Source: Bdellovibrionales bacterium (GTDB taxonomy: Bacteria; Bdellovibrionota; Bdellovibrionia; Bdellovibrionales; UBA1609). From it: 64,000 nt of DNA. The position numbers and the translations under genes were made by a program. The notes beneath the pieces were generated by a model that searched no databases, was not told the DNA's origin, and worked only from the letters and a program-made list of their open reading frames with translations. The stretch spans positions 24,293 through 88,292 of the forward strand of contig JBFWQY010000013.1 in the NCBI GenBank assembly GCA_050249195.1. Reading direction: 5' to 3'. Positions 1-64,000 of this stretch are shown one piece after another. Each line of letters starts with the position of its first letter. The stretch's first letter is position 1.

Positions 1-662
1 GATTGGCGCTCAATCGTTTTAATTGTTTCCTCAAAGATTAAAGGCACAGCTCCTGCCTGAATAGCTGCATCTTCCATAGATTTGTAAGTCCGCCAAGTAT
101 TGTGGAGCAGAGTAACGGAACTTCCAACTCTCTTTGCAAGTGACAAGGCAAATTCCTCGACTGTCTTTGATCGGTCTGAGAGATCCGTAGCCACCAACAT
201 TTTACGATCATCTGGAAATTCAGATTTGTTTTCCCAACTTACAAGTGCATGGGAGCTTAAAAGCGCCAACGGTTTCTCCGATTTCTTAGCAAGCTCCTCC
301 GTAACGGAGCCCAAATAAAGGCGCTTAACAATTCCGATTTCTCGAACGCCTAGCACATAAATCTCAACTGGATTATTAACATCATTACCTAGCTGCAAAA
401 GCTCGGAAACTGGTTGCCCTGTTCTCAAACTAAACGTCCAATTCCAGTTTTGTGTTAAACTTTTCAGCTTTTCAAGTTGTTCGGGCTGCTCGTTTGAATG
501 TGCGTTGTTGGTACCTGATGCAAAGACCAAATGCACAGATGATTTGAGCCACCCCTCAAGAGCACGAGCGAAATTAGATAACGCCAACGGCCTTGATTTT
601 CCAAATTCTGATGAGTCGTTAAGGTCAACTCCTACTATGATTTGTCCCGGTTTTGAATTCAT
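1..662 (-). CDS. Universal stress protein family (two USP-like halves); 3' end runs off the left edge
   Basis: Absent from the ORF track because it has no in-window stop. Manual minus-strand translation from the ATG at 662 gives MNSKPGQIIVGVDLNDSSEFGK...GVREIGIVKRLYLGSVTEELAKKSEKPLALL...KMLVATDLSDRS with no stop down to position 1. Confidence 0.6.
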   Translation of the reverse strand, partial: MNSKPGQIIVGVDLNDSSEFGKSRPLALSNFARALEGWLKSSVHLVFASGTNNAHSNEQPEQLEKLKSLTQNWNWTFSLRTGQPVSELLQLGNDVNNPVEIYVLGVREIGIVKRLYLGSVTEELAKKSEKPLALLSSHALVSWENKSEFPDDRKMLVATDLSDRSKTVEEFALSLAKRVGSSVTLLHNTWRTYKSMEDAAIQAGAVPLIFEETIKTIERQ

Positions 663-670
663 AAAGACCT

Positions 671-2005
671 CTAATTTCCTTGAGATGTCAAAATGTCTAA
701 GCTTTTTCCAAGCGCAAGCTCCAAATTTGAAACCGATTCAACAGCATCGATTTGAGCATGCACCACTTTTGCCTTTGCCACATTTAAGTCGTGCTCGGCA
801 TCGAGTACTTCAGTGTTAGTTCTTGTTCCTGCTCGAACTGCGGATTTAGCAAGTCGAATAGCTTCTTCAGATTTTTTGATACCGCTCAGACCAGATTGAT
901 AGACGGCTATTCCGTGGGTGAGTTTGCGTTTCCAAAAGTCGATATCTACCGGAATCGACTGATCGAGAGCTCTCAAGCCTTCCCGTGCTTTTTTAATTTC
1001 CTCAAGAGCAATTGTTCGTTCAGAAGTAGAAGCACCACCATCAAATAAATTCCAGTTCAACATGACTCCTACAGTATAGGCGTCTTTGAATCTTGAATTT
1101 CCGCCAATGTCAGAACTTTCAAAGTTGTACCATTCTTGCTGTCCAAAAAGGTAAATCTTGGGTGACCATGCCGAGAGACTTGCGCTGGATTTAGCCATCG
1201 CACTTTCTTCTCTCTCAAGAAGTGCTCTTCGATCAACACGATCAGCTTTCGTCAGATCCAGTTTCTTTAGTATCTCTTGTTCTAAGGCAGGAAGCTTTCC
1301 TTGGAGAGGGCCAGTGATTGAATCGACGCCTAAGACACGCGCCAACTGGGCTATTGACAGGACCGCATTGTCTTCCGCAGCCAGTAGATCAGTCCTGGCA
1401 TCCTGGAGCTGCACCTCCACTTTTAAGAGATCAAGTTTAGTGGCAACCCCTCCTTTAATCAAATTCCTAACATCTTCAAGGTGCGCCTCAAGCATCGACA
1501 CACTTTGTTTAGACACTTCGACGAGGGCTTGAGATCCCAGCGCTTTAAAATATTGAACGCGGACCTTTTGATCGAGATCAAATTCTGCTCGCTCAAGTTC
1601 TAACTCTTTTGCCGAGCGTTCATACTTCGCAGATCTATAGTTGTTCCACGTGCCAAGGCCGTCGAAAACCAAAAGTGATGCGCCCAAGGTCACCTGAGAC
1701 AACGGCTGACGAACCGGGAACTCAATGGGTGAAGGTCCAAGGCTTACTTCCATGACTTGAAATTTCTGATCCAAAAGGTGCCGAGCTGTTGCGTTGACTT
1801 GAGGAAGTTGAGGGGCGAGAGCTTTTGTGACTTTGGCTCTTGTGATTTCAACTTCTGAATTCATTTGCCGAATACTTGGATTATTCTCACGCGCCGTCCT
1901 TTGAGCCTCTAAAAGCGTTAACTGTTGTGCCCAGGAAGCGGAGGAATATAGAAGTGCAATTATCAGAAAAATTTTTTTTAAACTAACTTTAGTCTTCATG
2001 TTCAC
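671..2005 (-). CDS. TolC-family outer membrane efflux channel
   Basis: 444 aa with an N-terminal signal peptide (LLYSSASWAQQ). Two-repeat coiled OEP-like sequence. Last gene of the MarR-HlyD-MFS operon. Confidence 0.85.
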   Translation of the reverse strand: MNMKTKVSLKKIFLIIALLYSSASWAQQLTLLEAQRTARENNPSIRQMNSEVEITRAKVTKALAPQLPQVNATARHLLDQKFQVMEVSLGPSPIEFPVRQPLSQVTLGASLLVFDGLGTWNNYRSAKYERSAKELELERAEFDLDQKVRVQYFKALGSQALVEVSKQSVSMLEAHLEDVRNLIKGGVATKLDLLKVEVQLQDARTDLLAAEDNAVLSIAQLARVLGVDSITGPLQGKLPALEQEILKKLDLTKADRVDRRALLEREESAMAKSSASLSAWSPKIYLFGQQEWYNFESSDIGGNSRFKDAYTVGVMLNWNLFDGGASTSERTIALEEIKKAREGLRALDQSIPVDIDFWKRKLTHGIAVYQSGLSGIKKSEEAIRLAKSAVRAGTRTNTEVLDAEHDLNVAKAKVVHAQIDAVESVSNLELALGKSLDILTSQGN

Positions 2006-2008
2006 GTC

Positions 2009-3577
2009 CTATTCCATAATCATTGGTTCTTCCGATTTGTGCTGCGGGGGATCGCCCGGTAAAAATAACGCCGGTAAGATGGTTACAGCCACAATGATGG
2101 AACCTGTTAAAAACGAGTCTTGAAAGGCATGCTCAGAAGCTCTCATGGCACCAGCCTTTGCAATGACGCTTTTTGCGATTAGTGCCGCGTTTGCATGTGA
2201 ATATCCAATGGCGTGAGCGCGCTCGGCCAAGTTTCTTATACCCTCTTGGAAAACTGGAGATGAGGCGTTCATCAGACTTCCTGCGACTGAAAGATGATGA
2301 TGAATCCTATTGCTTAAGACTGTTGCTAGTACCGCAATACCTAGAGATCCGCCAACTTGTTGAATGATATTCATCATCGATGACGCCATTCCGGCTTTAT
2401 GTTTAGGAACTGCGTTCATCATAGTGGCCATGAGCGGAGCCATTAAAAAAGAGATGCCAAAGCCACGAACAAGAGTGGGTAAAATGATGTGCCAATTACT
2501 CGTATCTTGGTTGATATCGCGATACATATACATAAAGACAGCCAGTGCCGTAAGCCCAGCTAAGGCCAGATAACGAGGCCCAACTTTTTCGCTAAGCCGT
2601 CCCGCCATGGGCATAAAAAAACCTATGATGAGAGATCCTGGCAGAAGAATCAGACCACTTTCAATTTCATCGAGCCCTTTCACTTGCTGTAAAAAAACGG
2701 GAAGAAGAAAAACCCCTCCGAAAAGGGCCATAGACCTCGTGGCTGTTAAGATCATGCTCACTGTAAAAACAGGAAATTTAAATAATTCTAAATCAATGAC
2801 ACGATAGGGAACTTGAGACTCGACAAGCAGAAAAATAACGAAGCTAAAAAAAGCGATGATCCCGCACCAAACAATTAGTGGCGAAGTCCAACCTTCATGC
2901 TCTCCCTTAGAAATTCCAAACAAGAATGAAATTAAGAAAATTGTAAGAAACGCAAAACCCCAGCCATCAAATGGACGATGCTCAGTGTGATGGGGCTTAT
3001 CTGCTGCTAAAATACTCGTCGCCATAAGAACACCAGCAATTCCAATGGGCAAATTGATAAGAAAAATGGAGGGCCATCCGAAAACTTTCGTTAAATAACC
3101 ACCAACCGTGGGACCAAATGCCGGACCGACAATAACCCCAATTCCCCAATAACCCATGGCACGGCCTCTCTCGTGAGGCTCAAAGACTTCAGAAATCATG
3201 GCCATCCCGGTGGGTGTAAGTGCGCCGCCTCCAATAGCCTGAATAATTCTAGCGATTACGAGTGACGGAGTATCCCACGCGAGGCCACAAAGAACTGAGC
3301 CTGCGGTGAAAATAATAAGGCTTCCAATATAGAGCTGCTTGTGGCCGACTCGCTCTCTGAACCAAGCCGTCAGCGGCATAAGGGCAGCAAAGGCGAGCAT
3401 ATACCCCGTCACAACCCATTCAATGTCATCAAGACTTGCGCCGAAATCAGCCATGATAGCTGGGATAGACACGTTTACAATGCTTGAGTCGAGAGCCGCC
3501 ATCATGGTGCCGATCATGACCACTACGAGAACTCGCCATTTGTACTGACTGTCAACTCCGGCAACAACTGAATTCAT
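2009..3577 (-). CDS. MFS drug:H+ antiporter, EmrB/QacA (DHA2, 14-TMS type)
   Basis: 522 aa and polytopic. The N-terminus (WRVLVVVMIGTMMAALDSSIVNVSIPAI) is typical of DHA2. Flanked by HlyD-type and TolC-type genes. Confidence 0.9.
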   Translation of the reverse strand: MNSVVAGVDSQYKWRVLVVVMIGTMMAALDSSIVNVSIPAIMADFGASLDDIEWVVTGYMLAFAALMPLTAWFRERVGHKQLYIGSLIIFTAGSVLCGLAWDTPSLVIARIIQAIGGGALTPTGMAMISEVFEPHERGRAMGYWGIGVIVGPAFGPTVGGYLTKVFGWPSIFLINLPIGIAGVLMATSILAADKPHHTEHRPFDGWGFAFLTIFLISFLFGISKGEHEGWTSPLIVWCGIIAFFSFVIFLLVESQVPYRVIDLELFKFPVFTVSMILTATRSMALFGGVFLLPVFLQQVKGLDEIESGLILLPGSLIIGFFMPMAGRLSEKVGPRYLALAGLTALAVFMYMYRDINQDTSNWHIILPTLVRGFGISFLMAPLMATMMNAVPKHKAGMASSMMNIIQQVGGSLGIAVLATVLSNRIHHHLSVAGSLMNASSPVFQEGIRNLAERAHAIGYSHANAALIAKSVIAKAGAMRASEHAFQDSFLTGSIIVAVTILPALFLPGDPPQHKSEEPMIME

Positions 3578-3579
3578 AA

Positions 3580-4458
3580 TTAGTGTACTCTTACTTTGAT
3601 CTCAACTGACTGACCGACGCGAAGATGAGAGCCCTGTCCTGCCTCAAGTGCGACTTTCACGGGAATTCTTTGAACGACCTTAGTGAAATTTCCAGCGGCA
3701 TTGTCACTTGGAATGAGAGCAAATTGAGAAGCGGTAGCAGATCTTACTTCGCTAATCTTTCCCTGAAGCTCGCCACCCTCATCAATAGAAACATGGACCG
3801 GTTGACCAATCTTCACCAATCCGACGGATGTTTCTTCGATATTCGCCGAAATCCAAGCGTGATCCGCATCGGCAACAGAAAGGGCGGTCTGCCCAGCCTC
3901 AAGAATATTTCCGACTTCTGCCACCTTTTGAATGACCACGCCATCAAACGGACTTTTTAAAAAAGTATTTTCTAAGGCAACTTCCGCCTCATTCAGGTCG
4001 GCTTTTGCGGAATCATAGTTGGATCTTGCATTGTCCAAGTTCTGCGGAGTAACTGAACCTTGTTTGAAAAGCTGCTGCATCCGCTGAAACTCTTTTTCAG
4101 CAAAATCAGCTTTTGCTTTTGCTCGGTCGTATTTGGCCTGCGGAACCCGATGGTCTAGCTCCACAAGAACATTGCCGGTCTTAACTCGACTACCTTCTTC
4201 GACATTAACTTTAGTGACACGCCCGCCAGTACCAAAGGAAGCAACTCGTACAACCGTCATGGCAACTCGCGCGTCATCGGTTGAAACAAAAGGGTAAAAG
4301 AAAATTCGCCACATCACTGTCCCGGCCACCGCAATCACAAGTAGTGCTGCGCCGACTCGTTTAGATTTAGTCGATTGCCACCACTTGATCTTCTCTTTCT
4401 TTTCACTAATAGTATTGCCGACAGGACGCTCCATAGTTAAATTTGCACTATTTGACAT
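3580..4458 (-). CDS. HlyD/EmrA-family membrane fusion protein
   Basis: 292 aa with one N-terminal TM. Lipoyl-like hairpin motif VTKVNVEEGSRVKTGNVLVELD. Coiled-coil middle section. Confidence 0.85.
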   Translation of the reverse strand: MSNSANLTMERPVGNTISEKKEKIKWWQSTKSKRVGAALLVIAVAGTVMWRIFFYPFVSTDDARVAMTVVRVASFGTGGRVTKVNVEEGSRVKTGNVLVELDHRVPQAKYDRAKAKADFAEKEFQRMQQLFKQGSVTPQNLDNARSNYDSAKADLNEAEVALENTFLKSPFDGVVIQKVAEVGNILEAGQTALSVADADHAWISANIEETSVGLVKIGQPVHVSIDEGGELQGKISEVRSATASQFALIPSDNAAGNFTKVVQRIPVKVALEAGQGSHLRVGQSVEIKVRVH

Positions 4459-4953
4459 TTAAGACTCCACGTTTGTTTCCATTATTTTGCAATTATCAGG
4501 GCTTAGCCCATTTTCAATTTTAGTAAGTAATCTCAAAAGTTCCTTTTGCTCTTTCGGCTCAAGAACTGAGGCTAGGTGATCTGCAATTTGCTCGTATGTT
4601 TTTTCGATTTTTGAAAAATTACGAGAACCTTTCGCCGAAAGCGTAATAAAGATCTGTCTTCTGTCGGAGACCCCGTGCTTTCGTTGCAGCCAGCCAGCGT
4701 CCACTAGCGAACTGACAATGCGGGTGACTGAAGCTTTATCGCTGTTTGTTCCATCAGCGATTTCGGCCATCGTGCATTGTTTTCGCTTACCGATCAGTCT
4801 TAATGCGACAAGTTGCTTTGGCCCAAAGCCGAGTTCGCGAAGATAATGAACAGCCATGCGGCCCACGGCCCTCCGAACATTACCATATTTCTCAAGAAGC
4901 ATGACATTGCTTAACATATCAACTAATTTAAAGGTGAATGGTTGATATGTCAA
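4459..4953 (-). CDS. MarR-family transcriptional regulator
   Basis: 164 aa with a winged HTH (TMAEIADGTNSDKASVTRIVSSLVDAGWLQRKHGVSDRRQIFITLSAKG). First gene of the efflux operon. Confidence 0.85.
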   Translation of the reverse strand: MTYQPFTFKLVDMLSNVMLLEKYGNVRRAVGRMAVHYLRELGFGPKQLVALRLIGKRKQCTMAEIADGTNSDKASVTRIVSSLVDAGWLQRKHGVSDRRQIFITLSAKGSRNFSKIEKTYEQIADHLASVLEPKEQKELLRLLTKIENGLSPDNCKIMETNVES

Positions 4954-5188
4954 CTTTATTAGAGATTCGTATCGAAAAGGGATTGCCGCAGATCAGTACT
5001 TTTCATTTGCAATTTTGTATGAGCATAGACAAAACCAGACTGGTTGACGTGGAGGATACTGTCAATCACCGAGCTGTGACTTAAGCAAGGATACTCATTT
5101 GAATAGCGGGCCGGAGCAAGCCGAGGTCTGACTTGGGGTTCCTTTGTGGAATCCTCTGTGTCGCATCGAAAACGATCCATTTAAAGGC

Positions 5189-5599
5189 TTATCTTTGATT
5201 GGCTACCTTATCATGCCGCTCTTGCGCCTGCCGAACTCGGTTCCAGTTTTTTGAGACCCAAGAGACCAACTGGTTCATCGGAGTCATAATATCCACACCT
5301 AAATCCGTAAGCTCATATTCGACCTTTGGTGGAATTTCGGGGTAGATATGGCGAACAACAAGTCCATCTCGCTCCAGTGAGCGTAATGTTTGCGTCAGCA
5401 TTGTTTGGGAGATGCCATAGAGGTTCTTCCTCAACTCAGAAAAGCGAGCTTTTTGGTTCGGGCTTTTTGAGATTACGAGGATAATGAGCATACTCCATTT
5501 GTCGGCCACGCGATCAAGAAACTCCCGCGTCGCCTCTGTGTCTACGCCCAAGCAAATCGTTTCATCCCTTAATTTAGGCATTTTTTTAGACTTTCCCAT
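5189..5599 (-). CDS. HxlR-family transcriptional regulator
   Basis: 136 aa; WSMLIILVI...RFSELRKNLYGISQTMLTQTLRSLERDGLVVRHIYPEIPPKVEYELTDLG is a classic HxlR wHTH. Confidence 0.85.
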   Translation of the reverse strand: MGKSKKMPKLRDETICLGVDTEATREFLDRVADKWSMLIILVISKSPNQKARFSELRKNLYGISQTMLTQTLRSLERDGLVVRHIYPEIPPKVEYELTDLGVDIMTPMNQLVSWVSKNWNRVRQAQERHDKVANQR

Positions 5600-5723
5600 T
5601 GGTACTCCAGAACTTACTTAGTCAGTTAATCCTGCCTTCTTCTCTTACCAACCGCTTCAATCCATAATAACTCCATAAAGCATACTAACACAGTTAAACG
5701 CACTAAGAAAGAAAGGAACATCA

Positions 5724-6098
5724 ATGTCTCAACCAGAAACAAAGTTAAAAATAAAGAGTGTAACCTTCTATTTTGCGACGGGTTTGATCTCGCTGATGAT
5801 GGTTTTCAGCGCCTACTCGTATTTTACCTCCGATCAACTTGTGGCAGCTTTTAAGCATCTCGGCTTCCCTGATTACTTCCGCGCTGAGCTTGGGATAGCA
5901 AAGATTCTGGGAGTTGTTGCTCTATGGGCGCCTGGATTCAGAACTATCAAGGAATGGGCCTACGCGGGCTTCACGATCACCTTCGTTTCAGCCTTTATCG
6001 CTCATTCTAGCAGTGGCGATCCCGCAAGTGCTATGGCGAATCCAGTCGTCGCACTTATACTTCTGGGCGTTTCCTACTTTACGAGAAAGACTGAATAG
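5724..6098 (+). CDS. DoxX-like small membrane protein
   Basis: 124 aa with four predicted TM helices. Divergent from the HxlR gene, a common pairing. Confidence 0.6.
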   Translation: MSQPETKLKIKSVTFYFATGLISLMMVFSAYSYFTSDQLVAAFKHLGFPDYFRAELGIAKILGVVALWAPGFRTIKEWAYAGFTITFVSAFIAHSSSGDPASAMANPVVALILLGVSYFTRKTE

Positions 6099-6141
6099 TC
6101 ATTTGGATATGAGATTTAAAATTTAATTAGAGGAGAGAAAA

Positions 6142-6705
6142 ATGAGTCTTAAAATTGCGATCATTACTGGAAGCACGCGACCTGGAAGAAAAAGTGACAC
6201 CGTTGCAAAATGGGTCCACGGAATCGCATCGAAACGCAAAGACGCCGAGTTTGAAGTCGTTGATATTGCTGACTACGACCTTCCGCTTTTTGATGAGCCG
6301 ATGCCTCCCATGATGAAGCAATATCAAAATGCGCACACAAAAAAATGGTCGGAAAAAATCTCTACATTTGACGCTTATATTTTCGTGACGCCTGAATACA
6401 ATCACAGCACAAGCGGAGCTTTGAAGAACGCCATCGACTACCTCGCACACGAATGGTTCAACAAGGCCGCAGGATTTGTCAGCTATGGCGGCGGATCGAG
6501 TGGGGCGAGAGCCGTCGAACACCTACGCTTGATCTTGGCGGAACTTTCTATTGCGACTGTGCGGGCGAGCGTTGGCCTGTCCCTTTATACGGATTTTGAG
6601 AACTTCACCACATTCAAGCCTGGCGCACAGCGGGAGCAGGAAGTGAACACAGTCCTCGATCAGGTTATTGCTTGGGGTAAAGCTCTCAGCCCTCTCAGGC
6701 AATAA
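6142..6705 (+). CDS. NAD(P)H-dependent FMN reductase
   Basis: 187 aa. The N-terminus IAIITGSTRPGRKSDTVAKWV and the later TPEYNHSTSGALKNAIDYL are flavodoxin-like FMN_red signatures. Confidence 0.85.
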   Translation: MSLKIAIITGSTRPGRKSDTVAKWVHGIASKRKDAEFEVVDIADYDLPLFDEPMPPMMKQYQNAHTKKWSEKISTFDAYIFVTPEYNHSTSGALKNAIDYLAHEWFNKAAGFVSYGGGSSGARAVEHLRLILAELSIATVRASVGLSLYTDFENFTTFKPGAQREQEVNTVLDQVIAWGKALSPLRQ

Positions 6706-6740
6706 AATTCTGTTAAGTCAGTGAGCTTCGCACCACAGCT

Positions 6741-7166
6741 TCAGAATTGTTTTTGGATAAATAGCGCTTTTGCGCGAACAATCTCCACACCGCTTGAAAG
6801 ACGAAGGCTTGCGGAAGCTTTTATTTTTCGACCTCTAATCTTTCCAATCCAAGCGTTCAACCTCAAATTCTTACAGAGAGGAGTGGGAGAAAGGAATTCG
6901 ACTTCAAGCTTCAAGGTGTATCCTGTGTTTTGGCTAAGCCAAACAGCGGCTCCCATTGCTTCATCAAGTACCGAAGCAATCGCGCCGCCATGAACTCGCC
7001 CTGGTGGGCCTTCGGCGCGCTTTCCGAAGTAAACGTCGGCGATGATTCGATCTCGTTGTGCGTTGGTACCGTAACGAACCCGAATGAACCCTGAGCCCTT
7101 ACCGCTAGACACAAAAGATCTGGACTGACGAAATGGATTATTCTTGAGCGGAAATTTACTCATCAT
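6741..7166 (-). CDS. PaaI/hotdog-fold thioesterase
   Basis: GRVHGGAIASVLDEAMGAAVW motif. Start moved from the ORF-track 7319 to the MMSKF ATG at 7166, which has a GAGGA RBS and avoids overlapping the upstream gene. Confidence 0.7.
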   Translation of the reverse strand: MMSKFPLKNNPFRQSRSFVSSGKGSGFIRVRYGTNAQRDRIIADVYFGKRAEGPPGRVHGGAIASVLDEAMGAAVWLSQNTGYTLKLEVEFLSPTPLCKNLRLNAWIGKIRGRKIKASASLRLSSGVEIVRAKALFIQKQF

Positions 7167-7233
7167 TAATTCCTCAGCGATTCGGCTCTTGAACTCAATC
7201 CAAATCCATCCCCTTGGCCTGACGGCAAGAACT

Positions 7234-7716
7234 CTACAAAAGACTCTCAATGTTGAGAGTGAGAGACTCCGGTTTTGTTTTCGGTGAAACTCGGTCCACA
7301 ATATTTCCATGTCTATCAACTAAAAACTTTGTGAAATTCCATTTGATACTTTTCGTACAAAAAATTCCTCTTCGTTCTCGCTTTAGAAATTGATAAAGCG
7401 GGTGTGCATTGGCGCCATTAACGTCTATCTTTGAAAACAACGGAAAACTCACACCAAAATTGGTTTCACAATAACTTTTGATTTCATCTGCGTCCCCTGG
7501 CTCCTGTCCACCAAACTGATTGCAAGGAAATCCAAGAATTTCTAGTCCACGAGAGTTGTATTTTCGGTAAAGATCCTCCAGGCCCTTATATTGCGGAGTG
7601 AATCCGCAATGACTTGCGACGTTTACGATAAGGAGAACCTTGCCTTTGAATTCAGACAATTTGATATCTTTGCCGCTAATTGCTTTTGCAGTGAAATCAT
7701 ACACGGTTGGTTTCAT
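7234..7716 (-). CDS. Glutathione peroxidase
   Basis: NVASHCGFTPQY, LGFPCNQFGGQEPG and IKWNFTKFLVDRHG motifs. Start refined to MKPTVYDF at 7716, overlapping the RND gene stop by 20 nt. Confidence 0.9.
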   Translation of the reverse strand: MKPTVYDFTAKAISGKDIKLSEFKGKVLLIVNVASHCGFTPQYKGLEDLYRKYNSRGLEILGFPCNQFGGQEPGDADEIKSYCETNFGVSFPLFSKIDVNGANAHPLYQFLKRERRGIFCTKSIKWNFTKFLVDRHGNIVDRVSPKTKPESLTLNIESLL

Positions 7717-10700
7717 TAACGACCTCCACAATTTCAGGGGCGGGCACTTTATGTGAGCCATTTGTGACAACCTGATGACCACCAGATTTAGATTTGTTTC
7801 CAACCAGGCGTAACACCAGGCCAAGACTCCAGACCCGATAGCGTTCCATGTAGGAAAACGCCGCAGGAACAACCAATAGTGTTAATAAAGTCGAACTGAT
7901 CAATCCGCCAATTACCGCAACACCCATTCCTGTACGCTGCTTCGAGGCTTCGTTGAGTCCGATTGCAATGGGGAGCATGCCTGCAATCAAAGCGAAGGTT
8001 GTCATAAGAATAGGCCGCAATCGGACCTTTCCAGCCGCAATAACGGCTTTTGAATAATCCATTCCTTCTTTAAGCATCTGATTCGTGTAATCGACCAAAA
8101 GAATGGAGTTCTTTGTTGCCACTCCAAGCAGCATGATACAACCGATCATCGAAAAAATATTGAGGGATTCGCCAGCCACCAAGAGTCCAAAAAAAGCTCC
8201 GCAAGCAGCCAGTGGCAAAACTAGCATAATCGTAAATGGAGTGACAAAAGACTCATAAAGGCTGGCAAGGACCAAGTATATAAATAAAATACCCAAAAGG
8301 GCCGCTGCGATCATACTTGAGACAAGCTCCTGAAAGTTTTCGGCTTGCCCAACAAAGGCATATTTCATTCCAGGAGGAAGCTTGATGTCGTTTGCAAACA
8401 TTTGCTGAATGTCCGTCATTACGGCCCCCATGCCTGGGCCTTTGGGCGCAACATCTGCTGCGATCTGAATATACCGGCCACGATCTTGCCGAGTGATATT
8501 TGCAGGTCCCGTGGTTTCCACTGGTTGCGCCACACTGCTCAAGCGCACTAGGCTTTGATTCACATTCGGAACGTATGTATCGCCAAAAGCTTGTTTCAAA
8601 TTTCTCTGATTTTCTTCAAGGCGAACTCGAATGTCATATTCTTCGCCCTTTTCCCTAAAAACCGCAGCAACCGTGCCTTCGATTTGAGTTCGAAGCTCCT
8701 GGCCAATTATAGTCGTCGCAACTCCAAGCCGTTCAGCTCTTACTTTGTCAGGGACTACTTGGAACTCTGGTTTTCCTGGGCGATAGGTAATATCCACGTC
8801 CTTAAGAGCGGGATGATCTTTTAACTTTTCGTACACCTTGTTAGAAATTTCCTCAATCTGCGCGAGATCAGTACCAATGATATTTAGGTTGAAGGGACGT
8901 TGACCGCCCATAACCATGTCGATGTCTTTTACAATGGGTCGCGCTTGTGAGAAGGGTTTAAGTTGCTCCCGCACTTTATCTTTGAAATCAGATGTATTTA
9001 TCTTTCTTTGATCACTAGGAACCATGGTAACAAAGAACTGGGCTTTATTTGCCTCGCCAGTTCTTCCCCCAATGATCATTACAGAATCTGCAACCTCAGG
9101 GTTGGCTCTCATTATTTTATCGACTTCTACTGCCACCTCTGACATCGCATTCAAGCTGGTTCCCGGCGGCATATCGAGTGATACCGAGAATTCCCCCATA
9201 TCTTGTGCTGGCAAAAATGTCTTGGGGATGAATTTTATAATCCATAAGCTCCCAACAAAAATGATAAGGCTAGTACCAATGACTAAGAGAGGGTTCTTCA
9301 GAGTCCAACCGAGAATTTCTTCATAACGATTTTCAAGCCAGGTTTGAAATCGATCAAATCCTCCGACCAAACGACCCATCGTTTTGCCCCAAAAACCCTT
9401 GCTATCTTTTGGGCCATGGGTTGTACCGGCAAAATAAGCGGAAAGCATGGGGGCCATAGTTACAGCATCAAACAAACTTATTGCCATCGCAAAACAAACC
9501 GTCAGACCGAATTCCTTAAAGAATTGCCCTACAACGCCCTTTAAAAATCCTATCGGAGCAAATACCGCGACCACAGCAAGAGTTGTGGCAATTACGGCGA
9601 GAAGAACCTCTTTGGTTCCCTCTGAAGCGGCCCGTATAGGTTCTTTGCCCAATTCCGTATGTCGGAAAATATTCTCCCGAACGACGATGGCATCATCGAT
9701 CAAAAGCCCGACTGCGAGGCTTAATGCAAGTAATGACATGACGTTGATAGTAAATCCAGCCGTGGACATCAAAAAGAAAGCGCCGATCAAGGACGTAGGG
9801 AGCGCCAAACCCGTAATGAAAGTCGACCGACCGCTACCGAGGAAGAAATAAACCACGATAATCGTCAAAATAATTCCGATAATGATCGCCTCATAAACAT
9901 CGGCGACATTGGCGCGAATCATTTTTGATCCATCACGAACAACTGTAACTTTCCCACCATTAAGTTCAGAGTTTAATTTTTCAACACGAGCTTTCACGGC
10001 ATCGGCGACAGCAATTGTATTCGCTCCGGATTGTCTGAAAACCATCATGAAGACGGACCGCTCACCGTTGGTATAAGCACGTGACTTTTCATCTTGAACC
10101 GTATCAACAACTTGGCCGACATCAGCCACTGTCACAGGGACGTCGTTTCCCAGGAAGCTTACAATGACAGAACTGATATCCTTTACATTTTTAAATTCAC
10201 CTAATGTTCTAAAGACTGTTTCTGTCTTCGCCTCATCTACTTTCCCGGCGGGGATATTTTGTCCGGCAGCCGAAATGCGATTGACGACCGTTGAAGCTGA
10301 AACCTCGTATGACTTTAATTTTTTTCGATCCAACTCAACATGAATTTCTCTCTCACGACCACCGATAATTTCAACCAGTCCAACTTGGTTAACCTGCTCA
10401 ATCTTTGGTTTTACGGTTTTATCGGCGAGGTCAAACAACTCAGCTTCTGGAAGCTTTGCCGTCAGAGCGAGAATAACAATGGGCTGATCCGCAGGGTCAA
10501 TTCTACGTATTACAGGCTCTTCAATATCTTTGGGGAGCTTGCGCTTAGCGGAGCTAACTCTGTCGCGGATTTGTTGTTCTGCATACTTAATATCGGTTTC
10601 TAGTGTAAATTCAGCGATTACCATACTCAGGCCTTCGCTGTTTGTTGAGCGCAATGTTTTAATCCCCGTGACGGTGCTCATTTCCTCTTCGAGTACACGT

Positions 10701-10891
10701 GAGACAAGGGTTTCAACTTCTTCGGGTCCAGCTCCAGGGTAAAGAGTACTTACTGAAACAATAGGAAATGTGATGTTTGGAAACAAATCTACCGACATGC
10801 TTCTTAGAGACATATAACCAAGAGCCAGAAGAATAATGGCGAGCGCTGTAACAAAAACGGGCCTTTTTATGGAAATATCTGCTGGGCTCAT
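7697..10891 (-). CDS. RND efflux transporter, AcrB/AcrD/AcrF family
   Basis: 1064 aa with 12-TM, two-large-loop architecture. N-terminus SIKRPVFVTALAIILLALGYMSL. Typical AcrB-like sequence throughout. Confidence 0.95.
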   Translation of the reverse strand: MSPADISIKRPVFVTALAIILLALGYMSLRSMSVDLFPNITFPIVSVSTLYPGAGPEEVETLVSRVLEEEMSTVTGIKTLRSTNSEGLSMVIAEFTLETDIKYAEQQIRDRVSSAKRKLPKDIEEPVIRRIDPADQPIVILALTAKLPEAELFDLADKTVKPKIEQVNQVGLVEIIGGREREIHVELDRKKLKSYEVSASTVVNRISAAGQNIPAGKVDEAKTETVFRTLGEFKNVKDISSVIVSFLGNDVPVTVADVGQVVDTVQDEKSRAYTNGERSVFMMVFRQSGANTIAVADAVKARVEKLNSELNGGKVTVVRDGSKMIRANVADVYEAIIIGIILTIIVVYFFLGSGRSTFITGLALPTSLIGAFFLMSTAGFTINVMSLLALSLAVGLLIDDAIVVRENIFRHTELGKEPIRAASEGTKEVLLAVIATTLAVVAVFAPIGFLKGVVGQFFKEFGLTVCFAMAISLFDAVTMAPMLSAYFAGTTHGPKDSKGFWGKTMGRLVGGFDRFQTWLENRYEEILGWTLKNPLLVIGTSLIIFVGSLWIIKFIPKTFLPAQDMGEFSVSLDMPPGTSLNAMSEVAVEVDKIMRANPEVADSVMIIGGRTGEANKAQFFVTMVPSDQRKINTSDFKDKVREQLKPFSQARPIVKDIDMVMGGQRPFNLNIIGTDLAQIEEISNKVYEKLKDHPALKDVDITYRPGKPEFQVVPDKVRAERLGVATTIIGQELRTQIEGTVAAVFREKGEEYDIRVRLEENQRNLKQAFGDTYVPNVNQSLVRLSSVAQPVETTGPANITRQDRGRYIQIAADVAPKGPGMGAVMTDIQQMFANDIKLPPGMKYAFVGQAENFQELVSSMIAAALLGILFIYLVLASLYESFVTPFTIMLVLPLAACGAFFGLLVAGESLNIFSMIGCIMLLGVATKNSILLVDYTNQMLKEGMDYSKAVIAAGKVRLRPILMTTFALIAGMLPIAIGLNEASKQRTGMGVAVIGGLISSTLLTLLVVPAAFSYMERYRVWSLGLVLRLVGNKSKSGGHQVVTNGSHKVPAPEIVEVVNETNRV

Positions 10892-12321
10892 CGGCCACCT
10901 CCAAATGTCTTAAGTTGCGCAAAAATATTTAACACTTCCGCTTGGGCGCGAATGCGAGCGAGCTGTGAACTGGCGAAATCTTGCTCGAATAAGATGACCT
11001 GATAGGTCGTAGTGCGTCCGCGCTTGTGACGATTTCGTTCATGATCAAGCTTTGTTCTCTGGGCAGACTCAATTTGGCGTGCAAGATCCAGCCTCTGGCG
11101 CGCTTCAGAGAATTTTTTATTGAGATCATTCCACAGACGCTGCTCTTCAAATAATTTTTGCTGATAAACCATCTGGGCGGCTCTAGATTCACTTTCATAT
11201 GCACGACGGTCATCGCTGAGCTGCCCTATATCAAGTGGCATATTAAAGCGTATTCCAACAGTACTATGTGGGTGCTTGTCTGTAAAAGACTCCGACATCG
11301 ACTCATCGGATTTCGGATCACGTCCGTTAAGACCAACATTGACGTAAGCATCTAAAGTGGGTTTATTTCGCTGCCTCGCAAGCTCTGCGTTGGCTTGTGC
11401 GGCAATCTGCTCTTGCTCCGCTGCCTTAACGTCCTCTCGAACTCCTTTTTTATCAGGAGTCTTGAGATTTTTAATTGTATTCTCATCAAATCCATTCAAA
11501 TTTTCAGAGACGAAATCGGACTCAAGGCCTCGTGTAGTATTGAATGCGCGGCTTGCTGCCTTCTCTTCATCTGTAGCAGATTGCATCTCAAGTCTACGTG
11601 ATAACAATGCCGCTTCAGCCTGAAGAAAATCCGCCTTGTCGGCGAGATCCAACTTTGTGCGACCAGAACTCCAGCTTCGTATTCTTTCCGCACGCTCCAG
11701 ATTTTCTTTGGCCGCCGCTAAGGCTTCACGGGCTAAAGCCAGGCGCCAATAAAGAGATTCCGCTTCAGCACCAATAGATGTCTGGCGGAAACTCGCTAAA
11801 TATTTCGCTGACAGCGCCTGGGCTTCTTGCAGTTTCTGCGTCGCTCGAATTTCTCCACCGAACCCATTTTTACCAAAGGACTGTGTTAACTCTAAGTATG
11901 GACCCGTAGTAAAAAAATGGGGTTCGGCCAGAAACGAGGGATTTGCGCCGTTTACAGTCGTATCGTTGTAATTGTAAGAAAGCTTTGCCGAAAGACCAAA
12001 TCGTGTTTGCTGACTCACACCCAAACTATAAGTATCAACGGTTGTTTCATTTCCCTGCAGAGTCGGAGAACTCACTTCTCGTTCATCCTTAAACCGTTGA
12101 GCTGATCCGAATAGTGAAGGGGAGGTTAGAAGCGTCCACTCTTCCTTTCTCAATTCAGCGGCTTCTTCGCTTATTTCGGCACCTTTGTATATTCCGTTTT
12201 TAGCACCCACCTGCTTCAGGTAGTCATCAAGACTCAGCTTTGTTGCTACGGAATCTTGAGCCCATGCTGGGCAGAATACAAAAACGCCGGAAATTACAGC
12301 CAACCATCTATTCATTTTCAT
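10888..12321 (-). CDS. TolC-family outer membrane factor
   Basis: 477 aa with a signal peptide (VFVFCPAWAQD) and OEP repeats. 4-nt start/stop overlaps with both neighbours. Confidence 0.85.
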   Translation of the reverse strand: MKMNRWLAVISGVFVFCPAWAQDSVATKLSLDDYLKQVGAKNGIYKGAEISEEAAELRKEEWTLLTSPSLFGSAQRFKDEREVSSPTLQGNETTVDTYSLGVSQQTRFGLSAKLSYNYNDTTVNGANPSFLAEPHFFTTGPYLELTQSFGKNGFGGEIRATQKLQEAQALSAKYLASFRQTSIGAEAESLYWRLALAREALAAAKENLERAERIRSWSSGRTKLDLADKADFLQAEAALLSRRLEMQSATDEEKAASRAFNTTRGLESDFVSENLNGFDENTIKNLKTPDKKGVREDVKAAEQEQIAAQANAELARQRNKPTLDAYVNVGLNGRDPKSDESMSESFTDKHPHSTVGIRFNMPLDIGQLSDDRRAYESESRAAQMVYQQKLFEEQRLWNDLNKKFSEARQRLDLARQIESAQRTKLDHERNRHKRGRTTTYQVILFEQDFASSQLARIRAQAEVLNIFAQLKTFGGGR

Positions 12322-13022
12322 TTTGAATTCTCCTTAGGCTCTAAACCTCTGGCCGATAAGCCTTCAAGAAAAATAGGAAGTATTTGTTCCTCAAGCTTTT
12401 TACGGACAGCGGGCATTTGGACTGAAAAATTAAATAATTTTTCGTTTAAACTGTTCAATCGTCCCAATTGATTCAGACTCCCTATAAAAAGGGATGCCGC
12501 AATAAAAGGTTCTATGTCTTTTCGAATCAGCCCCTTTTTTGCGGCAGACTCGAAGAATTTCAGGAGACACTCAAAGACTTTTAGAAACGTTTGCGTGAAA
12601 ATATCTCTGGCAACAGGTAGACCTAATTCGCACTCTCGATGAATGATCGCAGTCAGTTCAGGTTCATCCGTATAGCAAACGAGCATTTGTTCTATGAACA
12701 TCTGAAGTCTGACTCGAACCTCCTCAGCGTTTTCGGCTGGATGCAATATCCTCTCCGCCAGTTCTAGATTTTCCCGGCCAAATCTGTCTAAACAGGCTTG
12801 GTACAAGCCTTCTTTACCGTTGAAGTAATAACTGACTAAACTAATGTTTACCTTAGCTAGTTCAGAAATTTCCCTAACGGAAGTTCCTGCATAGCCATGA
12901 GAGGCAAACAGCTTAATAGCAGCAGAAATCAAAAGTTGTTTTGTTGTCTCGTGCGCAGCCCCCGACGGGTGATCGGACTTCGCTTCTTCCTTTTTAGCAT
13001 TTCGAACCTTCACTTTTCCCAT
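12318..13022 (-). CDS. TetR-family transcriptional regulator
   Basis: HTH LLISAAIKLFASHGYAGTSVREISELAKVNISLVSYYFNGKEGLY. Confidence 0.9.
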   Translation of the reverse strand: MGKVKVRNAKKEEAKSDHPSGAAHETTKQLLISAAIKLFASHGYAGTSVREISELAKVNISLVSYYFNGKEGLYQACLDRFGRENLELAERILHPAENAEEVRVRLQMFIEQMLVCYTDEPELTAIIHRECELGLPVARDIFTQTFLKVFECLLKFFESAAKKGLIRKDIEPFIAASLFIGSLNQLGRLNSLNEKLFNFSVQMPAVRKKLEEQILPIFLEGLSARGLEPKENSK

Positions 13023-13055
13023 GATTTTCTCATCTCTCAGATAAAAATATCGGTC

Positions 13056-13068
13056 ATATTGACAATAT
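13056..13068. promoter_or_regulatory. Perfect 13-bp palindrome ATATTGACAATAT in the TetR/OMP divergent intergenic region (candidate TetR operator overlapping a -35)
   Basis: Read directly from the sequence. TTGACA at 13059-13064 is followed 16 nt later by TAATAT at 13081-13086 on the plus strand. The reverse reading gives TTGTCA for the TetR operon. Confidence 0.4.
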
Positions 13069-13168
13069 CCTTAATTAATATAATATAAAAATTCAAATTT
13101 TTGTTTAAAAAATTACGCTGGCGCACAATGGCGTATTTTGTTGAGACAATGGCGGGCACAGTTGGGGA

Positions 13169-14155
13169 ATGACGAGAAGTTTAAAGCACGTATGTTTTAC
13201 TAAAAAATTCCGAACTTTAATCTTCAGTTTGCTATTTGCGTCTGGGACATTTTTAGCTGGCCCAGTTTTTGGCCAAGAAATGAACATGTTTCCTGGTTCG
13301 GCAGGAAAACTGACGTTGTCACTGGACCAGACCTATCTTGAGGCACGAGAAAACGCTGACCCAAAGTTCGAAGAGCAAAGGGGATCGCTTAATCTCCCCA
13401 TTTGGGATGGCGTCGATTCTTCCTTGGCAATGATTTTGCGTGGCCAACGCACCAGCTTCGGTCAGCGCGTTTACTTTCCAGAAAAAGGAGTTGAACTACC
13501 TGAAGAGTTTGGTGCCGCTGATATTGGCTTGGCGTGGAGCCGCGAAACTCTCTCTGGCGACCAACTCTCAGCTTCAGCAACATATGGTCATGCTGGAACA
13601 AAGCTGCTAGACAATGGTCATTCAGCGATTGTAAGCGCCAACTTTTTTTATGAAGACAGGGGGCCAACCTCGTCCTGCCTTTATTTTGTCAATTACTCAA
13701 ACAACCGGCCCTACTTAAACAATATCCCGATTCCAGGGGTGGCGTACATGAGCCGAGGCAAGTCACATACATGGATATTCGGCTTACCGTTTATTTTTCT
13801 TTCATGGAGGCCCTCGCTCTTTAGTTTGACAACCTCGATTTCACCATTTGGTGCTTTAATCGAACCTGCATTCCGAATTTACGGCCCGCTTCAAATTTTT
13901 GGCAATCTCTCTTGGTCTCCAAGGTCATATCAAGGTGTCGTAAAGCATGGCGATGATCGTCTGATTGCAGATAAGAAGGAGGTCGGCGGAGGTTTGCGTA
14001 TGAGTTTTTCCAAGGATGCAAGCTTATCGTTGGGATATATTTATGCCTTCGATCGCCGGCTTCTGGTCGCGCGCTCGTTGACCGACGACGCCGCCGAGTC
14101 AATCAACGTCAGAGATTCAGGTGGATTTCAGATCAAAGGAAGATTGTCGTATTAA
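13169..14155 (+). CDS. Secreted protein, probable outer-membrane beta-barrel (function unknown)
   Basis: 328 aa. Signal-peptide-like N-terminus (LIFSLLFASGTFLAGPVFGQE). Alternating beta-like pattern. C-terminus ends in ...GRLSY, the aromatic terminal residue typical of OMPs. Confidence 0.5.
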   Translation: MTRSLKHVCFTKKFRTLIFSLLFASGTFLAGPVFGQEMNMFPGSAGKLTLSLDQTYLEARENADPKFEEQRGSLNLPIWDGVDSSLAMILRGQRTSFGQRVYFPEKGVELPEEFGAADIGLAWSRETLSGDQLSASATYGHAGTKLLDNGHSAIVSANFFYEDRGPTSSCLYFVNYSNNRPYLNNIPIPGVAYMSRGKSHTWIFGLPFIFLSWRPSLFSLTTSISPFGALIEPAFRIYGPLQIFGNLSWSPRSYQGVVKHGDDRLIADKKEVGGGLRMSFSKDASLSLGYIYAFDRRLLVARSLTDDAAESINVRDSGGFQIKGRLSY

Positions 14156-14406
14156 CAATATGTTTATATACAGTTGAGTATCAGTGCTTGATCGCGCAGT
14201 AAATAAACATTTATGAGTAGTTTAAACAACATGTTGATTTTATAGAAATCTGCCAAGCGTCCTTGTGGACCAAAACCCAGCAGTAGGTTTTCAGGCGAAC
14301 TTCTTTTTTGTTAGCTCACTGGTCAAAACATGAAGAGATGAAATTCTGTCGAAGAAAACAGAGGGCAGGAAAAAAGGAAAAAATGTAAGAGCTGCAACTT
14401 ATTGAT

Positions 14407-15174
14407 CTAACTATCAACTCCACGAACGACTGAGACTGCTAAGTAATATTGGCAGTAATCACAATCCTGAGAATAGCTGGGAATTTCTTTACTTTGAAGA
14501 CACTTGTATGCGGCCATAATGGTATCAGACACCCATCCGTCATTGCCTTTGTATGGAATAATGGACACATCGAATTCCAATCGTTTATCGAAGCGAAGAT
14601 GATCTGTTCTGCCATTGCAGTAAACAAAGTAGGCAGTATCTAGGACTAGAAAACCATTTTTCCTGAACAACCATTGGTAAATCTCTGCCTGTCTCTTATA
14701 ACCGATTTGCCAATCAGCATCCAAGGTCACTGGTTCAGCTTTAGAGGTAGCTTTATAGTCTACAATGATCAGTGATTTTGTTTCTGAGCAAATCCAGATG
14801 TCGTCTACACCGCCCGTTATTACGAAGCTTGTCTGAGGAACAGCGTATCGGATACCCCCGTGAAGGGAGTCACGCCATCTGTTCATCTCTGGATGAGCAA
14901 AGGGAATCGCATTAACTTGGTGGTCGAAAAACAAAGGATGAGGTTGCTGTAGCCCTCGATAGTGATCGAATTCTTTTTTCAAAAGAGCATCAACGGCGGT
15001 ATTTAAAGTAAACGGATAGCTTGGGGGATGTCCAACACCAAGGCGTCGATCAACATAAAAACAACGCGGGCACTTGAGGAAAAGATCGAGTTTACTACGA
15101 CTGACTGTGAATGGAGTGGCGGACTTTGGATCATAGAGATTACGGGTTCGCTGTGATCGGTAGTATTTGCTCAC
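14407..15174 (-). CDS. PD-(D/E)XK nuclease, Cas4/RecB-like with Cys cluster
   Basis: 255 aa. N-terminal SRSKLDLFLKCPRCFY. Core GGVDDIW...LIIVDYKATSK (D...D/E-x-K). QAEIYQW (QxxxY). C-terminal Cys (CLQ...CDYCQY), consistent with an Fe-S Cas4-like fold. Lies 22 nt downstream of the GHKL gene. Confidence 0.75.
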   Translation of the reverse strand: MSKYYRSQRTRNLYDPKSATPFTVSRSKLDLFLKCPRCFYVDRRLGVGHPPSYPFTLNTAVDALLKKEFDHYRGLQQPHPLFFDHQVNAIPFAHPEMNRWRDSLHGGIRYAVPQTSFVITGGVDDIWICSETKSLIIVDYKATSKAEPVTLDADWQIGYKRQAEIYQWLFRKNGFLVLDTAYFVYCNGRTDHLRFDKRLEFDVSIIPYKGNDGWVSDTIMAAYKCLQSKEIPSYSQDCDYCQYYLAVSVVRGVDS

Positions 15175-15196
15175 AATGAAGCCCTACTATGCCAGT

Positions 15197-17095
15197 TCAA
15201 GACTTACTCTCGCTCTCCATTTGACCCAGAAAATCTTCTAAGCAGCGGCCCCAGTCTTCTCTCATTCGGTGTAGACGCCGTTTCTCTTCGCTGTCGCTTT
15301 GAGTTTGTGTTTCCACTTTTGCCCACGCCTCTAACATTAACATTATGGTAGTTTTGGTTTCCTTAAGGCGCTGTTTGAGTTCATCAACATTGTCAACAGC
15401 CTCATCCCCAATGCTACTTAAAAGCATTGGATAAACGGGATGATCTTTATTCAGCTCAATTATTTTTGCATCTACTACGCTTCGAACATTAAAGAAAGAT
15501 GACCCCAAGCCAGATTTAGAAACGATTGCATAGGACAATCCACGTTCCACGATTCGTGCAGCCAATTGTTCAGCGTCTCTTTGCGGAACGCCGCCGACAG
15601 TAATTAGATCTTCTATCAGCTCTTTTCGCCGTTTCTCTTTGTCAGTATCAGATGTAGATGCTTCCCCTTTTGTCGACTTGTCGGCCTTTGTCGCCACATT
15701 CTCAGCCGTACTTTCTGGAGTTGGAGATTCCCCCTTCTTTGTCTTAGATCCTGGCTCTCGCGTGTCTACCTCGATTACACGGCTTTTTTCATGTTCGTCT
15801 TTTGTATCATCCCAAACTTTTTGCATCAGCCATGCAAGCTCTAAGCAGACGGCCAAATGAGGATCTTCGGTATGTAATCTGCGAATGCATTCGTCTGTTG
15901 ATTCTTTATCCTCCTTATAGTCGCTTTGACTTTGTCTTAAGACCTGATCCAGACGCGTATATCCTTGTTTGTTGTTGGTCATGCCTAGAATTGCATCGAG
16001 TTCTTGAGGAATATCAAATTCCACTCCAAACCATCTCTCTTGTGGCTTGTTGTGTTCAACTAGAGCCAAACTTAACTCTACCTCACGACCCTCCCTCATG
16101 ATTGATAAGCCTGTATTTCTGGCGGCATGTTCTCCGTGTGGCAATTTACCTGCCTTAACACCATTCAAAGTCGCATTCGTATTTTTCTTTGCTACAGATC
16201 TTCGATAGGTAACACGCACCTTACTGGTGGTGTTGTCTGGTAATTTTATTTTTAGATCAATGCCGTTATCATTTCCCGTTATATCCTCGAACAGTGGGTC
16301 GTCAGGGGGCCATAGCGTCCCATCCTCAACTTCTTTTTTCGGAATATTACAACCAGGAATTATATAGAGAGGATCGTTTGGGGTTATGTTTACTTTCTCA
16401 ATCTCTTTAAAAGACTCATTTATCACAAATACCGAAATTGTTAGTTCGGGCTTCTTGCCGCCTAACATTTTTCGATAAATTCTTCCGACATGAAATTCGA
16501 GGTTGGGAATAAGGCCCGATCTTTCGCCCCATCTCGCTCGTGACCAAGTAATCCCGTCTAAGGCTTCCCATAAAATAAAGGTTCCGTGCGGTTCTTTTTC
16601 TAAGTCCGCAGCCTTGAGCCATTTGCCATCAGGGGATTCTTTCCATGAGGGCAGAACATTTGCTCCCTTTTCAATCCAATCATGATCTTCAATATTCACC
16701 AAATTGCCGTAGGCATTTCCGAACCCTTTTGATGTCCAACTCCAAACAGAAAATTTATTGCATTGTGAGATTGAAGCCTTTGGCAAACCAACGCCATATT
16801 TTCCTAGTTTTCTTCTGCTTGGAGTTCCTTTACTGTATTGGCGGTTAAGATACTCACCACTTTTCTCGCACACCGCCGCTTGAAGTATCGTGGGCTCCAT
16901 ACCATTTCCATTGTCGAGTACTCCTATTTTTTGAAGTCGATTTTCTCGATCAACCATCAGGACTATTGCAATTTTTGTTGCGGTAGCCTCAAATGAATTA
17001 TCTATGAGTTCTGCCAACGCATGGACAGTAGTTTTGTATCCTGCGTTTTTTTCGAATGAATGTTTGCTAATTGAAAAATATGGTCTTGCTTTCAT
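15197..17095 (-). CDS. GHKL (Bergerat-fold, HATPase_c_3/MORC-like) ATPase
   Basis: N-box HALAELIDNSFEA, G1 box GVLDNGNGM, G2 box GKYGVGLPKAS. Start refined to the ATG at 17095, which has a GGAGGAG RBS and a TGATG overlap with the helicase stop. My recollection is that this domain type belongs to the SspFGH module, but I cannot assign the letter. Confidence 0.8.
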   Translation of the reverse strand: MKARPYFSISKHSFEKNAGYKTTVHALAELIDNSFEATATKIAIVLMVDRENRLQKIGVLDNGNGMEPTILQAAVCEKSGEYLNRQYSKGTPSRRKLGKYGVGLPKASISQCNKFSVWSWTSKGFGNAYGNLVNIEDHDWIEKGANVLPSWKESPDGKWLKAADLEKEPHGTFILWEALDGITWSRARWGERSGLIPNLEFHVGRIYRKMLGGKKPELTISVFVINESFKEIEKVNITPNDPLYIIPGCNIPKKEVEDGTLWPPDDPLFEDITGNDNGIDLKIKLPDNTTSKVRVTYRRSVAKKNTNATLNGVKAGKLPHGEHAARNTGLSIMREGREVELSLALVEHNKPQERWFGVEFDIPQELDAILGMTNNKQGYTRLDQVLRQSQSDYKEDKESTDECIRRLHTEDPHLAVCLELAWLMQKVWDDTKDEHEKSRVIEVDTREPGSKTKKGESPTPESTAENVATKADKSTKGEASTSDTDKEKRRKELIEDLITVGGVPQRDAEQLAARIVERGLSYAIVSKSGLGSSFFNVRSVVDAKIIELNKDHPVYPMLLSSIGDEAVDNVDELKQRLKETKTTIMLMLEAWAKVETQTQSDSEEKRRLHRMREDWGRCLEDFLGQMESESKS

Positions 17096-18768
17096 CACTC
17101 CTCCGCTGAGTTTTTCCAAGAATCGTCAAACGCATGAAATTGACGTATTGTCTCTACCAATTCTGGAACTTGTGTATCTACGACGGTTACCAGAAGGGCT
17201 TCTTTGTTACCTTTAACTTTTGGCCCTCGAATAGCTCTCCCTGCCATCTGATTTAATAAAACAATGGAAGTCGTGGGCCTTGCTACAACGACGGCGGATG
17301 TTTTTGGAGCATCAAAGCCTGTTGTTAAGACGCCAAAATTAGTTAGAACAAAAGGTGTTTCGGTCGTTTTTTTATATTCCGATATACATTGCGAACGAAT
17401 ATATGAAGGCGTTTGATTTGTAATAGACGCAGATTGAATACCTCTTGCTTGAAGAATGTTTGCAATAACAATTGATGCCTCTACTGACGCCGCAAAAACA
17501 ATGACACGTTTGTGTCCCTCATCTAATACGAGTTTTTCCACCCTATTCACAACTTGCAGGTTACGAGTCGCATTTAATCCAAATGCACGTAAGAGGTGTT
17601 CGGGTAAATCCAAAGATGTTTCAAGACTAGTCTGAAGCTCCGCAAGTTGGGGTTTCGTCAATGTGGCACTCGCAATAGGGAGCTGCTCCTTTTTTAATTT
17701 TGCAAGATACTCCATTGCCACAAGTGCATCGACAGGGGAGTCGAAACCCGGAATTTCAAGCAGTACCTTCTGCCCTGCGAACATCTGCACTAACTTGTTA
17801 TCGTCGGTAACCTCACCACCATAGTGACGGCGACCAGGAGTTGCTGAAAGACCCAGGAGGGCGGTAGATTTATCCGTAATGCTATTTATTGTCTCAGAAT
17901 AAGTTTTTGCCACCGATCGATGAGCCTCATCAAAAACGACAAGACAAATATTCTTTCGTCGTCCAATTCTTTGTGAGGGCTCCCAGCTCATTACAATATT
18001 TCTGACTGAATCCACGCTGCCAATTATCATGGCGTCAGTAAGCGTCTCCGGCCACTTGTCGTTCGCAAACTGTTGAATCATGTGAGCTGGAATACTCGGA
18101 TCACCTACCTCGCTCCACAATCGAACAATTGGAAGCTCCCTTCCGCCGAGACTTCGCCAAGCGCGCTCAAATTCTTCAGATGCTTGTTGGCATAATTCCT
18201 TTCCTGCAACCAACCAAACTACAACACCGGCTTCACGAGAATTCAGAATATTGGAAATGAGGTGCATTGCCGTGCGTGTCTTTCCAGATCCAGTCGGCAT
18301 GTGCAGCATTACTCGTGGCAAACTAGAGTGAAAAAAACTTTTACTTCGTTGCAGAGCTGAGTTTTGATGAGCGAACAACGAATACTCTGGACTTAGAATC
18401 TCGACTCTCGGAAGTCCGACTTCTTGCTCCGAGCGTTCTGGGGGAAGAGCACATCCAAAATATTCATAAATAATAGGTTTGCGTTCACTCGTGAGCTTAA
18501 AACTGTTTAGGGAGGAAATTCCCAAAGCGTTCATTAAAGTTGTTCGATCAGTTTTGTTCAGTGAAAGGAATAAAACTTTTCGCTTTTGAGCACTCTCTAA
18601 TAGAGCCTGCGGTCCCCCAACAACCTGTAGAATCAAATCACCACGCTCTACTTTGGCATCTCTAGATCGAGAGATTTCATTTACAAGTTCAACAATTTTT
18701 GCGTCCCCGATCAAATCTGACAGCGTACCATGATCAACAGAAGCAAGATGAGTTTTCAGGCGACTCAT
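17095..18768 (-). CDS. SF2 DEAH-box helicase (type III restriction res-subunit-like)
   Basis: Motif I MPTGSGKT, motif II VFDEAH, motif III SATP, motif VI QMAGRAIRG. ATGA overlap with the PLD gene. Confidence 0.9.
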   Translation of the reverse strand: MSRLKTHLASVDHGTLSDLIGDAKIVELVNEISRSRDAKVERGDLILQVVGGPQALLESAQKRKVLFLSLNKTDRTTLMNALGISSLNSFKLTSERKPIIYEYFGCALPPERSEQEVGLPRVEILSPEYSLFAHQNSALQRSKSFFHSSLPRVMLHMPTGSGKTRTAMHLISNILNSREAGVVVWLVAGKELCQQASEEFERAWRSLGGRELPIVRLWSEVGDPSIPAHMIQQFANDKWPETLTDAMIIGSVDSVRNIVMSWEPSQRIGRRKNICLVVFDEAHRSVAKTYSETINSITDKSTALLGLSATPGRRHYGGEVTDDNKLVQMFAGQKVLLEIPGFDSPVDALVAMEYLAKLKKEQLPIASATLTKPQLAELQTSLETSLDLPEHLLRAFGLNATRNLQVVNRVEKLVLDEGHKRVIVFAASVEASIVIANILQARGIQSASITNQTPSYIRSQCISEYKKTTETPFVLTNFGVLTTGFDAPKTSAVVVARPTTSIVLLNQMAGRAIRGPKVKGNKEALLVTVVDTQVPELVETIRQFHAFDDSWKNSAEE

Positions 18769-19742
18769 GACTTCTTCTTTGTTGAAATGATTTCGGAATG
18801 ATTCGGTCGCGTAACTTCAAACTTGTCTGGACCAAGCTCTACAAGCCAACTATATAGCACCTGCACATTGTCGGTTAGAGTTCGACGCGAAGGCACCGGA
18901 ACATCTGTACAGGTGTTTTGAACCCATTCTTTTATAGCTCCAAACCTTCGAGACTCCTGATCAATAAATTTGCAGAGAGCCGCAATGAATGGATGTTGAA
19001 AAAATCTGCTGCCCAGTTGCGCTTGAAATGCTTGATAGTCAAGGCTTTCAAGGTTTTCTAACTCATAGTTAGCAATGTCATGTCGAGCATTTGCGAGCAC
19101 TTCATCATCAAAGTTAGTTTCGCCTTTGAGCGCCTTAAACAATTGCTCAATAGAACGGCTCATAGGCAAAGCCGAAATTAGAAATGATTTTCTTGAGTCG
19201 AGAGAAGTGTCAAAGGTGAATTGAGCTTCGTCTACGAGATTTCGATGATCGAGAATTTCCTTACGGAACTTTTTGTATAGCTCTTCAAACTGAGCCGCAA
19301 TTTCGTCGGTAACAAGAGTTGCTTCCTTTCTGATTTTAGAAAGGTACACAAGATAGGGTTGAGGGGGATCATCGACTCGGACAAGGGTTTCGTAGTTTGC
19401 CTTCTTTGAAAGTCCTAAAGCTCGGCCCGTCAAATTTGCCGAACCTGTTAGAAGCCTTCGATAATCGGCGACAAAGGTCTTTAGGTGAATATCCTGGTTT
19501 AGAAAAAGAAAAATGCCGTTCTTTTTGCAGTATGGATAGATCGAAAGATCGGACGCGCCGAAAGCAATATCGGCAATTCTCCATGTTGTGACGATTGCGA
19601 CACGGGATTCAGCTTTCTTTGCCTTTAATATTTCGGTCAGGGGCTGACAGGAAATATAGGGGGAATAAAGCTCAATCGTGCTTTGAGAGGTTTGAACGAG
19701 GTCTGAGACCTCTCGGTGTAGATTCTCGAAAAGTAAATTCAT
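18765..19742 (-). CDS. PLD-family (single HKD motif, Nuc-like) nuclease
   Basis: Perfect HxK(x4)D(x6)GSxN motif: HLKTFVADYRRLLTGSANLT. First gene of the minus-strand operon. Confidence 0.85.
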   Translation of the reverse strand: MNLLFENLHREVSDLVQTSQSTIELYSPYISCQPLTEILKAKKAESRVAIVTTWRIADIAFGASDLSIYPYCKKNGIFLFLNQDIHLKTFVADYRRLLTGSANLTGRALGLSKKANYETLVRVDDPPQPYLVYLSKIRKEATLVTDEIAAQFEELYKKFRKEILDHRNLVDEAQFTFDTSLDSRKSFLISALPMSRSIEQLFKALKGETNFDDEVLANARHDIANYELENLESLDYQAFQAQLGSRFFQHPFIAALCKFIDQESRRFGAIKEWVQNTCTDVPVPSRRTLTDNVQVLYSWLVELGPDKFEVTRPNHSEIISTKKKS

Positions 19743-20105
19743 CTGTTTTCAATTCTTTCCTTAAGTTACCTATAAATGTTCGCACCTAAAGTAAAACTAC
19801 GCAATAAATGGCCGCAGCTTCCGCGACTATTCGCCTAACCGAAAACCCCTTTGTCCTATCGGTAGGCCAAAAAACTTACTACATTGTAGGGCGGCGCATA
19901 AGTTCCTAAAAGGGGGGTTTTACTTTGTTCGCGCTCGTGCTCGAAGACCGGGCACTAAATTGAAGTTGTTCTTTATGCGGAGCAAGATAGCCCGAAAAAC
20001 GGATTCTCACCCCTGTTGCGGTCCCGTCAGAAAAGTCCGGGGTGGAGGTAGTTTCCTTGCATCCGCCACCCGGTTAGGGTTTAATAATTGACAAGAGGGA
20101 CAACG

Positions 20106-21017
20106 ATGCAGTTTGCAGCACATGAAACATTTCACATCAGAGACGGATGGCTTCACAAAGGTCTTTCGGTAATTTCAAAAAGACCGGATATTTTTTCTGA
20201 TCCTCATGCAACCGACACTTTCGGTGTCGGTCGGAACATGGTCGATGCTTTAAGGTATTGGTTAATCGCGGCGGATCTTGCAAAAGAGGAAAAGCTCAAA
20301 GAGGGCGAAGTAAAAACCGGAAATCGGTATGGCTTTACACCGCTTGGTAAACTGCTTTTCAAAAGAGATCGCTTCATCGAAGAAGATTTAAGTCTCTGGG
20401 CTTTGCACTACCATATCGCTACGAACAAGCAAAAGGCGACGAGCTGGTATTGGTTTTTCAATAAGCTGCCCGTAACTCGCTTTGATACGCAAACTTGTCT
20501 GAATTATCTTCTTCGATGGGTTGAACAGCTTGAGGGAAAAAGAAAGCCTAACATCACTTCTCTCCAGAAGGACATCAGCTGTCTTTTAAGAACCTATACA
20601 AAGGCACATGGTAAAAGGAAATCTGATTATTCCCCTGAAGACTCATTTGAGTGCCCTTTTGCTTCTCTGGGTTTGGTTGATTATCTAGAAAACTCTGATT
20701 CCTACAAAGTAAATTACGGCAAAAGAACAATTCCCGTTCATGCTTTTGCTTATGCGGTTTTGTGTTTTATGAAGGGCTCGGAACAAGCTCGAACAGAAGT
20801 TGGCTTTCAGGATTTACTTTCTTCCGAAGGCTCTCCTGGTCGCGCATTTCTACTCTCTTCAGAGGGGCTATTGAGCAATATTGATTTAATGATTGAGTCC
20901 TTTTCGAAGGAATTCTCTTTTTCCAAAACTGCCGGACTCAACACTCTCCGATTAAGAAAGGGAGATGTTCGCGCAATTGAAATTCTTGAAAGAGGTTACA
21001 TCGGGATGGACACATGA
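20106..21017 (+). CDS. sspB: DUF4007-like protein, SspB-type (PT-system nickase candidate)
   Basis: N-terminus MQFAAHETFHIRDGWLHKG matches my memory of the DUF4007 signature (HETF.lR.GWL.K). About 300 aa. Immediately precedes the large ATPase and the PAPS-reductase-like gene. Start refined to the ATG at 20106, which has an AAGAGGGA RBS. Confidence 0.7.
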   Translation: MQFAAHETFHIRDGWLHKGLSVISKRPDIFSDPHATDTFGVGRNMVDALRYWLIAADLAKEEKLKEGEVKTGNRYGFTPLGKLLFKRDRFIEEDLSLWALHYHIATNKQKATSWYWFFNKLPVTRFDTQTCLNYLLRWVEQLEGKRKPNITSLQKDISCLLRTYTKAHGKRKSDYSPEDSFECPFASLGLVDYLENSDSYKVNYGKRTIPVHAFAYAVLCFMKGSEQARTEVGFQDLLSSEGSPGRAFLLSSEGLLSNIDLMIESFSKEFSFSKTAGLNTLRLRKGDVRAIEILERGYIGMDT

Positions 21018-24000
21018 AAAAGCAAAGCAAAAAGAATTTCGATGTTAGAACCCTAAGATCAATAAACCTTGAAATGGATTTGCCGGAGCCGTCCAGACTT
21101 CTCGGCTATGTCCCGACCAGAAAGGCAGTCACTCTCAGTGCGGAAATCCTATCGAGCTTGATTGGAAAATCAAATGATCGGGCGTTTGCAATTTCGGCTC
21201 CGTATGGAAGCGGGAAATCGAGCGCGGCACTGTTCTGGTGTCAACTGTTAGAGCTAGGGAAAAAGCCTGCTGAACTGAAAGTTTTGTTCGAAGAAGCCAA
21301 GAAGAAAGATCGTCAGTCAGAAAAGGATGAAAGTGTTTTCTGTCAATGGGAGCGCCGAAAACCGAACGGCCTTGCAGTACCTATTGTCGGATTTGATGGC
21401 GGATCTATTCCAAATGTTATCTTTCAGGCTATTTTGAATTCCCTAGAACGCAATGGGCAGGGGGCGCTGGCTACAAAGCTAAAGAAATTGCCGAAAACAA
21501 TGGATGGACTTAAACACGCCATTGAATTGGTAACGGTCAGTTCCGGCAAATATGATGCTCTTCTCATTGTGTGGGATGAGTTTGGGAAAGTGCTAGAGAG
21601 AGCAACTCTTCAGGGCGATGGAAAGGCTCTTCTTGAGATTCAAATTCTTGCAGAATTCGCTTCACGTTCTCCTGCAGAATCACCGTTTGTATTTTGTATT
21701 TTAATGCACCAAACTTTTGCCAGATATTCGGCGTCTCTTCCTGGTTATGTACGCAACGAGTGGGCCAAAATTGAAGGTCGCTTCCGACAGATCAACTACA
21801 TAGAGGACAGCAAAGAAATCTATGAACTGATTTCGCAGGTTGTGTCCCGAAAATACGGGATTCCTGAAGAAAAGAAATCCGTATTCAAGGGTCTAGCCGA
21901 GCGTTGTCATGCCGTAGGCATGTTTAAGGAATTCGATCAGGAAGCTCTAACCGAATTACTTTGGTCTTCAGCGCCGTTGTCTCCGGTCTCTTTGTATCTC
22001 TTGCCCCGCGTTTCTGCGAGAGTTGCTCAGAATGAGAGAACGATGTTTTCATTCCTTTGGTCAGAGGAAACAACCGCGCTTCCGCAGCTCAAGAGAAAAT
22101 GGGTTGCACCATCAGATATATTTGATTTTTTCGCGGACCTCATGAGGATTGACACTTCTATTGGTGGTGCTCATAGGCTTTGGGTTGAAGCAAACTCCGC
22201 CTTAAAAAAGATCGAATCCGGCACAGAAGAAGATTTAGTTAAAGCGTTAGCCTGTATAAAAGTCGGAACATCATCCGGCAGTCTTGCGGGAACGACAAAG
22301 ATTCTTGAAATTGCATTCGGCGATCAAACTGAGGCTTCCACCAAAAAGCTCCACCAGGCGGTCAAATCTCTAGAGAAGAAGAAAGCTATTTTTCACAGGA
22401 AGCTCACCGGCGAATATTCTGTGTGGCAAGGTTCTGATGTCGATATTCGTGGCGCGGTCGAAGAGAACAAGGCCAAGCTCGTTGAAAGTTTGGATTTAAC
22501 AAAAGTTCTTACGAGAGACTTTGCTCCGCCATACCGATTCCCTCAAAGGCACAATGACATTCACTGCATTCGGCGCTATTTCGACGGGCGATATATTTTA
22601 TCCAACGAATTAGATTCGAGAGTCGCCTCGGAAACGGCAAATAATGACGGTTATCTTGATGGTCGCATCTACTACGTCATTGCTGAAACTGCAGAAGAAC
22701 TTCGCAAGGCTGTAAAGGCGGCTGAATCAGCAGCTGACGACAGGGTCCTATTTGCGATCCCCCAATTCCCATTGCACTTGCGAGAGGGATTGGCAGAACT
22801 TGAGGCTTACCACCAACTACTTGCCGATCCTGATTTTAGAAAACAGGATCCCATTGTCGAACAGGAACTAAAACAGCTCGCGGATGATAGCGAGCAACAC
22901 CTAAGAGTCCTCGTTTCAAAAATAATGCAGCCCTCAGTTGAAGGACCGATTTATTTTTGGAAAGGCCATGCTTACAAAGACGTTGATACGATGGGTGCTT
23001 TGAAGCGCCTGTTGTCGAAGGTGTGCGACAAAAACTATTCTCAAACACCAATTATCAACAACGAACTGATCAACAAAGCCGAACCATCTCCTCAAATTGT
23101 GAATGCGCGAAAGAGCATTATCCGTGGCATTTTTGAGAATTATGGAAAAGAGCAGTTGGGTCTTTCTGGATACGGTCCCGACGTTTCGGTATTTAGAGCG
23201 CTCTTTCTAAACACTGGCATTTACCGCAAACAAGCGTCTGGGTGGTCTTTTGCTCCAAAGGGTCGTGAGCTAGAAAACAAAGGGTTAAGTGAAGTTTGGC
23301 AGATTGGAATTGATTTCTGGTCTAAGCCGAGTCGCGTTCCGAAAGACCTCCGTTCTCTTCTGGCAAATTGGCAGTCGCCTCCGTTCGGTATGCGCCGGGG
23401 GATAATGCCACTTATCTTGGCTTCGAGCTTCCGATGTGCCGGAAGTCAGGCGCAGGTATTTGAAGACGGAATCTTTGTTACAGATTTTAAACCAGAAACT
23501 TTCGAGAGAATGGTCCGCACTCCACAGGCTTTCAATATCCTCGTTCCTGAACTGAAGAAGGACTTTATTGAATTCTTGGATAACGTAATCGATCTCTTTA
23601 CCGAATCAGAAAAACAAGTTCTATCTGGAGATCGAATTCGAGCTGCTGCTCAAGCGTTGATGGTATGGCTCAAGGACTTACCTCAAATTGCGAGGGAACG
23701 TGGAATGCTCTCTCCAGTGGTCGACGAATTTGTTTTAACGCTTCTTGAGGCCCGTGATCCCACGCTTCTTTTAAGCGAATCACTCAAGAAGAATTGGAGT
23801 TTGGACTCGTATTCTTTGGTTTTTCAAAAAATAGAAAAACTTAAAAAAGAGATAGAGGGCATCGAGAGTTCCTACTTTGACAAATGTAGAAGTACCTTGC
23901 TTGCCGCGATCCAGTTTGGGGCTACAAAAAACCTTAATTCTTTTTATCAGAAGTGGATTGAAACTCTTCCGGGTATGGATTCCGATGAATTGAGAAAGAG

Positions 24001-24364
24001 GTATCTCACGGATAAGCGCGCAGCGGGACTGATTAGTAGAATTGAACAAGGGTATTCAACAGAAAATCTCTTCGTGATGAGTCTGGCCGAGCTATTCGCT
24101 GAAAAGCCGCTCAAATTTTGGAACTCTTCAAGCCTAAGCATTTTCGAAGTAAATCTACATCAGACCATTCGTTGGATGGAGGATCTGGCAGACGATATTG
24201 ACCTTGAAACTTGGCGGCACAGTTCTTCCGACAGTAGCGGTGCTGGGAAGTGGATTGAGAAGAGGGTTAGAAATCAATTCGAACGAGTTGTTCAGCGTTT
24301 AGGAAAAAAGGAAGCTAAGAAATTCGTTGAGCGTGTCATGGAAAGTCTTGGAGAAGGTCCATGA
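21014..24364 (+). CDS. sspC: Large P-loop ATPase, SspC-type
   Basis: 1116 aa. Walker A SAPYGSGKSS and Walker B LLIVWDEFGK. Position between the DUF4007 and PP-loop genes. ATGA-type overlaps at both ends. Confidence 0.7.
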   Translation: MKKQSKKNFDVRTLRSINLEMDLPEPSRLLGYVPTRKAVTLSAEILSSLIGKSNDRAFAISAPYGSGKSSAALFWCQLLELGKKPAELKVLFEEAKKKDRQSEKDESVFCQWERRKPNGLAVPIVGFDGGSIPNVIFQAILNSLERNGQGALATKLKKLPKTMDGLKHAIELVTVSSGKYDALLIVWDEFGKVLERATLQGDGKALLEIQILAEFASRSPAESPFVFCILMHQTFARYSASLPGYVRNEWAKIEGRFRQINYIEDSKEIYELISQVVSRKYGIPEEKKSVFKGLAERCHAVGMFKEFDQEALTELLWSSAPLSPVSLYLLPRVSARVAQNERTMFSFLWSEETTALPQLKRKWVAPSDIFDFFADLMRIDTSIGGAHRLWVEANSALKKIESGTEEDLVKALACIKVGTSSGSLAGTTKILEIAFGDQTEASTKKLHQAVKSLEKKKAIFHRKLTGEYSVWQGSDVDIRGAVEENKAKLVESLDLTKVLTRDFAPPYRFPQRHNDIHCIRRYFDGRYILSNELDSRVASETANNDGYLDGRIYYVIAETAEELRKAVKAAESAADDRVLFAIPQFPLHLREGLAELEAYHQLLADPDFRKQDPIVEQELKQLADDSEQHLRVLVSKIMQPSVEGPIYFWKGHAYKDVDTMGALKRLLSKVCDKNYSQTPIINNELINKAEPSPQIVNARKSIIRGIFENYGKEQLGLSGYGPDVSVFRALFLNTGIYRKQASGWSFAPKGRELENKGLSEVWQIGIDFWSKPSRVPKDLRSLLANWQSPPFGMRRGIMPLILASSFRCAGSQAQVFEDGIFVTDFKPETFERMVRTPQAFNILVPELKKDFIEFLDNVIDLFTESEKQVLSGDRIRAAAQALMVWLKDLPQIARERGMLSPVVDEFVLTLLEARDPTLLLSESLKKNWSLDSYSLVFQKIEKLKKEIEGIESSYFDKCRSTLLAAIQFGATKNLNSFYQKWIETLPGMDSDELRKRYLTDKRAAGLISRIEQGYSTENLFVMSLAELFAEKPLKFWNSSSLSIFEVNLHQTIRWMEDLADDIDLETWRHSSSDSSGAGKWIEKRVRNQFERVVQRLGKKEAKKFVERVMESLGEGP

Positions 24365-25149
24365 AGAAAACACGGCATATTCTAGGATTGTCAGGGGGCA
24401 AAGACAGTACAGCACTTGCGATCTATATGAGAGATAAAGTCCCCAATATGGAGTATGTTTTCACCGATACCGGGGCCGAACTTCCTGAAACCTACGAGTT
24501 TCTTGAAAAGCTAGAAGCATTCCTTGGAAAGAAAGTTGTACGCCTCAATGCTGAGACCGCCTTTGATGATTTGCTCGAAAGAAAAAATGGCTATCTGCCC
24601 TCGCCACGCGCCCGTTGGTGTACGGTCGCATTGAAGATCGTGCCATTTGAGAAATATGTCGGTGATGACGATGTCTACAGCTACGTCGGGATTCGTGCTG
24701 ATGAAAATCGTTCTGGTTATGTCTCATCAAAGCCAAACATTAAGCCTGTTTTTCCGTTCAAAGAAGCTGGAATCACTCTCAAAGAGGTTCAAGAGATTCT
24801 AGACACCGCAGGCGTCGGCCTTCCGAAATACTATGAATGGCGCAGTCGATCTGGATGCTACTTTTGTTTTTTTCAGCAGAGAAAAGAATGGGTTGGGTTA
24901 CTCCGTCGGCATCCTGATCTTTATGAAAAGGCCAAGGCTTACGAGAAAACCCAAGGCGATAAGAAGTTTACCTGGGTTGAGGGATCAACTCTGAAAGATG
25001 TAGAGCGCAATGCTGATGAGATCATGCGAAGAGCTGACGAGAAGGCCCTCAAAGAAGAGAAGAATAAAAAGAAGCTAACACTTTTTGAAATATTAAACTC
25101 TGAGACTGAAGACAAGAACGATCAGTCCTGCTTGATTTGCGAACTCTGA
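24361..25149 (+). CDS. sspD: PAPS-reductase-family PP-loop ATP pyrophosphatase, SspD/DndC-like
   Basis: PP-loop LGLSGGKDSTALAIYM. Conserved Cys motifs (ARWCT, SGCYFCFF, CLICE). Confidence 0.85.
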   Translation: MKKTRHILGLSGGKDSTALAIYMRDKVPNMEYVFTDTGAELPETYEFLEKLEAFLGKKVVRLNAETAFDDLLERKNGYLPSPRARWCTVALKIVPFEKYVGDDDVYSYVGIRADENRSGYVSSKPNIKPVFPFKEAGITLKEVQEILDTAGVGLPKYYEWRSRSGCYFCFFQQRKEWVGLLRRHPDLYEKAKAYEKTQGDKKFTWVEGSTLKDVERNADEIMRRADEKALKEEKNKKKLTLFEILNSETEDKNDQSCLICEL

Positions 25150-26339
25150 TGGAAATTGATGTCTCAAACTCTTTTCATAGGCAAGAAACACCCTTAGATT
25201 TCGAAGGCGTCTCTCCCTTTTATTGCGACTACAATGCGACCACTCCAATTCCATCAAAGCTCATTCGAGCAACATCAAAAATCTATGCATCCCATTGGTT
25301 TAATCTGAGTGCTCCTTATGGGTCTGCCAACGATGAAAATCAGTGGATGAATCAAATGCGGTATAAATTCTCTGCTTTATCGGGAGATCGAGAGGCAAAG
25401 GTCGTATTTTGTGCTTCATCAACAGAGGCTATTAACCAAGCGATCTACTCTCTATCGTTAGAGCTGGGGTCCGAAGGAAAGATTGTAATTTCTGACATTG
25501 AGCACTCGGCGGTTCGTGCCGCCGCTGAGAAGTGGTTTTCCAATAGAGTTGTCATTATCTCCGCGAAGCAAATTCTTTCGGGTGATTTTTCTGAGGTGGT
25601 CAGAATCACCGAGAACGCCCAATCCTTCGCAGTATTTATTCAAGCGGGCAATAACGAAACTGGCGTAATTCTTCCTCTTACAGAGCTTCGCAAGCATATA
25701 TCTGGCCATCGATTGATTGTGGACGCTTCCCAAGTATTCGGAAAGAACGAAGACTTTGTTGATCAACTCAGCATTGCTGATGGCGCGATTATTTCTCCAC
25801 ACAAATTTTACGGGCCTAAGGGTGTAGGGGTTTTGATTTGGAAAAAGAGCCTCGGCACACTCCATCCTCTGATAGTTGGAGGTGGTCAAGAACATGGACT
25901 TCGTTCGGGAACAGAAAATACTCCTGCCCTATATCTGACAAATTTGTGGTTACAAAGTCTTCCCGAAATAATGGAAGCGTTTAGTCCTGTTTCTGAGTTT
26001 TGCTCTGCTTTTGAAAAACACCTCACTGAGCATTGCCCTAACGCTAAAGTTGTTGGATCAGAATATGACCGACTCAGAAATACGACCGCAATTTGTTTTT
26101 CTGGTGTCTTGTCGGACCATATTGTTCCAGCGTTAGACTACGCAGGTATATCGGCGTCGTCGGGTTCCGCGTGTAATTACGGAACTCAAGAGCCAAGCAG
26201 AAGCTACTTATCGCTCGGTCTATCTTGGGATGATGCTCGCTGCGTGATCAGATTTTCTTTTGGATGTCCTAATCTCAAAACGACCCCCACAACTTTAGCT
26301 GACAACGTAACTCAGGTCATAAAGAAGGTTTCAGGGTAA
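25149..26339 (+). CDS. sspA: Class V aminotransferase / cysteine desulfurase (IscS/NifS/DndA-like)
   Basis: PLP-lysine motif ISPHKFYGPKGVGVL. Catalytic-Cys loop SSGSACNYG. Start taken at the ATG at 25149 (TGATG overlap with sspD). The ORF track's alternative TTG start is at 25137. Confidence 0.85.
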   Translation: MEIDVSNSFHRQETPLDFEGVSPFYCDYNATTPIPSKLIRATSKIYASHWFNLSAPYGSANDENQWMNQMRYKFSALSGDREAKVVFCASSTEAINQAIYSLSLELGSEGKIVISDIEHSAVRAAAEKWFSNRVVIISAKQILSGDFSEVVRITENAQSFAVFIQAGNNETGVILPLTELRKHISGHRLIVDASQVFGKNEDFVDQLSIADGAIISPHKFYGPKGVGVLIWKKSLGTLHPLIVGGGQEHGLRSGTENTPALYLTNLWLQSLPEIMEAFSPVSEFCSAFEKHLTEHCPNAKVVGSEYDRLRNTTAICFSGVLSDHIVPALDYAGISASSGSACNYGTQEPSRSYLSLGLSWDDARCVIRFSFGCPNLKTTPTTLADNVTQVIKKVSG

Positions 26340-27781
26340 TGATGGCGGCTTCGGAAATTCGCAATCATAGGCATAAGACCGCTATGAGGCGAAATGCCCT
26401 CTCCCGTCCAGTTAGTGCAGCAATCAAGGATAGAGTTCTTAAGCCACAGAAATCATTTTTTGACTATGGATGTGGCTATGGCTCTGACATTGAAATTTTG
26501 AAAGCTAGTGGCTTTGCGCCAAGTGGGTGGGATCCATTTTACTTTCCGAAAAATCAAAAGGTTTCCTCTGAAATAGTAAACCTCGGCTTTGTCTTAAATG
26601 TCATTGAGGACCCCAACGAACGTGCTTCGGTTTTGAAGGATGCTTTCGACTTAGCGACCGAGTGTCTTATTGCATCCGTTAGAATCGATTCGGCCTTCTT
26701 CGAAGATTGTTTTGGCGATGGTGCAATCACTAAAGATGGGACTTTCCAAAAAATCTATTCTCAAGCTGAGTTCAGGGCATTTGTTGAATCTATTCTTGGA
26801 AAGAAAATCTACTTTACTGAGCCAGGAATCGGGTATGTCTTTAAATCAGACGTTCTTGAGCATGAGTTTAAGTCGAACCGCTACCTAAATCGACTCACCA
26901 ACCATGACGAAGCAATTCTTAAGAAAATTCAGGAAGCAATTGATGCCGATAAAATTGCCCGCCTAATTGAAGATTTAGGCAGAATTCCTGGGCCTGGCGA
27001 AATATCGGAATTGGCCTTTCTTGGTAAGAAAAAGTTCAAAGACTTCATTGAATCGACAGTTCTTCCGTCGCTTAACAAGGAACGATTTGAATCCAGTCGT
27101 GAGAGAATTCGACAGGATCTCTTGCAGGCTTTGGCGATGACCCGCATTGAGAATAGATCCTTCATGCCTCAAAAGGAATTGTCGGCTGAATTTCAGCAGG
27201 CCGTTAAAGAAATGTTCGGAGAGTATCGGGAAGCATGTCGTCTTTCTGAAGAAATGCTTTTCCGTTTAGGTAAAGAAGGGGAAGTTTCAAAGGCCGCCAA
27301 GTCTTCTGTTGTTGGAAAGCTTCTCCCAGAAGACCTTTACGTCCATCGAAGTGCTGTTGAATATATTCCTGGTCTTTTGAAGCTCATGCTTTCTTTGGGG
27401 GAAAGCATTGTTGGGCGAGCCAACTCCGACTTAATCAAATTCAGTCTTCATGGAAAGAGCATGAGTTTCCTCTTTTATGGAAGCTTTGACGAGGATCCCC
27501 ACCCTGCACTTCAGGGAAGCATTCGTGTGGATTTCCGAACCGGAAAAAATCAAGTTCGGGACTATTCGAAATCTGAGAATTCACCAATACTGCATCGTAA
27601 AGAAACCTTAGTGCTACCCTCTTATGAGCACTACGAAAGATTTAAAAAATTAACGGAACAGGAAGAGGCCGCAGGACTTCTTGGAGGTGCAGGCATCGGT
27701 TTCCGTAAACAATGGGATGAGCTTCTAAAGCAGTCTGGTTACTTTCTTGATGGCCACACTCTAAAGACGCTCTTGTCATAA
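26339..27781 (+). CDS. SAM-dependent methyltransferase-like protein (resembles the 'DNA phosphorothioation-associated putative methyltransferase' family) with a long C-terminal extension
   Basis: 480 aa. Motif I FFDYGCGYGSDI, then GWDP and NLGFVLNVIED. No DPPY/NPPY/SPPY motif. N-terminus RHKTAMRRNALSRP matches my memory of that family. Overlaps the sspA stop. Confidence 0.65.
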   Translation: MMAASEIRNHRHKTAMRRNALSRPVSAAIKDRVLKPQKSFFDYGCGYGSDIEILKASGFAPSGWDPFYFPKNQKVSSEIVNLGFVLNVIEDPNERASVLKDAFDLATECLIASVRIDSAFFEDCFGDGAITKDGTFQKIYSQAEFRAFVESILGKKIYFTEPGIGYVFKSDVLEHEFKSNRYLNRLTNHDEAILKKIQEAIDADKIARLIEDLGRIPGPGEISELAFLGKKKFKDFIESTVLPSLNKERFESSRERIRQDLLQALAMTRIENRSFMPQKELSAEFQQAVKEMFGEYREACRLSEEMLFRLGKEGEVSKAAKSSVVGKLLPEDLYVHRSAVEYIPGLLKLMLSLGESIVGRANSDLIKFSLHGKSMSFLFYGSFDEDPHPALQGSIRVDFRTGKNQVRDYSKSENSPILHRKETLVLPSYEHYERFKKLTEQEEAAGLLGGAGIGFRKQWDELLKQSGYFLDGHTLKTLLS

Positions 27782-27846
27782 AAAATGGAAGCGTCTTTGA
27801 AACTTTATCTCGAATTCCTTCCGGCAATTGGTGCAAACCTTTTGAA

Positions 27847-28047
27847 TCATGTGCTTACCTCTTCTTTTCTAAATTGGTATTGCCAAGGCAATAACAAATA
27901 ATCTGCATCAGCAATGCGGAACGACTTAGTCCATTTTCTTTTGCCATTTTTTCGAATGCTGCTTTTTCGCCCCGTGAGTTTGGTTGACACATGAATTGAT
28001 TCTTTATCTTTTCGCGTATTGGTTTGTGGTTTCACTTGAAAATTCAT
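27847..28047 (-). CDS. Small, very basic hypothetical protein (66 aa)
   Basis: Start MNFQVKPQTNTRKDKE is preceded by an AAAGGAGAAG RBS. No recognisable motif. Lies in the island/prophage junction. Confidence 0.3.
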   Translation of the reverse strand: MNFQVKPQTNTRKDKESIHVSTKLTGRKSSIRKNGKRKWTKSFRIADADYLLLPWQYQFRKEEVST

Positions 28048-28891
28048 TTTAGCTTCTCCTTTATTTTTTCGATTGAACACATAGCGTTGTCAGGATCTCA
28101 ATTCAATTAACACAACGTAGTAGAAACCCCTTTTGAAAAAAATGTGGCGCGGATTTGAGAGAGGGATGCCACCGGAAAAAACGAAAATTTTCCCCATTTT
28201 CCGTGATAGGGGTGGGGGTCTATCCCTTTGATTCGTCTACACTAAGCCAACTGAGACCCGCCTCGTGCGTCTGCTTGCGCTTCTCGCGCCCGATAGTCGC
28301 CACGATCCGCGTACTTGCCTTGCTCCACTACGGGACTCCTTAACTTCGAATATAGGCGCATACTTAGTCTTAGGCTTGATGATGTCCGCAAATAGGTAAA
28401 AGCGGACGTACTACTTGCGCGACACCTTTGGGGAATCTGTGGCGACTCTGTCGTTATGCCCTTGGCTGACCACCGAGTAGTCGATCTCTATTGGGACTTT
28501 TTCCTGGGCCGTCCTAGAAAAAGACTCTCCCGAATAGGACGCCAGGTAACCCAAACCAACCCCCGTCCACGCGGCCTTCAACTCTAACACCCAAGTCTTA
28601 GCGACCTTAACCAATCGTAAAGGCTGACCTATTTACCCACTTGAATACGCTGGGCATTTTAGTTTTAATCCCTAAGCATAGTGTTGGGGTTAGCGCCGTC
28701 TTACCCTATGGCGAGCCGTTACCAACCGTTTTCTATCCGAACCACTTTAGTCTTAACTCAACACCCATTTAAGATTCCGACAGATAGCCCGACGTTAGGC
28801 CCGCTCGTATGCAGCAGCGCAATAGGAATCGCGTGGACAAGTTGGTGGATAATGCTCACAACTCCGGCAAATGTCAGGGCCGTGTTTGGCT

Positions 28892-29131
28892 TTATAGCGC
28901 CGTCTCCGGTTGTGAGGCGGGTCGATCTACCCTGATGAGCTTTGAGGCGTGAATTAGGGCGTCTGTGGCGGTTAGGCTTTGAATATTTGGGTCAGTCGAG
29001 AGGCGCTTCACCGCCTCGGCTATCTCCTGGACTATGGCTCGACGCTCCATCGGTAAGTAGAAGTGTGTGCCATAGCCGTCGTTGTGGACGGAGACTCGCT
29101 GGCTACAGACTTCGCATAAGCGCATTTGCAT
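28892..29131 (-). CDS. Phage hypothetical protein (79 aa)
   Basis: ORF only. Last minus-strand ORF of the phage early block. Confidence 0.35.
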   Translation of the reverse strand: MQMRLCEVCSQRVSVHNDGYGTHFYLPMERRAIVQEIAEAVKRLSTDPNIQSLTATDALIHASKLIRVDRPASQPETAL

Positions 29132-29244
29132 TGGGATCCTCTAGAACAACAGTTCAATCAAACTAAGACTTAAGAAAACTAAAACCGTAAGGCCGATAGA
29201 AACTAAGACGTAAGCTGTGAGTCTTCCCCACTCAAAAGGCGGCA

Positions 29245-29445
29245 TCAGTAAAACCCTTCAAATAACATTTCGACTCGACCGCACTTCTTACAGGTGGCGT
29301 TTGGTTGTTTCTTAAGACCACTCATTTCTGAAACCTCGATGGTCTTATCAGCTTTGACAAACCTTCCGCACTTCTCACAAACCGGAACGAAGACCGCACC
29401 GCCCTCGTAAGTAATGCGTCTGACGTTTTCATATTCTCCATCCAT
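29245..29445 (-). CDS. Phage zinc-ribbon protein (66 aa)
   Basis: Two CxxC pairs (CEKCGR ... CKKCGR). Confidence 0.5.
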   Translation of the reverse strand: MDGEYENVRRITYEGGAVFVPVCEKCGRFVKADKTIEVSEMSGLKKQPNATCKKCGRVEMLFEGFY

Positions 29446-29447
29446 CG

Positions 29448-29732
29448 TTAGCTCCGCATATAACTGTGAACGACTTCACGGATCCGTTCGAACGTGGCTT
29501 CGGCGTCCTGGATTTGATCTTCAGGGAGCATTCCACCGGGTGCATTGTATCTTCGCTTCAGATCGCCCACGAGTTTTGGAAACACTGACTCCAAACGCAT
29601 GAGGTTGTCGGTGTCGGCCTTTCGAACTGCAGCAGCGATCAAAGCGTTGAACGGCAGGTCTTTTGCGGCCAGGTGTTTACTTATCTCGTAGTCGACTAGA
29701 TTCAATTCATCCATGCTGTGCCTCTCTTTCAA
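29448..29732 (-). CDS. Phage hypothetical protein (94 aa)
   Basis: ORF in tight operon spacing. Confidence 0.45.
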   Translation of the reverse strand: MKERHSMDELNLVDYEISKHLAAKDLPFNALIAAAVRKADTDNLMRLESVFPKLVGDLKRRYNAPGGMLPEDQIQDAEATFERIREVVHSYMRS

Positions 29733-30169
29733 AGTCCTGGGAGTAGTTTGATGTCTTGGCCCGTGCGATAGGCTTCGGCCACTTGGGGGCTGGTGAGTTG
29801 TCCGATGGTCTTTCCACCTGGCATCACAATGTCGTAGTAGAACGCCTGTTCAACCGTTCGAATGCCGGAATCAACGGAAACAAGCTTTGCTTTCACATCC
29901 AAGACCAGTGCTCGCCAACGCTGTCTGTTCTCGCGTTTTGCACCGTCTTCTCCCCAAACGTAACGCTTTGGGTGTCCTTCGTTTGAGTCCTTGCGGGCGA
30001 GAGGAAGAGTGATTTTGACAAACCGATCTTTCAAACGAAAGGCGATAAAGGCCAATTCCGGTGTGGCCCCTGAAAAGAACTGCTCGGCTCCGTACTTTTG
30101 AACGAGGTTTCTAATTTCGCTTTCCGAGCGGTCAGCACTAACGGACGTATTTTGAGCATATCGCTTCAT
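29729..30169 (-). CDS. Phage hypothetical protein (146 aa)
   Basis: Start refined to MKRYAQNTS at 30169, which has a GGAGGAG RBS. Confidence 0.5.
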   Translation of the reverse strand: MKRYAQNTSVSADRSESEIRNLVQKYGAEQFFSGATPELAFIAFRLKDRFVKITLPLARKDSNEGHPKRYVWGEDGAKRENRQRWRALVLDVKAKLVSVDSGIRTVEQAFYYDIVMPGGKTIGQLTSPQVAEAYRTGQDIKLLPGL

Positions 30170-30179
30170 CTCTCCTCCT

Positions 30180-30602
30180 CTATGCATCTTTTGTGAGTTC
30201 AATGGGGCAAAAGAAATCTTCAGGCATGATCCAAAGCCAATAGATATTGGCCACGTCGATCAGGTTTCTTTGTTTTGGATAGACCTCAAGAGCTGTGGCT
30301 TCTTCTCCGAACACTTCGTTTTTGATTCGCTGGAGTTTGTTCCAATCGTGTTCGGGGAGTTCATCGTTTCTTCGGATCATCACCCGCTTGACCATTCCCC
30401 ACCCGCAGGAGTGATTGAACACTTGGACGATGTAGATATTGTTTTGAAAGACTTGGTCAGGCAAACGGCCCTGAGCTTTCCCGTCGTTCAGACTTAAATG
30501 CTTTTTGATCGCAAGGTCTGTTACGTCATAGAACTCATTCCAACCTTTCTTAACTAGGCGCTTTCCCTCGGCCTTTGCAGCCCTCATCATTTCTCTGTTC
30601 AT
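30180..30602 (-). CDS. Phage hypothetical protein (140 aa)
   Basis: Start refined to MNREMMRAAK at 30602 (GGAGG RBS, ATGA overlap with the upstream stop). Confidence 0.5.
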   Translation of the reverse strand: MNREMMRAAKAEGKRLVKKGWNEFYDVTDLAIKKHLSLNDGKAQGRLPDQVFQNNIYIVQVFNHSCGWGMVKRVMIRRNDELPEHDWNKLQRIKNEVFGEEATALEVYPKQRNLIDVANIYWLWIMPEDFFCPIELTKDA

Positions 30603-30841
30603 AGCGAACCTCCTACGTTCTGCGTGAACTCCTCGTAAACCCAAATATTCTGTGATTCGGATAGTGGTTCGGCGAGGAACACTTGCGGGCGCTCGCCATC
30701 GTATTTTACTTTTTCAACCGCAAAGGCGCGTCCCGATAGGAGCAACCCCATAACGACAGGGCATTTGATCCCTTGCTGTTTCAATTCCTCTTCCGTTGCT
30801 TTGATTCTTACATGCCGACACATCAATCGTTCCCCCTTCAA
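30599..30841 (-). CDS. Phage hypothetical protein (74-80 aa)
   Basis: ORF in the operon. An alternative start MCRHV lies at 30823. Confidence 0.4.
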   Translation of the reverse strand: MKGERLMCRHVRIKATEEELKQQGIKCPVVMGLLLSGRAFAVEKVKYDGERPQVFLAEPLSESQNIWVYEEFTQNVGGSL

Positions 30842-31065
30842 ATGAAAAACTCTAACCTAATCTTAAGCAGATACCCTTGAGGCACCTTTCGTTTAATACT
30901 TCGTAGTAAGTCTTCAAGCTCGTGACCCATTTCAAATACTGGATAGGTGTCGAGCGTGACCTCATATAGTGGCTTACCTTCAAATTCCTTCTCTTCGACT
31001 TTGACGTCTCTCACCAGGCTACAGGCCCGTGCTGCGACGGTGATCTCTGCTTCGGCGTTGTTCAT
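30838..31065 (-). CDS. Phage hypothetical protein (75 aa)
   Basis: Start refined to MNNAEAEI at 31065 (ATGA overlap with the upstream stop). Confidence 0.45.
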   Translation of the reverse strand: MNNAEAEITVAARACSLVRDVKVEEKEFEGKPLYEVTLDTYPVFEMGHELEDLLRSIKRKVPQGYLLKIRLEFFI

Positions 31066-31484
31066 TTGCGTTTCCCCTTTTTCTGAAAGAGCGATTTGAT
31101 CTCCACCTTTTCTGGGCGCTCTTCTTTTTCTTTCCAGAAGGTGACTTTGCAATGAGGGCATTGAGTGACGATGCTGCCTTGGAGTTTGACCCGACTGGTT
31201 TTAAGATTCTTTTTGGTCTTGGGGTCAGTGATCTTTAAAAGATCCTCCTTTGAAAGCTGGCCTAGCATCTCCTTTTTAGCCGGACACTTATGAACAACCT
31301 GTGTGGCGGTGTTGGGAATTTTGTATTTGATCATTCGAACTACGGCATGACTCTCAACGATCAAAACTCTATAGGTGACTTCATCGATCACGAACTCGTC
31401 ACCGATTTGCAGTTCCTTTTTGAAATTGCGTTTGACCGGATTTACTTTCTTTCTGTCGAAGACATCAAAGAGTGTGTATTCCAT
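31062..31484 (-). CDS. Phage hypothetical protein (140 aa), C-terminal Cys pair
   Basis: ORF with a CPHCKV motif near the C-terminus. Confidence 0.45.
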   Translation of the reverse strand: MEYTLFDVFDRKKVNPVKRNFKKELQIGDEFVIDEVTYRVLIVESHAVVRMIKYKIPNTATQVVHKCPAKKEMLGQLSKEDLLKITDPKTKKNLKTSRVKLQGSIVTQCPHCKVTFWKEKEERPEKVEIKSLFQKKGKRK

Positions 31485-32008
31485 CAGTTCACCTTCGTAT
31501 GCTGGTTAACGAGCTTCATCCGTCTGCCATCAAGGGCCGCGTTGATAATAGTGTTGAGCTGACCTGAGAAGGTGAGCCTGTCGAAGAACTCTATCTCGTC
31601 TTTTGTGATTTTCTTTTTCACAAAGACCATGCTGCGGATGAGGTGGGAGTGTTTGAAAAGCTCCTTCACCGATTTTCTGCATTGAGCGACGATTAGCTTT
31701 ATCTTATCATCGCCAACACCTGTGACTCCGGCATGATCAAGCTCCAGTTTCACATAGTGCGCGGTGAGGTTCCATGTGAGGTCAGGCATGCCGACCTTGT
31801 CGTAGGCTTGACCGCAAAGGGAGCAGCACTTGTCTTTGTAGAAGTTCTTTTTCTTTTCAAACCGCACCGCCTGGCGAACGATAACTTTTTGAGGGGCTAC
31901 CATTCGCTCCAACAAATCTTTGAAGGTGGGTTTTTCATCTGGGTGAAAGCCTGTGCAATAAAGGCACCACGGTATTCCATGTGTTGTTCGTTTGACTTCG
32001 ATGTTCAT
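31484..32008 (-). CDS. Phage hypothetical Cys-rich protein (174 aa)
   Basis: ORF with several Cys (WCLYCTG, CCSLCGQ), suggesting zinc binding. Confidence 0.45.
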   Translation of the reverse strand: MNIEVKRTTHGIPWCLYCTGFHPDEKPTFKDLLERMVAPQKVIVRQAVRFEKKKNFYKDKCCSLCGQAYDKVGMPDLTWNLTAHYVKLELDHAGVTGVGDDKIKLIVAQCRKSVKELFKHSHLIRSMVFVKKKITKDEIEFFDRLTFSGQLNTIINAALDGRRMKLVNQHTKVN

Positions 32009-32508
32009 AGTTGCTCTCCAATCCGTTGTTTTATTTCTTGATAGGGAATTTTTCTTAAGTCGTCCCAGAGAAAGATCCTAAACTTTGGGATTGAGACTAA
32101 GACCGTAGTGGCGGCTTTAAGGTCGGCTCTCTTAAAAAGTTTCGTCTCGCACATGCAGTAGACCTGATCGAAGTTCTTGGTGAAAATCAGAAGTGGAATG
32201 CGATTTGATTTTCTGGCGTCGGCAAGACATTGATTCCACCAAGCGTTGATCTGTTTGTTGGGCTTTCCTCCTAAGAACGAACTTGAAAATGACCAACCCT
32301 CTTGATGCTTCAGCTCCACACAGAAAATAAACTCCACCATGTCCTTTGGACTTTTGGGTGTGACGTCGCCAGTCTTTGCCCATCCACCGGAGAGCGGTGT
32401 GCGTTTGCAAACGAAGCCACACCAATCGGAAAAGTCCTTTGCAATTACTCGTTCGAACCGCGAGCCTTTACTACGCGAGTTCTTGCGTTTTTTCTTTATT
32501 TTTTTCAT
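32005..32508 (-). CDS. PD-(D/E)XK nuclease, Holliday-junction-resolvase-like
   Basis: SKGSRFERVIAKDF ... SGGWAKTGDVT ... FCVELKH (D...E-x-K arrangement). Located in the replication/recombination module. Confidence 0.45.
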   Translation of the reverse strand: MKKIKKKRKNSRSKGSRFERVIAKDFSDWCGFVCKRTPLSGGWAKTGDVTPKSPKDMVEFIFCVELKHQEGWSFSSSFLGGKPNKQINAWWNQCLADARKSNRIPLLIFTKNFDQVYCMCETKLFKRADLKAATTVLVSIPKFRIFLWDDLRKIPYQEIKQRIGEQL

Positions 32509-33383
32509 TGGAGAATAACCCCCTCTCGTCGCGCCTTTGGAGGCCGCGTCTCTTTTGACAGTACAAAGATGTCTTTGATTTCATTTTGAATCCCAAAGGT
32601 CGATGGATCGTGTTCGGCGAATACGCCAATGCCTGGCTTGGTTCTTTCAAATTGGTAGTGCTTTAAAACTTCGTGCTTCTCTTCCTTGGTGAGCACTTCA
32701 CCTACACTAAAGAGGTATTTGTTGCGGTTTAAAATCTTTTGATCAAACGAGTTCAGAGGGAACTTGCGTCCGGTCTTTAATTTATGTTGTATCAATCGCT
32801 TGGCGCGATCACGGCCCAGGCGCTTAATGCCTGTGACTGAGTATTGAGCGTCGCCGACGATGGACTTCCAGAGCAGATAGTATTTGGGTGGGAAACCTAA
32901 AATGAGTTCCGCCTCGATCTCTGAGATGATCAGACCGTCCTTTGGTTCCATCACTTGCAGGTCAGGTTTTAGAATTTGGAAATAATCTTTGCTGGCCGAG
33001 ACGACGAGCTTTGGCTTCTGAAGAATCTTTGAGAGATAACCAATGGCATCCTTGGATTCTATTCCAATGGGGGAGATCGACCTCACTGGACAATGACTTA
33101 GGAAGTAAGTGGCAATCTCAATTTCATTTGCAAGTGCCTTCTTTTCTTTTTCATCCCGACGTTCATTTCGGAGCGACCCGTACTTTGAATAGAACTCCTG
33201 CTTTGATTTTGAGAAGTGATCGCCAAACACCACGCAGATGGTTTGTGGTTGGAACTCTTTCATCGTTGATACGATCAAAGAAAATAGGGCCTTAACCGAA
33301 GAGAAGCGCTCTTGATTTGAGTAAAAGACAGGAACCATAACGCTTCTGGCGTCAATAAAGACATGGGTGTAGTGGGACTTCAT
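32505..33383 (-). CDS. 5'-3' exonuclease / flap endonuclease (Pol I N-terminal-domain-like)
   Basis: PIN-like N-terminus (HVFIDARS...ICVVFGDH) and H3TH-like segment LLWKSIVGDAQYSVTGIKRLGRDRAKRLI. Start refined to MKSHYTHV at 33383. Confidence 0.65.
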   Translation of the reverse strand: MKSHYTHVFIDARSVMVPVFYSNQERFSSVKALFSLIVSTMKEFQPQTICVVFGDHFSKSKQEFYSKYGSLRNERRDEKEKKALANEIEIATYFLSHCPVRSISPIGIESKDAIGYLSKILQKPKLVVSASKDYFQILKPDLQVMEPKDGLIISEIEAELILGFPPKYYLLWKSIVGDAQYSVTGIKRLGRDRAKRLIQHKLKTGRKFPLNSFDQKILNRNKYLFSVGEVLTKEEKHEVLKHYQFERTKPGIGVFAEHDPSTFGIQNEIKDIFVLSKETRPPKARREGVILQ

Positions 33384-34393
33384 GTGCTCCCCCCGGATAA
33401 GGCCCACGCAGGATAAAGATGTCTGCCCTCGATAGGAGCAAAGCCTCTTCCGTCATCGGACGTGGTTCCTAAGATGAAATCGTCCTCATAACGATTCGTT
33501 TCAATATTGAATGCACACTTGGCGATATAGCGAGACACCGAGCCGTCGACTCTGAACTTCGCCACGCGAATGAAGGTGGAGAATTTCTTTGGATCCACAG
33601 GAGCGTCCCGGTCAGGGGAGAGCAGGATTGCTTTTGTGGCAATCTTTGTGATGTTCGATGTTCCGTGGAAGTCATCGATCTCAGGTGCGACGGTGCGAAA
33701 CTTTTTATCGGCCTTCTTTATGTGGGCCACAAGAATGATTGGAAGGTTTGATAATAGAGCGAGGTCACGGATCCGCTTTACAATGTCGGTGACGGCTTTG
33801 TTTTCGTTTGGCTCGTCAGTGTCGAAGTAGTTTAAGTGATCGACAATGACGAGATCGGTCTCGTCTTTAAAGAGCATGAGATGCCTTTGCAGGTCCTCGA
33901 TCTTGAATTCTGTTTTTCGATAAATGGTTCTAAAAGTTTTAAAGCTCTTTTGGAAACGCTCATCGGCCTGTGCCTCGTAGGGAGCGAACGCCTCTCCAAG
34001 TTTATTGTGATACCAGTTACGGTAGTTGACGGCTCTGATAATCACCTTATCGGGCCGCTGATCGTGGAAATAGGCTTGTGCCGCCAGTTTAAATTTTATG
34101 CGACTTTCGATTTCGCACTCTTCCGCCTCTAATGGGAAAAAGAGAATGCGCTTTCCCTTCCAAGCATTGAAGGCTCCAATGTGGGTTACGAGTTCTGTTT
34201 TGCCTGTGCCTGTCGGTGCGCCAAGGATGATGAGATCGTTTCTGGCAATTCCCTCAAGAGCGCAATTTAAAAACTTCACGCCAAAGTCTAAGAGATTCTC
34301 AGCTCTGGTTTTTCGAAGTTCCTTTTCTCTTTTTGATCGCTCTTCGATGGTGGGGATTTTCACCATCAGGCGCTCGTTTGCATCTATTTCCAT
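33380..34393 (-). CDS. DnaB-like / RepA-like replicative helicase (RecA-fold)
   Basis: Walker A ILGAPTGTGKTELV and Walker B DLVIVDHLNYF. Start refined to MEIDANE at 34393. Confidence 0.7.
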   Translation of the reverse strand: MEIDANERLMVKIPTIEERSKREKELRKTRAENLLDFGVKFLNCALEGIARNDLIILGAPTGTGKTELVTHIGAFNAWKGKRILFFPLEAEECEIESRIKFKLAAQAYFHDQRPDKVIIRAVNYRNWYHNKLGEAFAPYEAQADERFQKSFKTFRTIYRKTEFKIEDLQRHLMLFKDETDLVIVDHLNYFDTDEPNENKAVTDIVKRIRDLALLSNLPIILVAHIKKADKKFRTVAPEIDDFHGTSNITKIATKAILLSPDRDAPVDPKKFSTFIRVAKFRVDGSVSRYIAKCAFNIETNRYEDDFILGTTSDDGRGFAPIEGRHLYPAWALSGGST

Positions 34394-35289
34394 AGTTCGG
34401 GGAATTCCTCTTTCATGATTGAAACGACTTCGTTGTTTTGTCGGCCATACCATTTAAGCCAGGAGAAGATGGTCGGCCCCCCGCCGTTAGGTGAACCGAT
34501 GCGCTTATTGGTATCGATCCAGCAGCTGGTGCTTTTGTTATTCACGAAAATATTCAGATTGCCGCTTGAAACTCTTTTGAAGGTGTATTGCTCGCCAAAC
34601 ACATGCGAACCACCTGAAAGCCGCTTAAGGGATTCTTCGCAATCCAGGTTGAAAACTTTCTCCCAGAGATTATCTCCATGAACTTTGAAAACAGTTCGGA
34701 GTTCTTGTTTCGCAACGGCCTCTTTCTCTTTGGCCTTTGAGAGCTTGAATGCGTAAAACATATCGTCTTCGGTGTATCTGCCGGGATTCCAATAAAGAAC
34801 TTTGACGAGAAAAGGATCCTTGGGATTCTTCACATGAAAAAACCCAGGCACACGCAGGAGCCTTGAGACATCTTTGGCTCTCGGATCACCGTCAAAGAAG
34901 GGAATGAGTCTGTCCTGCACAATAGCTTCGTAAGTATCTTGTGTTGCGTTCTTTGCGTTCCAGTAAATGTGAAAGCCATTTTTGGATTCGATGACGAGAT
35001 TCGGATAGAGCGGGACCCTTTTAAGGATTTCCAACTGCTTCTCTTTTGAACCTTTGTCGATGTCGATGGCCCACGCAGTGATACGATCAAGATTTTCTTT
35101 TTTCCTTGAGCCTTTAAAAAGCTGAACCGTGTGGAAGATCCCCCAGCCTGTCTTGTTCCAACTCTCTGCCTCATCTTCGACAATGGGGATTGCACCAGAC
35201 TTTTGATCCGAGTCGTGCATTCGATATAGGCTTCTGTGAAAACCAAATTTTTCTTCAATCACAGAATAGAGTCTTCGTTCGGGCTGCAT
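34384..35289 (-). CDS. Archaeo-eukaryotic-type primase-polymerase (prim-pol)
   Basis: DxD motif WAIDIDKGS, sxH motif NGFHIYW, and RVPGFFHVKNP. Start refined to MQPERRLY at 35289, which has an AAGGAG RBS. Confidence 0.75.
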   Translation of the reverse strand: MQPERRLYSVIEEKFGFHRSLYRMHDSDQKSGAIPIVEDEAESWNKTGWGIFHTVQLFKGSRKKENLDRITAWAIDIDKGSKEKQLEILKRVPLYPNLVIESKNGFHIYWNAKNATQDTYEAIVQDRLIPFFDGDPRAKDVSRLLRVPGFFHVKNPKDPFLVKVLYWNPGRYTEDDMFYAFKLSKAKEKEAVAKQELRTVFKVHGDNLWEKVFNLDCEESLKRLSGGSHVFGEQYTFKRVSSGNLNIFVNNKSTSCWIDTNKRIGSPNGGGPTIFSWLKWYGRQNNEVVSIMKEEFPELWK

Positions 35290-36161
35290 GTGTTCTCCTT
35301 TCCGCACACGATAATTTCTTTGTCTGCTGCATGACCGTTGGGCTTGATCCAATCGATCCAATAAGTCTTGGACATGAAATGTCCCCACGTCTTGATGAAG
35401 CTAATGTCGTAGTCGAAGCGTTTTCGTTTTTCGGATTTGATGTGCTCGTCGTAGTTGATGACGGCTGATTTAAGTTTGTCGTACTGCTCTTGAGTTTTGA
35501 TCTGGGCTTTGCACTTCTGCATGCCAAGGGACTTCTTCATGTCCTTGCCGCGCTTCGGAAAGAGTTTGTAAAGGGCTTCAAAGTCGAAATGGACACCATT
35601 AGATGGCGGATCCGCCTGGGTGGGTGCGAGAGGCGTATGCCCGTTAGATCCGCCCGAATCCGCCTTCGCGGTATTGGTCTTCTTATTTGGTATTATTATA
35701 TTGGTATTATTGGAGGCTGATAATCGTACTAGGTCTGGTTCGATTATCGTACTAGAACTAGGCTGTTTATCGCCCTGGTTCGAATTCTGACCTAGTTCGA
35801 ATTTCGTACTAGGGGTAGTTCGATAATCATCCTGGTTCGAATTTCGTCCTAGTTCGATTACCGTACTAGGAAGAGTCCATTTATCCGGCGAGTTAATTTG
35901 ATATTCGTTTGCCACTCCACCTGTATGTCCCTTCCGGGTCACTTGAATGATGTTGCTCTGGCAAAGCTCTCGGATTGCCAGTCCTACGGTGGATCTTGAT
36001 AGGCCAGTCTCTTGTCGAATTCTTGAGTAACTCGGATGAGAAGGCGAGTAGGACGCAATCACACCATAAACACGATAAGCACTGCAGGAGATCGAACTCC
36101 CCGCACGAGCAAGTTTATTAGGTGTCATGTGCCATCCTTTGTCGGCCTTCTTTGTAGCCAT
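35259..36161 (-). CDS. Phage replication initiator-like wHTH protein (contains the iteron array)
   Basis: N-terminal wHTH (YSRIRQETGLSRSTVGLAIRELCQSNIIQVTRKG). The central part is encoded by the 17-bp-period repeats. Confidence 0.6.
   Translation of the reverse strand: MATKKADKGWHMTPNKLARAGSSISCSAYRVYGVIASYSPSHPSYSRIRQETGLSRSTVGLAIRELCQSNIIQVTRKGHTGGVANEYQINSPDKWTLPSTVIELGRNSNQDDYRTTPSTKFELGQNSNQGDKQPSSSTIIEPDLVRLSASNNTNIIIPNKKTNTAKADSGGSNGHTPLAPTQADPPSNGVHFDFEALYKLFPKRGKDMKKSLGMQKCKAQIKTQEQYDKLKSAVINYDEHIKSEKRKRFDYDISFIKTWGHFMSKTYWIDWIKPNGHAADKEIIVCGKENTCSPNEDSIL
35717..35869. repeat. Iteron-like array: six copies of a 19-bp unit RGTTCGAWWWYCGTMCTAG (candidate phage origin)
   Basis: Units read at 35737-35755, 35777-35795, 35794-35812, 35817-35835, 35834-35852 and 35851-35869, plus a partial unit at 35717-35732. 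Within the two blocks the period is 17 bp. Confidence 0.7.
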
Positions 36162-36164
36162 CGA

Positions 36165-36551
36165 TCACCCGTATCTGCGCTTCAGATTGTTGTAGAACCT
36201 CATGAGTGAAGTGTGTTGGCGCTCCGATAGGGAGCCCCGCTCGGTCCACGAATCATAGAGAGACTCGACGAAACTCAAAGCCTCAGTGTCTTCGAGCATC
36301 CCCAAGACGTAGTCGAAAATATCTTCGTATTCTGATAGGCTGAACTGATCACCACCGCCTCTGCGCCGATGAGAGGTAGGCGAATAACTTTTTTGAATTG
36401 TATCAGACCATCCCGCCTCCATGCGCTTTTGCATTGGCGTTACCGAGCAAAGACTGCTGATAACTTCTCGATCTTCTTCTATAGAGGAAACAATTGGTGG
36501 TGCTGGCTTATCCAACTCTCCTTCTGTAAATTTCATTGTTTTGACGTTCAT
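36165..36551 (-). CDS. Phage hypothetical protein (128 aa)
   Basis: ORF in the operon. Confidence 0.45.
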   Translation of the reverse strand: MNVKTMKFTEGELDKPAPPIVSSIEEDREVISSLCSVTPMQKRMEAGWSDTIQKSYSPTSHRRRGGGDQFSLSEYEDIFDYVLGMLEDTEALSFVESLYDSWTERGSLSERQHTSLMRFYNNLKRRYG

Positions 36552-37432
36552 GGATTCTCCTGTTGATTTTGACTTTGTTGTTCATGTGGAAACTTAAAAA
36601 CGTGTTTTCCATCTTTTGTCCTCGTGACTTTCACGCCCATGCAATTGACCTTCGAGTGCGGAAGCATACCGATAATGCATTCACGAATTTGCTTCTCGTG
36701 CGCTTTATCCTTTCGATGATGAGCATCCATCAGATGCGAAAATGCTTCGATACTGAAGGCGTCGGTCAGTTCCAGCGTGTCGAGTTCGGTCAATGGCGGT
36801 GGAGTTTTTGAAACCAAGAGTTCGCGGAATTCGAAGACCTTCGCCATGACCCTATTTACATAGTCAGGATCAAAGGTGATCTCCATCGTTTGAGTATCGT
36901 CTTCTTGATTGTTGTAGACAGTGAAGTCGCACTCTAGAAATCCACTTACAAATGACTGCTGACAAAGTTGTGGAAGGTAGCGCCTTAATAGTGGAGCTGC
37001 TGGAACCTTCTTTGCTGCTGCTACATGAATCGACTTCGGCGAGTTTTTCACCGCCATGTAGTTGTCGACACCGACGTACTTGTTCTCCCAGAATCGCTTA
37101 ATATCTACGTTTAGCCCATCAAACGACGCTTTGATAAAATGGTGAGTAGAGTGCTCGGCACAAACCCCACGCTTATATTCACGATCCGTTTCAAGACCGC
37201 TCATTGCATGGCCACGAGCTTCGAAAGCTCTTGCCTTCTCGACCAAATAATCGTTTAAGTGCTTTCTGCCGGATGCAACTCTGCCGTAGAGTTTCTCATC
37301 GAACAGCATTCTTGGTGATGTGTACTTGTCCACTCCCCAAATTGCCGGAGCGTCAGATGCTCCGAGACTTAAAGAGTCAGACCGCCACCTCTCCCATTCG
37401 GGAGTGTTCTGTTTAAGCTTTATGATTTCCAT
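36548..37432 (-). CDS. YqaJ-like / lambda-Exo-like recombination exonuclease
   Basis: N-terminus LKQNTPEWERWRSDSLSLGASDAPAIWG is typical of YqaJ. Sits next to the annealing-ATPase genes. Confidence 0.65.
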   Translation of the reverse strand: MEIIKLKQNTPEWERWRSDSLSLGASDAPAIWGVDKYTSPRMLFDEKLYGRVASGRKHLNDYLVEKARAFEARGHAMSGLETDREYKRGVCAEHSTHHFIKASFDGLNVDIKRFWENKYVGVDNYMAVKNSPKSIHVAAAKKVPAAPLLRRYLPQLCQQSFVSGFLECDFTVYNNQEDDTQTMEITFDPDYVNRVMAKVFEFRELLVSKTPPPLTELDTLELTDAFSIEAFSHLMDAHHRKDKAHEKQIRECIIGMLPHSKVNCMGVKVTRTKDGKHVFKFPHEQQSQNQQENP

Positions 37433-37446
37433 TCAACCCGCTTTAC

Positions 37447-37941
37447 TTATAAAAGAGGGTCCTGATCGTTCGGATCAGAAGTGTTCATTTCCTTTCGAGC
37501 TTGCACCATCGAACCGCGCAGATCACCGAGCTGGTTCTTTAATGACTGAGCTTCGCCCCCAGTGGGTTTTGCGATGCCAACGGCACTTGGATCATTCACC
37601 CAGCCAATTTTGTTTTTAACTTTGCCGTTGTAAGACTCTTGAATGACTTCGATCTCGTAGAGACCTTTTTCATCCAGCTTGCCAGAGCCATAGTGATAAT
37701 CGATCAGCACGGACGGGTCGTTGCCCTGAAGTTTTAGAATGGCCAAAAGCTGAAGCGCGTACTTCTTGCCGTTGTCGGTAAAATATTTGTAACAGGTGAG
37801 CTTTCGCTTTCCGAGTCCTGGCACATCAAACTCAAACATCACCTGAAGTTCGAGCGACGTTTGGCCCTCGCGCTTTACAATTCCGTAGTCCACAACTTTT
37901 CCCATGTATTTTCCCACGGGGATTAGATTCTTGTCGTTCAT
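37447..37941 (-). CDS. Phage protein, possibly DUF669-like ssDNA-binding partner of Sak4
   Basis: 164 aa. The call rests on position immediately downstream of the AAA_24-type ATPase. Sequence resemblance is weak. Confidence 0.35.
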   Translation of the reverse strand: MNDKNLIPVGKYMGKVVDYGIVKREGQTSLELQVMFEFDVPGLGKRKLTCYKYFTDNGKKYALQLLAILKLQGNDPSVLIDYHYGSGKLDEKGLYEIEVIQESYNGKVKNKIGWVNDPSAVGIAKPTGGEAQSLKNQLGDLRGSMVQARKEMNTSDPNDQDPLL

Positions 37942-37943
37942 AA

Positions 37944-38909
37944 CTATTCCTTCCTTTCTTCAACAATGACGATGAGTTTGTCTTTAAGGGCGGAGAGCTT
38001 TTCGACATCATCTCCAGCCTCTTCAAGACGCTTTTGCGCAGTTTGTTTCGTTTGCTCTTTTTTGATTCGAGTGAGGAGTCCACCAATGGCTTGTTTTAAA
38101 GCCTCTGGACTTTCCGGCTCTCCCTTATCAACAGCTTCTTTGAACGATTCCCAAGCAAGGGGCAGGTGATACGGTAATCCCAGGCGATTCCCTGCATCCC
38201 ACTGCGGACTGTATTCGGTGTAGAGGATCCGCTTCCCCTTGCCTTCGATATGAGCCGACGTAACTTTGCCATTCTTGTCGCGCTCAATAAGCACTTCTCT
38301 TGTTGCAAAGAGAATTGCGTCGGCGTGGTAGCGAACGATGGATGCGACCTTCGGGTGAAGCTGCAGCTTGTACTGCTTGTAAGCACCACCTGCGACAATA
38401 TCCTCTTCGGTTTTCACCTCGCTGTGGCCAACGAGAATGATCTCCATGTTTCGGGAGGAGCGAATGTCTTTTAGCTGGTCAAAGAGGTCATCCCAAATGT
38501 CCTGCGCGTAAGAGTGTCCCTTACCCCAGCCATAGTCTTCGATATGCGTAACGCTTCGGCCTTTCTCGTCTGTCGGCCTTTGAGTCACAATATCGTGCTC
38601 GACATAGGTTGCGAGCTTCTCAAGTCCATCAATCACGAACGACTTGTGATCGTGTTTTCCGTGCCGCACGAATTTCAAATGGGTCAAGAGATCACTGTAT
38701 TTTTCGATGAAGGGAAGCCGCGCTACATTCAAGTGCTTGGTTCCCCGCTCAATATCGGCAAAGATCGGATTGGGGGCCTTAGCCGAAAATGTCGACTTCC
38801 CAATTTTGGGTGTGCCGTGAAGCACGATAATACTCGGCTCCTTAATCACACCTTGTGAGATTTTCAACTCCGGCACTGGGCCGGGAGTTGCGGTCGTTGT
38901 CTCCATCAT
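37944..38909 (-). CDS. Sak4-like (AAA_24) RecA-fold ATPase
   Basis: Walker A IIVLHGTPKIGKSTF, then PIFADIERG and Walker B ILVGHS. This is the typical phage AAA_24 layout. Confidence 0.7.
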   Translation of the reverse strand: MMETTTATPGPVPELKISQGVIKEPSIIVLHGTPKIGKSTFSAKAPNPIFADIERGTKHLNVARLPFIEKYSDLLTHLKFVRHGKHDHKSFVIDGLEKLATYVEHDIVTQRPTDEKGRSVTHIEDYGWGKGHSYAQDIWDDLFDQLKDIRSSRNMEIILVGHSEVKTEEDIVAGGAYKQYKLQLHPKVASIVRYHADAILFATREVLIERDKNGKVTSAHIEGKGKRILYTEYSPQWDAGNRLGLPYHLPLAWESFKEAVDKGEPESPEALKQAIGGLLTRIKKEQTKQTAQKRLEEAGDDVEKLSALKDKLIVIVEERKE

Positions 38910-39817
38910 TTCTTTAACCCTCCTTTAAGAGCATTTTTGATCCAGCGTTGAATGTCCTGTTTGGATCCGATAGCGGTCGGCTTTCGCGTGTAACCGAGAA
39001 GTCCCGGCATAATGAGAAGGTCGCGGTATTTCAGGCGCATGACGAGGTTCGGATCTTTTTTGAATTTTGGAATCAGGCTTTCGAGTTTTTTCCGTCTGAC
39101 TTCTCGTTCAGCGTATTTTTCAGCGTGAGCGGTCATGGGCCGATTGACTGGTTTTTTTGACAGAAAATGATTCCCCTTAAGCGCGGCCTTCTTTGGACCG
39201 CTGAGTGGTTCTTCATCTTCCTCGTCGAAATCATCTTCTTCGGTGTCTTCTTCAAAGTCGGAGCCTTCTTCTTCTGACGAATCATCCTCCTCGGACATCT
39301 CATCTTCCAATTCACGGTCTTCGGATTCCTCGGCATCTTCGTCTGCATCGTCTTCCTCGATTTCGTCTACGTCGTTACCCTCATCCTCGTCGTTGGCTTC
39401 TTCCTCATTTTCTTCCGCAAGCAAATCGTCAGCAGCATCATCCTCTGATTCATCCTCATTAAAATCGTCGAGATCATCGACGGGCTTTGCTTTTTTTGGA
39501 GTTGAATATTCAGGATCGAGATCAGAGAGGTCGCTGGCTTCCATTTCAGGTTCGACAAAATCGAGACTCTTGCCACAGACGGGACAATCTTTAAGTCCCA
39601 AATGAACATTGCTTCCGCAATTTGGGCATCCTCCCCATTGCTCGGACTCATTTCCCATTCGTTGAATCACTTCGGTGACTCGCCCGCGATATTCTGCAAG
39701 TGGAACTGTTCGCTTTGAAACTTCGAGTAGAAAATCCAGAAGACTGAACTTGTCTCCAACGGGAATTGGAACCTTGTGTTTCCTGCAAAAATCTCCGAGC
39801 CCTTTAACTGTGTTCAT
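38906..39817 (-). CDS. Zinc-ribbon protein with an extreme D/E-rich central tract (about 115 aa) and a basic C-terminus
   Basis: CPNCGS...CPVCGK, then DDLDDFNEDESEDDAADDLLAEENEEEANDEDEGNDVDEIEEDDADEDAEESEDRELEDEMSEEDDSSEEEGSDFEEDTEEDDFDEEDEE. GGAGG RBS. First large gene of the early operon. Confidence 0.6.
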   Translation of the reverse strand: MNTVKGLGDFCRKHKVPIPVGDKFSLLDFLLEVSKRTVPLAEYRGRVTEVIQRMGNESEQWGGCPNCGSNVHLGLKDCPVCGKSLDFVEPEMEASDLSDLDPEYSTPKKAKPVDDLDDFNEDESEDDAADDLLAEENEEEANDEDEGNDVDEIEEDDADEDAEESEDRELEDEMSEEDDSSEEEGSDFEEDTEEDDFDEEDEEPLSGPKKAALKGNHFLSKKPVNRPMTAHAEKYAEREVRRKKLESLIPKFKKDPNLVMRLKYRDLLIMPGLLGYTRKPTAIGSKQDIQRWIKNALKGGLKK

Positions 39818-40082
39818 CGTGCGACCTCCTCTAATTTGGTGTGAATTAAAAAATTCCCAGAGCCAAACGATCTAAGAGTTGGGCGTTGGCACTCCACATT
39901 CCTCATGGAGTTCTCTTCAGATCGCTGGCTCTGGGCGGGGATGGAGGGACTGCGGAGCGAGATAATTAAAGACTTAATGCTGGTCTTAGTTTTAGTATTA
40001 AATCCAAGACTAAGATTGTTGTTAACAACAAACGATTTCTTCATTTCCCCTCTCACGATCCTCATCCCCTTCAAGGTTGAGC

Positions 40083-40112
40083 GTTGTAAGTGACACTTAA
40101 AATTTGTGTCAA
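40083..40112 (-). promoter_or_regulatory. Candidate sigma70-type early promoter (TTGACA-N18-TACAAC, minus strand)
   Basis: Read on the minus strand: TTGACA at 40112-40107 and TACAAC at 40088-40083. It points toward the early operon. Confidence 0.3.
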
Positions 40113-40232
40113 ATTACTAATTGCATTTTCTTCAAAAAAAGTGAGTTGCAGCTCCATTTCATGATCGATCTCTCATGCAAATCTCGATTGGTTTAGGTGA
40201 ACAATGGTTTTTCACAACGTAGTTTTCCATTG

Positions 40233-40439
40233 CTAAGACCCGCTGTTTTTTCCGTTTAAGAGATCAAGAAGTGTTAAATCCCCATTCACTAATATCCACG
40301 TTCCCTTCGGACTTAGTGTTTGGTTAACCGCTTGTAGGAGGTGATGAAGTTTGAGGTCCTCATTCAGCGAGAGCCACCCTTCGGGGAGTGCCTCTCGAAT
40401 CAATGCGAATACTTTCTCGACTTCTTCTCTCTCGCTCAT
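40233..40439 (-). CDS. Small phage protein (68 aa)
   Basis: Start chosen at MSEREEVEK (40439) because the ORF-track N-terminal extension (TTG at 40580) has no RBS and contains a promoter-like palindrome. Confidence 0.45.
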   Translation of the reverse strand: MSEREEVEKVFALIREALPEGWLSLNEDLKLHHLLQAVNQTLSPKGTWILVNGDLTLLDLLNGKNSGS

Positions 40440-40460
40440 CTCACTTATTTCCTTATCAAC

Positions 40461-40477
40461 GTGATACATTGTATCAC
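40461..40477 (-). promoter_or_regulatory. 17-bp near-palindrome, copy 1 (minus strand GTGATACAATGTATCAC; extended -10 TGATACAAT)
   Basis: Exact string read from the sequence and cross-checked against overlapping ORF translations. Lies 21 nt upstream of the 40439 start. Confidence 0.6.
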
Positions 40478-40664
40478 CTATAAACAGAAAAGTGAAAAGG
40501 GTAAAATTGAAAAAGCGAAATTTGAAATGTCGCGCCAGCTCCCTGGATGGAGAGCGCACTGCCTGCGAATTTGGCTTCAACTATATATTGGGGTGATAAA
40601 TCTTAGGTGGATTCTTAGTCTTAGTGTTGGGTTTAAGCCTAAAACAAAGACTTTGACAGTCTTA

Positions 40665-40681
40665 GTGTTACATTGTATCAC
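40665..40681. promoter_or_regulatory. 17-bp near-palindrome, copy 2 (minus strand GTGATACAATGTAACAC), overlapping a plus-strand TTGACA-N17-TATCAC promoter
   Basis: TTGACA at 40653-40658 and TATCAC at 40676-40681 (plus strand). The minus-strand TACAAT at 40677-40672 overlaps that -10. Lies 28 nt upstream of the plus-strand ATG at 40710. Confidence 0.55.
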
Positions 40682-40709
40682 TTTTATTAAACCTGCATGG
40701 AGTGAAACG

Positions 40710-41168
40710 ATGGCAAAGCCAAAAAACGAAGATTGGGAATTGGGAGAGCAGTGGGAAAGTTTTCGGGTAAAGGAGAGCGATGACCTGATGGCCCTTTTGA
40801 GTGATGTCGAGGGGAATCGTGGGGAGTTCATCCGTAACGCCCTTTTGAAATTCTATGAAGGGAAACTTCTCATCGATTGTCCAACTTGTGAGGGCGAAGG
40901 TCAGATTTATAGCGGCAGCGGTAAAGGACAGACCCCCTCCAAAAAGAAGGGTAAGGACGGCAAAAGTAAGGTGTTCACCTTTAGATCCGACAGCGGACTC
41001 CGGAAGGATCTCGCAAAGGCCAAAGACAAGGGTGAGACCATTAAGATGTCGCTTGCTGTAGCACTATCAAAGGAGCACGTCTTGGAATGTCCGACTTGCC
41101 GGGGCGTTGGCAAAATTATTGGTGGCCCAAAACTTAGAAAATCAGTGCTGGCTAAGTTTTCGACTTAG
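40710..41168 (+). CDS. RHH-like DNA-binding protein with two DnaJ-type CxxCxGxG zinc-finger motifs (candidate prophage regulator)
   Basis: 152 aa starting at MAKPKNEDWE. RGEFIRNALLKFYEG resembles a CopG/Arc RHH helix. CPTCEGEGQ and CPTCRGVGK are CxxCxGxG repeats. GGAG RBS. Confidence 0.55.
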   Translation: MAKPKNEDWELGEQWESFRVKESDDLMALLSDVEGNRGEFIRNALLKFYEGKLLIDCPTCEGEGQIYSGSGKGQTPSKKKGKDGKSKVFTFRSDSGLRKDLAKAKDKGETIKMSLAVALSKEHVLECPTCRGVGKIIGGPKLRKSVLAKFST

Positions 41169-41220
41169 AAAATTCTAAAAATCTTAAACTATCTGACGGA
41201 CTCTGCCCGCAAAGGACTAA

Positions 41221-42273
41221 ATGGACGAGATTATCATTATTGCGACCTGCCTATTTTTGAATGCTCTTTTTGCGGCCTATGAGATGGCGTTTGTTTCTAT
41301 CCCAAGATCAGAACTTCGAGCATTAGCAAAGGCCGGAAACAAGGATGCCAAAACACTTCTATCGCTGAGAGAAAGCCCAGAAAGAACCCTCTCCGTAATT
41401 CAAATCGGAATCACCCTAGTGGGCGCAGTTGCCGCTGCTATCGGCGGAGCTGGGGCCGGAGAAACCATTGAGCCTTATTTTAGACAAACTTATGGCATGC
41501 CGGAGAGAACTGCCGAAGCTCTGTCGGTTATACTTGTCGTTCTTCCGATCACATATATGAGCGTGGTCGTCGGAGAGCTTGTGCCCAAGACGCTTGCGCT
41601 CAGAAACCCTGCAAAGATAGTCCTGGCAGGCGCAAGGATCCTTTTTTTCGCTGATCGATTTCTCTCGCCAGTGATCACCACCCTAGAGTGGTCTACTAAA
41701 AAGATATTGAAAGTCTTTTTTCGCAAATCGAAGATGGCTCCACCTTCAGAAAATGCACCAATCGAAATTGATAGCTTCTCGCCCGTACATCAAAAATTCA
41801 TGCTTAACATGGCGGGTATTGAGAAGAAAAATACCAGGGACATTCTTCTGCCTTGGCCGCAGGTCATTTCAATTAAAAAATCAGCTACAATAGATGAAGT
41901 CACACAGGCTGTTGTAAGTTCGGGGCATACACGGCTGCCAGTAAAAGATGACGGTCAAGTAGCAGGGGTATTGCACACGAAAGAATTTATTGCGCTCAAA
42001 GAATCCGGTGAAGTTAATTGGCAAAGTATTATTCGTCCCGCTCTGACCGTACAGCCAACGGATTCGGCCTTGGGGGTTATGCGTTTACTCCAAGATAAAA
42101 GATACCACATGGCAATCGTCGCACTGCCATCGGGCGAGAGACTTGGAATTGTAACTTTGGAAGATATTCTCGAAGAAATTGTAGGTGATATTTTTGATGA
42201 AGACGACGACGACCGTGTGCGAAGAGTTTTTGCAGCAAAAATCAAGTCACGAGTCGTCCCGAAAGAGGAGTAA
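41221..42273 (+). CDS. CNNM/DUF21 transmembrane domain plus CBS-pair protein (TlyC/CorB-like), no CorC_HlyC tail
   Basis: 350 aa. The N-terminus IIIIATCLFLNALFAAYEMAFVSIPRSELRAL is typical of DUF21. CBS-like C-terminal half (GHTRLPV...MAIVALPSGERLGIVTLEDILEEIVGDIFDE). Confidence 0.8.
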   Translation: MDEIIIIATCLFLNALFAAYEMAFVSIPRSELRALAKAGNKDAKTLLSLRESPERTLSVIQIGITLVGAVAAAIGGAGAGETIEPYFRQTYGMPERTAEALSVILVVLPITYMSVVVGELVPKTLALRNPAKIVLAGARILFFADRFLSPVITTLEWSTKKILKVFFRKSKMAPPSENAPIEIDSFSPVHQKFMLNMAGIEKKNTRDILLPWPQVISIKKSATIDEVTQAVVSSGHTRLPVKDDGQVAGVLHTKEFIALKESGEVNWQSIIRPALTVQPTDSALGVMRLLQDKRYHMAIVALPSGERLGIVTLEDILEEIVGDIFDEDDDDRVRRVFAAKIKSRVVPKEE

Positions 42274-42274
42274 G

Positions 42275-42292
42275 GAGATTCAGTAGAATCTC
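42275..42292. terminator. Hairpin GAGATTC-AGTA-GAATCTC between convergent genes
   Basis: 7-bp stem with a 4-nt loop, 2 nt after the CNNM stop. No clear U-tract, so the call is weak. Confidence 0.3.
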
Positions 42293-42339
42293 GGATCAAA
42301 AGCAAGAGGGCAGAACTCGCTAGGTTTTAGTTTAAAACC

Positions 42340-42567
42340 TTAATAATTCTTACGAGTGTGACTTGGGCACGAGCATACAGGCTGTGGTGGCAGCGGGATC
42401 TCTTTCATCGGATGGTTTTTTCCGGCACGGCAGAAAGGACATCGATACATTGAACTTGTTCCTTCCGCTTCGTTTTTAACCCAAATTAACCCCTCATTTT
42501 CGCAGTATTTGCAGACAGTTTTTTGTTTATCTTTCATCTTCATCATTTCGATGTATGAGGCAAACAT
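42340..42567 (-). CDS. Zinc-ribbon protein (75 aa)
   Basis: CKYC...CPFC pairs. Confidence 0.45.
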   Translation of the reverse strand: MFASYIEMMKMKDKQKTVCKYCENEGLIWVKNEAEGTSSMYRCPFCRAGKNHPMKEIPLPPQPVCSCPSHTRKNY

Positions 42568-42950
42568 ACCTGTAAAAGTAGTGTCACCACCTTTTGCCGT
42601 CGTTTTTTAATAACAAATTAAGACGGGGCGCGTAGGCCAAGACACTGGCAGGTTGCCTAAAAACCTGCAGTCTAATCAAAATGGCAACTAAATGGCTTCA
42701 GATTAGATGCTGCGACAAAGGAAACTTGCAACGCAGACACCAGTCTTGAGTAGCTAAACAGGAATTTGTTGACTATTTATACTTAAATATTTTTTGTTTA
42801 GCCGATTAAATCCAGTTACTTCATTGAATTTATGGCTTGATGCGGGCGGTTAGGGCAAATCCAGTATCTGAATAGCTATTATATGTTTTGCTGGAAGGCA
42901 AGGCTTTAAAAGGGAAATTATTAACTTATTTAGCAAAGAAAGGAAATGGC

Positions 42951-43268
42951 ATGTCAATCCGCAAACACTTACCGCCTCGTTCTAAAGACGCGTACACGAG
43001 CCTTCAGGTCAAAATGGAGACCTCGGTCGTCGACGAGGTTAAATCTTTTATGAAAATCGATGGGATTTCATGGAACGACCTGCTCACGGCGTGTTTCACG
43101 AAATACCTGGAAGAGTCACGAGTGGTTCACGGCGAGAAAAAGAAAGAACAGGAAGAAGCCGCTAAGAAAAAGATCAACTCAACTCTTCTGGGCATCGTTA
43201 CTATAGTCAGTCTTTGTGAAAGTCCAATACTTCAGATCGTTTTCGATCTTAGCGACTATATTGCGTAA
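42951..43268 (+). CDS. Small protein, RHH-like N-terminus, hydrophobic C-terminus (105 aa)
   Basis: Start refined to MSIRKHLPP, which has an AAAGGAAA RBS. The VDEVKSFMKIDGISWNDLLTACFTKYLEE pattern is RHH-like. Weak call. Confidence 0.35.
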   Translation: MSIRKHLPPRSKDAYTSLQVKMETSVVDEVKSFMKIDGISWNDLLTACFTKYLEESRVVHGEKKKEQEEAAKKKINSTLLGIVTIVSLCESPILQIVFDLSDYIA

Positions 43269-43401
43269 AAAATTGAGACTTAAGAGGTTGGAACAACTTT
43301 ATACTTTTGTCAGAGCACGATGGGCTGAGAACTGTCCGTCACAGTATGCTCAAATTCTAATTAATTTCAATTTAAGTTTCGTTTACTGCTAGTTAAGATT
43401 T

Positions 43402-44082
43402 CTACAAACCATTTTCCGTAAACTCAAAATGCATCGGATCTTTTCTCTTAAAATTCCCGCCCCAATAAAAGCCTTCTGATTCAAAAATCTCGACGATCTC
43501 AGAATTCATGTCTCCATCCGCACCAAGAGGATTTGTTTTAGCGTTATGATCAACTGCAATTCCCCACGAGTGCATAGAGAGCTTTTTTGCTCCCCTCGTG
43601 TAGCGAAGATTATAACACCCATCAAATGAGTAGAGTTTGTCTGACAAGTCGGCATGAACAATGGCCTGATAGATATTCTGGAAAAACTGAATCAAAAGTT
43701 TATTGCACCAGAAACCATGCTTTTCGTCCTTCTGGTAGGTAAAGACGTGGTTAAGTTCCGGTGGGGTTTCGCAGAAGCCGCCATAAGCCTTCCAATATCC
43801 ACTTTCAAGAGGATCTCCGAACAGTTTGTAGAGTTCATCTCGTGACCGAGGAACAACCAGTTCAGGAATGTGCGGATTCGTATTGGGAAAAAGTTTTTCC
43901 CAAGTGACAGGACCGACTACTCCGTCGGCGTTGATCTTGTTTCTGATTTGAAATTCAACGACCGCCAATTTTGTATTGTTACCAAAAATGCCATCTACTT
44001 TACCGATGGGATGTCCCAACTGCTTTAATGTCTGTTGGATCTTTTGAACGTCTTCACTTCGTGAACCTATTTTGAAAATCAT
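43402..44082 (-). CDS. Endolysin: PG_binding_1 domain plus M15-family (VanY/D-Ala-D-Ala carboxypeptidase-like) peptidase
   Basis: GSRSEDVQKIQQTLKQLGHPIGKVDGIFGNNTKLAVVEFQ is the PG-binding repeat. SMHSWGIAVDHN and DPMHFE are the M15 metal ligands. Confidence 0.85.
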   Translation of the reverse strand: MIFKIGSRSEDVQKIQQTLKQLGHPIGKVDGIFGNNTKLAVVEFQIRNKINADGVVGPVTWEKLFPNTNPHIPELVVPRSRDELYKLFGDPLESGYWKAYGGFCETPPELNHVFTYQKDEKHGFWCNKLLIQFFQNIYQAIVHADLSDKLYSFDGCYNLRYTRGAKKLSMHSWGIAVDHNAKTNPLGADGDMNSEIVEIFESEGFYWGGNFKRKDPMHFEFTENGL

Positions 44083-45143
44083 AGATCTACTCCAGTGAAG
44101 GCCGACTCTGGCTCTTCTGAAAAGTGATTAAAAAGTGGTGCATCAGAAATGATTTTTGACCGTGCAAGCTCGACGTATTCAGGATTAAGTTCGACTCCAA
44201 CGAAACTACGATTGTGCTTTAGGGAAACGACTCCGGTGGTGCCGGATCCACAAAAGGGATCAAGTATGGTGCCGCCACTTGGACATCCCGCAAGGATGCA
44301 AGGTTCGATAAGCTTTTCAGGGAAGACAGCAAAATGAGCGTCGCTTGAACAAGCTGTGCTGACGGTCCATACGGATCTTTTATTTCGCCCATCTTCTAAG
44401 TAACTGCCATCATCTTCTCGTCCAGAATGAAGGCGTGTTCCATAGCCTGAATGCTTATTTCGACCACCAAAAACCGCTTTCATGGGGCCATTGGTTTTCC
44501 CCGGCACTCTTGAGCTGCCTTCTTGATGTTCAATATCTTGTGAAAGTCGTTGAACCGTAGACTCGGCGACGGGCTCTTTGATGGCGTCGTTGTCAAAATA
44601 ATATCTGGGCGATTTGCTTAGAAGAAAAAGATATTCGTGCGCCTTCGTGCAGCGATCCTGTACTGATTCGGGCATCGCATTGGACTTGGACCAGATAATG
44701 TCTTGCCTCAAATACCAACCTTGCGCTTGCAGGGCGAAGGCGACACGCCAGGGAATACCGACAAGGTCCTTGGGTTTTAGAATGGAATGAAACTTCAACG
44801 CTCCTTTGAATCCTATTCCAGAAACGGATCCAGCTCCGCGATTGGATTTCTGCTTTCGACTAACTTCTTTGGTATTTCCACGGTTATTGCCACCACCATA
44901 GTATGTGTCGCCAAGATTCAGCCAAAGAGTTCCTTTAGGCTTTAGGATCCTCCGAATTTCCTCAAAAATGACGGATAAATTTTGAACGTACTCTTCTGGA
45001 GTGGACTCTAAACCAAGCTGATCTTCCGCCTTGTAGTCGCGGAGGCCCCAATAGGGAGGAGAAGTTATACAACAATCAATGGATGAATTCGGAAGACTCT
45101 TAAGAATGCCTTGGCATTTGCCACTAAGAATCTTCCATCCCAT
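44079..45143 (-). CDS. DNA methyltransferase, N4/N6 family (beta class), no cognate nuclease seen
   Basis: Motif IV TSPPYWGLRDY is near the N-terminus and motif I ILDPFCGSGTTGVV is near the C-terminus. SPPY favours N4-cytosine but cannot exclude N6-adenine. Confidence 0.85.
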   Translation of the reverse strand: MGWKILSGKCQGILKSLPNSSIDCCITSPPYWGLRDYKAEDQLGLESTPEEYVQNLSVIFEEIRRILKPKGTLWLNLGDTYYGGGNNRGNTKEVSRKQKSNRGAGSVSGIGFKGALKFHSILKPKDLVGIPWRVAFALQAQGWYLRQDIIWSKSNAMPESVQDRCTKAHEYLFLLSKSPRYYFDNDAIKEPVAESTVQRLSQDIEHQEGSSRVPGKTNGPMKAVFGGRNKHSGYGTRLHSGREDDGSYLEDGRNKRSVWTVSTACSSDAHFAVFPEKLIEPCILAGCPSGGTILDPFCGSGTTGVVSLKHNRSFVGVELNPEYVELARSKIISDAPLFNHFSEEPESAFTGVDL

Positions 45144-45386
45144 TTACTTTTCAAATTCGGCAACCAATGCGGCCACAGCATTGAGTTTGGCTTTGATGTC
45201 ATTAAGAAGCGTGAGAGCGGTCGGCAAGTCAGTGGCGTCAGGTTCTGTTACCTCAAGCCCAGCTTTGATGGCATCAAGCTCTGTTCGAACGGCCTCGAAC
45301 AATTCCTTATCGGATGCTTGGTTACTGTTTGAATGACCTTCGGTTAAGCCCACGCCATCGCGTGAGCCAATTTTTGGTTTTCCCAT
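45144..45386 (-). CDS. Phage hypothetical protein (80 aa)
   Basis: ORF abutting the MTase start. Confidence 0.45.
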   Translation of the reverse strand: MGKPKIGSRDGVGLTEGHSNSNQASDKELFEAVRTELDAIKAGLEVTEPDATDLPTALTLLNDIKAKLNAVAALVAEFEK

Positions 45387-45398
45387 AGAGAAATCTCC

Positions 45399-45695
45399 TT
45401 ATTCGTTGAGGGACTCTTCGGCGTAGTAGTGAAGCTCCTTGCCGTTCACAGCCAACGCCGCCTTTACGGTAAAGCCTTCACTATCCAGTTCGACATACGG
45501 GTTCACCGTGCCGTCGCCATTTGCAGCTCTCACGAGTGCATCATTGGCTGGCATAGTGTCCAATTTGACTGCTGAAATTCGGTCGGTGACGTTGTGGATT
45601 TCAACCTTGCGAGGCTTGAAACCCAGAACAATTTTTTTATCGGCACCGCCACCGATAATTTTTCCAGATTTTGAAAAGGGTGCTTTGCTCGACAT
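45399..45695 (-). CDS. Phage hypothetical protein (98 aa)
   Basis: ORF with a GGAGA RBS. Confidence 0.5.
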   Translation of the reverse strand: MSSKAPFSKSGKIIGGGADKKIVLGFKPRKVEIHNVTDRISAVKLDTMPANDALVRAANGDGTVNPYVELDSEGFTVKAALAVNGKELHYYAEESLNE

Positions 45696-45714
45696 GGTTT
45701 TTCTCCTTGTGATC

Positions 45715-46146
45715 TTAAGACGGAGGGTGTGCTCCGTTTGATTTCTGTGCCATCAAAAATTCAATGATTTGTTTTTCGGTGTTTTCAAGTGCGCCTTGGA
45801 GTTTGATTGTTTCTTGGGAGAGATCGTTCAACTCCTTCATAATCCCGACGTAGATAGCCTTCATAGACCGCTGCTTTTCAATGTAGCTTTGTCTTGAAGA
45901 CTCGCGCATTTTCATGAGCTGCAGGAGAACCGGATCGGTGATCTTGTTCTCAGAAAAACTTTTGACTAGATGACTTAAGAGATTCTTTTCGTCATTGGTA
46001 AGATGGGATTTGTGGGGCCGCTCTTCTGAGAGGTTCTTGACCTCTTTTTCAACTTCGTCGACCTCGGATTCAGTTGGAACGCCATCCATCTTTGCTGCTT
46101 TCACTTCATCCATCGTGCGGTCGAATTTTTCCTTCGAAGTTTCCAA
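45715..46146 (-). CDS. Phage coiled-coil protein (143 aa), TTG start
   Basis: AAGGAG RBS 6 nt upstream of the TTG. Palindrome copy 3 lies 17 nt upstream. Confidence 0.5.
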   Translation of the reverse strand: METSKEKFDRTMDEVKAAKMDGVPTESEVDEVEKEVKNLSEERPHKSHLTNDEKNLLSHLVKSFSENKITDPVLLQLMKMRESSRQSYIEKQRSMKAIYVGIMKELNDLSQETIKLQGALENTEKQIIEFLMAQKSNGAHPPS

Positions 46147-46163
46147 TGCGATCTCCTTATTTA

Positions 46164-46180
46164 GTGATACATTGTATCAC
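46164..46180 (-). promoter_or_regulatory. 17-bp near-palindrome, copy 3, with an upstream TTGACT -35 (strong sigma70-like promoter)
   Basis: Minus strand reads TTGACT-N16-TACAAT with a TG extension: ...TTTGACTGATTTTCATTATGTGATACAATGTATCAC. Confidence 0.65.
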
Positions 46181-46190
46181 ATAATGAAAA

Positions 46191-46376
46191 TCAGTCAAAG
46201 CTCTTTTCGATCTGGGAAAGAGAGAGGTAGTGAGTCCCGTGCTGAGTGCTCACATAGACAAATTCTCCATCGATCTTTTTGATTACCCCAGGCTCCTGAT
46301 TTAAATTCACAACTTCTTTGTTCTTGTTGAGAATCGGAGCCGTAACCTTCACCTGATCGTTAACGCTTAGTTCCAT
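46191..46376 (-). CDS. Phage hypothetical protein (61 aa)
   Basis: ORF in the operon. Confidence 0.4.
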   Translation of the reverse strand: MELSVNDQVKVTAPILNKNKEVVNLNQEPGVIKKIDGEFVYVSTQHGTHYLSLSQIEKSFD

Positions 46377-46787
46377 CTAGAAATCCATATCCAGCACAAC
46401 AACCGTTGCACTTCCTACGAGGCCCCCAACCAGTCCGGCGATGACGTAGGACTTCGACTGCTCTCCAGCCACAGCTCCTAACGCCGAACCGATAAGAACT
46501 CCTGCGGGCACCTTCACCCACCATTCTTGCCAAATGGCTTTGTGCTGAACCTTTGAATCCAAGAGTGTCGTGTTGAGTTCCTTTTGGTTTTTGAGATCGA
46601 TGCGGTCGGCCTCGCACTGCTCAACGCCTTTTCTTAAATCAGACATCTTCTTGGCATTGAAGCACCAGGCTTCGACTTGAGATGCCTCTCCCGGCTTAAG
46701 CTGAAAATACGATTTAGGAGTCTCCGCCGCTTTTGTTGATAAACTCGTCAACAACATCAGCATCGGAAGTATTCTTATTTTTCTCAT
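46377..46787 (-). CDS. Secreted/membrane protein (136 aa): signal peptide plus C-terminal glycine-zipper TM
   Basis: MRKIRILPMLMLLTSLSTKAAE...VLIGSALGAVAGEQSKSYVIAGLVGGLVGSA. The start lies inside the 3' end of the upstream gene (74-nt overlap, different frame). Confidence 0.45.
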   Translation of the reverse strand: MRKIRILPMLMLLTSLSTKAAETPKSYFQLKPGEASQVEAWCFNAKKMSDLRKGVEQCEADRIDLKNQKELNTTLLDSKVQHKAIWQEWWVKVPAGVLIGSALGAVAGEQSKSYVIAGLVGGLVGSATVVVLDMDF

Positions 46788-46959
46788 ATAGCTCCTTCTT
46801 CTCAGCTTCAGTTTTCAGTTCTGTCTTGAGCGCCCGATTTTCATTCTCTTTCTTCTGAATGACGCCCTTCAAATGGTGATAAACAGCAAGGGCAATGGTT
46901 GGAATATTGTCCTTAAAGAACCTGTAAACGATGTCGAAAACCGATTTAAGCCAAGCCAT
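46714..46959 (-). CDS. Small membrane/coiled-coil protein (81 aa)
   Basis: Hydrophobic segment IPTIALAVYHHL followed by a charged helix. Confidence 0.4.
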   Translation of the reverse strand: MAWLKSVFDIVYRFFKDNIPTIALAVYHHLKGVIQKKENENRALKTELKTEAEKKELYEKNKNTSDADVVDEFINKSGGDS

Positions 46960-47214
46960 TTATTTCGGGGGTGTTTCGGTTGGTTTCGGAGACTCATTTG
47001 TTTTGTGTTGAGCGTTCCCTTGGAGCCAATCAATAATTTTGGCAACGAAATCAGAAGCTGATCCCAGTTTCTGAGCCAGCTCATCATCCCAAGTGGCTTT
47101 TGTTTTTGTTGAGACCCAACGGAAGAGCTGGGCGAGCCCACCAAGCGCCACGTTGACAGCCAGGAAGAGGGCAATCAAATCCCATTTTTCAAGAATCTGC
47201 TTGATAATTTCCAT
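46960..47214 (-). CDS. Small single-TM protein (84 aa), holin candidate
   Basis: TM segment WDLIALFLAVNVALGGLAQLF. First gene after palindrome copy 4. AAGGAG RBS. Confidence 0.4.
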   Translation of the reverse strand: MEIIKQILEKWDLIALFLAVNVALGGLAQLFRWVSTKTKATWDDELAQKLGSASDFVAKIIDWLQGNAQHKTNESPKPTETPPK

Positions 47215-47231
47215 CTCGATCTCCTTTTATC

Positions 47232-47248
47232 GTGTTACATTGTATCAC
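47232..47248 (-). promoter_or_regulatory. 17-bp near-palindrome, copy 4 (minus strand GTGATACAATGTAACAC)
   Basis: Lies 17 nt upstream of the 47214 start. String cross-checked via the overlapping ORF translation (RVTLYH). Confidence 0.6.
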
Positions 47249-47324
47249 GTTTCGGCATACAAAATAAAACATTTAATTTTGATCTGGGCTCCATTCAGTT
47301 GATTTGTGCGTCAAGCCATTGGTC

Positions 47325-47891
47325 TTAAGTGGACTCACTGCCGGAGCCTCCCTTTGATCCTTGTTTCTTTTCCGAAATAATGACCAAATTTTCGCTTATC
47401 CGTTTGATCTCAGATTTCATGTTCAGGATCTCTTCGCGGTGTTGATGCATGGCTTTCGCTCCGAGGCTTAGGCTATTGTGATGGGCCTCAACGGTTTTCT
47501 GCACTTCAGAGACATGAGTGCAGAGATTCTTTACTTGGGAGGCAGTTTCATCGAACTGGGTTTTTAACTGTTCGGCTTTGCTGTTGACCTGCTCAAATGC
47601 GCCCTCGATTTGAATGGCCTTTTTATGGATTTGAAAAAGCTCGTGGTTCACTTTTCCTTCAAACCCAACCATTGCCTTTTTTATTTCGAGAGAATCCTTC
47701 TTAATTTCTGATGCTGTAGTTTCCATTTTCTCAGCCGATGTCTTTACGTCCTTCGCATGTTCATCGAGCTTTTCATTTACAGAATCCTTGAATTGGTCGT
47801 GACGATTTACAAAGCGAACTAAGAACCACAGCGCGAGAGCCGTGGCAGCAGGTGCAATCCAATAGGAAAAAGAGACGAAAAACTCTTTCAT
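47325..47891 (-). CDS. Membrane-anchored coiled-coil protein (188 aa)
   Basis: N-terminal TM (YWIAPAATALALWFLV) followed by a long heptad-like region. Confidence 0.5.
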   Translation of the reverse strand: MKEFFVSFSYWIAPAATALALWFLVRFVNRHDQFKDSVNEKLDEHAKDVKTSAEKMETTASEIKKDSLEIKKAMVGFEGKVNHELFQIHKKAIQIEGAFEQVNSKAEQLKTQFDETASQVKNLCTHVSEVQKTVEAHHNSLSLGAKAMHQHREEILNMKSEIKRISENLVIISEKKQGSKGGSGSEST

Positions 47892-48115
47892 GTGTCTGCT
47901 TTGAACTGCTCCAATAAATCTTCAGCAGGAGCTAAGTCTCCCGGTTCGGTTTCAAAGCGAAACTCGCAGTAAGGGGCATCTTCTGTGGCATAGGCAGGAG
48001 GAATATAGTCAAAGACCTCCAGGAAATTTTCTCCGTAAGCTGCCTTGAGTTGCGCATGAAGCTCCGACATTGTTTCAAACTTCAGATTCACGTTATCAAA
48101 ACGCTTTGCCCACAT
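47888..48115 (-). CDS. Small acidic phage protein (75 aa)
   Basis: ORF with a 4-nt overlap with the downstream gene. Confidence 0.45.
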   Translation of the reverse strand: MWAKRFDNVNLKFETMSELHAQLKAAYGENFLEVFDYIPPAYATEDAPYCEFRFETEPGDLAPAEDLLEQFKADT

Positions 48116-48125
48116 ATTCCCTCCC

Positions 48126-48668
48126 TTAGAAAATTGAAAAGGCCATAATTCTCACTTTTTCGATTCTTAGTGTAAGGCCGCTTGCCCCGCCGTTGATGCG
48201 GAACCCGTACTGCCTACGACCTGTCAAATCGCCGTCCTCATAATCGATAGTCCAAAGGGAGCTTGGCGGGAGCATGTTACGACCGAACGGACCTGTTTGT
48301 GTCCCCGGTTGCCAGGTTGCGCTCGTGAGATCGTTCGTTGGTGTGCTGCCGTTCGTGCCTTTAGTAAGGCGAAGTTCGTAAAATCCCTGGCCCGTAGAGT
48401 TTGCATCCCCTCCAATACCTCTCAATTGTGTGTCGGCCTTATCCACAACCAAACCCACAAAGACAGGCCGTCCATTCTCTCCGGCAAAATCAATGAATTG
48501 AACGGGTGATAGTAACGCTCCAGTGGTCGTTTGTGTTCCAAGCCCCTGGCTGAGTAAAATGCTGGTGCCCCCTCCTACAGAAATACTTGAGGTTCCGATG
48601 ACGGTAGTTCTCTTTTTCAAGAAGGTTGAATTTATCTCTTTGAGAAGTGCAGAATCGAAAATTCCCAT
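48126..48668 (-). CDS. Tail-fibre-associated protein (180 aa)
   Basis: G/T/S-rich. Immediately follows receptor-binding paralog B, overlapping it by 1 nt. Confidence 0.45.
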   Translation of the reverse strand: MGIFDSALLKEINSTFLKKRTTVIGTSSISVGGGTSILLSQGLGTQTTTGALLSPVQFIDFAGENGRPVFVGLVVDKADTQLRGIGGDANSTGQGFYELRLTKGTNGSTPTNDLTSATWQPGTQTGPFGRNMLPPSSLWTIDYEDGDLTGRRQYGFRINGGASGLTLRIEKVRIMAFSIF

Positions 48669-49600
48669 TAAGCCTCCGTCACGATCCGAATGTTGTTGTC
48701 TATGCCGTTATCCTCAATGACTTGAGAGGGCGCTATCCAACAATCCGCAAGTTGAATTTGATTTGCGTTGAAAGTGAGTTTTCTGTTGAAGCGTAGTCCT
48801 CGAACGATAGATCGCTCTGAACCTGCTTGAAAGTTCAGGATACCTTCAATTTGTGAGGCATAACCGGATCCTTCGATTCGAAGTCTTTTGGAAATATTCA
48901 CGCCAGTAGTAGTGCCGACAATTTTAAAAGCTGCCCACTCATCAAAGGTCGTTGCGAAAAAGCCAGCACCTTCGACATCGTCGAATAAGTATCCTTGTGT
49001 CTGGATTGGGCGAGCTGTGAAGAATGTCATTTGAGCGCCGCCAGTATCGAACACATTTTGCTTGGTAGAGAAAGCGTAAGTCGTAGATGGAGTGAGAACA
49101 AAAGGTGAAGGGAGATTGAAGTTCGTAAATGTATTGTAGTTCAGGGGATTAGGAAGTGCGCTGAAAAGAACTGCATTGGCTGAAGCAATAAAGCCTCCAA
49201 TGCCGCCGACAGGAATTCCTCCAGATGTATTCCAGAGATCGACGACGATACCTGGAGTTCCTGTTATCGTTCCACTATTACGACCCACATTCAGCTGGAG
49301 ATGAGTCATGGTTGTTGGAAATGTCGGAGTCGTAAAAATATCTCCCCGACGCTCTCCCTGGTTATTAAATAGTACATTGGATCCAGTTTGTGGCCGGAGT
49401 TTCTGGGCAATATTGAACGAGATCACTTGGGCAGGCGTGAACGTATTTGCCAATATCAACATAGATTGTCCGTTGGACAATGAATCATGCGCCACTTGAA
49501 GATCGGAGTGCGTCGCTAGTCCTGCAGATACTTGCGCGGGCGAACCCACCACAGCATCAAATTTTAAACTTTTGAAATCAGATTTCGGTAGTTTCGGCAT
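48668..49600 (-). CDS. Tail fibre / receptor-binding protein, paralog B (310 aa)
   Basis: Start refined to MPKLPKSDF at 49600, which has an AAGGTG RBS. Shares N- and C-terminal motifs with 51468-52487 and with the C-terminus of the 1942-aa fibre. Confidence 0.6.
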   Translation of the reverse strand: MPKLPKSDFKSLKFDAVVGSPAQVSAGLATHSDLQVAHDSLSNGQSMLILANTFTPAQVISFNIAQKLRPQTGSNVLFNNQGERRGDIFTTPTFPTTMTHLQLNVGRNSGTITGTPGIVVDLWNTSGGIPVGGIGGFIASANAVLFSALPNPLNYNTFTNFNLPSPFVLTPSTTYAFSTKQNVFDTGGAQMTFFTARPIQTQGYLFDDVEGAGFFATTFDEWAAFKIVGTTTGVNISKRLRIEGSGYASQIEGILNFQAGSERSIVRGLRFNRKLTFNANQIQLADCWIAPSQVIEDNGIDNNIRIVTEA

Positions 49601-49602
49601 TG

Positions 49603-50505
49603 TCACCTTACCTTCGCCATAAGAATGGGGTCGAAAACCGTATTGAGGTTTAAAGACCAGTTCATTTGTCCTGACGAGAGTGTGATAGTCGAGTTGCTCG
49701 CAATCGCTGTGACGGTTGTCGAATCGCACCACACCTCTCCATATCCGGCGTTCGCAGCGGCACCGGCATTTCCGGTTCCAAACGTCACAGTTCCTGTGGT
49801 GGCAAAGCTACCGTCATAGAACCTGGCTGTGCCAGCCGCGAGAACAGAACTTCCGCCTGATGGTGCATGCGTAAGCGTCCACCCATATCTGGCTCCGTTA
49901 AAAGGTAGATTTCGACCTGAACCGCCGCTCATTCCATATACTGGATTGATCGTTGAGCCAAATGAGGTGACTGGTCCCGATGATCCATCATACCGGATCC
50001 CTGTCATATTACCGTTCGTTGGGTTCCAGAAATTTAAGATTGGTCCCACTTTCCCAAATCGAGCAATGTCATTCTGCCCGGAAGATAAATCTGCTCCGTT
50101 CTTAAAGACTCCTAGATATCGCCATTTAGTGAATCCAGCCGGGCCAGGCTGAGTGATTGGATCGCGTGTAGTCGCCTTCAAAATGTAAGCGGTTCCGACC
50201 CCCGGCACTGCATATAGGGCGTACCATTGGTTTGGGGCTTCTGCTCCTGTATCGAGCCCATTTGAACCCGTGCCGTTTGCAAAATCGAAAACGAGATCTC
50301 CCGATTGATAAATCGTGGCGTCAGCGATTAATCCACTTGTTCCGATAGCGATCTTCGATCCAGGCATGAGAACTTGTGATGCCGATTGATATTTATAGTC
50401 GGCAACCTGTTCTCCCAATACTCCAAGAAGAGCAGAGAAATTCCCCGTAAGGGTGGCGAGATTTGTTGCAACTGTTGGATCAACTAAATTGGTCTTTACT
50501 CCCAT
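49603..50505 (-). CDS. Tail fibre-like protein (300 aa)
   Basis: G/S/T/N-rich, beta-rich sequence located in the fibre cluster. Confidence 0.5.
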   Translation of the reverse strand: MGVKTNLVDPTVATNLATLTGNFSALLGVLGEQVADYKYQSASQVLMPGSKIAIGTSGLIADATIYQSGDLVFDFANGTGSNGLDTGAEAPNQWYALYAVPGVGTAYILKATTRDPITQPGPAGFTKWRYLGVFKNGADLSSGQNDIARFGKVGPILNFWNPTNGNMTGIRYDGSSGPVTSFGSTINPVYGMSGGSGRNLPFNGARYGWTLTHAPSGGSSVLAAGTARFYDGSFATTGTVTFGTGNAGAAANAGYGEVWCDSTTVTAIASNSTITLSSGQMNWSLNLNTVFDPILMAKVR

Positions 50506-50517
50506 AAATATCTTTCC

Positions 50518-50949
50518 TTAAGTGTTTCCAAAGTCTTCAACCAATTGATCGATGTCTGCTTCCGATAGTGGCGCTCCAATAACGATCTTTCTTTGTTCTG
50601 TAGTTAGCTGATCCCAAACTGAGTTAGCTGCCGCCGATTTTGCATTCTCGATTGCAAGAGGTCTGGCTGTTGCGAGATCAATTTTTTCTTGCTGATCTTC
50701 TTGGTCTATTGAACTCCAGATTGATTCAAACAAAGTATCCTCTTCGGAAGACAGTTCGTCCCTGAAACAAAACCTGATCTCTCCTTCATTGTCCGATTTG
50801 ATCCAGCACCAATAGAGTGGAAGTGACTCAGCGCCTGAACCATGATTGAAGGCAACCAGCCTACTGAAATTTGTTGCAAGCTCCTTGTCTAAATCAGTAA
50901 GCGATAGGGGAAACGGGATTATCTTCTGTTTGATAAATGGCATATCCAT
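50518..50949 (-). CDS. Acidic protein (143 aa), tail-fibre assembly chaperone candidate
   Basis: Start refined to MDMPFIKQK at 50949, which has a GGGAGGAG RBS. The chaperone call is based on position only. Confidence 0.4.
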   Translation of the reverse strand: MDMPFIKQKIIPFPLSLTDLDKELATNFSRLVAFNHGSGAESLPLYWCWIKSDNEGEIRFCFRDELSSEEDTLFESIWSSIDQEDQQEKIDLATARPLAIENAKSAAANSVWDQLTTEQRKIVIGAPLSEADIDQLVEDFGNT

Positions 50950-50950
50950 T

Positions 50951-51466
50951 TTAGAACTCCTCCCAAACAATGAATGTGCAAGCCTCAAGACTTATCCCGC
51001 CTCCGGCTCCAGGCCCTCTGAACATGAGAGTGAAAGTGTGCGAGCCAGCTGGAACTGTTTTCTTAATGAACAAGCCGGGAGTACCAAGACGCATCTGAAT
51101 AGTTCCAGATCCGATCTGGGTTAGGTTGTATTCTGATAGAGAAGGAACGTCCGTTTCATATCTGAGACCCAGCCCCCATGTCATTGCAGAAACCGAAGAC
51201 ATATTTGCTTGAACGTAAGCAAAGCTATTCGGTGATCCTAAGAATCCTGCATTGATAATCCCACCACGAGTAACCAAATCTATCGCTGAGTTTGGGACAT
51301 CAATGAAGGAAGTCGCATTTGTAGATTGACCGCCGACAAAACGACTTCCTACCTGGCCGATTTGCAATCCCGTTTGTCCAGCGGCAGGTCGAGACTTCTG
51401 ACGGATGATGCCGTTTACTATTTCAAGAGTGAAATTGTCTGGGCGTGTGCCTACTGTCGTGAACAT
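50951..51466 (-). CDS. Tail-fibre-associated protein (171 aa)
   Basis: Start refined to MFTTVGTRP at 51466, which has a GGAGGAAAG RBS. Follows receptor-binding paralog A. Confidence 0.45.
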   Translation of the reverse strand: MFTTVGTRPDNFTLEIVNGIIRQKSRPAAGQTGLQIGQVGSRFVGGQSTNATSFIDVPNSAIDLVTRGGIINAGFLGSPNSFAYVQANMSSVSAMTWGLGLRYETDVPSLSEYNLTQIGSGTIQMRLGTPGLFIKKTVPAGSHTFTLMFRGPGAGGGISLEACTFIVWEEF

Positions 51467-51467
51467 A

Positions 51468-52487
51468 TTAGCTTTCCTCCGCGACAATGGCAGCAGTATC
51501 AATTCCCTGATCAATTGGGCTTAAGCCGCTCGCATGCCATCCGGTTAAGAAGTTTTGGTTGCCGACAATATAGACCTGCCCGCCATACCGGAGGTTTTCG
51601 AGTCGTGATCGATTTCCACCTAATGTGATCGCCGTATTAAATTTAGAATCAAATCCAAGGCCGACCCAATTGAATCTCTTTGTGAAGACATAGCCTCCGA
51701 CAGTCGAAGTATTGAGATTGTAGTTTGTGAATTCTAAATTCCCTCCAGAGGTCCAAGAGAATCCATTGTTGACGCTGTTTACAGTTCCAATGCCAGGGAT
51801 AAGAGTTGCTGGTGTTCTTCTTCCGACGATGACATTGCCGCCTCCAAAATTTAAAACGAAGTCAAAAGCAAATGCATAAGTTCGATTTGGATATAAAATC
51901 GTGGGTGGAAAAGTGAAGGTGTGTCTTATCCCTGTTGCCACAGGAAGCTGTGCTGGCAAAAATGAGTTTGAATCAGCAAGTTTTACTGTAGGAAGGTTGG
52001 CTGATGTTTCCCAGAGAGTTAAAAGCGTTTGAGCGGTGGTGCTGACAATTCCATTATTTCGAATCTCAACGTCTATCGAGTTTAAAATGCGAATTTGGTT
52101 TGCATGAGAGGGAAAGAGCGTCCCGAAGAGATTACTATTTCCGTCAAGACCGGCGTCTGAGTTCGAAACCTCAGTTTTATTGAGAAATACTTCGGAACCA
52201 CCAGCGGGTCCTGTAAAAGTATTTCGCAAAACCAGAATAGACGATCCTTCAGGCAAGGTATCGTGTGCGACTTGTGGATTACTAAAATCCGCAGCACCAG
52301 AGGCCACATCAGCAACAGAGCCCAAGATCCCATCAAACTTAATGGACTTTCCTGCGGCTGCAACAAATTGGAGTAGTTCATCACTTAGATGACGCTCTTG
52401 AATGCTTTTATCAGGAATGACGTTGTCGACAGAAACTGTCTTTTGCCTTACAGAGCGTCCCTTTCCTAGATCATAGATTTCTCTCAT
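51468..52487 (-). CDS. Tail fibre / receptor-binding protein, paralog A (339 aa)
   Basis: SIKFDGILGSVADVASGAADFSNPQVAHDTLPEGSSILVLRNTFTG and the C-terminal WHASGLSPIDQGIDTAAIVAEES align by eye with paralog B. Confidence 0.6.
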   Translation of the reverse strand: MREIYDLGKGRSVRQKTVSVDNVIPDKSIQERHLSDELLQFVAAAGKSIKFDGILGSVADVASGAADFSNPQVAHDTLPEGSSILVLRNTFTGPAGGSEVFLNKTEVSNSDAGLDGNSNLFGTLFPSHANQIRILNSIDVEIRNNGIVSTTAQTLLTLWETSANLPTVKLADSNSFLPAQLPVATGIRHTFTFPPTILYPNRTYAFAFDFVLNFGGGNVIVGRRTPATLIPGIGTVNSVNNGFSWTSGGNLEFTNYNLNTSTVGGYVFTKRFNWVGLGFDSKFNTAITLGGNRSRLENLRYGGQVYIVGNQNFLTGWHASGLSPIDQGIDTAAIVAEES

Positions 52488-52497
52488 CCATTACCTC

Positions 52498-55400
52498 TTA
52501 GTCGTCCGTGAACGAATACTGATTATCCGTTCCATTGTTCGTGACCGTTGACGCAGCAGTGATCCAATTGTCAGTGGCCCGATTTTTATTCCCGTTGAAA
52601 ATTACGTTGCCCGTCACTTTTAGATTCTTGAAGAGGTTCGCATTGCCATTGATCGTGAGGGCTCCATTTAGGACTGAGCCATTTCCTTTGCCTTCAAGAA
52701 AAAGCTGACTCTTCGTCCAAACCACTGCTCCGACAACTGTCGTTGCGAGAAGAAAAATCTTTCCAGGAGTTGATAGGAAGTCATGAGCTTGCTGGATCGA
52801 ACTAAAATCAGCTTTGCCGTTAGCAACGTCGAGTGCTGATCCGACAATCACGTCAGCAAATGCAGCAATTCGTAAGGCGTTTTGATCTTTCGTGTCTAGA
52901 GTTCCCTGGCGTCTCAAAGCGTGAATACTGACCACAGAGGTTGTGAGGTCTTCAGAAAATCGAATTCTGTTCGTTCCCACTTCTCTGTAAAAGAGCGTTT
53001 TGGCAGGATCAAGCCCAGCGTAATATCGCGGTATCTCAAGACCTTCGACAATTACGGTAAGGTCTCCGTTAGGCTTCCCAAGATTCAAGTTGGGAACGAA
53101 TGAGAACCCTAATTCAACTTCGCTGACGTTTAAACTAAGTGGGACGTCAAAGACGGTCGAAATTCCTAAGATACCATTGGCATTTGAACTGTCGCTAATG
53201 ATGAACCCTGAGTCGATGTATCCGCCATTATTGAACCCTTCGAGTTCATAGATACTTGCTTTGTAATTCAAAAGATTTGCGGCAGTAGTGACAACGTCGC
53301 TCGTTGGACTACAGAAGAATACAAAAAAGCATCGCTCGTTGTTTGTAGAAGTGGGAAAGACGACTTTCGGCAGAGTGCCCGAAGCTACAGGTCGCTCCAC
53401 AGCTTGTGAAAATGTTGAAGAGAGGGGTTGATTCAGATCCGTCACAAGTCCTGAACTTGACCCGGCGACCGCAATCCGCGATGCCTGATCCAGATCAGGG
53501 AACATATCGTTTGCGGCGAGGCTATCCTCATAGCGCACAACCGCTTCCAGCAGATCTCTTGGACCAAAGATTTTTGAGAATGGTAGATTATCGAGGAGGC
53601 CCGTCGGATCGCCTAGATTGACAAGATCCTTAGTCCACACGGCTTGAGAGAACATGATCGGAGCAACCGTGAAGACTTGCGAGAAGGGCGTATCAATAAC
53701 GTAATCGGTAGGGCCTTGAATAATTGTGATCCGTCGAAATTCTGGTGCGGTAACTTGCTCAAACAGTTCATAGAAGAGAACGCTTGTGCTATCAGCTAAT
53801 GACCACACTGAACCGTCGTAAATGTATCTAGCCTGGCCAGAGCCTGAACTGTCTCGAAGAATTCGGATCACATTTCCTGAAACAAAACCGGAAATGTAAG
53901 TTGTGTCAGCTTCGAACACGAGAAATTTAAGACCGGAAAGCGACTGGTTTTGAACATTCAGACTAAAAGCCGTGACTCCAAGCCCAAATGAACTTGCAGG
54001 AATTGTCATGGACGCAATGACGTCGAGAGGGTTGGTCGAAGGAAGACCGCTTATTGAATGCACCAATTTTACGACAACATTGCCGACAGGGTTTCCGTCG
54101 CGGAATCCTTTGATGACAATCTTGTTGATCTTTTGCCCTGTAAAATTGAAGTCGCCAGCGATCCCTCTTTGTGTCGTATTGTTAAGATCGTCTCCGCCGT
54201 TTTGTACAGTTTGATTGACGGTCCTAACTACGCCTGGCCAATAAACGATGTCTCCAACCTGAAGAGTGAATGAAGGAACACCGCTGGGAGTGATCTTGTG
54301 ATCGCCAGGCACTCCGTCTGTGAGAGTAGATATACTTGGTGTAACCACATCTTGACCCGGCACTCTTGGAACCTCGGCGGGAAAATTTGCTGTATGTTTT
54401 ACAGTTCTAAAGAGCTGAAGGTCATCGTAAGATCCAGACATCGACTCGGTAGCATCGTGCTTAGACCCAAGTGACATTGTGCTGTTGAAGAATAGGAAGT
54501 TTTGATCGCTCGTAAGATTAACGGCGGCTGATCCGATTAAAAGTCCATTGACGAAAAAGCGTTGGACATTTGTGACGTAGTCATAATCGAATTCGATTTC
54601 ATAGGTCTGGCCATTCACTATTGTCGGGAAGTTACCGAAGTTCGTGTTGAAAATATTGTTGCTGGAGTCAACCGAGGTTACTTGAACAATACCAGTCGTC
54701 GCCAATAGTCTCAGCGTAATTTCAGATTGGTTTCCTGTATCCTTGGCTCCAAACCATGATTTGTTAGTTACAGGAAAACCGCTGAAATCAGGAATCCACT
54801 TGAATCGAATGGTTCCGATATCATCATTGAGCCCTTGACCGAAGTTGGCGTACTGAGCGCGGCCACCGCCTCCAGGAACATTAAGGCGGTTTGATGAGAT
54901 CGTCGCACCGCCAGTTAAGACTCTCGCGGGAGCGCCAGCAGCAAAGTCAGCATTCGTAGAGGCGTTAACAAAAGTGTCTCTGAAAGTTTCATCAACTGTA
55001 GAAAGAACCCGTGGAATTTCACCTGTAAAGTTAGCGGTGTGCTGTATGGTCTTAAAGATTTGCAAGTCATCAAACTGGAAGTTGCCAGAAAAGTTCCCGT
55101 TCCCATCAGAGCCAAGAACAAAGTTCGCACTTACCGTATAGCTGGCACTTCGAGAGATAGTGCCCGTGTGAGTGGATCCGACCTGCACACCATTGACAAA
55201 AAGTCTTTGAGCGCCTGAGACAAAGTCGTAACTGAACTCCACCTCGCATTCAACTCCAGGGGTAACGCTTGGAATACCGAAGTTCGAATTGATATTTGTA
55301 AAACCAACGCTGTCGAATGCTTGATAAGTGAGTGCCCCGGAAGGTTGGCGTTGTAATGTCAGAGCATTTTCTGCAGCAGGTTCTCTCGCCTCGAACAACA

Positions 55401-58326
55401 CCTGAAATCCGCCAGGAGCATTTGGAATCCATTTAAATCTGATAGTGCCAACGCGAGGGTTGATATTTCCATCAGGGCCTGCAGTGAACGCTTGAATCCG
55501 AGTACCGCCCGAAGAGCCTGATGTGGTGGTGAGTTTTCCGGGATTCGCAGTGATATTGCCGCCGCCTAAGAAGAAAAATCGCTCATCGCCTTTTGAAATC
55601 AAAGCCTCAAGAAGAACGCCGACACCCGTAAAGTCACAGCGAAGGAGTTCATTGTTGTTGAATGGATCAGGGACCGTTCTGACTAGAGTATTGAGAGAAA
55701 CGACTAATTGGGGCTGATTGATGCCGCCTTCTGTAGTTCCAAAGGTAATATCAAAACCAGCGGTTTCACTTCCGACAATGTTCAAAGATGAAGAATCAAT
55801 TGATGATAATGCCTCAAGAAACCCAATTAACCCTGCTGCATTGGTGCCCGCAGGAATATTGGTTGTTTCATTCCCGTCATGACTTAGACGGTAAAATCCC
55901 CCGGTCGGAACCGCACTGAATATCAGGCGCTGAACTTCATTGACTTGGTTGATGATTGTAACGGAGGCTGTCTTGGATTTGTCACACTGAAGGCGATAGG
56001 CTCCATCCGTGTCGTGGTTTGCATTCGTGAGAGGATCATTGACCTTCGATGTAGGATCAGCGGGCGGTGTTGTGAGGTCATCGGTGACGGCTGCCTCAAA
56101 ACCGTCTTCAGGCTCAATCGGTGCTCCGCCTCCGCCACTCACAACTGGAGTTGCTGATCCTCCGCCTTTAGCTCCGAACCTTACGATGTTCGATTCAGAA
56201 ATAGCGAGAATGGTTCCGGCTCCGCCTGCGCCATTATCTTGAACAACCAAAATACCAATCGGTAAATTGTCCCCAAGATCTGGATCAGTGGCCGCTCCCT
56301 CAGTCGCACCGTCATTTGTCGGTAAGATAACGACCAATTCATTGTTATCATCAAGTGCAAGACCGTATTTGAAAAAGCGATTGGGAGCGGATGGTGTATA
56401 GGGGGTGAAGTTTGCTCCCCCGCCAGTGACGACACCCATTGCAAAGTTCGCTGTACCTCCAGCATAAACGACAACTTCCCCATTATTTGTCAGTGCAAAT
56501 TTGCTGGAGTCAGCGGCTAGAATTTGTGCCGGATCAATGATGACAGCAAAATTGTTGGGATTGTTAGGTCGTACCTTTAAGAGCTTTCTCGATAGAGTTT
56601 CATCGTAAGCTTCGTTGAGACTGGAATTCACGACGATGGGTGTGGTGTCCGCCTTCTTATAAACTGAGCCAAGAGCTGTCAGCTGATCACGGGCGGCCCT
56701 GTGATCGCCGAACTCGTTCACTTCTGTAAGAATCTGTCCGCCGTGTCTTGTGATCTTGAATGACTCGCCAGGATCGTTGTTGTCGGTGTCAAGATCGATT
56801 GAAAGTAGGCTTGCGGGCAAAGAGATATTTGTGCCGAAGAGATTTAAATTTCCATTCTCAAGAAGCTCAAAGAGGGTTTGTAGTCCACCATTCTTGCTGA
56901 CCCTGAAGGTTTCTCCCGTAACAAGATTGTCGGTATCGAGATCAATATTAAAGATAGGATTTTTAGCGAGGATATTTCCAAACAACCAGAGGTTTCCCGA
57001 TTCCAGGATTCGGAAGATTTCATTTAAGGGCGCTACAGAGTTGTTATAGAACTGATAGCCATGACCAGTTCCGTTGTTGTCGCTATCGATCAAGAAGATC
57101 ATGTCGGTCAGCGATTGAAGTTTCGCATTGAACGTGACCACGTCGACGTTGATGTCGTCACCAAGGGTGGAGCTTCCCTTAATATTTTGATCGCCTTCTA
57201 CAACAATCGTAGATTGGAAAATTGAACTGACGGCTGCAATGCTTTGAAAATATGCGTTTCCGTGAGCATCTATAAATGCAATAGGATTTCCCATTGCATT
57301 TCGAAGTCTCCACTTGATTCCTTGGATGCCAGATCCACCAGAAGACTGAAACAGCGTATGGGAAACAGGCACATCCGGCGAATCTTCATCACTCGCATTG
57401 ACCTGGGTATCAAGCTGAACTCCAGGCACGATTTGCTTTGTGGCAATTCTCTCTGGCGTTATCAAAGTGTGAGTGCCGTCAACGGAGCTGTGCTCCTCGA
57501 AAAAGAGAGAAACGAGACTTGGGAAACTCACTGCATGATTGTTGACATCGGTTTCATCAAAAGAACTGGGGGTGTTGCCAGAACCTGCACCAGTGACAAT
57601 GCCAAGAAATAGAATGTTGTTGTCGAGGCGCAGATCAGTGTTTCGCCTGATTGTCGGTCCTTTCAGGAACACCTGATAATCCGAAGGATCCGTTGAGATA
57701 TTGCCGAGGGTTTGACCGAGAGCCGTGAGTGTCTCGATTTTGTTATTTACTCCATCCCAAATCACAGTCAGCTCTTCAAAAGATTGAGCTTGATTTTGAG
57801 CGCGCTTAAGCCAGACAACGGCTTTTCTACCTGCGTGACTAACGCCAGGTTCACAAACGCTATCAACGATAAGAGTCAGAGTTTCATCACCATCATCAAC
57901 AACAGAGTTTGGATCGGCAACCTCTCCAATCGATTCTTCTTTGAATGTGTACTTTATCTCGCCCGTGCGGACGTTGATTTCTGTTTCGCGGGGAAGATAG
58001 TTGAAGCGAAGTCCGACGTAGTATGGAATCGAGAGTGCATTCTCAAAGGCGATAAGATTCGCATCGATGGGATCAAGAATAAGGTAATTTCCTTGAGCAC
58101 CATCGGTCCCCCGCAGTGGAGACGAAATATCAAACGTGTCGGGCGTGGAAGCCGAAAGGATATTTGAAACAAGAATGTTCGGCTCAAAAACACCATTAAC
58201 CGGGAAGAGCTTTGTAAAGACGTCATGGATCTTCTTTTCGAGAAAATCAAAAAAGTTTTCGGTGATCTGCTGCTGGGTCAGGAACTTTTTAAGGTATATG
58301 TCGACTTTTCGATTACCTGTGGCCAT
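52498..58326 (-). CDS. Giant tail fibre/adhesin (1942 aa) with internal repeats, two LamG/ConA-like domains and a C-terminal receptor-binding-type module
   Basis: Single long ORF downstream of palindrome copy 5. Internal repeats are described in the findings. Confidence 0.8.
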   Translation of the reverse strand: MATGNRKVDIYLKKFLTQQQITENFFDFLEKKIHDVFTKLFPVNGVFEPNILVSNILSASTPDTFDISSPLRGTDGAQGNYLILDPIDANLIAFENALSIPYYVGLRFNYLPRETEINVRTGEIKYTFKEESIGEVADPNSVVDDGDETLTLIVDSVCEPGVSHAGRKAVVWLKRAQNQAQSFEELTVIWDGVNNKIETLTALGQTLGNISTDPSDYQVFLKGPTIRRNTDLRLDNNILFLGIVTGAGSGNTPSSFDETDVNNHAVSFPSLVSLFFEEHSSVDGTHTLITPERIATKQIVPGVQLDTQVNASDEDSPDVPVSHTLFQSSGGSGIQGIKWRLRNAMGNPIAFIDAHGNAYFQSIAAVSSIFQSTIVVEGDQNIKGSSTLGDDINVDVVTFNAKLQSLTDMIFLIDSDNNGTGHGYQFYNNSVAPLNEIFRILESGNLWLFGNILAKNPIFNIDLDTDNLVTGETFRVSKNGGLQTLFELLENGNLNLFGTNISLPASLLSIDLDTDNNDPGESFKITRHGGQILTEVNEFGDHRAARDQLTALGSVYKKADTTPIVVNSSLNEAYDETLSRKLLKVRPNNPNNFAVIIDPAQILAADSSKFALTNNGEVVVYAGGTANFAMGVVTGGGANFTPYTPSAPNRFFKYGLALDDNNELVVILPTNDGATEGAATDPDLGDNLPIGILVVQDNGAGGAGTILAISESNIVRFGAKGGGSATPVVSGGGGAPIEPEDGFEAAVTDDLTTPPADPTSKVNDPLTNANHDTDGAYRLQCDKSKTASVTIINQVNEVQRLIFSAVPTGGFYRLSHDGNETTNIPAGTNAAGLIGFLEALSSIDSSSLNIVGSETAGFDITFGTTEGGINQPQLVVSLNTLVRTVPDPFNNNELLRCDFTGVGVLLEALISKGDERFFFLGGGNITANPGKLTTTSGSSGGTRIQAFTAGPDGNINPRVGTIRFKWIPNAPGGFQVLFEAREPAAENALTLQRQPSGALTYQAFDSVGFTNINSNFGIPSVTPGVECEVEFSYDFVSGAQRLFVNGVQVGSTHTGTISRSASYTVSANFVLGSDGNGNFSGNFQFDDLQIFKTIQHTANFTGEIPRVLSTVDETFRDTFVNASTNADFAAGAPARVLTGGATISSNRLNVPGGGGRAQYANFGQGLNDDIGTIRFKWIPDFSGFPVTNKSWFGAKDTGNQSEITLRLLATTGIVQVTSVDSSNNIFNTNFGNFPTIVNGQTYEIEFDYDYVTNVQRFFVNGLLIGSAAVNLTSDQNFLFFNSTMSLGSKHDATESMSGSYDDLQLFRTVKHTANFPAEVPRVPGQDVVTPSISTLTDGVPGDHKITPSGVPSFTLQVGDIVYWPGVVRTVNQTVQNGGDDLNNTTQRGIAGDFNFTGQKINKIVIKGFRDGNPVGNVVVKLVHSISGLPSTNPLDVIASMTIPASSFGLGVTAFSLNVQNQSLSGLKFLVFEADTTYISGFVSGNVIRILRDSSGSGQARYIYDGSVWSLADSTSVLFYELFEQVTAPEFRRITIIQGPTDYVIDTPFSQVFTVAPIMFSQAVWTKDLVNLGDPTGLLDNLPFSKIFGPRDLLEAVVRYEDSLAANDMFPDLDQASRIAVAGSSSGLVTDLNQPLSSTFSQAVERPVASGTLPKVVFPTSTNNERCFFVFFCSPTSDVVTTAANLLNYKASIYELEGFNNGGYIDSGFIISDSSNANGILGISTVFDVPLSLNVSEVELGFSFVPNLNLGKPNGDLTVIVEGLEIPRYYAGLDPAKTLFYREVGTNRIRFSEDLTTSVVSIHALRRQGTLDTKDQNALRIAAFADVIVGSALDVANGKADFSSIQQAHDFLSTPGKIFLLATTVVGAVVWTKSQLFLEGKGNGSVLNGALTINGNANLFKNLKVTGNVIFNGNKNRATDNWITAASTVTNNGTDNQYSFTDD
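54361..55449 (-). repeat. Tandem duplication of a roughly 150-aa LamG/ConA-like domain inside the giant fibre (copies at 55006-55449 and 54361-54816)
   Basis: Both copies start GTIRFKWIP and end HTANF(T/P)(G/A)E(I/V)PRV. Shared internal motifs: Y/CE(I/V)EF(D/S)YD(Y/F)V...QR(F/L)FVNG. Confidence 0.7.
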
Positions 58327-58350
58327 TCTTTTGCTTTCCTAACAGTTTAT

Positions 58351-58367
58351 GTGATACATTGTATCAC
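58351..58367 (-). promoter_or_regulatory. 17-bp near-palindrome, copy 5 (minus strand GTGATACAATGTATCAC)
   Basis: Lies 24 nt upstream of the giant-fibre ATG at 58326, in the only 68-bp gap within the baseplate-fibre block. Confidence 0.6.
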
Positions 58368-58394
58368 CTTAAATATTTAAACTCACCCCAAAAC

Positions 58395-60239
58395 TCATAA
58401 ATTAAAGCCTGGCAGCACATGCCTTACGTCAATGGGAAGCTCAAGCATCTCGATTTCTCCAGTCTGCATGGTCGTAAGAGCTGTGGTCTTAAACCCGAAC
58501 TTGCCCTTTTCAAAACTTGCATCCCTTAGTGAATGGATCCGATTGCTATCAAAATAGGTCTGGAGCAACGTGTCGTTAGACATAGAGTCAAAACTCGTTT
58601 GAATCGTAAATATATAGGAAGCCTCTGGGACTATATCCACGGGGACCGGGGCTGCGATTTGAATAGAAACTCCGCCCACAGTCTTATGAAGAGAAAGCTG
58701 ACGGTTAATTGTGTCGACCCGGTATTCGTAAAAGTTGTTCAGGTCTTGAACGAAAAATAGAACTGAAAAAACTCCGCCGACGGTAAGAGTGTCATTGGCC
58801 TTTACCTGAAGAACGATGTCTTTAAAATCCTCGTCTCCCAGAACGTCAGTCACAACTATGGAGTTCGGAGCGACTTCCAGCTGCTTATCCACATTGACTA
58901 GGGAGCTTCCGACGAGAGTGACGAAACGCCCACTTCCACTACTAAAATCCTCAAAGAAACTAATGAAGATGGCATTTACTCTTTCAGAGCTTGGCCGCAT
59001 CAAGTTCAGGATTCGAAGCATGAGAATCTTATTCAAATCCCCTTCATCGACAATGCGAACGTCAGAGTAGAATTCATCAAGCCGTTCTTCGATGTATTCA
59101 ATAAAACCTGTGATTGGAACAGTGAGAGTTGGCTGGCTTACTAGGTAAACGTCATTTAAAGAAACTCTTAAGTTATCGATATCTGCAAGCAGGTTGTTCA
59201 CAATGACACCAGAACCACCAATTACAATTTGACTACTATTTGTTAGGTCTCCAAGGGAACTAAGTGGAACAAGAGGAGTTGATTCTGCACCTCCATAGTA
59301 GAGCCTTGCGCCTGCACTTCGATCTATGACGAGGGCAAGATGCCGGACTTGCCCGTCGTCAATGTCGGCAATTGGGATAAGAGTATCGCTGACTATATTC
59401 ACTCCATCATTGAGTTGGAAGGAGATGGAGTTTGCAGCGGGATTGATTGTGATTTCAACTCCTTTGCCGGAGAAATCCTTCTTGTAAAAAACGGTTTTTG
59501 AAACTTGTGAAGTGTCTATTCGTAAAAATAGCTCAATAGTGAAATCGCCACTCAGATTATATTTCGACGTATTTGGAAAAGAGATCACTCCACCTTGGAG
59601 CTTTGCGTATTTGTGACTGCCTTGTGGAAATCCTGTCGGTGGGGTTTGAAAGAAACCAATCGGTCCACTTGATGTCGCATGATTCCCAGTCAGACTTCTG
59701 TCTTTGAGATTTCCTTCGAAAGTTAAAAGACAAACTACATTGTTTGAGGGGTCTTGGCTGGCCTCTACTCCTGGAACAGAAATGAGCCAGGAGTCCTCGC
59801 CCAACTGTTCCTCTCCAAAGGCTTTCTCACCAACGATAAGCCGAAAATCAAACCAGTTAAAAACGCGCACTGATTTTCCAGTAAAGATACGAACAATATC
59901 CTGATATCCAGGCTCAGTTCCTTTTTCATTCCAAATGGGAATTCCAACGGAGATCAGTTTTCTAAGGTCGGCCTCAGTCAAATCCTGAGTGATATTGTTA
60001 AGCTCCTTAGTGAAGCCTACATGATCTTTCAAATAGACCAAAAGGTCGGCTCTGGTTTTAGCCGGATTTTTAATATTCTTTAGCTCTTCACGTTTGGCAG
60101 AAATCTGCTCAAACATCGCCTGCGGTCCAGTCAGAAACCGCTCAAGAAAGTTATCTCCCTGCTCCACATCGAGAAGGCGAAGCGGCCTGTGGAGGAAGGT
60201 GAAAATATCGTGCTGAAAGTTAGGATCAATTTTCGCCAT
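58395..60239 (-). CDS. Baseplate/tail protein (P2 gpI-like position) with a LamG/ConA-like insertion
   Basis: 614 aa and follows the J-like gene. GDFTIELFLRIDTSQ...VRHLALVIDRSAGARLYYGG is Laminin_G_3-like (about 59250-59565). Confidence 0.6.
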   Translation of the reverse strand: MAKIDPNFQHDIFTFLHRPLRLLDVEQGDNFLERFLTGPQAMFEQISAKREELKNIKNPAKTRADLLVYLKDHVGFTKELNNITQDLTEADLRKLISVGIPIWNEKGTEPGYQDIVRIFTGKSVRVFNWFDFRLIVGEKAFGEEQLGEDSWLISVPGVEASQDPSNNVVCLLTFEGNLKDRSLTGNHATSSGPIGFFQTPPTGFPQGSHKYAKLQGGVISFPNTSKYNLSGDFTIELFLRIDTSQVSKTVFYKKDFSGKGVEITINPAANSISFQLNDGVNIVSDTLIPIADIDDGQVRHLALVIDRSAGARLYYGGAESTPLVPLSSLGDLTNSSQIVIGGSGVIVNNLLADIDNLRVSLNDVYLVSQPTLTVPITGFIEYIEERLDEFYSDVRIVDEGDLNKILMLRILNLMRPSSERVNAIFISFFEDFSSGSGRFVTLVGSSLVNVDKQLEVAPNSIVVTDVLGDEDFKDIVLQVKANDTLTVGGVFSVLFFVQDLNNFYEYRVDTINRQLSLHKTVGGVSIQIAAPVPVDIVPEASYIFTIQTSFDSMSNDTLLQTYFDSNRIHSLRDASFEKGKFGFKTTALTTMQTGEIEMLELPIDVRHVLPGFNL

Positions 60240-60242
60240 ATT

Positions 60243-62693
60243 TTAAATCACCACGATGTTGATGTTGCCCGCCAATGGAAGTTCCCTGGTGGTAAGTTGA
60301 ATGTCTGTCGCTGGTTGATTTAAAATCACCTTCTTAATATTGATCGGATCCACGTTCGTGATCTCTGCAATGATCGTGGATCGCGGAATCTCAGAAGCAA
60401 AGGCCCACCGTTTGGTTACACCATCATTGAATGTCGCCTCTGGATTTAGGAGTGCTGACACCGCATTTTTAATAGTCTCAGCGTTACCGCCAGTGACAAT
60501 TGCGTCGATGTTGATAATCCGAGGGGTATAGTTCACAACCGTAACTTCGTGATTCGACAGAATTGTGGGCTTAATTCCCTTTGGCTTGTTGCCGTTGAAG
60601 AAATCTCTCAGCTCTTCCCTTTGTGCTTCGGTCAGAAGGGCACCACCAGGCCCAACGACCACAAGCTCAATGGTCTTCACACCGAAAGTCTCCTCGATAG
60701 CAAGCCCACGAGCTACAATCCGACTTCCGGTGCTTGCGATGAATTTTGTCGCAAGCTCTTCAAAATCCGTTCGAACAATGGCCTGGTTTCTCGTTCTTAC
60801 TGTTGCGGGGCCTTCAATCTTGATCCGGGCAAAATCCTCTGGAGTAGAGCCCTCTTTCACATTGTAACCAATGGCCTGTCGGGGATTAAAAACTCGGTTC
60901 ACAAAGCTAATGGCGCTCTTATTCACAGTGACCGTATTGGCACCGACGTTTCCGTCGATGTCGGCACCGATGCGGTAGATCGCTCTGATATTGTCGATCC
61001 CTGGAGACGGGATTTTGCCACTCTTCGCATCACCGAAACGAACGGTCGCGGTATCATCACCTTTGATTTCAAGTTCGTAGTCTTTGGAGACGGAAGTGGA
61101 GTTAAGAAAGTTCTCGACAAGGTTCCATTTCTGAAAACCTGAACCCTCGTTCACCTCTACAATTAAGGTGCCTTCAATGAGCGGCCTAAATGTTAGTGTG
61201 AACTCTTGCTTCGGAGCGCCGTTCGAACTGCCGAGAGGATCTTCGGCCACGGTCTGTCCTTGAACAATGGGTACAAGTAAGAACTGTTTGCCTGAGTCGA
61301 TTCGAATTTCATCGACGTTGGGGTTAATTGGTGAGGTCACCTTCAAGACGCGAAATCTTAGCCAATGCCCATTCACAGCGTTGATACTGGTCTTAAGCCA
61401 GTTTTGCGATTGATTCTGAGGAAGGGAGTAGACGACCTTTCCGTCTTCCGAGAGAAGACCGGACTCGTCAGTTAGATCACTGACTTCATTCCAGATGGTT
61501 CCGACCACATAGGCTTGCTCATCAATATTTACGACAGCCTGGCCGAGCAAACCGCTTGTGCGAATAATATTTTTTCCCGCGACAAACTGACTCACCACGG
61601 TTTCTGCGGCACCGGATGACGACAGAACTACACGCACCACCGTGTTTCTTCTGTCTTGAGCACCTAGTAGAGTGGTCAGTTCAAACTCAAGGTTGGAGCC
61701 GAGATTTGTGACTACATCGGGCTTCGCATCTTCAAGATTGCCGTCGTAAAACTCCCAAACTCCATCTATACCACTGGCGGAAGTGTTTAAGATAAATTCA
61801 ACCGTGTCCCACATGATGTCCGCGTGCGAGATGTAGAGAATATCTCCGGCCTTCGGGGTATCATCAAAAAGATCAAAAAACACTCCAGGCGTTGAAGCAA
61901 CACCTGCGCGGTTCAGTCCAAAACCTGCATTTTTCACATCAAAATTAGGATTCGGATTGTCCGACGCCGTGACCACAATCTGCTCTACATTTTGAGCAAG
62001 CGGAATTAGAGAAATGGTGTTCACGCCATCGTGAATAGCAAAGATTTTGTCTTTGATGTTTTCAGAAACTGCATTGTTGATGGCGGTAACGAGATTTGTA
62101 AGTGTAGCAGGAATTGTCCCACCCGCAATCCACTCGACGCCAAAGCGGAATTCAACACCAGCGATGGTCACCTTGTCCAAAGGATCAAAGACGTTGGAGA
62201 GGATCTTTATCTTCCCCGCCGTGAAGGTGAAGACTGCCGTGGGTTTGTCAGTCGGGCTAATTGTAAAGCTACTGTTGGTTTCAAAAATGATCTGAGGACT
62301 TTCTTCTGTTTCTACAGTTCCGAACTGTGAGTTCAAGGGGACAATGTTCGTTGGAACAGTAAAGACTTTTGAAAACTCCAATACCTCGTCTGTTTGAGAC
62401 GGCGTTGCCTGTCTAAGTTTCACAGCAATAAGGCTAAGTTCTGACCGAACAGATTCAAGAAGCCTTGCCGTTGCAAAGAATGACTCGGTTGCCTGAATAT
62501 CTAAGAGAACATTATTTAAGTGTCCGACGAGAGCGAAAGCACTTAAAAGTTGAATATAAGGTTCATGCTCATTCTCGTCAGTGATCTCCGGCACATTCTG
62601 CCGTTTGAACTGGATGAGCGCCCGGAAGATTTCGGGATAGTAGAATCCTGAAAAATCAAAGTCCGGTATTTGTATCTCTTTTGCCTCTGCCAT
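60243..62693 (-). CDS. Baseplate J-like protein (gpJ / Mu gp47 / T4 gp6 class)
   Basis: 816 aa. Positioned between the gp25/W-like and I-like genes. The N-terminal region (EITDENEHEPYIQLLSAFALVGHLLN) is typical of Baseplate_J. Confidence 0.7.
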   Translation of the reverse strand: MAEAKEIQIPDFDFSGFYYPEIFRALIQFKRQNVPEITDENEHEPYIQLLSAFALVGHLNNVLLDIQATESFFATARLLESVRSELSLIAVKLRQATPSQTDEVLEFSKVFTVPTNIVPLNSQFGTVETEESPQIIFETNSSFTISPTDKPTAVFTFTAGKIKILSNVFDPLDKVTIAGVEFRFGVEWIAGGTIPATLTNLVTAINNAVSENIKDKIFAIHDGVNTISLIPLAQNVEQIVVTASDNPNPNFDVKNAGFGLNRAGVASTPGVFFDLFDDTPKAGDILYISHADIMWDTVEFILNTSASGIDGVWEFYDGNLEDAKPDVVTNLGSNLEFELTTLLGAQDRRNTVVRVVLSSSGAAETVVSQFVAGKNIIRTSGLLGQAVVNIDEQAYVVGTIWNEVSDLTDESGLLSEDGKVVYSLPQNQSQNWLKTSINAVNGHWLRFRVLKVTSPINPNVDEIRIDSGKQFLLVPIVQGQTVAEDPLGSSNGAPKQEFTLTFRPLIEGTLIVEVNEGSGFQKWNLVENFLNSTSVSKDYELEIKGDDTATVRFGDAKSGKIPSPGIDNIRAIYRIGADIDGNVGANTVTVNKSAISFVNRVFNPRQAIGYNVKEGSTPEDFARIKIEGPATVRTRNQAIVRTDFEELATKFIASTGSRIVARGLAIEETFGVKTIELVVVGPGGALLTEAQREELRDFFNGNKPKGIKPTILSNHEVTVVNYTPRIINIDAIVTGGNAETIKNAVSALLNPEATFNDGVTKRWAFASEIPRSTIIAEITNVDPINIKKVILNQPATDIQLTTRELPLAGNINIVVI

Positions 62694-62696
62694 ATT

Positions 62697-63062
62697 TTAC
62701 CTCGTAAACCTCGGCGTAAACTCTTCAACCTTGTTTGTCTCAATGTCGATGTACTTGATGCTAACTTCGAGTTCGCCCTCAACATCTTCTTTAAAAGTGA
62801 TCGGTTCGTTGGGAATGAGAACTATGCGATCAGAAAGTTGACTTATGATTTTTTCGATTTCTCTTTGCACTTGTGCGCGAGTTGCCACGTCTTTGATTTT
62901 GAAAATTAGATTGCCAATTCCGAGTCTTTGAAATGGGTTGTTGTCGCCACCTTCAGAAAGTGCCAAAAGCAAAATCTTTTTATTCTGCTTGGAGCTGCTG
63001 GATTCGATTGCGGCTCCGCCTGACTTGTCTACTCCAACGGGAATCTTTAAACCTGTGGCCAT
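62697..63062 (-). CDS. Baseplate wedge protein, GPW/gp25-like
   Basis: 121 aa. The size, the position immediately upstream of the J-like gene and the sequence pattern (NPFQRLGIG...EIEKIISQ) fit the gp25 family. Confidence 0.6.
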   Translation of the reverse strand: MATGLKIPVGVDKSGGAAIESSSSKQNKKILLLALSEGGDNNPFQRLGIGNLIFKIKDVATRAQVQREIEKIISQLSDRIVLIPNEPITFKEDVEGELEVSIKYIDIETNKVEEFTPRFTR

Positions 63063-63241
63063 ATCTTCTCCAAAGTACGCTTAATGAGTTTTACTCTTTG
63101 ACGAAATTGCCTCTTCGCGCATTTCGTGCAAAAGAGAAGTTCCTCTCCCGCCTCACTCTTTGCCTTGCGAACCGCATCCTTGGCCTGAAGCCTTACATCG
63201 CAGCGATAACAATTTACGAATCTCACACGCTCCTTATTCAT
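63047..63241 (-). CDS. Small zinc-ribbon protein (64 aa)
   Basis: CYRC...CTKC. Start refined to MNKERVRF (ATGA overlap with the upstream stop). Overlaps the gp25-like start by 16 nt. Confidence 0.3.
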   Translation of the reverse strand: MNKERVRFVNCYRCDVRLQAKDAVRKAKSEAGEELLFCTKCAKRQFRQRVKLIKRTLEKIWPQV

Positions 63242-63927
63242 ACGATCATCCCATTTCCTTGAGACGTTCCAGCGCCTGACCCGCTGCCGGGTGCTGCAGT
63301 TCCCATGACCGAGTCGCCCGTGAACATTGAACTTAAAAGCCAAATGGAAAATTGCTCGATAATGGTTTCTTCGATTGCCTGATTCAAAATGTGAAGCGAT
63401 GCCTTGGGCAAATCAAAGGGAGAACTTAGGCGCGATTCAATTTCCGATTTGATGCTCGCGGGATTCGTGCCTGAACCCAGAGTACCAATTGGTGCAGGAG
63501 GCGTTGCACCTGTGGCGTTAAAAGATCCAGGAGAGAGCGGTGTTGCCGTCGAAGTTCCGAGATATGGGACTGCGCTAAAAACAAAACTTGTCGTCCATAG
63601 ATTAAATTTCTCTTTGAACACATCCTTTAGAACTCCAACATATTGTTCAAAGGCTGGAGCAGAGTAAGTGGTAACCGCAATTTCAAGCGGAGATCCCTCG
63701 GTGATCGTTCCACCTCCACCAGTTCCAATCCAAGCTCCAATGCCGAGACCAGAGACATTGTTTTTCCCGCCAGTGAGACCTGACTGCCAACTGCTCCATT
63801 GAGAGGCCAGTTGGCTCGACAGATCATTTAAGAACTGATTAAAACTTGAATGCCTTGGGGACTGAAAAGGCGGCGTTAGCCTTCCATCGATTCCACTAAA
63901 AATAACTGAAGCGGAAGGTGCAGGCAT
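63238..63927 (-). CDS. Baseplate-module protein of unknown function (229 aa)
   Basis: G/S/T-rich ORF upstream of the gp25-like gene. ATG at 63927; the track's extra first residue is a GTG. Confidence 0.4.
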   Translation of the reverse strand: MPAPSASVIFSGIDGRLTPPFQSPRHSSFNQFLNDLSSQLASQWSSWQSGLTGGKNNVSGLGIGAWIGTGGGGTITEGSPLEIAVTTYSAPAFEQYVGVLKDVFKEKFNLWTTSFVFSAVPYLGTSTATPLSPGSFNATGATPPAPIGTLGSGTNPASIKSEIESRLSSPFDLPKASLHILNQAIEETIIEQFSIWLLSSMFTGDSVMGTAAPGSGSGAGTSQGNGMIV

Positions 63928-64000
63928 CACTTGCTCGCTTTCACGGTGCTACTGCCCACTTGAATGGGAGCACCAGTAAAATCGCTGATTGCACTTGGAG
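63927..64000 (-). CDS. 3' end of an upstream phage structural gene (partial; runs off the right edge)
   Basis: Manual translation of the minus strand gives ...PSAISDFTGAPIQVGSSTVKASK*, with the TGA overlapping the next ATG by 1 nt. Confidence 0.3.
   Translation of the reverse strand, partial: PSAISDFTGAPIQVGSSTVKASK

Follow-up and report, generated by a model that had tools for sequence, protein, structure and literature searches.

A candidate accessory nuclease of the Cas4/RecB class behind a putative phosphorothioate-linked restriction operon in Bdellovibrionales

Gene content of the locus

The DNA analysed here is a 64,000-nucleotide stretch from a Bdellovibrionales bacterium (the window), and at positions 14407..15174 of its minus strand lies a gene for a Cas4/RecB-like PD-(D/E)XK nuclease. 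The assignment rests on its open reading frame of 255 amino acids with a GTG start, its motifs, a match to Pfam PDDEXK_1 and an AlphaFold2 model. Homologues align by their own N-termini with the N-terminus that results, MSKYYRSQRTRNLYDP, which makes the GTG a credible start. A spacer of 22 nt (15175..15196, minus strand) separates this GTG from the stop codon of the preceding gene, which encodes a GHKL ATPase, and holds a weak purine-rich stretch (TAGGG) 5′ of the start. An earlier reading made from the letters alone, here called the sequence-only reading, had placed the nuclease 22 nt downstream of the ATPase gene on the same strand. The placement is confirmed, and the strand, which that reading had not named, is the minus strand.

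Pattern scans for promoters and terminators performed at chance level throughout, and at that level the terminator scan found no terminator-like site between the ATPase and nuclease genes. At the other border of the gene, a hairpin spans the nuclease stop codon and is followed by a U-rich tract (UUUUUUCCUUUUUU; 14300..14420, minus strand). Its RNA folding score is not significant (z = -0.94), and the terminator pattern scan did not pick it up. Hairpin and tract together are weak evidence for a possible transcript end. The 3′ neighbours in the window are a 328-aa protein of unknown kind, a TetR protein and an RND pump. The 64-kb window contains no CRISPR-like array and no cas genes.

Upstream of the nuclease lie three genes on the same strand. 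The GHKL ATPase (15197..17095, minus strand, 632 aa) is of MORC/paraMORC-like type, with a Pfam match to HATPase_c_3 and a weak NCBIfam match to MzaB. Its true start is the ATG at 17095, which is preceded by GGAGG and overlaps the helicase stop codon by 1 nt, and which agrees with a database protein (P0121) of 632 aa and 100% identity. The SF2 helicase (ResIII/DEAD/Helicase_C; 17095..18768, minus strand, 557 aa) is a relative of TIGR04095 and of the helicase portion of PbeA. The start of the helicase overlaps by 4 nt with the gene for a nuclease of the PLD/HKD family (PLDc_2; 18765..19742, minus strand, 325 aa), which is the first gene of the operon. All three are as the sequence-only reading had described them.

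A divergent intergenic region (19743..20087), presumed from its sequence to be the promoter region, separates the PLD gene from sspB. On the plus strand follow sspB (20088-21017; PADLOC SspB, E=8e-73), sspC (21014-24364; SspC, E=1e-165), sspD (24361-25149; SspD, E=1e-110) and sspA (25137-26339; SspA, E=5e-60). Together these sspBCDA genes form a single-strand phosphorothioate (PT) modification module (20088..26339, plus strand), an assignment that Pfam also supports. The last gene of the series encodes a DNA phosphorothioation-associated putative methyltransferase (TIGR04096; 26339..27781, plus strand), with an NCBIfam match of E=1.9e-120 and 403 bits against a cut-off of 150.

Motifs and predicted fold of the nuclease

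The nuclease is a PD-(D/E)XK enzyme of the Cas4/RecB class, yet not a Cas4 in the family sense. Membership in the PD-(D/E)XK superfamily follows from an invariant D...(D/E)xK core and from a Pfam PDDEXK_1 (PF12705) match over residues 24-243 that lies above the gathering threshold (E=9.8e-10, 39.2 bits, cut-off 22). The nuclease motifs are the catalytic D124/D125 and D139-Y-K141, together with Q162-x3-Y166, and cysteine motifs are found near the N-terminus (C35-P-R-C38) and near the C-terminus (C238-D-Y-C241). Every one of these residues is invariant in an alignment of 36 sequences, as are C186 and C225, so that the protein has six invariant cysteines (35, 38, 186, 225, 238 and 241). The hallmarks on which the sequence-only reading had based its assignment to the Cas4/RecB group (D...DYK, QxxxY, CPRC and CDYC) are therefore all present and conserved.

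An AlphaFold2 model built on the homologue alignment has a pLDDT of 89.5. The best match of this model in a Foldseek search of the PDB is Cas4 SSO0001 (4ic1, E 2.5e-5), followed by RecE (4.5e-4), RecB of RecBCD (1e-3) and then MGME1, EXO5 and AddB; the TM-scores of these matches are low, at 0.3-0.4. A profile search of PDB sequences with the nuclease gave only spurious cellulase matches. Features shared with Cas4, RecB, AddB, EXO5 and MGME1 are the D...(D/E)xK core, the QxxxY motif, an N-terminal ‘CP’ cysteine, C-terminal cysteines and the PDDEXK_1 match. Unlike the nucleases of RecBCD and AddAB, the protein is a single domain of 250 aa without a helicase of its own.

The identification as a true Cas4 was rejected. 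The TIGR00372 (Cas4) model scores 19 bits, below its cut-off of 65, and the gene is not CRISPR-linked; PADLOC Cas4 models match weakly, with E about 3e-4 (2.5e-4 or weaker). The arrangement of the cysteines also differs, being C-x2-C...C-x12-C-x2-C rather than C...C-x2-C-x5-C. An N-terminal cysteine, C35, is in place, and the invariant C38 and C186 are additional to the canonical set. Because the C-terminal spacing (C225-x12-C238-x2-C241) departs from the canonical C-x2-C-x5-C of Cas4 and AddB, Fe-S binding is a matter that we infer; the protein probably carries a cysteine-ligated metal cluster.

Gene order around the nuclease and in related modules

We compared the helicase, GHKL and PLD genes with known restriction modules that are associated with DNA phosphorothioation. 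SspE and SspFGH resemble the trio in being restriction partners of SspABCD, without homology to it. A Walker A motif marks SspF, and SspH resembles FtsK (PMC8092258); PADLOC gave no SspE, SspF, SspG or SspH match for any of the four window genes. With PLD, SF2 helicase and GHKL domains, the trio is not SspFGH.

The PbeABCD module is likewise PT-linked and uses a PLD/HKD nuclease and an SF2 helicase. PbeA fuses PLD and helicase in one protein, and its partners are the ABC ATPase PbeC, a DndE-like protein and a further, small protein (PMC6459918; reinterpreted in PMC10853773). PbeABCD is paired with Dnd rather than Ssp, however, and has neither a GHKL ATPase nor a Cas4-like protein. In the window, the helicase alone resembles PbeA (PADLOC, E=7e-20), the ATPase is of the GHKL and not the ABC type, and the PLD nuclease is a separate gene, and an identification of the trio with PbeABCD was rejected.

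MORC/paraMORC restriction operons that unite a GHKL ATPase with an SF2 helicase and at least one nuclease, RecB-like ones included, are a theme already described, and paraMORC3 contains a nuclease domain of the RecB family as a fusion (Iyer, Abhiman and Aravind 2008, PMC2292703). The window operon is of this type, with HATPase_c_3, helicase, PLDc_2 and PDDEXK_1 genes on one strand, joined by overlaps or short spacers. It differs from the described operons in that the module is tied to Ssp phosphorothioation and not to a methylase, and in that a gene of its own, specific to the clade, encodes the RecB-like nuclease.

The closest counterpart of the trio is a module of homologous helicase, GHKL and PLD genes that partners sspBCD(A) and sometimes the TIGR04096 methyltransferase. 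To survey it, 80 metagenome loci were fetched from the alignment of GHKL homologues and searched with the window proteins. A helicase is present in 66 of these 80 loci and a PLD gene in 47/80, while sspD, sspC and sspB occur in 46/80, 41/80 and 35/80, respectively. The usual order is sspB, sspC, sspD, helicase, GHKL and PLD, all in one direction and without a Cas4-like gene. Three further loci (L168-L170), whose GHKL proteins are 52-53% identical to that of the window, also have this canonical order. In the clade of the window, by contrast, the trio is divergent from the ssp genes, the PLD gene has moved from last to first place, and the nuclease is added at the end. Judged by gene content and order, the window trio is a rearranged form of this widespread Ssp-linked helicase-GHKL-PLD module. 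Literature searches for an experimental description or a name of the Ssp-linked GHKL/PLD/helicase module found none in the literature searched.

The four-gene form was found only in the clade of the window, in a Bdellovibrionales MAG and a few metagenome relatives. The window, L001-L003 and L167 share a layout in which sspDCB diverges from PLD, helicase, GHKL and nuclease, in that order. The nucleases of L001-L003 are 82% identical to that of the window. L167 is more distant, with identities to the window of 76% for SspD, 65% for SspC, 68% for SspB, 50% for PLD, 65% for the helicase, 64% for GHKL and 58% for the nuclease. In a short contig (L183), the nuclease begins 2 nt past a GHKL gene that is cut by the contig end. 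Across the clade loci the GHKL-nuclease spacers measure 22, 46, 83 and 2 nt; the trio genes overlap by 4 nt and 1 nt, whereas the nuclease stands 22-83 nt apart in most loci.

The flanks beyond the nuclease differ from locus to locus: L001 carries small ORFs and a resolvase, L167 has DUF3560 and HTH genes, and L183 an RHS-like gene. At the nucleotide level, the homology that these relatives share with the window extends as far as 14435, where the nuclease gene has its 3′ end, and no further. With the GHKL-nuclease order constant, the flanks varied and the shared homology ending at the nuclease, the physical linkage within the clade is real. The same facts, different flanks everywhere past the nuclease and a constant GHKL-nuclease adjacency, led us to reject the insertion of an Ssp island beside a resident core gene.

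Two observations set the nuclease apart from the other genes of the operon. The first concerns its ancestry in L167, where the nuclease is 69% and 65% identical to copies in two Bdellovibrionota genomes that lack the operon and 57-60% identical to the copies of the window clade. These values suggest that the slot was filled by a second capture or that its occupant was replaced; the suggestion is tentative because the neighbour-joining tree is weakly resolved. The L167 copy is also preceded by a weak promoter-like match, from a pattern scan that works at chance level. The second concerns L005/L006, one sequence recovered from 7 samples, in which the GHKL gene is reduced to its C-terminal 390 codons and the ATPase domain, the helicase, the PLD gene and the ssp genes have been deleted. 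Its nuclease, 79% identical to that of the window, is intact and keeps all motifs.

Outside the clade, the association disappears. No nuclease homologue occurs in any of 84 other helicase-GHKL-PLD modules (the 80 metagenome loci, L168-L170 and L087, whose GHKL protein is 51% identical). In the opposite direction, none of 80 genomes with a nuclease homologue encodes a PLD, helicase, GHKL or Ssp protein within 10 kb of it. The nuclease thus does not co-occur with the Ssp-linked helicase-GHKL-PLD module as a core component would. The sequence-only reading had taken the gene as the fourth of the operon, to which it would add a second nuclease. This holds for the window clade alone, where the gene is linked and the order recurs (L001-L003, L167 and L183); that the nuclease is a component of PT-dependent restriction modules in general finds no support in the 84 modules or the 80 homologue genomes. 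A survey of the neighbourhoods of homologues of the upstream genes, which that reading had put forward as a check, shows linkage in the window clade and absence from the 84 other modules. That reading had also named as evidence against itself a nuclease present regardless of Ssp genes, and this is seen in part, in L005/L006, which keep the nuclease without them.

Candidate roles of the nuclease

The nuclease belongs to a large and mostly stand-alone family: grouping at 90% identity gives more than 8,000 clusters, grouping at 50% identity (E<=1e-30) gives 426, and at least 593 species-level genomes carry a member. We collected 80 genome loci of homologues with 10-kb flanks, all from MAGs. By their record titles, about 52 are from CPR/Patescibacteria, 12 from Gammaproteobacteria, 6 from Omnitrophota, 2 from Bdellovibrionota and 8 from others. 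Identity across phyla, CPR, Omnitrophota, Gammaproteobacteria and Bdellovibrionota among them, is 56-69%. Defence components are usually far less conserved across phyla than this. Such identity points to an autonomous, constrained function of the nuclease family.

No conserved partner gene of the family emerged from an all-against-all comparison of 1,429 ORFs from 86 loci, in which the largest neighbour cluster is present at 8/80 loci, and the immediate neighbours are heterogeneous in a Pfam scan (n=129). Restriction systems recur beside members of the family. Five closer homologues (63-68% identical) were examined, a small sample chosen for long contigs only, and all five adjoin ATP-dependent restriction-type operons. 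The nuclease follows hsdM-hsdS-hsdR on the same strand after an 18-nt gap in L184, and hsdR-hsdM-hsdS-mrr on the same strand after a 24-nt gap in L185. It is divergent from Type I operons in L186 and L187, and in L188 from an operon of AAA_16, PglZ-like, DUF1156-methylase and SNF2 genes (BREX/DISARM-like). Among the 80 genome loci, a Type ISP enzyme precedes it by 58 nt in L007, and Mrr genes adjoin it in L057 and L009. An HsdM-, HsdR-, HsdS- or Mrr-like gene is present within 10 kb at 17/79 loci by iterative HMM search, in which the HsdR profile may catch generic SF2 helicases.

Mobile elements hold few copies of the nuclease. No homologue is present among 50,697 phage records, a single match of 42% identity was found among 72,556 plasmids, and IMG/VR gave matches on 12 contigs only. 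A phage or plasmid origin was rejected on these grounds.

The reading that we prefer, at a probability of roughly 45%, is that a portable accessory exonuclease was captured behind a rearranged PT-restriction operon and degrades DNA after restriction. Linkage in the clade, the architecture of L167, kept at 50-76% identity, and the recurrent restriction-system neighbours support it. So do the suggested second capture or replacement in L167, the want of a terminator-like site between the GHKL and nuclease genes in the scan, and the precedent of MORC/paraMORC operons. Counting against it are the 84/84 modules without the nuclease, the 0/80 homologue loci with operon genes, the retention of the nuclease in L005/L006, the spacer and the high conservation of the family.

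The same contrary points belong to the main rival, in which the nuclease is an independent neighbour with no functional coupling to PT restriction. It would be an autonomous enzyme of end processing, repair or recombination, or a single-gene defence, brought beside the operon by mosaicism of the island. We regard this as quite possible, and the two readings are hard to separate. It fits the absence of the trio and the Ssp genes from all 80 homologue loci and of any conserved neighbour, the extreme conservation across CPR, Omnitrophota, Gammaproteobacteria and Bdellovibrionota, and the intact nuclease left after operon loss in L005/L006. The spacer in front of a gene whose upstream partners overlap is also in its favour, as is the weak promoter-like match before the L167 copy. 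An independent neighbour would not, however, be expected to keep its place beside GHKL over varied downstream flanks and through 50-76% protein identity. Nor does it sit easily with shared homology that ends exactly at the nuclease 3′ end, with one slot held by two lineages of the nuclease family, or with the recurrent placement of the family beside other restriction operons.

It is improbable that the nuclease is an integral fourth subunit, obligatory in the PT-dependent restriction complex as a second catalytic nuclease, which is a stronger form of the sequence-only reading. The shared strand, the short spacer and the order conserved in the window clade agree with such a subunit, and with the PLD gene moved to the front of the operon the nuclease occupies the 3′ slot where PLD is usually found. 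Yet all 84 canonical modules lack the nuclease and evidently work, and no translational coupling ties the gene to the trio. Among relatives of the window copy, moreover, that of L167 is not the nearest, whereas the other genes are clear orthologues, and the length and motifs of the protein are those of copies elsewhere, with no operon-specific domain.

There is only a slim chance that the nuclease serves self-protection, processing or repairing nicks and breaks in under-modified host DNA (restriction alleviation) and thus lowering toxicity: nucleases of the Cas4/RecB/AddB type do act in end resection for recombinational repair, and the gene is retained without the operon in L005/L006, but canonical modules manage without it and no recombinase or helicase partner is conserved beside copies elsewhere. 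The same idea draws on the findings that PT modification is partial and that unrestrained PT-restriction modules, such as SspFGH, are toxic to unmodified cells (PMC8092258).

The best reading of the nuclease remains that of an optional accessory and not a core subunit. In the capture of an accessory exonuclease, the restriction operon would have been rearranged from helicase-GHKL-PLD to PLD-helicase-GHKL in one small Ssp clade of Bdellovibrionales-like genomes, and the nuclease would have been captured in the slot behind GHKL. There it is probably co-transcribed with the PLD, helicase and GHKL genes, most likely by read-through from the operon promoter; the shared strand, the 22-nt spacer and the absence of a terminator-like site in the scan speak for this indirectly. 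The PLD nuclease and the two motors, helicase and GHKL, would find DNA without phosphorothioate and nick or cut it. Ends or unwound strands made in this way would be where the Cas4-like enzyme loads and degrades DNA, so that it acts after restriction and not in recognition. Both the exonuclease activity and this post-cleavage role are what we infer, and the protein itself would be a small, self-contained, metal-dependent exonuclease.

A parallel exists in Escherichia coli, where RecBCD clears restricted DNA. The likeness to clearance by RecBCD/AddAB lies in a RecB-fold nuclease that is associated with a helicase and degrades DNA from ends made by restriction, a role that here would fall to the captured enzyme. 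A broader version, which we consider doubtful, is that the whole family is a portable ‘clean-up’ exonuclease, repeatedly recruited by Type I, Type ISP, BREX/DISARM-like and PT-Ssp systems. The need for it would be greatest in uncultivated small-genome or predatory lineages (CPR/Patescibacteria, Omnitrophota and Bdellovibrionota) that may be without RecBCD/AddAB.

Most sspBCD clusters are without a known restriction partner (PMC8092258), and the helicase-GHKL-PLD module is a common partner of ssp genes in the loci surveyed here. The gene class of the nuclease, the theme of GHKL, helicase and nuclease genes, and Ssp systems were already known. The novelty lies in a four-gene arrangement specific to the clade and in how a very conserved, uncharacterised nuclease family behaves. 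The finding of a fourth component of PT restriction is narrower in scope than it seems, being confined to one small clade. The family is notable in its own right, with a protein of about 250 residues that is 56-69% identical across distant uncultivated phyla and often stands beside restriction systems. If the nuclease works with the operon, the locus would offer a natural example in which a restriction system brings its own end-degrading enzyme, and would help to account for the clearance of restricted DNA in bacteria that have no RecBCD. If the broader ‘clean-up’ role is true, the family would constitute a dedicated module for DNA degradation after restriction, which might also supply DNA fragments or nucleotides.

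The helicase-GHKL-PLD trio and its Ssp partners

The sspBCD(A) genes are very commonly partnered by a trio encoding a helicase, a GHKL ATPase and a PLD protein, as seen in metagenome loci (L087-L170) and in the window copy (15197-19742). Among 80 metagenome loci, recovered through GHKL homologues, the helicase is present in 66, PLD in 47 and sspD in 46, and the commonest gene order is sspBCD, helicase, GHKL and PLD, all in the same orientation. The trio is distinct from SspE, SspFGH and PbeABCD. No experimental description of the Ssp-linked trio was found in the literature searched.

The longest open reading frame of the GHKL gene begins with a TTG codon at window position 17119. The ATG at 17095 is the likely true start. 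It lies behind a Shine-Dalgarno sequence, GGAGG, and overlaps the stop codon of the helicase gene by 1 nt, and the product read from it agrees with a 632-aa database protein. Directly after sspA lies a gene for a TIGR04096 'phosphorothioation-associated methyltransferase' (26339-27781). In four metagenome loci (L154, L156, L162 and L163), a TIGR04096 methyltransferase gene is convergent with that of a conserved protein of ~720-800 aa located just after the PLD gene.

Boundaries, recombination and loss

Past the nuclease gene, the flank at 7697-14155 encodes a 328-aa protein, a TetR regulator and an AcrB-type RND pump. The 328-aa protein starts with a signal-like stretch and matched no family. 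These genes look like ordinary chromosomal genes, and the defence locus therefore ends at the nuclease gene. A prophage-like or mobile-element replication and recombination module is present on the minus strand at 29729-39817, ~2 kb past the ssp cluster, with genes for a 5'-3' exonuclease, a DnaB-like helicase, a RepB-type primase, an HTH protein, a YqaJ-like recombinase, AAA_24 and DUF7694.

Comparison of the window with L001, the locus of a near relative, reveals a sharp mosaic boundary at ~18318-18560, towards the 5' end of the helicase gene. On its right (ssp genes, PLD and helicase start) the two sequences are 89% identical at the nucleotide level, and on its left (remaining helicase, GHKL and nuclease) 67.5%; one side of the locus has been exchanged by recombination. 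A further related locus, L005 (4605-6594), with the same sequence as L006, is a relic in which an intact nuclease gene sits beside the last 390 (C-terminal) codons of GHKL, still without stop codons. Deletion has removed the ATPase domain together with the helicase, PLD and ssp genes.

The nuclease family and its neighbours

A possible parallel case of an additional RecB-fold nuclease in an Ssp-linked module occurs in the canonical module L168 (9905-14583). Downstream of GHKL, this module has two PLD-like genes and genes for a CBS protein and for a DUF2779 protein of 503 aa (Pfam E 2e-34); going by its Pfam clan, DUF2779 is probably a Cas4-like PD-(D/E)XK domain.

The 80 genome loci of the window nuclease's family (L007-L086) all come from MAGs, with no cultured isolates, and ~52 belong to CPR/Patescibacteria. 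Identity is 56-69% across CPR/Patescibacteria, Gammaproteobacteria, Omnitrophota and Bdellovibrionota, and no conserved neighbour gene was found in these 80 loci. Cross-phylum conservation at such a level without a conserved neighbour is unusual. Type I, Type ISP, Mrr and BREX/DISARM-like operons directly adjoin nuclease homologues (L184, L185, L186, L187, L188, L007, L057 and L009), and all five closer homologues sampled have an adjacent restriction-type operon. A restriction-linked position recurs for the nuclease family.

Follow-up and report, generated by a model that had tools for sequence, protein, structure and literature searches.

A 17-bp palindrome as a candidate promoter-operator at the operon heads of a temperate Bdellovibrionales phage lineage

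Bdellovibrionales are predatory bacteria for which, to our knowledge, almost no phage biology has been described. The DNA analyzed here (64 kb in total, hereafter the window) comes from a Bdellovibrionales MAG and carries a prophage whose homology starts at position 28094 and which extends beyond position 64000. Within it, a 17-bp near-palindrome recurs just upstream of phage genes. Is this word a promoter, a binding site for a regulator, or both, and which protein might bind it?

Results

The sequence GTGATACAATGTAWCAC was found on the minus strand in five exact copies, at 40461-40477, 40665-40681, 46164-46180, 47232-47248 and 58351-58367 (copies 1 to 5). The initial annotation had listed the same coordinates, and by shuffling 0.00 matches to the 17-bp motif would be expected in the 64-kb window. 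When the 64 kb were scanned with up to three mismatches (<=3), no site other than these five was detected, and the host part of the window (1-28094) was free of the motif, in line with the earlier inspection by eye, which had found no copy outside the prophage. The copies had also been described as identically oriented. All five do read GTGATACAATGTAWCAC on the minus strand, but orientation rests on only one or two bases per site, because the motif is perfectly palindromic except for its centre base and position 14, and copy 2 most probably acts in the plus-strand direction.

Copies 1, 3, 4 and 5 lie 21, 17, 17 and 24 nt, respectively, upstream of minus-strand start codons, and each of these gaps contains a Shine-Dalgarno sequence, exactly as originally described. 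According to the ORF list, the chain of minus-strand genes from 43.4 to 62.7 kb has three gaps of more than 40 nt, each of which holds one copy of the motif. Copy 1 is the predicted promoter-operator of the early replication/recombination operon (29245-40439, minus strand), which encodes an AAA_24 ATPase, a YqaJ exonuclease, an HTH_36 initiator, a RepB-type primase, a DnaB-like helicase, a 5'-3' exonuclease and a PDDEXK nuclease. The operon assigned to copy 3 (46146->43402) comprises genes for proteins of 143, 98 and 80 aa, an N6/N4 methyltransferase and an endolysin. Copy 4 would drive an operon of small, possibly holin-like proteins (47214->46191), and copy 5 an operon whose first gene encodes a protein of 1942 aa (58326->47325). 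No minus-strand ORF follows copy 2. Instead, the next plus-strand ATG, at 40710, follows after 28 nt, the distance given in the initial annotation, and copy 2 probably serves as promoter-operator for the divergent 152-aa gene (40710-41168) that starts there. Its plus strand reads TGTTACATT in the window and TGTTACAAT in 6 of 12 relatives, in which the centre base is flipped.

Motif scans covered public genomes, viromes and metagenomes. At least 12 related, uncultured Bdellovibrionales/Oligoflexia phages carry the motif repeatedly, with about 11 intergenic sites per phage, each heading an operon. These operons comprise early replication, the divergent switch gene, lysis, fibres, tail, capsid, protease, terminase, ParB-methylase and integrase. 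The set of sites described initially is therefore genuine but partial, since only 5 of about 11 sites fall within the window. Among genomes, the sole multi-copy case was a Pseudobdellovibrionaceae MAG with eight copies on one 71-kb contig carrying a related phage, plus one copy on a small contig that belongs to the integrase-operon site class. IMGVR_UViG_3300009777_000113 contained 9+1 copies, and more were found in metagenome contigs. Since the pattern search of genomes and related phages confined the multi-copy motif to related phages, we regard the motif as phage-specific.

The relatives, which share 63-93% nucleotide identity, were used to measure how strictly the motif is kept. Counted as minimum changes summed over 10 site classes, there were 2 changes in the 17 motif columns versus 74 and 94 in flanks of 17 columns (Poisson P ~1e-33). 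Only positions 4, 9 and 14 varied. As these form a mirror-symmetric set, the consensus GTGWTACAWTGTAWCAC is a perfect 8-1-8 palindrome. The claim that conservation and dyad symmetry exceed what a -10 element needs was thus strengthened, as all 17 bp are kept and the symmetry persists past the promoter requirement. Mirror-image degeneracy of this kind is not explained by contacts of RNA polymerase, and the enzyme would need neither the C at the third position of the -10 element (TACAAT, not TATAAT) nor the invariant downstream GTAWCAC.

The extended -10 element proposed within the motif (TG-n-TACAAT) was recovered: all five copies contain TGATACAAT, the relatives have TGWTACAAT or TACATT, and the element conforms to a sigma-70 extended -10, in which TG at -15/-14 and one further base precede a hexamer with A at -11 and T at -7. 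At most sites, the start codon follows after 13-29 nt with a Shine-Dalgarno sequence in between. In 8 of 11 site classes, the centre base always places TACAAT on the strand of the gene. This held for copy 1 (12/12 relatives), copy 3 (7/7), copy 4 (6/6) and copy 5 (5/5, including the distant contig IMGVR_UViG_3300048836_000758), as well as for the sites of the protease (4/4), TerS (7/7), ParB-methylase (4/4) and the integrase operon (4/4). At the capsid gene, the gene strand reads TACATT (3/3), and the distant relative lacks this site. The shortest distance, 3 nt, was found at the ParB-methylase gene, where in four relatives gtt-ATG directly follows the motif and the N-terminus is conserved, which implies a near-leaderless mRNA. 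In a scan for -35 elements, hexamers at 16-18 nt that this promoter class can dispense with, only copy 3 (TTGACT with 16-nt spacing, as already noted) and copy 1 (TTCACT with a 17-nt spacer) passed; upstream of the remaining sites, the DNA is A+T-rich and has no -35 hexamer. Because most sites have a poor -35 element or none, we have to assume that they are active without an activator. The early promoter must run on host polymerase alone and has the same sequence as the late ones, which we count in favor of promoter function. Both halves of the earlier reading, a predicted promoter and a predicted operator, are supported independently by these comparisons.

The protein encoded at 40710-41168 (plus strand, 152 aa) has two CxxCxGxG zinc knuckles and two beta-alpha-alpha units. 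It had been labelled a ribbon-helix-helix (RHH) protein, a label that was not confirmed: there was no Pfam match even at E<=10, no hhalign match to CopG or Mnt and no PDB phmmer match, and neither profile nor fold revealed an RHH. The AlphaFold model (pLDDT 42.7) displayed only the twofold beta-alpha-alpha pattern, and no DNA-binding domain was detectable by Pfam, hhalign or in the model. Only 13 homologues were found, all at least 71% identical (conservation 71-93%), and the gene adjoins copy 2 wherever upstream DNA was fetched. This zinc-finger protein is our leading candidate for the protein that binds the motif, or else for a co-factor. A second candidate regulator of 105 aa (42951-43268, plus strand) has an RHH-like, conserved N-terminal part of 60 aa and a hydrophobic C-terminus; its gene has its own promoter region, in which the motif is absent. 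The phage genes examined included no sigma factor, RNA polymerase or S24 repressor. Directly abutting copy 2 is a conserved block (40600-40664) with CTAAGAC/AGTCTTAG boxes, for which RNA covariation was looked for and not found; the boxes are possibly a second operator set.

Discussion

With moderate confidence, we favor the reading that every 17-mer serves a temperate Bdellovibrionales phage lineage as a compact module for starting transcription, in which an extended -10 promoter is overlaid by the operator of a dimeric repressor. TG-n-TACAAT would be read by the host sigma-70 RNA polymerase without a fixed -35 element, and transcription would start at about motif position 16-17, so that the leader barely accommodates a ribosome-binding site. 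The operator would be GTGWTACA-W-TGTAWCAC (8-1-8), with one repressor dimer occupying the region from -10 to +1. A single protein could in this way silence all of the approximately 11 operons of the lysogen (early, lysis, fibre, tail, head, packaging, ParB-methylase and integrase), and its loss would release them together. Copy 2 would be the same module facing the divergent 152-aa zinc-finger gene, and that gene would therefore be autoregulated. How early and late genes would be timed separately is not explained by a single promoter type, which counts against this reading.

Parts of this arrangement are known from other phages. The operators of CI-Cro in lambda, 434 and P22 and of Arc/Mnt in P22 are dyad-symmetric, 14-21 bp long and overlap the -10/+1 region of lytic promoters, and the gene for the regulator, which is autoregulated, runs divergently to the early operon. 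These operators are found only at two or three early promoters, and late genes require antitermination or activators. In the phage studied here, by contrast, every operon carries the same putative operator, and no repressor of the HTH-S24 type turned up. Another parallel is offered by the CIRs of the temperate Streptomyces phage phiC31, conserved 17-bp inverted repeats that are associated with promoters and bound by a single phage repressor, the c repressor. Like our motif, they recur at numerous places between genes within one phage. The CIRs occur mostly with early promoters of a separate, non-sigma-70-like kind, whereas the palindrome described here itself contains the extended -10 element, heads early, late, lysis and integrase operons alike, and has only a candidate binder. 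In the mycobacteriophages L5 and Bxb1, 10-30 copies of a short site occur genome-wide, and one immunity repressor silences the prophage; the L5 sites are asymmetric, 13 bp long and bound by a two-domain monomer, and most of them act on elongation (PMC9283540). Location in short intergenic gaps and an orientation tied to transcription were found in both cases. Our site differs from the asymmetric L5 stoperator in being a perfect 17-bp palindrome, which implies a dimer, and each copy coincides with a -10 element.

The alternative that survives best, which we nevertheless consider unlikely, retains the promoters as proposed but has host LexA bind the palindrome, alone or with a phage co-repressor as in the Bacillus phage GIL01. 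The prophage would then be wired to SOS and would not need a classical repressor of its own. LexA-controlled phages include GIL01 (LexA and gp7) and CTXphi, and GIL01 has a few LexA sites, not one per operon. The LexA-binding motif of Bdellovibrio bacteriovorus is given as TTAC-N3-GTAA in two papers that both cite Campoy 2005 (PMC8565304, PMC3323433). LexA is a serious rival because the core of the T-variant equals this box: the motif core is WTAC-N3-GTAW, and exactly TTAC-N3-GTAA in L184, in L218 (c3) and at 4/4 sites of IMGVR_UViG_3300048836_000758. Moreover, the host belongs to the same clade, being a Bdellovibrionales MAG, the sites overlap predicted promoters, and an S24-type repressor was absent from every phage locus fetched. 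On the other hand, the window sites mostly read ATAC...GTAT, and none of the five has the full LexA core (three match at 6/8 positions and two at 7/8). Invariance is as strict in the outer GTG/CAC triplets as in the core, and the site, at 17 bp, is therefore longer than the reported 11-bp LexA box. A chance likeness to LexA also comes cheaply, since the -10 element starts with TA and only C and W are left to explain, and the T-variant of our motif resembles further palindromic operators, such as the Zur box and parS, as well. Elsewhere in the window, TTAC-N3-GTAA occurs perfectly twice, both times within coding sequence, and none of the loci fetched included a lexA gene. If LexA were the binder, an entire myovirus-like prophage of ~65 kb would be a direct member of the SOS regulon, released all at once. 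Equally unlikely is a wider proposal in which the phage lacks a classical repressor and host LexA acts on every operon head with the zinc-finger protein as a co-repressor similar to gp7 of GIL01; alternatively, the 152-aa protein, with its tandem beta-alpha-alpha/CxxCxGxG units, might represent a new class of zinc-dependent phage master repressor.

Each half of the promoter-operator could also stand alone, and we regard both versions as improbable. In the first, the sites are only operators or roadblocks, the promoters lie elsewhere and TACAAT is incidental. Many sites do occupy narrow spaces between the genes of a single long co-directional array, and no terminators precede them; L5, with >20 sites in its promoters and in small gaps between genes, is similar (PMC9283540). 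Yet the upstream flanks have no conserved -10 or -35 element of their own, and the centre base is kept as A on the gene strand, which a symmetric roadblock would not need. Furthermore, promoter function is unavoidable for the two sites that precede the first early gene and the divergent gene, and one gene has its ATG only 3 nt away. In the second version, the 17-mer is purely a strong, perhaps bidirectional promoter cassette, kept by contacts with the polymerase or a phage-modified form of it, and there is no repressor. The good extended -10 element agrees with this, as does the fact that the binder is only a candidate, and symmetric -10 elements reportedly give divergent transcription, as attributed to Warman et al. 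in 2021. Against it, G1, C7 and G11-C17 are dispensable for the polymerase, the variation at positions 4 and 14 is mirror-symmetric, antisense transcription would enter the upstream gene at most sites, and about 11 strong constitutive lytic promoters in an integrated prophage would need silencing.

A hairpin, either as a 5' stem-loop or processing site in the RNA or as a DNA cruciform or hairpin promoter as in phage N4, is very improbable: perfect copies and the T-variant do have predicted folds of -7.3 and -10.8 kcal/mol, and the same 17-mer is found elsewhere inside longer terminator-like palindromes, but at about 5 of 11 site classes (copies 2 and 4, ParB-methylase, integrase operon and capsid) a mixed A4/A14 state that is kept across relatives breaks the stem with a mid-stem A-A mismatch (-3.8 to -4.7 kcal/mol), a start at position 16-17 would leave the hairpin outside the RNA, the phage sites have no T-run after the motif, and no virion RNA polymerase gene was seen. 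Position 14 of copy 4 is A in the window and T in L098.

For this uncultured lineage of temperate Bdellovibrionales phages, the motif yields a complete set of predicted transcription units that can be tested, together with a model in which a single switch controls them. If the binder is LexA or a novel zinc-finger protein, the known modes of prophage silencing would be extended by one operator acting on all operons rather than a cascade. A portable 17-bp combination of extended -10 element and operator would also be a regulated expression cassette for Bdellovibrio. Finally, the cassette of the 152-aa gene, copy 2 and copy 1 persists in a non-phage context in L103, which hints at domesticated superinfection immunity.

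Motif copies and their prophage setting

Exact matches to GTGATACAATGTAWCAC were found five times in the window, starting at 40461, 40665, 46164, 47232 and 58351 (copies 1 to 5), all reading on the minus strand. Dinucleotide-preserving shuffles gave 0.00 matches compared with the 5 observed, and no additional site with up to three mismatches was detected in the whole window. Copies 1, 3, 4 and 5 lie 21, 17, 17 and 24 nt from the starts of minus-strand genes, with AGGA/GGAG-type ribosome-binding sites in the gap. Copy 2 is 28 nt away from the plus-strand ATG at 40710, and TTGACT is present at copy 3 with a 16-nt spacing. The pattern search thus confirmed the number, coordinates and shared orientation of the copies given in the initial annotation, and every checkable detail it contained on start-codon distances, Shine-Dalgarno sequences, the copy 2 to ATG interval and TTGACT was correct.

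Window positions 1-28094 are host DNA encoding efflux proteins of the RND and MFS types, a cysteine desulfurase and helicase/ATPase proteins; one of the host proteins matches a protein from a 'Bdellovibrionales bacterium' MAG at 100% identity. The prophage extends from 28094 to past 64000, with nearly all of its genes on the minus strand. The early replication/recombination operon (40439 to 29245, minus strand) encodes AAA_24, YqaJ, HTH_36 and RepB-type primase proteins, a DnaB-like helicase, a 5'-3' exonuclease and a PDDEXK nuclease. The lysis/methylase operon contains an N6_N4 methylase and a PG_binding_1/Peptidase_M15_4 endolysin. The prophage also encodes small membrane proteins, a 1942-aa protein and those that follow it, and baseplate proteins including a P2 gpI-like domain, and a small plus-strand module is present besides the minus-strand operons. 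According to the ORF list, the minus-strand gene chain from 43.4 to 62.7 kb has three gaps longer than 40 nt, and each of them holds one motif copy. No tRNA genes were found in the window, and a scan of its entire length yielded no Rfam match. When cultured relatives were sought by blastn against 50,697 phage records, the methyltransferase gene was the sole match.

The motif is specific to one phage lineage

An exact scan covering 185,579 species, each represented by a single genome, returned 47 loci. Nearly all were single copies in unrelated taxa, at a frequency close to that expected by chance. Most of these singletons lay inside longer palindromes or were at chance level. The exception was a Pseudobdellovibrionaceae MAG with eight copies on a 71-kb contig and one on a small contig, on a single strand. 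In IMG/VR, a 67.5-kb contig carried nine exact copies and one centre-T variant. Further relatives came from metagenomes, from a T-variant scan and from searching for homologues of the 152-aa protein (encoded at 40710-41168, plus strand), namely the loci L075/L138/L140 (FRDC01003218.1), L148, L172/L175/L088, L178, L086, L141, L184, L185, L215, L216 and L218 and the distant IMGVR_UViG_3300048836_000758. The relatives share 63-93% identity with the window or among themselves. From this distribution, the motif is no host repeat but is specific to a single lineage of uncultured temperate Bdellovibrionales/Oligoflexia phages.

The 17-mer was also seen in two kinds of unrelated contigs. In the AT-rich viral contigs L051 (8 kb; positions 7228 and 7541), L049, L055 and L061 (two of the contigs measuring 169-314 kb), it lies in duplicated cassettes of unrelated phages, surrounded by A-runs and T-runs (ttaattgaacaatacaaatataataaaaaaa-motif-ttttt), and looks like part of a terminator or promoter cassette. 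In view of this context, a regulator common to the prophage and these contigs was rejected. The GC-rich metagenome contigs L071, L097 (Ga0272448), L100 (12797, 12923) and L139 (150, 279; Ga0315274), which are unrelated to the phage, carry it two to three times. In one set it is inside GAGG...CCTC hairpins with a T-run, and in the other it forms pairs about 127 bp apart, the L100 pair being near glnA and an AbrB-like gene.

When the relatives were combined, 11 orthologous site classes per phage were obtained. Copy 1 belongs to the early operon, copy 2 to the divergent 152-aa gene, copy 3 to the genes from a 143-aa gene through to the endolysin, copy 4 to the small membrane proteins and copy 5 to the 1942-aa protein. 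The other classes precede the tail operon, the major-capsid gene, the XkdF-type protease gene, the small terminase gene (with large terminase, portal and MuF behind it), the ParB_N-N6/N4 methylase gene and the integrase operon with its serine recombinase. As the prophage continues past the end of the window, only 5 of the 11 lie within it. In the 5 kb past this end, taken from a 99.9%-identical contig, no copy was found, which matches the expectation from the relatives. This 9.2-kb NCBI MAG contig (L219; GCA_043955535.1, JBINOL010000036.1) matches window 59984-64000 and breaks at 59984; given its identity, it is therefore the same prophage in a second, more fragmented assembly.

Conservation of the motif

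Changes were counted as the minimum per column in motif-anchored alignments and summed over ten site classes. Only 2 changes were required in the 17 motif columns versus 74 and 94 in the 17 columns on each side (Poisson P at the flank rate approximately 1e-33). The borders are sharp, with substitutions and indels starting immediately outside. Within the motif, positions 4, 9 and 14 alone vary, exclusively between A and T. This makes GTGWTACAWTGTAWCAC the true consensus, which is perfectly palindromic (8-1-8). The 17-mer is a real, phage-specific feature under very strong selection.

At positions 4/14, the combinations A/T, A/A, T/T and T/A were all seen, depending on site and phage. This half-site type differs between phages (Fisher P=8e-5); a clean co-variation of half-site type with phage was rejected, as L215, L216 and L218 are mixtures. 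We read positions 4 and 14 as a tolerated W and not as a specificity switch.

A probable promoter combined with a dyad operator

The initial annotation had proposed that each site is a promoter overlaid by a dyad operator for one master regulator. This is the best-supported explanation, and judging from the sequences we consider it probably correct.

The motif includes TG-n-TACAAT, an extended -10 element. Its upstream flanks are A+T-rich, without a common -35 at fixed spacing, and only copies 3 and 1 passed a sigma-70 scan. The distance to the start codon is mostly 13-29 nt, which leaves room for just a ribosome-binding site. For the ParB_N-N6/N4 methylase gene, only 3 nt (gtt) separate motif and ATG in four relatives (L048:10484-10500, L025:6024-6040, L148:12030 and L081:1950), in which the N-terminus M(R/G)LQLIKRNIETK is conserved. 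Together, the short gap and the conserved N-terminus imply that this mRNA would be near-leaderless, starting inside or right after the motif.

The most telling evidence for a promoter is the orientation of the centre base, the sole asymmetric position. TACAAT was found on the gene strand at copy 1 in 12/12 relatives, copy 3 in 7/7, copy 4 in 6/6 and copy 5 in 5/5, as well as at the protease (4/4), small terminase (7/7), ParB-methylase (4/4), integrase (4/4) and tail (2/3) sites. The capsid site is the only class with TACAAT in none (0/3); there, TACATT is on the gene strand. At copy 2, the centre base is flipped in 6/12 relatives. It is thus mutable, yet kept in the orientation of the gene strand almost everywhere, which a purely symmetric element would not need. 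The capsid site is also absent from the distant relative (L187:4940-5100 compared with L035:4309), indicating that individual sites can be gained or lost. The predicted early and late promoters share the same sequence, and the early one must work with the host polymerase alone.

Polymerase requires TG together with A at -11 and T at -7, and the -10 consensus has T where TACAAT has C. Conservation of G1, of the C in TACAAT and of the invariant GTAWCAC over the discriminator and start site goes beyond this requirement. The extra conserved positions are the exact mirror of the left arm, and degenerate position 4 mirrors position 14. A protein dimer recognising a pair of GTGWTAC half-sites, spaced about 10 bp apart, would explain this symmetry. 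Folding of the 17-mer into a hairpin does not explain it: about 5 of the 11 classes are mixed, with a mid-stem A-A mismatch (-3.8 to -4.7 versus -7.3 kcal/mol), and mixed sites remain mixed across relatives. Recombination or packaging sites were dropped, because the copies track start codons and, being direct repeats, would delete essential genes on recombination.

A protein occupying -16 to +1 of the putative promoter-operator would block polymerase, and for this reason the predicted binder would most simply be a repressor. Once integrated, the prophage would need one for its roughly 11 lytic promoters of consensus-like sequence. If early and late expression are separated in time, obvious candidates for the cause are site differences in -35/UP quality and half-site type.

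Candidate binders

The first candidate is the 152-aa protein (40710-41168), which is encoded divergently from the early operon, 28 nt from copy 2. Only 13 homologues, all at least 71% identical, were found among 5.8 billion proteins. It consists of two tandem strand-helix-helix units, each followed by CPTCxGxG. The initial annotation had labelled it RHH; this assignment was rejected, since Pfam, hhalign and PDB phmmer detected no DNA-binding domain and AlphaFold gave an unreliable model (pLDDT 42.7). A cassette comprising the 152-aa gene, copy 2, the block of CTAAGAC boxes beside it, copy 1 and the start of the first early gene is present at L103:3299-4268 (Ga0163151_10000306), next to relaxase, tyrosine integrase and toxin-antitoxin genes and with both 17-mers intact. 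Outside the cassette, L103 has no detectable phage similarity. From this arrangement, the cassette may be a retained, domesticated immunity module. Several small CxxC zinc-finger/zinc-ribbon proteins occur in the phage lineage (L048:8833-9162, window 40710-41168 and 42340-42567), two of them with DnaJ-type CxxCxGxG pairs.

Host LexA is the most interesting of the rival candidate binders. The B. bacteriovorus LexA motif is reported as TTAC-N3-GTAA (PMC8565304, PMC3323433). The core of the prophage motif is WTAC-N3-GTAW, and T-variant sites are exactly TTAC-N3-GTAA; however, the window sites match at only 6-7 of 8 positions, the GTG/CAC arms are equally invariant, and the resemblance is cheap given a -10 that begins with TA.

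The 105-aa protein (42951-43268) is a weak candidate. Its N-terminal 60 residues are conserved with an RHH-like pattern, and its AlphaFold model reached a pLDDT of 64.7. Foldseek found no significant match, with the RHH folds of CopG, TacA and ORF56 only at E>4, and the protein was not detected in L103.

Neither the phage genes examined nor the fetched loci yielded a sigma factor, an RNA polymerase or an S24 (LexA/CI-type) protein. A phage-encoded S24 repressor was sought by phmmer, with lambda CI and E. coli LexA as queries, and nothing was returned from all the fetched loci (8,061 ORFs).

The region beside copy 2

On the minus strand, copy 2 is without a gene and lies next to a 55-nt block (40600-40664) of CTAAGAC/AGTCTTAG boxes, which is conserved across relatives above the level of other intergenic DNA. 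The 12-mer AGTCTTAGTGTT occurs in it twice, 41 bp apart. The boxes also cluster at 28366-29342 (for example 29160-29209), at the ORF-poor end of the early operon, where AAACTAAGAC is found three times. Possibly they form a second set of operators or iterons. No RNA covariation was detected in the block. A conserved hairpin beside copy 2 was rejected as an RNA element, since it lacks covariation and is broken in 2/9 relatives. A small RNA from copy 2 was likewise rejected, as the 189-nt spacer between copies 2 and 1 folds like shuffles (z = -0.76).

The left end of the prophage (28094-29140) is an ORF-poor stretch of about 1 kb with a higher G+C content (0.50), about 87% conserved in the IMG/VR relative and without an Rfam match. 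It could conceivably be att, ori or a non-coding RNA.

Comparison with known systems

The CIRs of phiC31 are 17-bp inverted repeats at many promoters, and the prophage motif resembles them in both respects. Like the operator/stoperator network of L5/Bxb1, whose sites are genome-wide and orientation-tied (PMC9283540), it has numerous genome-wide sites tied to orientation; L5 sites, however, are asymmetric, unlike the symmetric prophage motif. With classical CI/Cro or Arc/Mnt operators it shares the position over the -10. It differs from these systems in that an extended -10 is built into the putative operator, which heads every operon, late, lysis and integrase included. This is a phage regulatory architecture of a known kind, varied here, in a lineage without a cultured member.

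Two genes of the switch and lysis regions, encoding a CNNM/CBS (CorC-like) transporter (41163-42308, plus strand) and an N6/N4 DNA methyltransferase (44083-45140), have no counterpart in the closest relative from IMG/VR and look like moron-type insertions. Beside the prophage, host positions 15197-19742, with genes for a HATPase_c_3 protein and a ResIII/DEAD helicase and their neighbours, look like a defence island.

Follow-up and report, generated by a model that had tools for sequence, protein, structure and literature searches.

At positions 40440-40710 of the stretch of DNA analysed here (the window, 64,000 nucleotides), the lytic-direction operon of a prophage is divided from an oppositely oriented small regulator gene. 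The question that this locus raises is what governs transcription in the two directions: a sequence-only reading had proposed a lysis/lysogeny switch in which back-to-back promoters with overlapping -10 boxes exclude each other by binding RNA polymerase. The prophage extends from about 28.9 kb to beyond the end of the window at 64 kb and lies in a Gram-negative, Bdellovibrionales-like chromosome. To our knowledge, hardly any work exists on temperate phages that infect predatory and related Bdellovibrionota. Megablast of 36-48 kb and tblastn of the 152-aa regulator, each against 50,697 phage records, returned 0 matches, no cultured phage of the INPHARED collection carries this regulator, and protein-alignment searches recovered only the known near relative among viral contigs and nothing among JGI metagenome contigs. 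Our evidence consists of sequence anatomy, copy statistics, conservation and co-variation across lineages, and from it we conclude that 40440-40710 is very likely the immunity-type control region of a temperate phage.

Gene order around the control region

The regulator gene, a candidate repressor gene, lies on the plus strand (40699-41168; ribosome-binding site GGAG at 40699-40702, ATG at 40710) and encodes a protein of 152 aa. Facing away from it on the minus strand, the early operon opens with the gene for a 68-aa acidic protein (40233-40439) and further encodes a Sak4-like AAA_24 ATPase, a RecE-like exonuclease, a replication initiator, a primase and a DnaB helicase. The 68-aa protein matches nothing in Pfam or PHROGs; its gene stays in place in all relatives, with homologues at the same position in L033, L034, L083 and L084 (45-76% identity), and a 2-nt indel immediately before the ATG in L029 shows that the open frame there does not code.

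Downstream of the regulator is a gene for a CNNM transmembrane domain and a CBS pair (plus strand, 41221-42273; Pfam CNNM 3.3e-39, CBS 1e-13), inserted in this prophage only and absent from this place in L029, L032, L033, L034 and L073. It is a cargo gene (moron), presumably co-transcribed with the regulator gene, and the plus-strand orientation together with the insertion of cargo downstream fits lysogenic expression of the 152-aa gene. Two more small genes complete the module: that of a 75-aa zinc-ribbon protein (minus strand, 42340-42567), convergent with the regulator gene and kept in position in remote relatives, and a second plus-strand gene (42951-43268) whose product has no significant Pfam match and appears ribbon-helix-helix (RHH)-like by eye, from its sequence pattern (MSIRKHLP...LQVKME...).

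Related prophages share this arrangement: a small gene on the minus strand comes first, then palindrome A, a spacer that varies, TCTTAG boxes on either side of an invariant TTGAC, palindrome B and finally the regulator. A degraded remnant (L030/L031) preserves precisely the 68-aa gene in truncated form, the two palindromes and the 152-aa gene. The proposed lysis/lysogeny switch holds up in part, as a divergent control region conserved as a unit in remote relatives and in the remnant, but polymerase competition does not hold up as its main logic.

A 17-bp palindrome precedes every lytic operon seen

The palindrome has the form GTG[A/T]TACATTGTATCAC in the window, where it occurs in five copies of 17 bp. 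A search for GTGATACATTGTATCAC with at most 3 mismatches found 5 loci in the window (vs 0.06 expected from shuffles), and the generalised pattern GTNNTACANTGTANNAC recovers the identical five sites. Palindrome A (40461-40477, GTGATACA-T-TGTATCAC), a proposed operator that would hold the early minus-strand -10, sits 21 nt before the ATG at 40439, a ribosome-binding site (AAGGAAA) coming in between, and is unchanged in L029, L032, L034, L073 and L030. Palindrome B (40665-40681, GTGTTACA-T-TGTATCAC, one arm variant), a proposed autoregulatory operator, precedes the divergent 152-aa gene by 28 nt; the two copies are 204 bp apart start to start, as had been noted before.

The other three copies stand before minus-strand operons: at 46164-46180, 17 nt ahead of the start codon TTG at 46146 (an operon for a 143-aa protein, a DNA methylase and an endolysin); at 47232-47248, in the GTGTTAC variant, 17 nt ahead of the ATG at 47214 (genes for small membrane proteins); and at 58351-58367, 24 nt ahead of the ATG at 58326, where a tail/fibre gene block begins with a 1942-aa protein that Pfam, PHROGs and PDB sequences do not match. 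Four of the five copies are thus found 17-24 nt upstream of minus-strand starts, each time with a ribosome-binding site between. An 85%-identical prophage has nine copies in the same placement, and there the palindromes precede terminase, protease/scaffold, capsid and ParB-methylase genes too. The palindrome is therefore not special to copy B, where attention had centred; it is a regulon-wide element that precedes every lytic operon seen. In two of the five window copies the arms carry a mismatch (T opposite T).

The exact 17-mer occurs at 29 loci in genome contigs. Five of these are related, all on one Pseudobdellovibrionaceae MAG contig, and the other 24 are lone scattered matches that we took as chance. 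In three viral contigs (L048, L038 and L077) the 17-mer belongs to an AT-rich repeated intergenic element of an unrelated phage, with a T-run after it, and was set aside.

The palindrome reads as an extended -10 region

On both strands the palindrome reads as a TG-extended -10. TGATACAAT (TGnTACAAT) stands on the gene strand at all four lytic-operon copies (40476, 46179, 47247 and 58366), and TGTTACATT on the plus strand at 40666. Only 12 TG-extended -10 sites of the TGnTAnnnT type occur in 128 kb of strand, and ten of them lie within the five palindromes. As in sigma-70 extended -10 elements, TG stands one base before TAnnnT, and the start codon follows 17-24 nt beyond the palindrome. The central, non-palindromic base yields TACAAT on the gene strand in 4/4 lytic copies here and in 7/8 of those in the nine-copy relative, a bias that a -10 box, unlike a symmetric binding protein, would select for.

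At copy A the promoter scan found TTCACT-N17-TG-n-TACAAT on the minus strand (9/12 matches; hexamer 40473-40468), and the principal early promoter would be this one rather than that at copy B. The block upstream of it (minus strand, 40478-40545) comprises the -35 TTCACT (40496-40491) and phased T-tracts that resemble a UP element or curved DNA; it is near-identical in close relatives and recognisable still in L030 and L033. The copy at 46164 likewise has a good -35 (TTGACT-N16-TG-n-TACAAT, minus strand), and at the 47232 and 58351 copies no -35 is evident.

At copy B, direct reading of the coordinates bore out the plus-strand TTGACA (40653-40658), 17-nt spacer and TATCAC (40676-40681) of the sequence-only reading, as well as its minus-strand TGATACAAT, which complements 40680-40672 and places the hexamer TACAAT at 40677-40672. 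Since the palindrome reads as an extended -10 in both directions, divergent promoter cores do overlap here. The two -10 hexamers had been said to occupy the same base pairs; they have only 2 bp in common (40676-40677). RNA polymerase footprints at copy B would overlap despite this small hexamer overlap.

The -10 assignment of the regulator promoter is less clear than its -35. Six relatives (70-86% identical overall) all keep TTGACA, the TCTTAG-containing repeats and palindrome B without change, while the flanking 5'UTR and the central spacer vary among them, and the -35 still reads TTGAC[A/T/G] in four remote lineages (L080, L081/L082, L083 and L084). Sites that reach 10/12 matches to TTGACA-N16-18-TATAAT number 12 in 64 kb, of which three lie at 40.0-40.7 kb, one being the plus-strand TTGACA-N17-TATCAC. 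The plus-strand promoter as described earlier thus keeps its perfect, invariant -35, but TATCAC has C in place of the final T at position 6, was not called by the scan, and has a rival inside the palindrome: palindrome B offers three candidate -10s, namely TG-T-TACATT (plus strand, 40666-40674), TATCAC and the minus-strand TGATACAAT. The ambiguity arises because in this lineage no more than 10 nt separate the invariant TTGACA from the palindrome's central hexamer. The TTGACA-N17-TATCAC geometry is also not that of remote relatives, in which the palindrome lies 8 bp further from TTGAC (L080, L081 and L084, placing the central TAC..T hexamer at N18) or 14 bp further (L083). Nor is the minus-facing TACAAT at copy B maintained, since the central base, T in the window, L029, L034, L030 and L073, is A in L032 and L033.

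TCTTAG boxes and the spacer

The two 12-bp direct repeats of AGTCTTAGTGTT reported earlier (40617-40628 and 40658-40669, spacing 41) are confirmed, but they are part of a larger TCTTAG array (40613-40669) that also includes a further direct unit at 40613-40618 and a degenerate inverted one at 40641-40652. The units at 40641-40652 and 40658-40669 flank the -35 hexamer, and (G)GTCTTAG boxes beside TTGAC are kept in L080, L081/L082, L083 and L084, where the palindrome differs. A second conserved TCTTAG cluster (39983-40017), in inverted orientation, lies about 640 bp from the first on the opposite side of the early promoter, in a 416-bp stretch without gene calls in relatives; five relatives carry GTCTTAGTTTTAGTGTTAAATC.AAGACTAA unchanged there, and a single base varies in the window, as does one in L029. 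The protein encoded at 42951-43268, whose putative strand is conserved across remote lineages, is a likely candidate for binding these invariant boxes.

Between the array and the early promoter lies a variable spacer (40546-40603) with a GC-rich hairpin and then a U-rich tract on the minus strand. Neither its sequence nor its length is kept, the palindromes being 176-364 bp apart across relatives. A minus-strand hairpin forms in the spacer of every relative at z -1.7 to +0.4, no better than shuffled sequence, and the terminator scan made no call on it. Rfam at gathering thresholds and ARAGORN (tRNA, tmRNA) returned nothing on the whole window, so the spacer is not a known RNA. Helical phasing between the palindromes, considered as evidence of looping, was rejected as a conserved feature, the 176-364 bp spacings sharing no common phase.

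The regulator resembles a tandem ribbon-helix-helix protein

The 152-aa protein consists of two units, visible as an internal repeat in its sequence, each a strand-helix-helix followed by a CPTCxGxG zinc knuckle. An AlphaFold2 model of the protein likewise shows strand-helix-helix twice in one chain (E11-21 H25-31 H37-49; E86-94 H95-103 H107-119), at a pLDDT of 65-73 in these parts and 56.6 overall; an earlier structure prediction from a 13-sequence alignment reached a pLDDT of 42.7 and was too poor for use. With this low-confidence model as query, the top Foldseek matches were chains E, F and G of the F-relaxosome, which we take to be TraY (E 0.24-1.6, probability at most 0.90, TM 0.41-0.56, 14-18% identity). 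E values of at least 0.24 are not significant alone and, with the mean pLDDT, count against reading the protein as an RHH repressor. Pfam RHH_1 gave sub-threshold matches (E ~0.13) on two homologues, with both repeats touched, and a PDB profile search with the 152-aa protein gave nothing significant. On the model and the sequence repeat, the protein looks like a single-chain tandem RHH with two CPTCxGxG zinc knuckles.

Homologues of the regulator are 71-93% identical among close and 31-45% among remote relatives, which makes it the most divergent of the three conserved module proteins (vs 48-56% and 45-52% for the other two), and its putative DNA-reading strands vary between lineages.

Pfam and PHROGs searches of the larger prophage ORFs and of the relative's extra 15 kb found no helix-turn-helix or S24-type repressor, an absence that we count in favour of the 152-aa protein. 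Small ORFs were searched against Pfam as concatenates with linkers, and EBV-NA1 matches in these concatenates were discarded as spurious, since they fall on the linker.

Proposed operator and regulator co-vary across lineages

In every 152-aa homologue with an available upstream region, a palindrome lies 28-40 nt upstream of the ATG. The remote palindromes have the form GT-NN-TACA-N-TGTA-NN-AC, in which positions 1-2 and 5-8 are sequence-invariant across lineages and NN (positions 3-4) changes by lineage, in both arms and largely symmetrically. The half-site GTG[A/T]TAC of this prophage is thus replaced by GTATTAC in L081/L082, GTACTAC in L084, GTCATAC in L080 and GTA[A/T]TAC in L083, and the single-repeat homologue of L086 is accompanied by GTTATAC. 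L084 has three matching copies, one of them 3.4 kb off at another operon; it is the sole remote lineage with a visible copy outside the control region, and the NN of that copy agrees. Positions 3-4 therefore differ among six lineages and are the same, or A/T variants, within a lineage.

Co-variation of NN with the neighbouring 152-aa protein, seen across about six lineages, points to a phage-encoded pair of operator and regulator, and the symmetry of the changes at positions 3-4 argues for a dimeric or pseudo-dimeric DNA-binding protein, rather than RNA polymerase competition, as the main logic of the region. The ligand assignment is not exclusive, because the 68-aa protein and other module genes travel along.

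A repressor model and its alternatives

Taken together, the palindrome probably binds a phage-encoded double RHH zinc protein and would not act through promoter competition alone. We infer promoter activity, the pairing of protein with site, repression by binding and the choice of the plus-strand -10 from sequence. In the model that we propose, the 17-bp operator would physically hold the -10 region of a host sigma-70-type promoter, TG-extended in this lineage, with one operator per lytic unit: 40461 for early replication and recombination, 46164 for lysis and methylase, 47232 for the membrane proteins and 58351 for the tail, and further copies for the head and packaging genes just past the window end. 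The most likely ligand would be the 152-aa protein, a double RHH clasped by two CxxC zinc knuckles; with one molecule bound per half-site, it would keep RNA polymerase off every lytic promoter while the phage is a lysogen. The operator at 40665 would overlap the promoter of the divergent 152-aa gene, and at this variant copy the protein may limit its own synthesis, and the lysogenic transcript would include the CNNM/CBS cargo gene. A second, separate control input would come from the invariant TCTTAG boxes that surround the -35, for which the 42951-43268 protein is the likely ligand. As a whole explanation, repression by the 152-aa protein at 17-bp operator-promoters with TCTTAG boxes as second input has, in our judgement, about an even chance of being correct. 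A single repressor on early, structural and lysis operons leaves the temporal order of their expression unexplained, which counts against it.

That the shared -10 region at copy B makes transcription in one direction exclude the other, with phage proteins merely biasing the outcome of RNA polymerase competition, seems to us unlikely. Both promoter cores are in place with an invariant TTGACA, polymerase footprints would overlap, and the minus-strand core is the same as that before the tail and membrane-protein operons, likewise without a -35. However, the hexamer overlap is just 2-3 bp, TATCAC lacks its final T, the central base of copy B flips among close relatives, and the distance from -35 to palindrome differs by 8-14 bp in remote relatives. 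A full early promoter is moreover present already at copy A, 204 bp downstream, with a possible hairpin and U-tract on the minus strand between the copies, and competition leaves both the 17-mer before every other operon and the co-variation of its arms unexplained. A different protein could also be the reader: the 68-aa, the 42951-43268 RHH-like or the 75-aa zinc-ribbon protein might bind the palindrome while the 152-aa protein binds the TCTTAG boxes. TraY forms trains of single-chain RHH molecules on short direct and inverted repeats, with two direct sites and one inverted (PMC12117103), and the TCTTAG units beside the 152-aa gene, two direct and one inverted, resemble such a train; linkage cannot discriminate here because all four small genes keep their positions together. 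This exchange of ligands also has little probability in our view, as the TCTTAG boxes are invariant across lineages whereas the strand residues of the 152-aa protein vary, the strand of the second RHH-like protein (LQVKME) and the 68-aa protein are conserved, and the single-repeat homologue P0019 has the palindrome and lacks the TCTTAG boxes.

Control by the host, with the palindrome as a LexA box through which LexA silences directly a prophage that has no repressor of its own, would leave the 152-aa protein as a co-factor or in some other role. It has a precedent in the Bacillus phage GIL01, reportedly a LexA-controlled temperate phage with no CI-like repressor, and agrees with the lack of CI-like and S24-type repressor matches in this prophage. 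The LexA motif reported for B. bacteriovorus is TTAC-N3-GTAA (PMC8565304); the core here, [A/T]TAC-ATT-GTA[T/A], reads TTACATTGTAA without deviation both in L033 and in a distant phage, IMGVR_UViG_3300048836_000758, where it is kept even though the one matched protein (614-aa, C-terminal 350 residues) is only 63% identical. All 8/8 bases of the motif are matched in L033, L081 and one distant phage, and 7/8 in two window copies. That a subset of copies fits this published motif counts against the 152-aa model. Yet three of the five copies here read ATAC...GTAT, with two mismatches in the eight defining bases (6/8), as do all three L084 copies with CTAC...GTAG (6/8), and the flanks outside the core (GTG/CAC, GTA/TAC, GTC/GAC) are palindromic and lineage-specific, which one would not expect if the reader were a host factor whose site spans 11 bp. 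We consider LexA control quite improbable for this element.

Least probable of all, and by our estimate very much so, is that the palindrome acts as a nucleic-acid hairpin, either as an N4-type promoter for a phage or virion RNA polymerase or as an RNA processing or translational-control hairpin 5' of the ribosome-binding site. N4-type hairpin promoters have a 5-7 bp stem and a 3-nt loop, and the palindrome could fold into a 7-bp stem closed by a 3-nt loop, at a fixed position relative to the ribosome-binding site; the gene that immediately follows one copy encodes the 1942-aa protein, for which no homology was detected. The symmetric arm changes between lineages would preserve a hairpin equally, a point against the 152-aa model. 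Pairing, however, is not maintained (arm mismatch in 2/5 copies), positions 1-2 and 5-8 are invariant in sequence and not merely complementary, and sigma-70 features (TG, TAnnnT and, at two copies, -35 boxes) stand alongside. The stem is AT-rich without a U-tract, no RNA polymerase domain was detected in any ORF, and copies precede early, structural and lysis genes alike, unlike the giant phage RNA polymerase and early-only hairpin promoters of the N4 type.

Comparison with known systems

One close parallel in organisation is immI of phage P22, where the RHH repressors Mnt and Arc act at the overlapping divergent promoters Pant and Pmnt. Both loci encode small RHH-type regulators beside a divergent promoter pair and place a 17-bp symmetric operator over the lytic-direction promoter, where binding affects (or, here, would affect) the regulator's own opposite promoter. 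In contrast to what is predicted for the 152-aa protein, Mnt and Arc each form a homo-oligomer of their own from chains that bear a single RHH motif and lack a zinc site, and the P22 operators are single, whereas the palindrome here stands before every operon. The prophage proteins gave no Pfam Arc or Mnt match and show no sequence similarity to them.

In the lambda OR region, PR and PRM are controlled by CI and Cro. The control region described here shares with it a divergent pair of lytic and lysogenic promoters, 17-bp operators and a weaker variant operator on the repressor-gene side, the last of which suggests autoregulation. It differs in having two operators about 200 bp apart, not three adjacent ones, in lacking a helix-turn-helix CI or Cro, and in the absence of conserved helical phasing between its two sites (176-364 bp in relatives). 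Many short, conserved sites across a genome are read by one repressor in the Streptomyces phage phiC31 (17-bp conserved inverted repeats), P1 (C1 operators) and mycobacteriophage L5 (gp71 stoperators), many of them over promoters, as would be the case here. The repressors concerned have a helix-turn-helix or some different fold, sites in L5 and P1 lack symmetry, and the phiC31 sites lie mainly in the early region; here the structural and lysis operons carry the site, with the -10 box inside.

As in GIL01, a CI-like repressor is lacking and the proposed operator core resembles a LexA site, in this case the host-clade motif TTAC-N3-GTAA (PMC8565304). Unlike in GIL01, most copies deviate from the LexA core and their flanks co-vary with a phage protein, and the GIL01 SOS boxes lie at one promoter region, not before every operon. 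For the 152-aa model, the Foldseek comparison turned up a single structural neighbour, TraY of the F plasmid, and the match is weak. TraY folds two RHH motifs of one polypeptide into a pseudo-dimer and acts on short direct and inverted repeats (PMC12117103), as is proposed for the 152-aa protein. TraY is a relaxosome accessory protein that acts at oriT, not a phage regulator, and is without CxxC zinc knuckles.

We suggest tentatively, as a possibility that falls short of being likely, an undescribed immunity class in phages of Bdellovibrionota/Oligoflexia, in which a double-RHH repressor with a split four-cysteine zinc site would bind operators that form the -10 of every lytic promoter (early, structural and lysis) with a specificity of two bp per half-site, so that a single protein would directly control all lytic genes. 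A conserved second RHH protein would read the invariant TCTTAG boxes, whose two clusters 640 bp apart lie on either side of the early promoter, as a further layer of control that does not depend on lineage, and a DNA loop may form. If true, this would provide a compact repressor/operator pair with an apparently simple code (two bases per half-site) and natural variants in hand, which could serve as a source of orthogonal genetic parts and help to explain DNA recognition by single-chain RHH proteins. The same operator-promoter on every lytic operon seen would be an unusual regulatory economy compared with lambda-like cascade logic. CNNM/CorC-family proteins are generally tied to divalent-cation transport, and the CNNM/CBS gene, as part of the putative lysogenic transcript, is a candidate for lysogenic conversion.

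Prophage layout and palindrome copies

The window is a Gram-negative chromosome carrying a prophage that extends from ~28.9 kb to past the window end and is encoded almost entirely on the minus strand. An early operon starts at 40439 (minus strand) with a gene for a 68-aa protein and includes genes for a zinc-ribbon protein, a Sak4-like AAA_24 ATPase, a RecE-like exonuclease, a replication initiator, a primase, a DnaB helicase, a 5′-3′ exonuclease, and a PD-(D/E)XK nuclease. Minus-strand genes for an endolysin, a DNA methylase, small membrane proteins, fibre-like proteins, a 1942-aa protein, and the baseplate occupy 42.3–64 kb. The three plus-strand prophage genes in the window encode a 152-aa candidate repressor (40710–41168), a CNNM+CBS protein (41221–42273), and a small protein (42951–43268).

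A palindrome, best written as 8-base arms around one central base (GTGATACA-T-TGTATCAC), occurs with up to three mismatches at five window loci (40461, 40665, 46164, 47232, and 58351), against 0.06 in shuffles, and the generalised pattern GTNNTACANTGTANNAC recovers the same five sites and no others. At four of these copies, a minus-strand start codon follows after 17–24 nt that include a Shine-Dalgarno sequence. An 85%-identical prophage on the uncultured Pseudobdellovibrionaceae contig CAZYOE010000006.1 (loci L029, L026, L013, L024, and L016) has nine copies, and the extra ones precede capsid, protease/scaffold, terminase, and ParB-methylase (next to integrase) genes, which are those falling beyond the window. 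The last of these genes, a ParB-N-terminal methyltransferase fusion beside the integrase (L016, 4764–6020), has its ATG just 3 nt past a palindrome, and its mRNA may be leaderless. A distant phage, IMGVR_UViG_3300048836_000758 (L039, L060, L075, and L078), carries GTGTTACAWTGTAACAC ahead of minus-strand genes in at least four copies; in the phage parts compared, a single protein is detectably similar (63% identity to the 614-aa protein).

Probable promoter cores within the palindrome

The extended −10 TGATACAAT is found on the gene strand at all four lytic-operon copies, and a good −35 accompanies two of them, TTCACT-N17 for the copy at 40461 and TTGACT-N16 for that at 46164. The central base yields TACAAT on the gene strand in every lytic copy of the window (4/4) and in seven of eight in the CAZYOE010000006.1 prophage. 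Because a −10 box is sensitive to the central base whereas a symmetric DNA-binding protein is indifferent to it, the element is very likely a promoter core. A promoter does not account for the perfect 17-bp symmetry, which points to a dimeric ligand.

Palindromes A (40461–40477) and B (40665–40681), 204 bp apart as the sequence-only reading had it, both lie in the interval 40440–40710. Alignment of this interval across six relatives (70–86% identity) revealed two near-invariant blocks, one running from the minus-strand ATG through palindrome A into ~65 nt of phased T-tracts, and the other comprising a TCTTAG array, TTGACA, and palindrome B. The spacer between them varies in both sequence and length, and the 5′ UTR of the 152-aa gene is variable except for GGAG. 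Between the palindromes, a GC-rich hairpin followed by a U-rich tract (40535–40575, minus strand) could terminate minus-strand transcripts from copy B or upstream read-through; a hairpin of different sequence occupies the same place in every relative, with stability no better than that of shuffles.

Palindrome B is where the sequence-only reading had proposed a lysis/lysogeny switch built on back-to-back promoters. Its plus-strand TTGACA (40653–40658) and TATCAC (40676–40681), separated by 17 nt, and its minus-strand TGATACAAT (complement of 40680–40672) were recovered when the sequence was read directly, and direct repeats of AGTCTTAGTGTT are present at 40617–40628 and 40658–40669. The −10 hexamers, said to occupy the same base pairs, overlap by 2 bp only, and TATCAC, lacking the final T, was not picked up by a consensus scan. 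Nor is the minus-strand −10 of copy B under consistent selection, because the central base flips among relatives (T in five, A in two), directing TACAAT, the better hexamer, towards the minus strand in some and towards the 152-aa gene in others. A GTGTTAC arm variant is a constant feature of this copy. The finding behind the switch is real and the reading of it partly right. The data do not need promoter competition: opposed, overlapping −10 cores are an intrinsic by-product of placing a −10 within a palindrome, and may add some competition at copy B.

The 152-aa gene has two candidate promoters. TTGACA-N17-TATCAC (40653–40681) combines a perfect, invariant −35 with a poor −10, and in TG-T-TACATT, an extended −10, the critical A and T are present and TTGACA lies just 10 nt upstream. 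The distance from TTGACN to the palindrome is 14 nt in three related loci (L080, L081, and L084) versus 6 nt in the window, which puts the central TAC..T hexamer of those loci at 18-nt spacing and therefore suggests that this hexamer is the ancestral −10, for which the window lineage would compensate with TG. Whichever −10 is used, both it and the start region of the 152-aa gene promoter are covered by palindrome B. A protein bound there would shut the promoter, amounting to autoregulation.

Palindrome variation across the 152-aa family

The 152-aa family is small (12 close homologues, 71–93% identity), and seven further, more remote members came from searching 1.84 billion cluster representatives exhaustively with HMMER. 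Their contigs share the architecture of the window, with different palindromes: GTATTAC-A[G/C]T-GTAATAC at L081/L082 (homologue P0015), GTACTAC-N3-GTAGTAC at L084 (P0017; three copies, one 3.4 kb off before another operon), GTCA[C/T]AC-AAT-GTATGAC at L080 (P0014), GTAATAC...GTAGGAC and GTATTAC...GTATGAC at L083 (P0016), and GTTATAC-CCC-GTATAAC at L086 (P0019, single repeat). Across lineages, GT, TACA/TGTA, and AC are constant, and positions 3–4 vary together with their mirror. The TTGAC[A/T/G] and (G)GTCTTAG boxes are unchanged, except at L086, whose control region has TTGACA only and no (G)GTCTTAG boxes. A phage-encoded operator/regulator pair whose immunity is specific to each lineage would be expected to vary in this way; with a host factor, the pattern is hard to reconcile.

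What survives of the module in a degraded remnant (L030/L031) is precisely the 68-aa gene in truncated form, the two palindromes, and the 152-aa gene, still intact, as would be expected if an immunity repressor had been kept. In this remnant (L030, 9371–9690, and L031), the truncated gene abuts an OmpR-type winged-helix domain fragment, and the surroundings hold integrases, a relaxase, and toxin genes, including PIN and HEPN/NTase.

Predicted fold of the 152-aa protein

The 152-aa protein is an internal duplication in which each half consists of a strand, two helices, and CPTCxGxG; the four cysteines and neighbouring glycines are invariant. Pfam detects zinc knuckles only in this protein (TMEM106_N, DnaJ_CXXCXGXG, and Anti-TRAP), and the ribbon-helix-helix (RHH) family RHH_1 matches two homologues at E ~0.13, covering the strand and helix 1 of a single repeat in each (repeat 1 for P0016, repeat 2 for P0017). 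AlphaFold2, run on an 18-sequence alignment, predicts strand-helix-helix twice (pLDDT 65–73 there, 56.6 overall). With this model of pLDDT 56.6, Foldseek against the PDB returned chains E, F, and G of the F-plasmid relaxosome as the 11 best of 13 matches (E 0.24–5.3, probability ≤0.90), and we read these chains as TraY, a single-chain tandem RHH protein (PMC12117103). The duplication, the predicted fold, and the RHH_1 and relaxosome matches moderately support a single-chain RHH pseudo-dimer in which a zinc clasp joins the two repeats. Two such molecules would cover the 17-mer on half-sites centred 10 bp apart.

TCTTAG boxes and alternative ligands

The 12-bp direct repeats belong to a TCTTAG array in which a degenerate inverted unit accompanies the two direct ones; TTGACA is flanked by the last two units of the array. 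A second, equally conserved TCTTAG inverted pair lies at 39983–40017, where no gene is called in relatives. The highly conserved 416-bp stretch at 39817–40233, within the early operon and likewise free of called genes in relatives, holds a minus-strand TTGACA-N18-TACAAC (40112–40083) that ends in C rather than T, like TATCAC, in addition to this inverted pair. The stretch could serve as a promoter internal to the operon, as an origin, or as another operator cluster that brackets the early promoter.

The boxes are invariant where the palindromes vary, and the putative strand LQVKME of the 42951–43268 protein, RHH-like by eye, is conserved across the same lineages; this conservation suggests that the boxes are read by that protein. 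The swapped assignment, in which the TCTTAG boxes would be read by the 152-aa protein, we consider unlikely, and the same holds for the sequence-only model of pure promoter competition. Host LexA is an improbable ligand of the palindrome: the core resembles the B. bacteriovorus LexA motif TTAC-N3-GTAA (PMC8565304), to the point of an exact match in some lineages, but the majority of window copies deviate from it, L084 has CTAC/GTAG throughout, and the palindrome flanks co-vary. It is very improbable that the palindrome acts as a hairpin, whether an N4-type promoter or an RNA element, given that pairing is broken in two of the five copies, some positions are sequence-invariant, sigma-70 features are present, and no RNA polymerase gene was detected.

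Proposed mechanism

We propose that the 152-aa protein is the repressor acting at the palindromes. In the lysogen, the plus-strand promoter would supply this protein and, in this prophage, the CNNM/CBS cargo protein. Bound to the 17-mers, the 152-aa protein would block RNA polymerase at every lytic promoter, and at higher levels it would occupy copy B and limit its own synthesis. Its loss would free all operons, with the −35-containing promoters (early and 46164 units) firing most strongly. This logic is known from P22 immI, lambda OR, and the genome-wide operators of phiC31, P1, and L5. The new parts would be a narrow, unannotated family of predicted tandem-RHH zinc proteins, a putative operator doubling as the −10 of every lytic promoter seen, and a predicted two-base specificity code with natural variants.

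Cargo and neighbouring genes

The CNNM transmembrane and CBS-pair gene (41221–42273; CorC/HlyC-like, PHROG 10948) directly follows the 152-aa gene in this prophage only; five relatives run from the regulator gene to a convergent zinc-ribbon gene. It is likely a moron expressed from the lysogenic promoter. No Pfam, PHROG, or PDB sequence match was obtained for the 1942-aa protein (52498–58326), which is conserved in a relative (1941 aa) and whose gene immediately follows a palindrome copy, flanked by baseplate and fibre-like genes. The prophage family has two DNA methyltransferases, of which N6_N4_Mtase (44079–45143) is present in the window, L033, and L034 and absent from L029, L032, and L073.

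At the left end of the prophage, ~1.1 kb of higher G+C (28080–29245) has no convincing ORF and no Rfam, tRNA, or tmRNA match. It contains four GTCTTAG copies (28367, 28595, 29163, and 29203) and could be the attachment-site region or a further cluster of binding sites. Efflux pumps and a TetR regulator are encoded at 1–13 kb, and a defence island lies beside the prophage at 14–28 kb (14407–27781), with PLD-like, helicase, HATPase_c_3, and PD-(D/E)XK genes on the opposite strand from those for DUF4007, a 1116-aa protein, a PAPS-reductase-like protein, and a class-V aminotransferase/cysteine desulfurase. By gene content, the DUF4007/PAPS-reductase/desulfurase set looks like an Ssp/Dnd-type phosphorothioation system.
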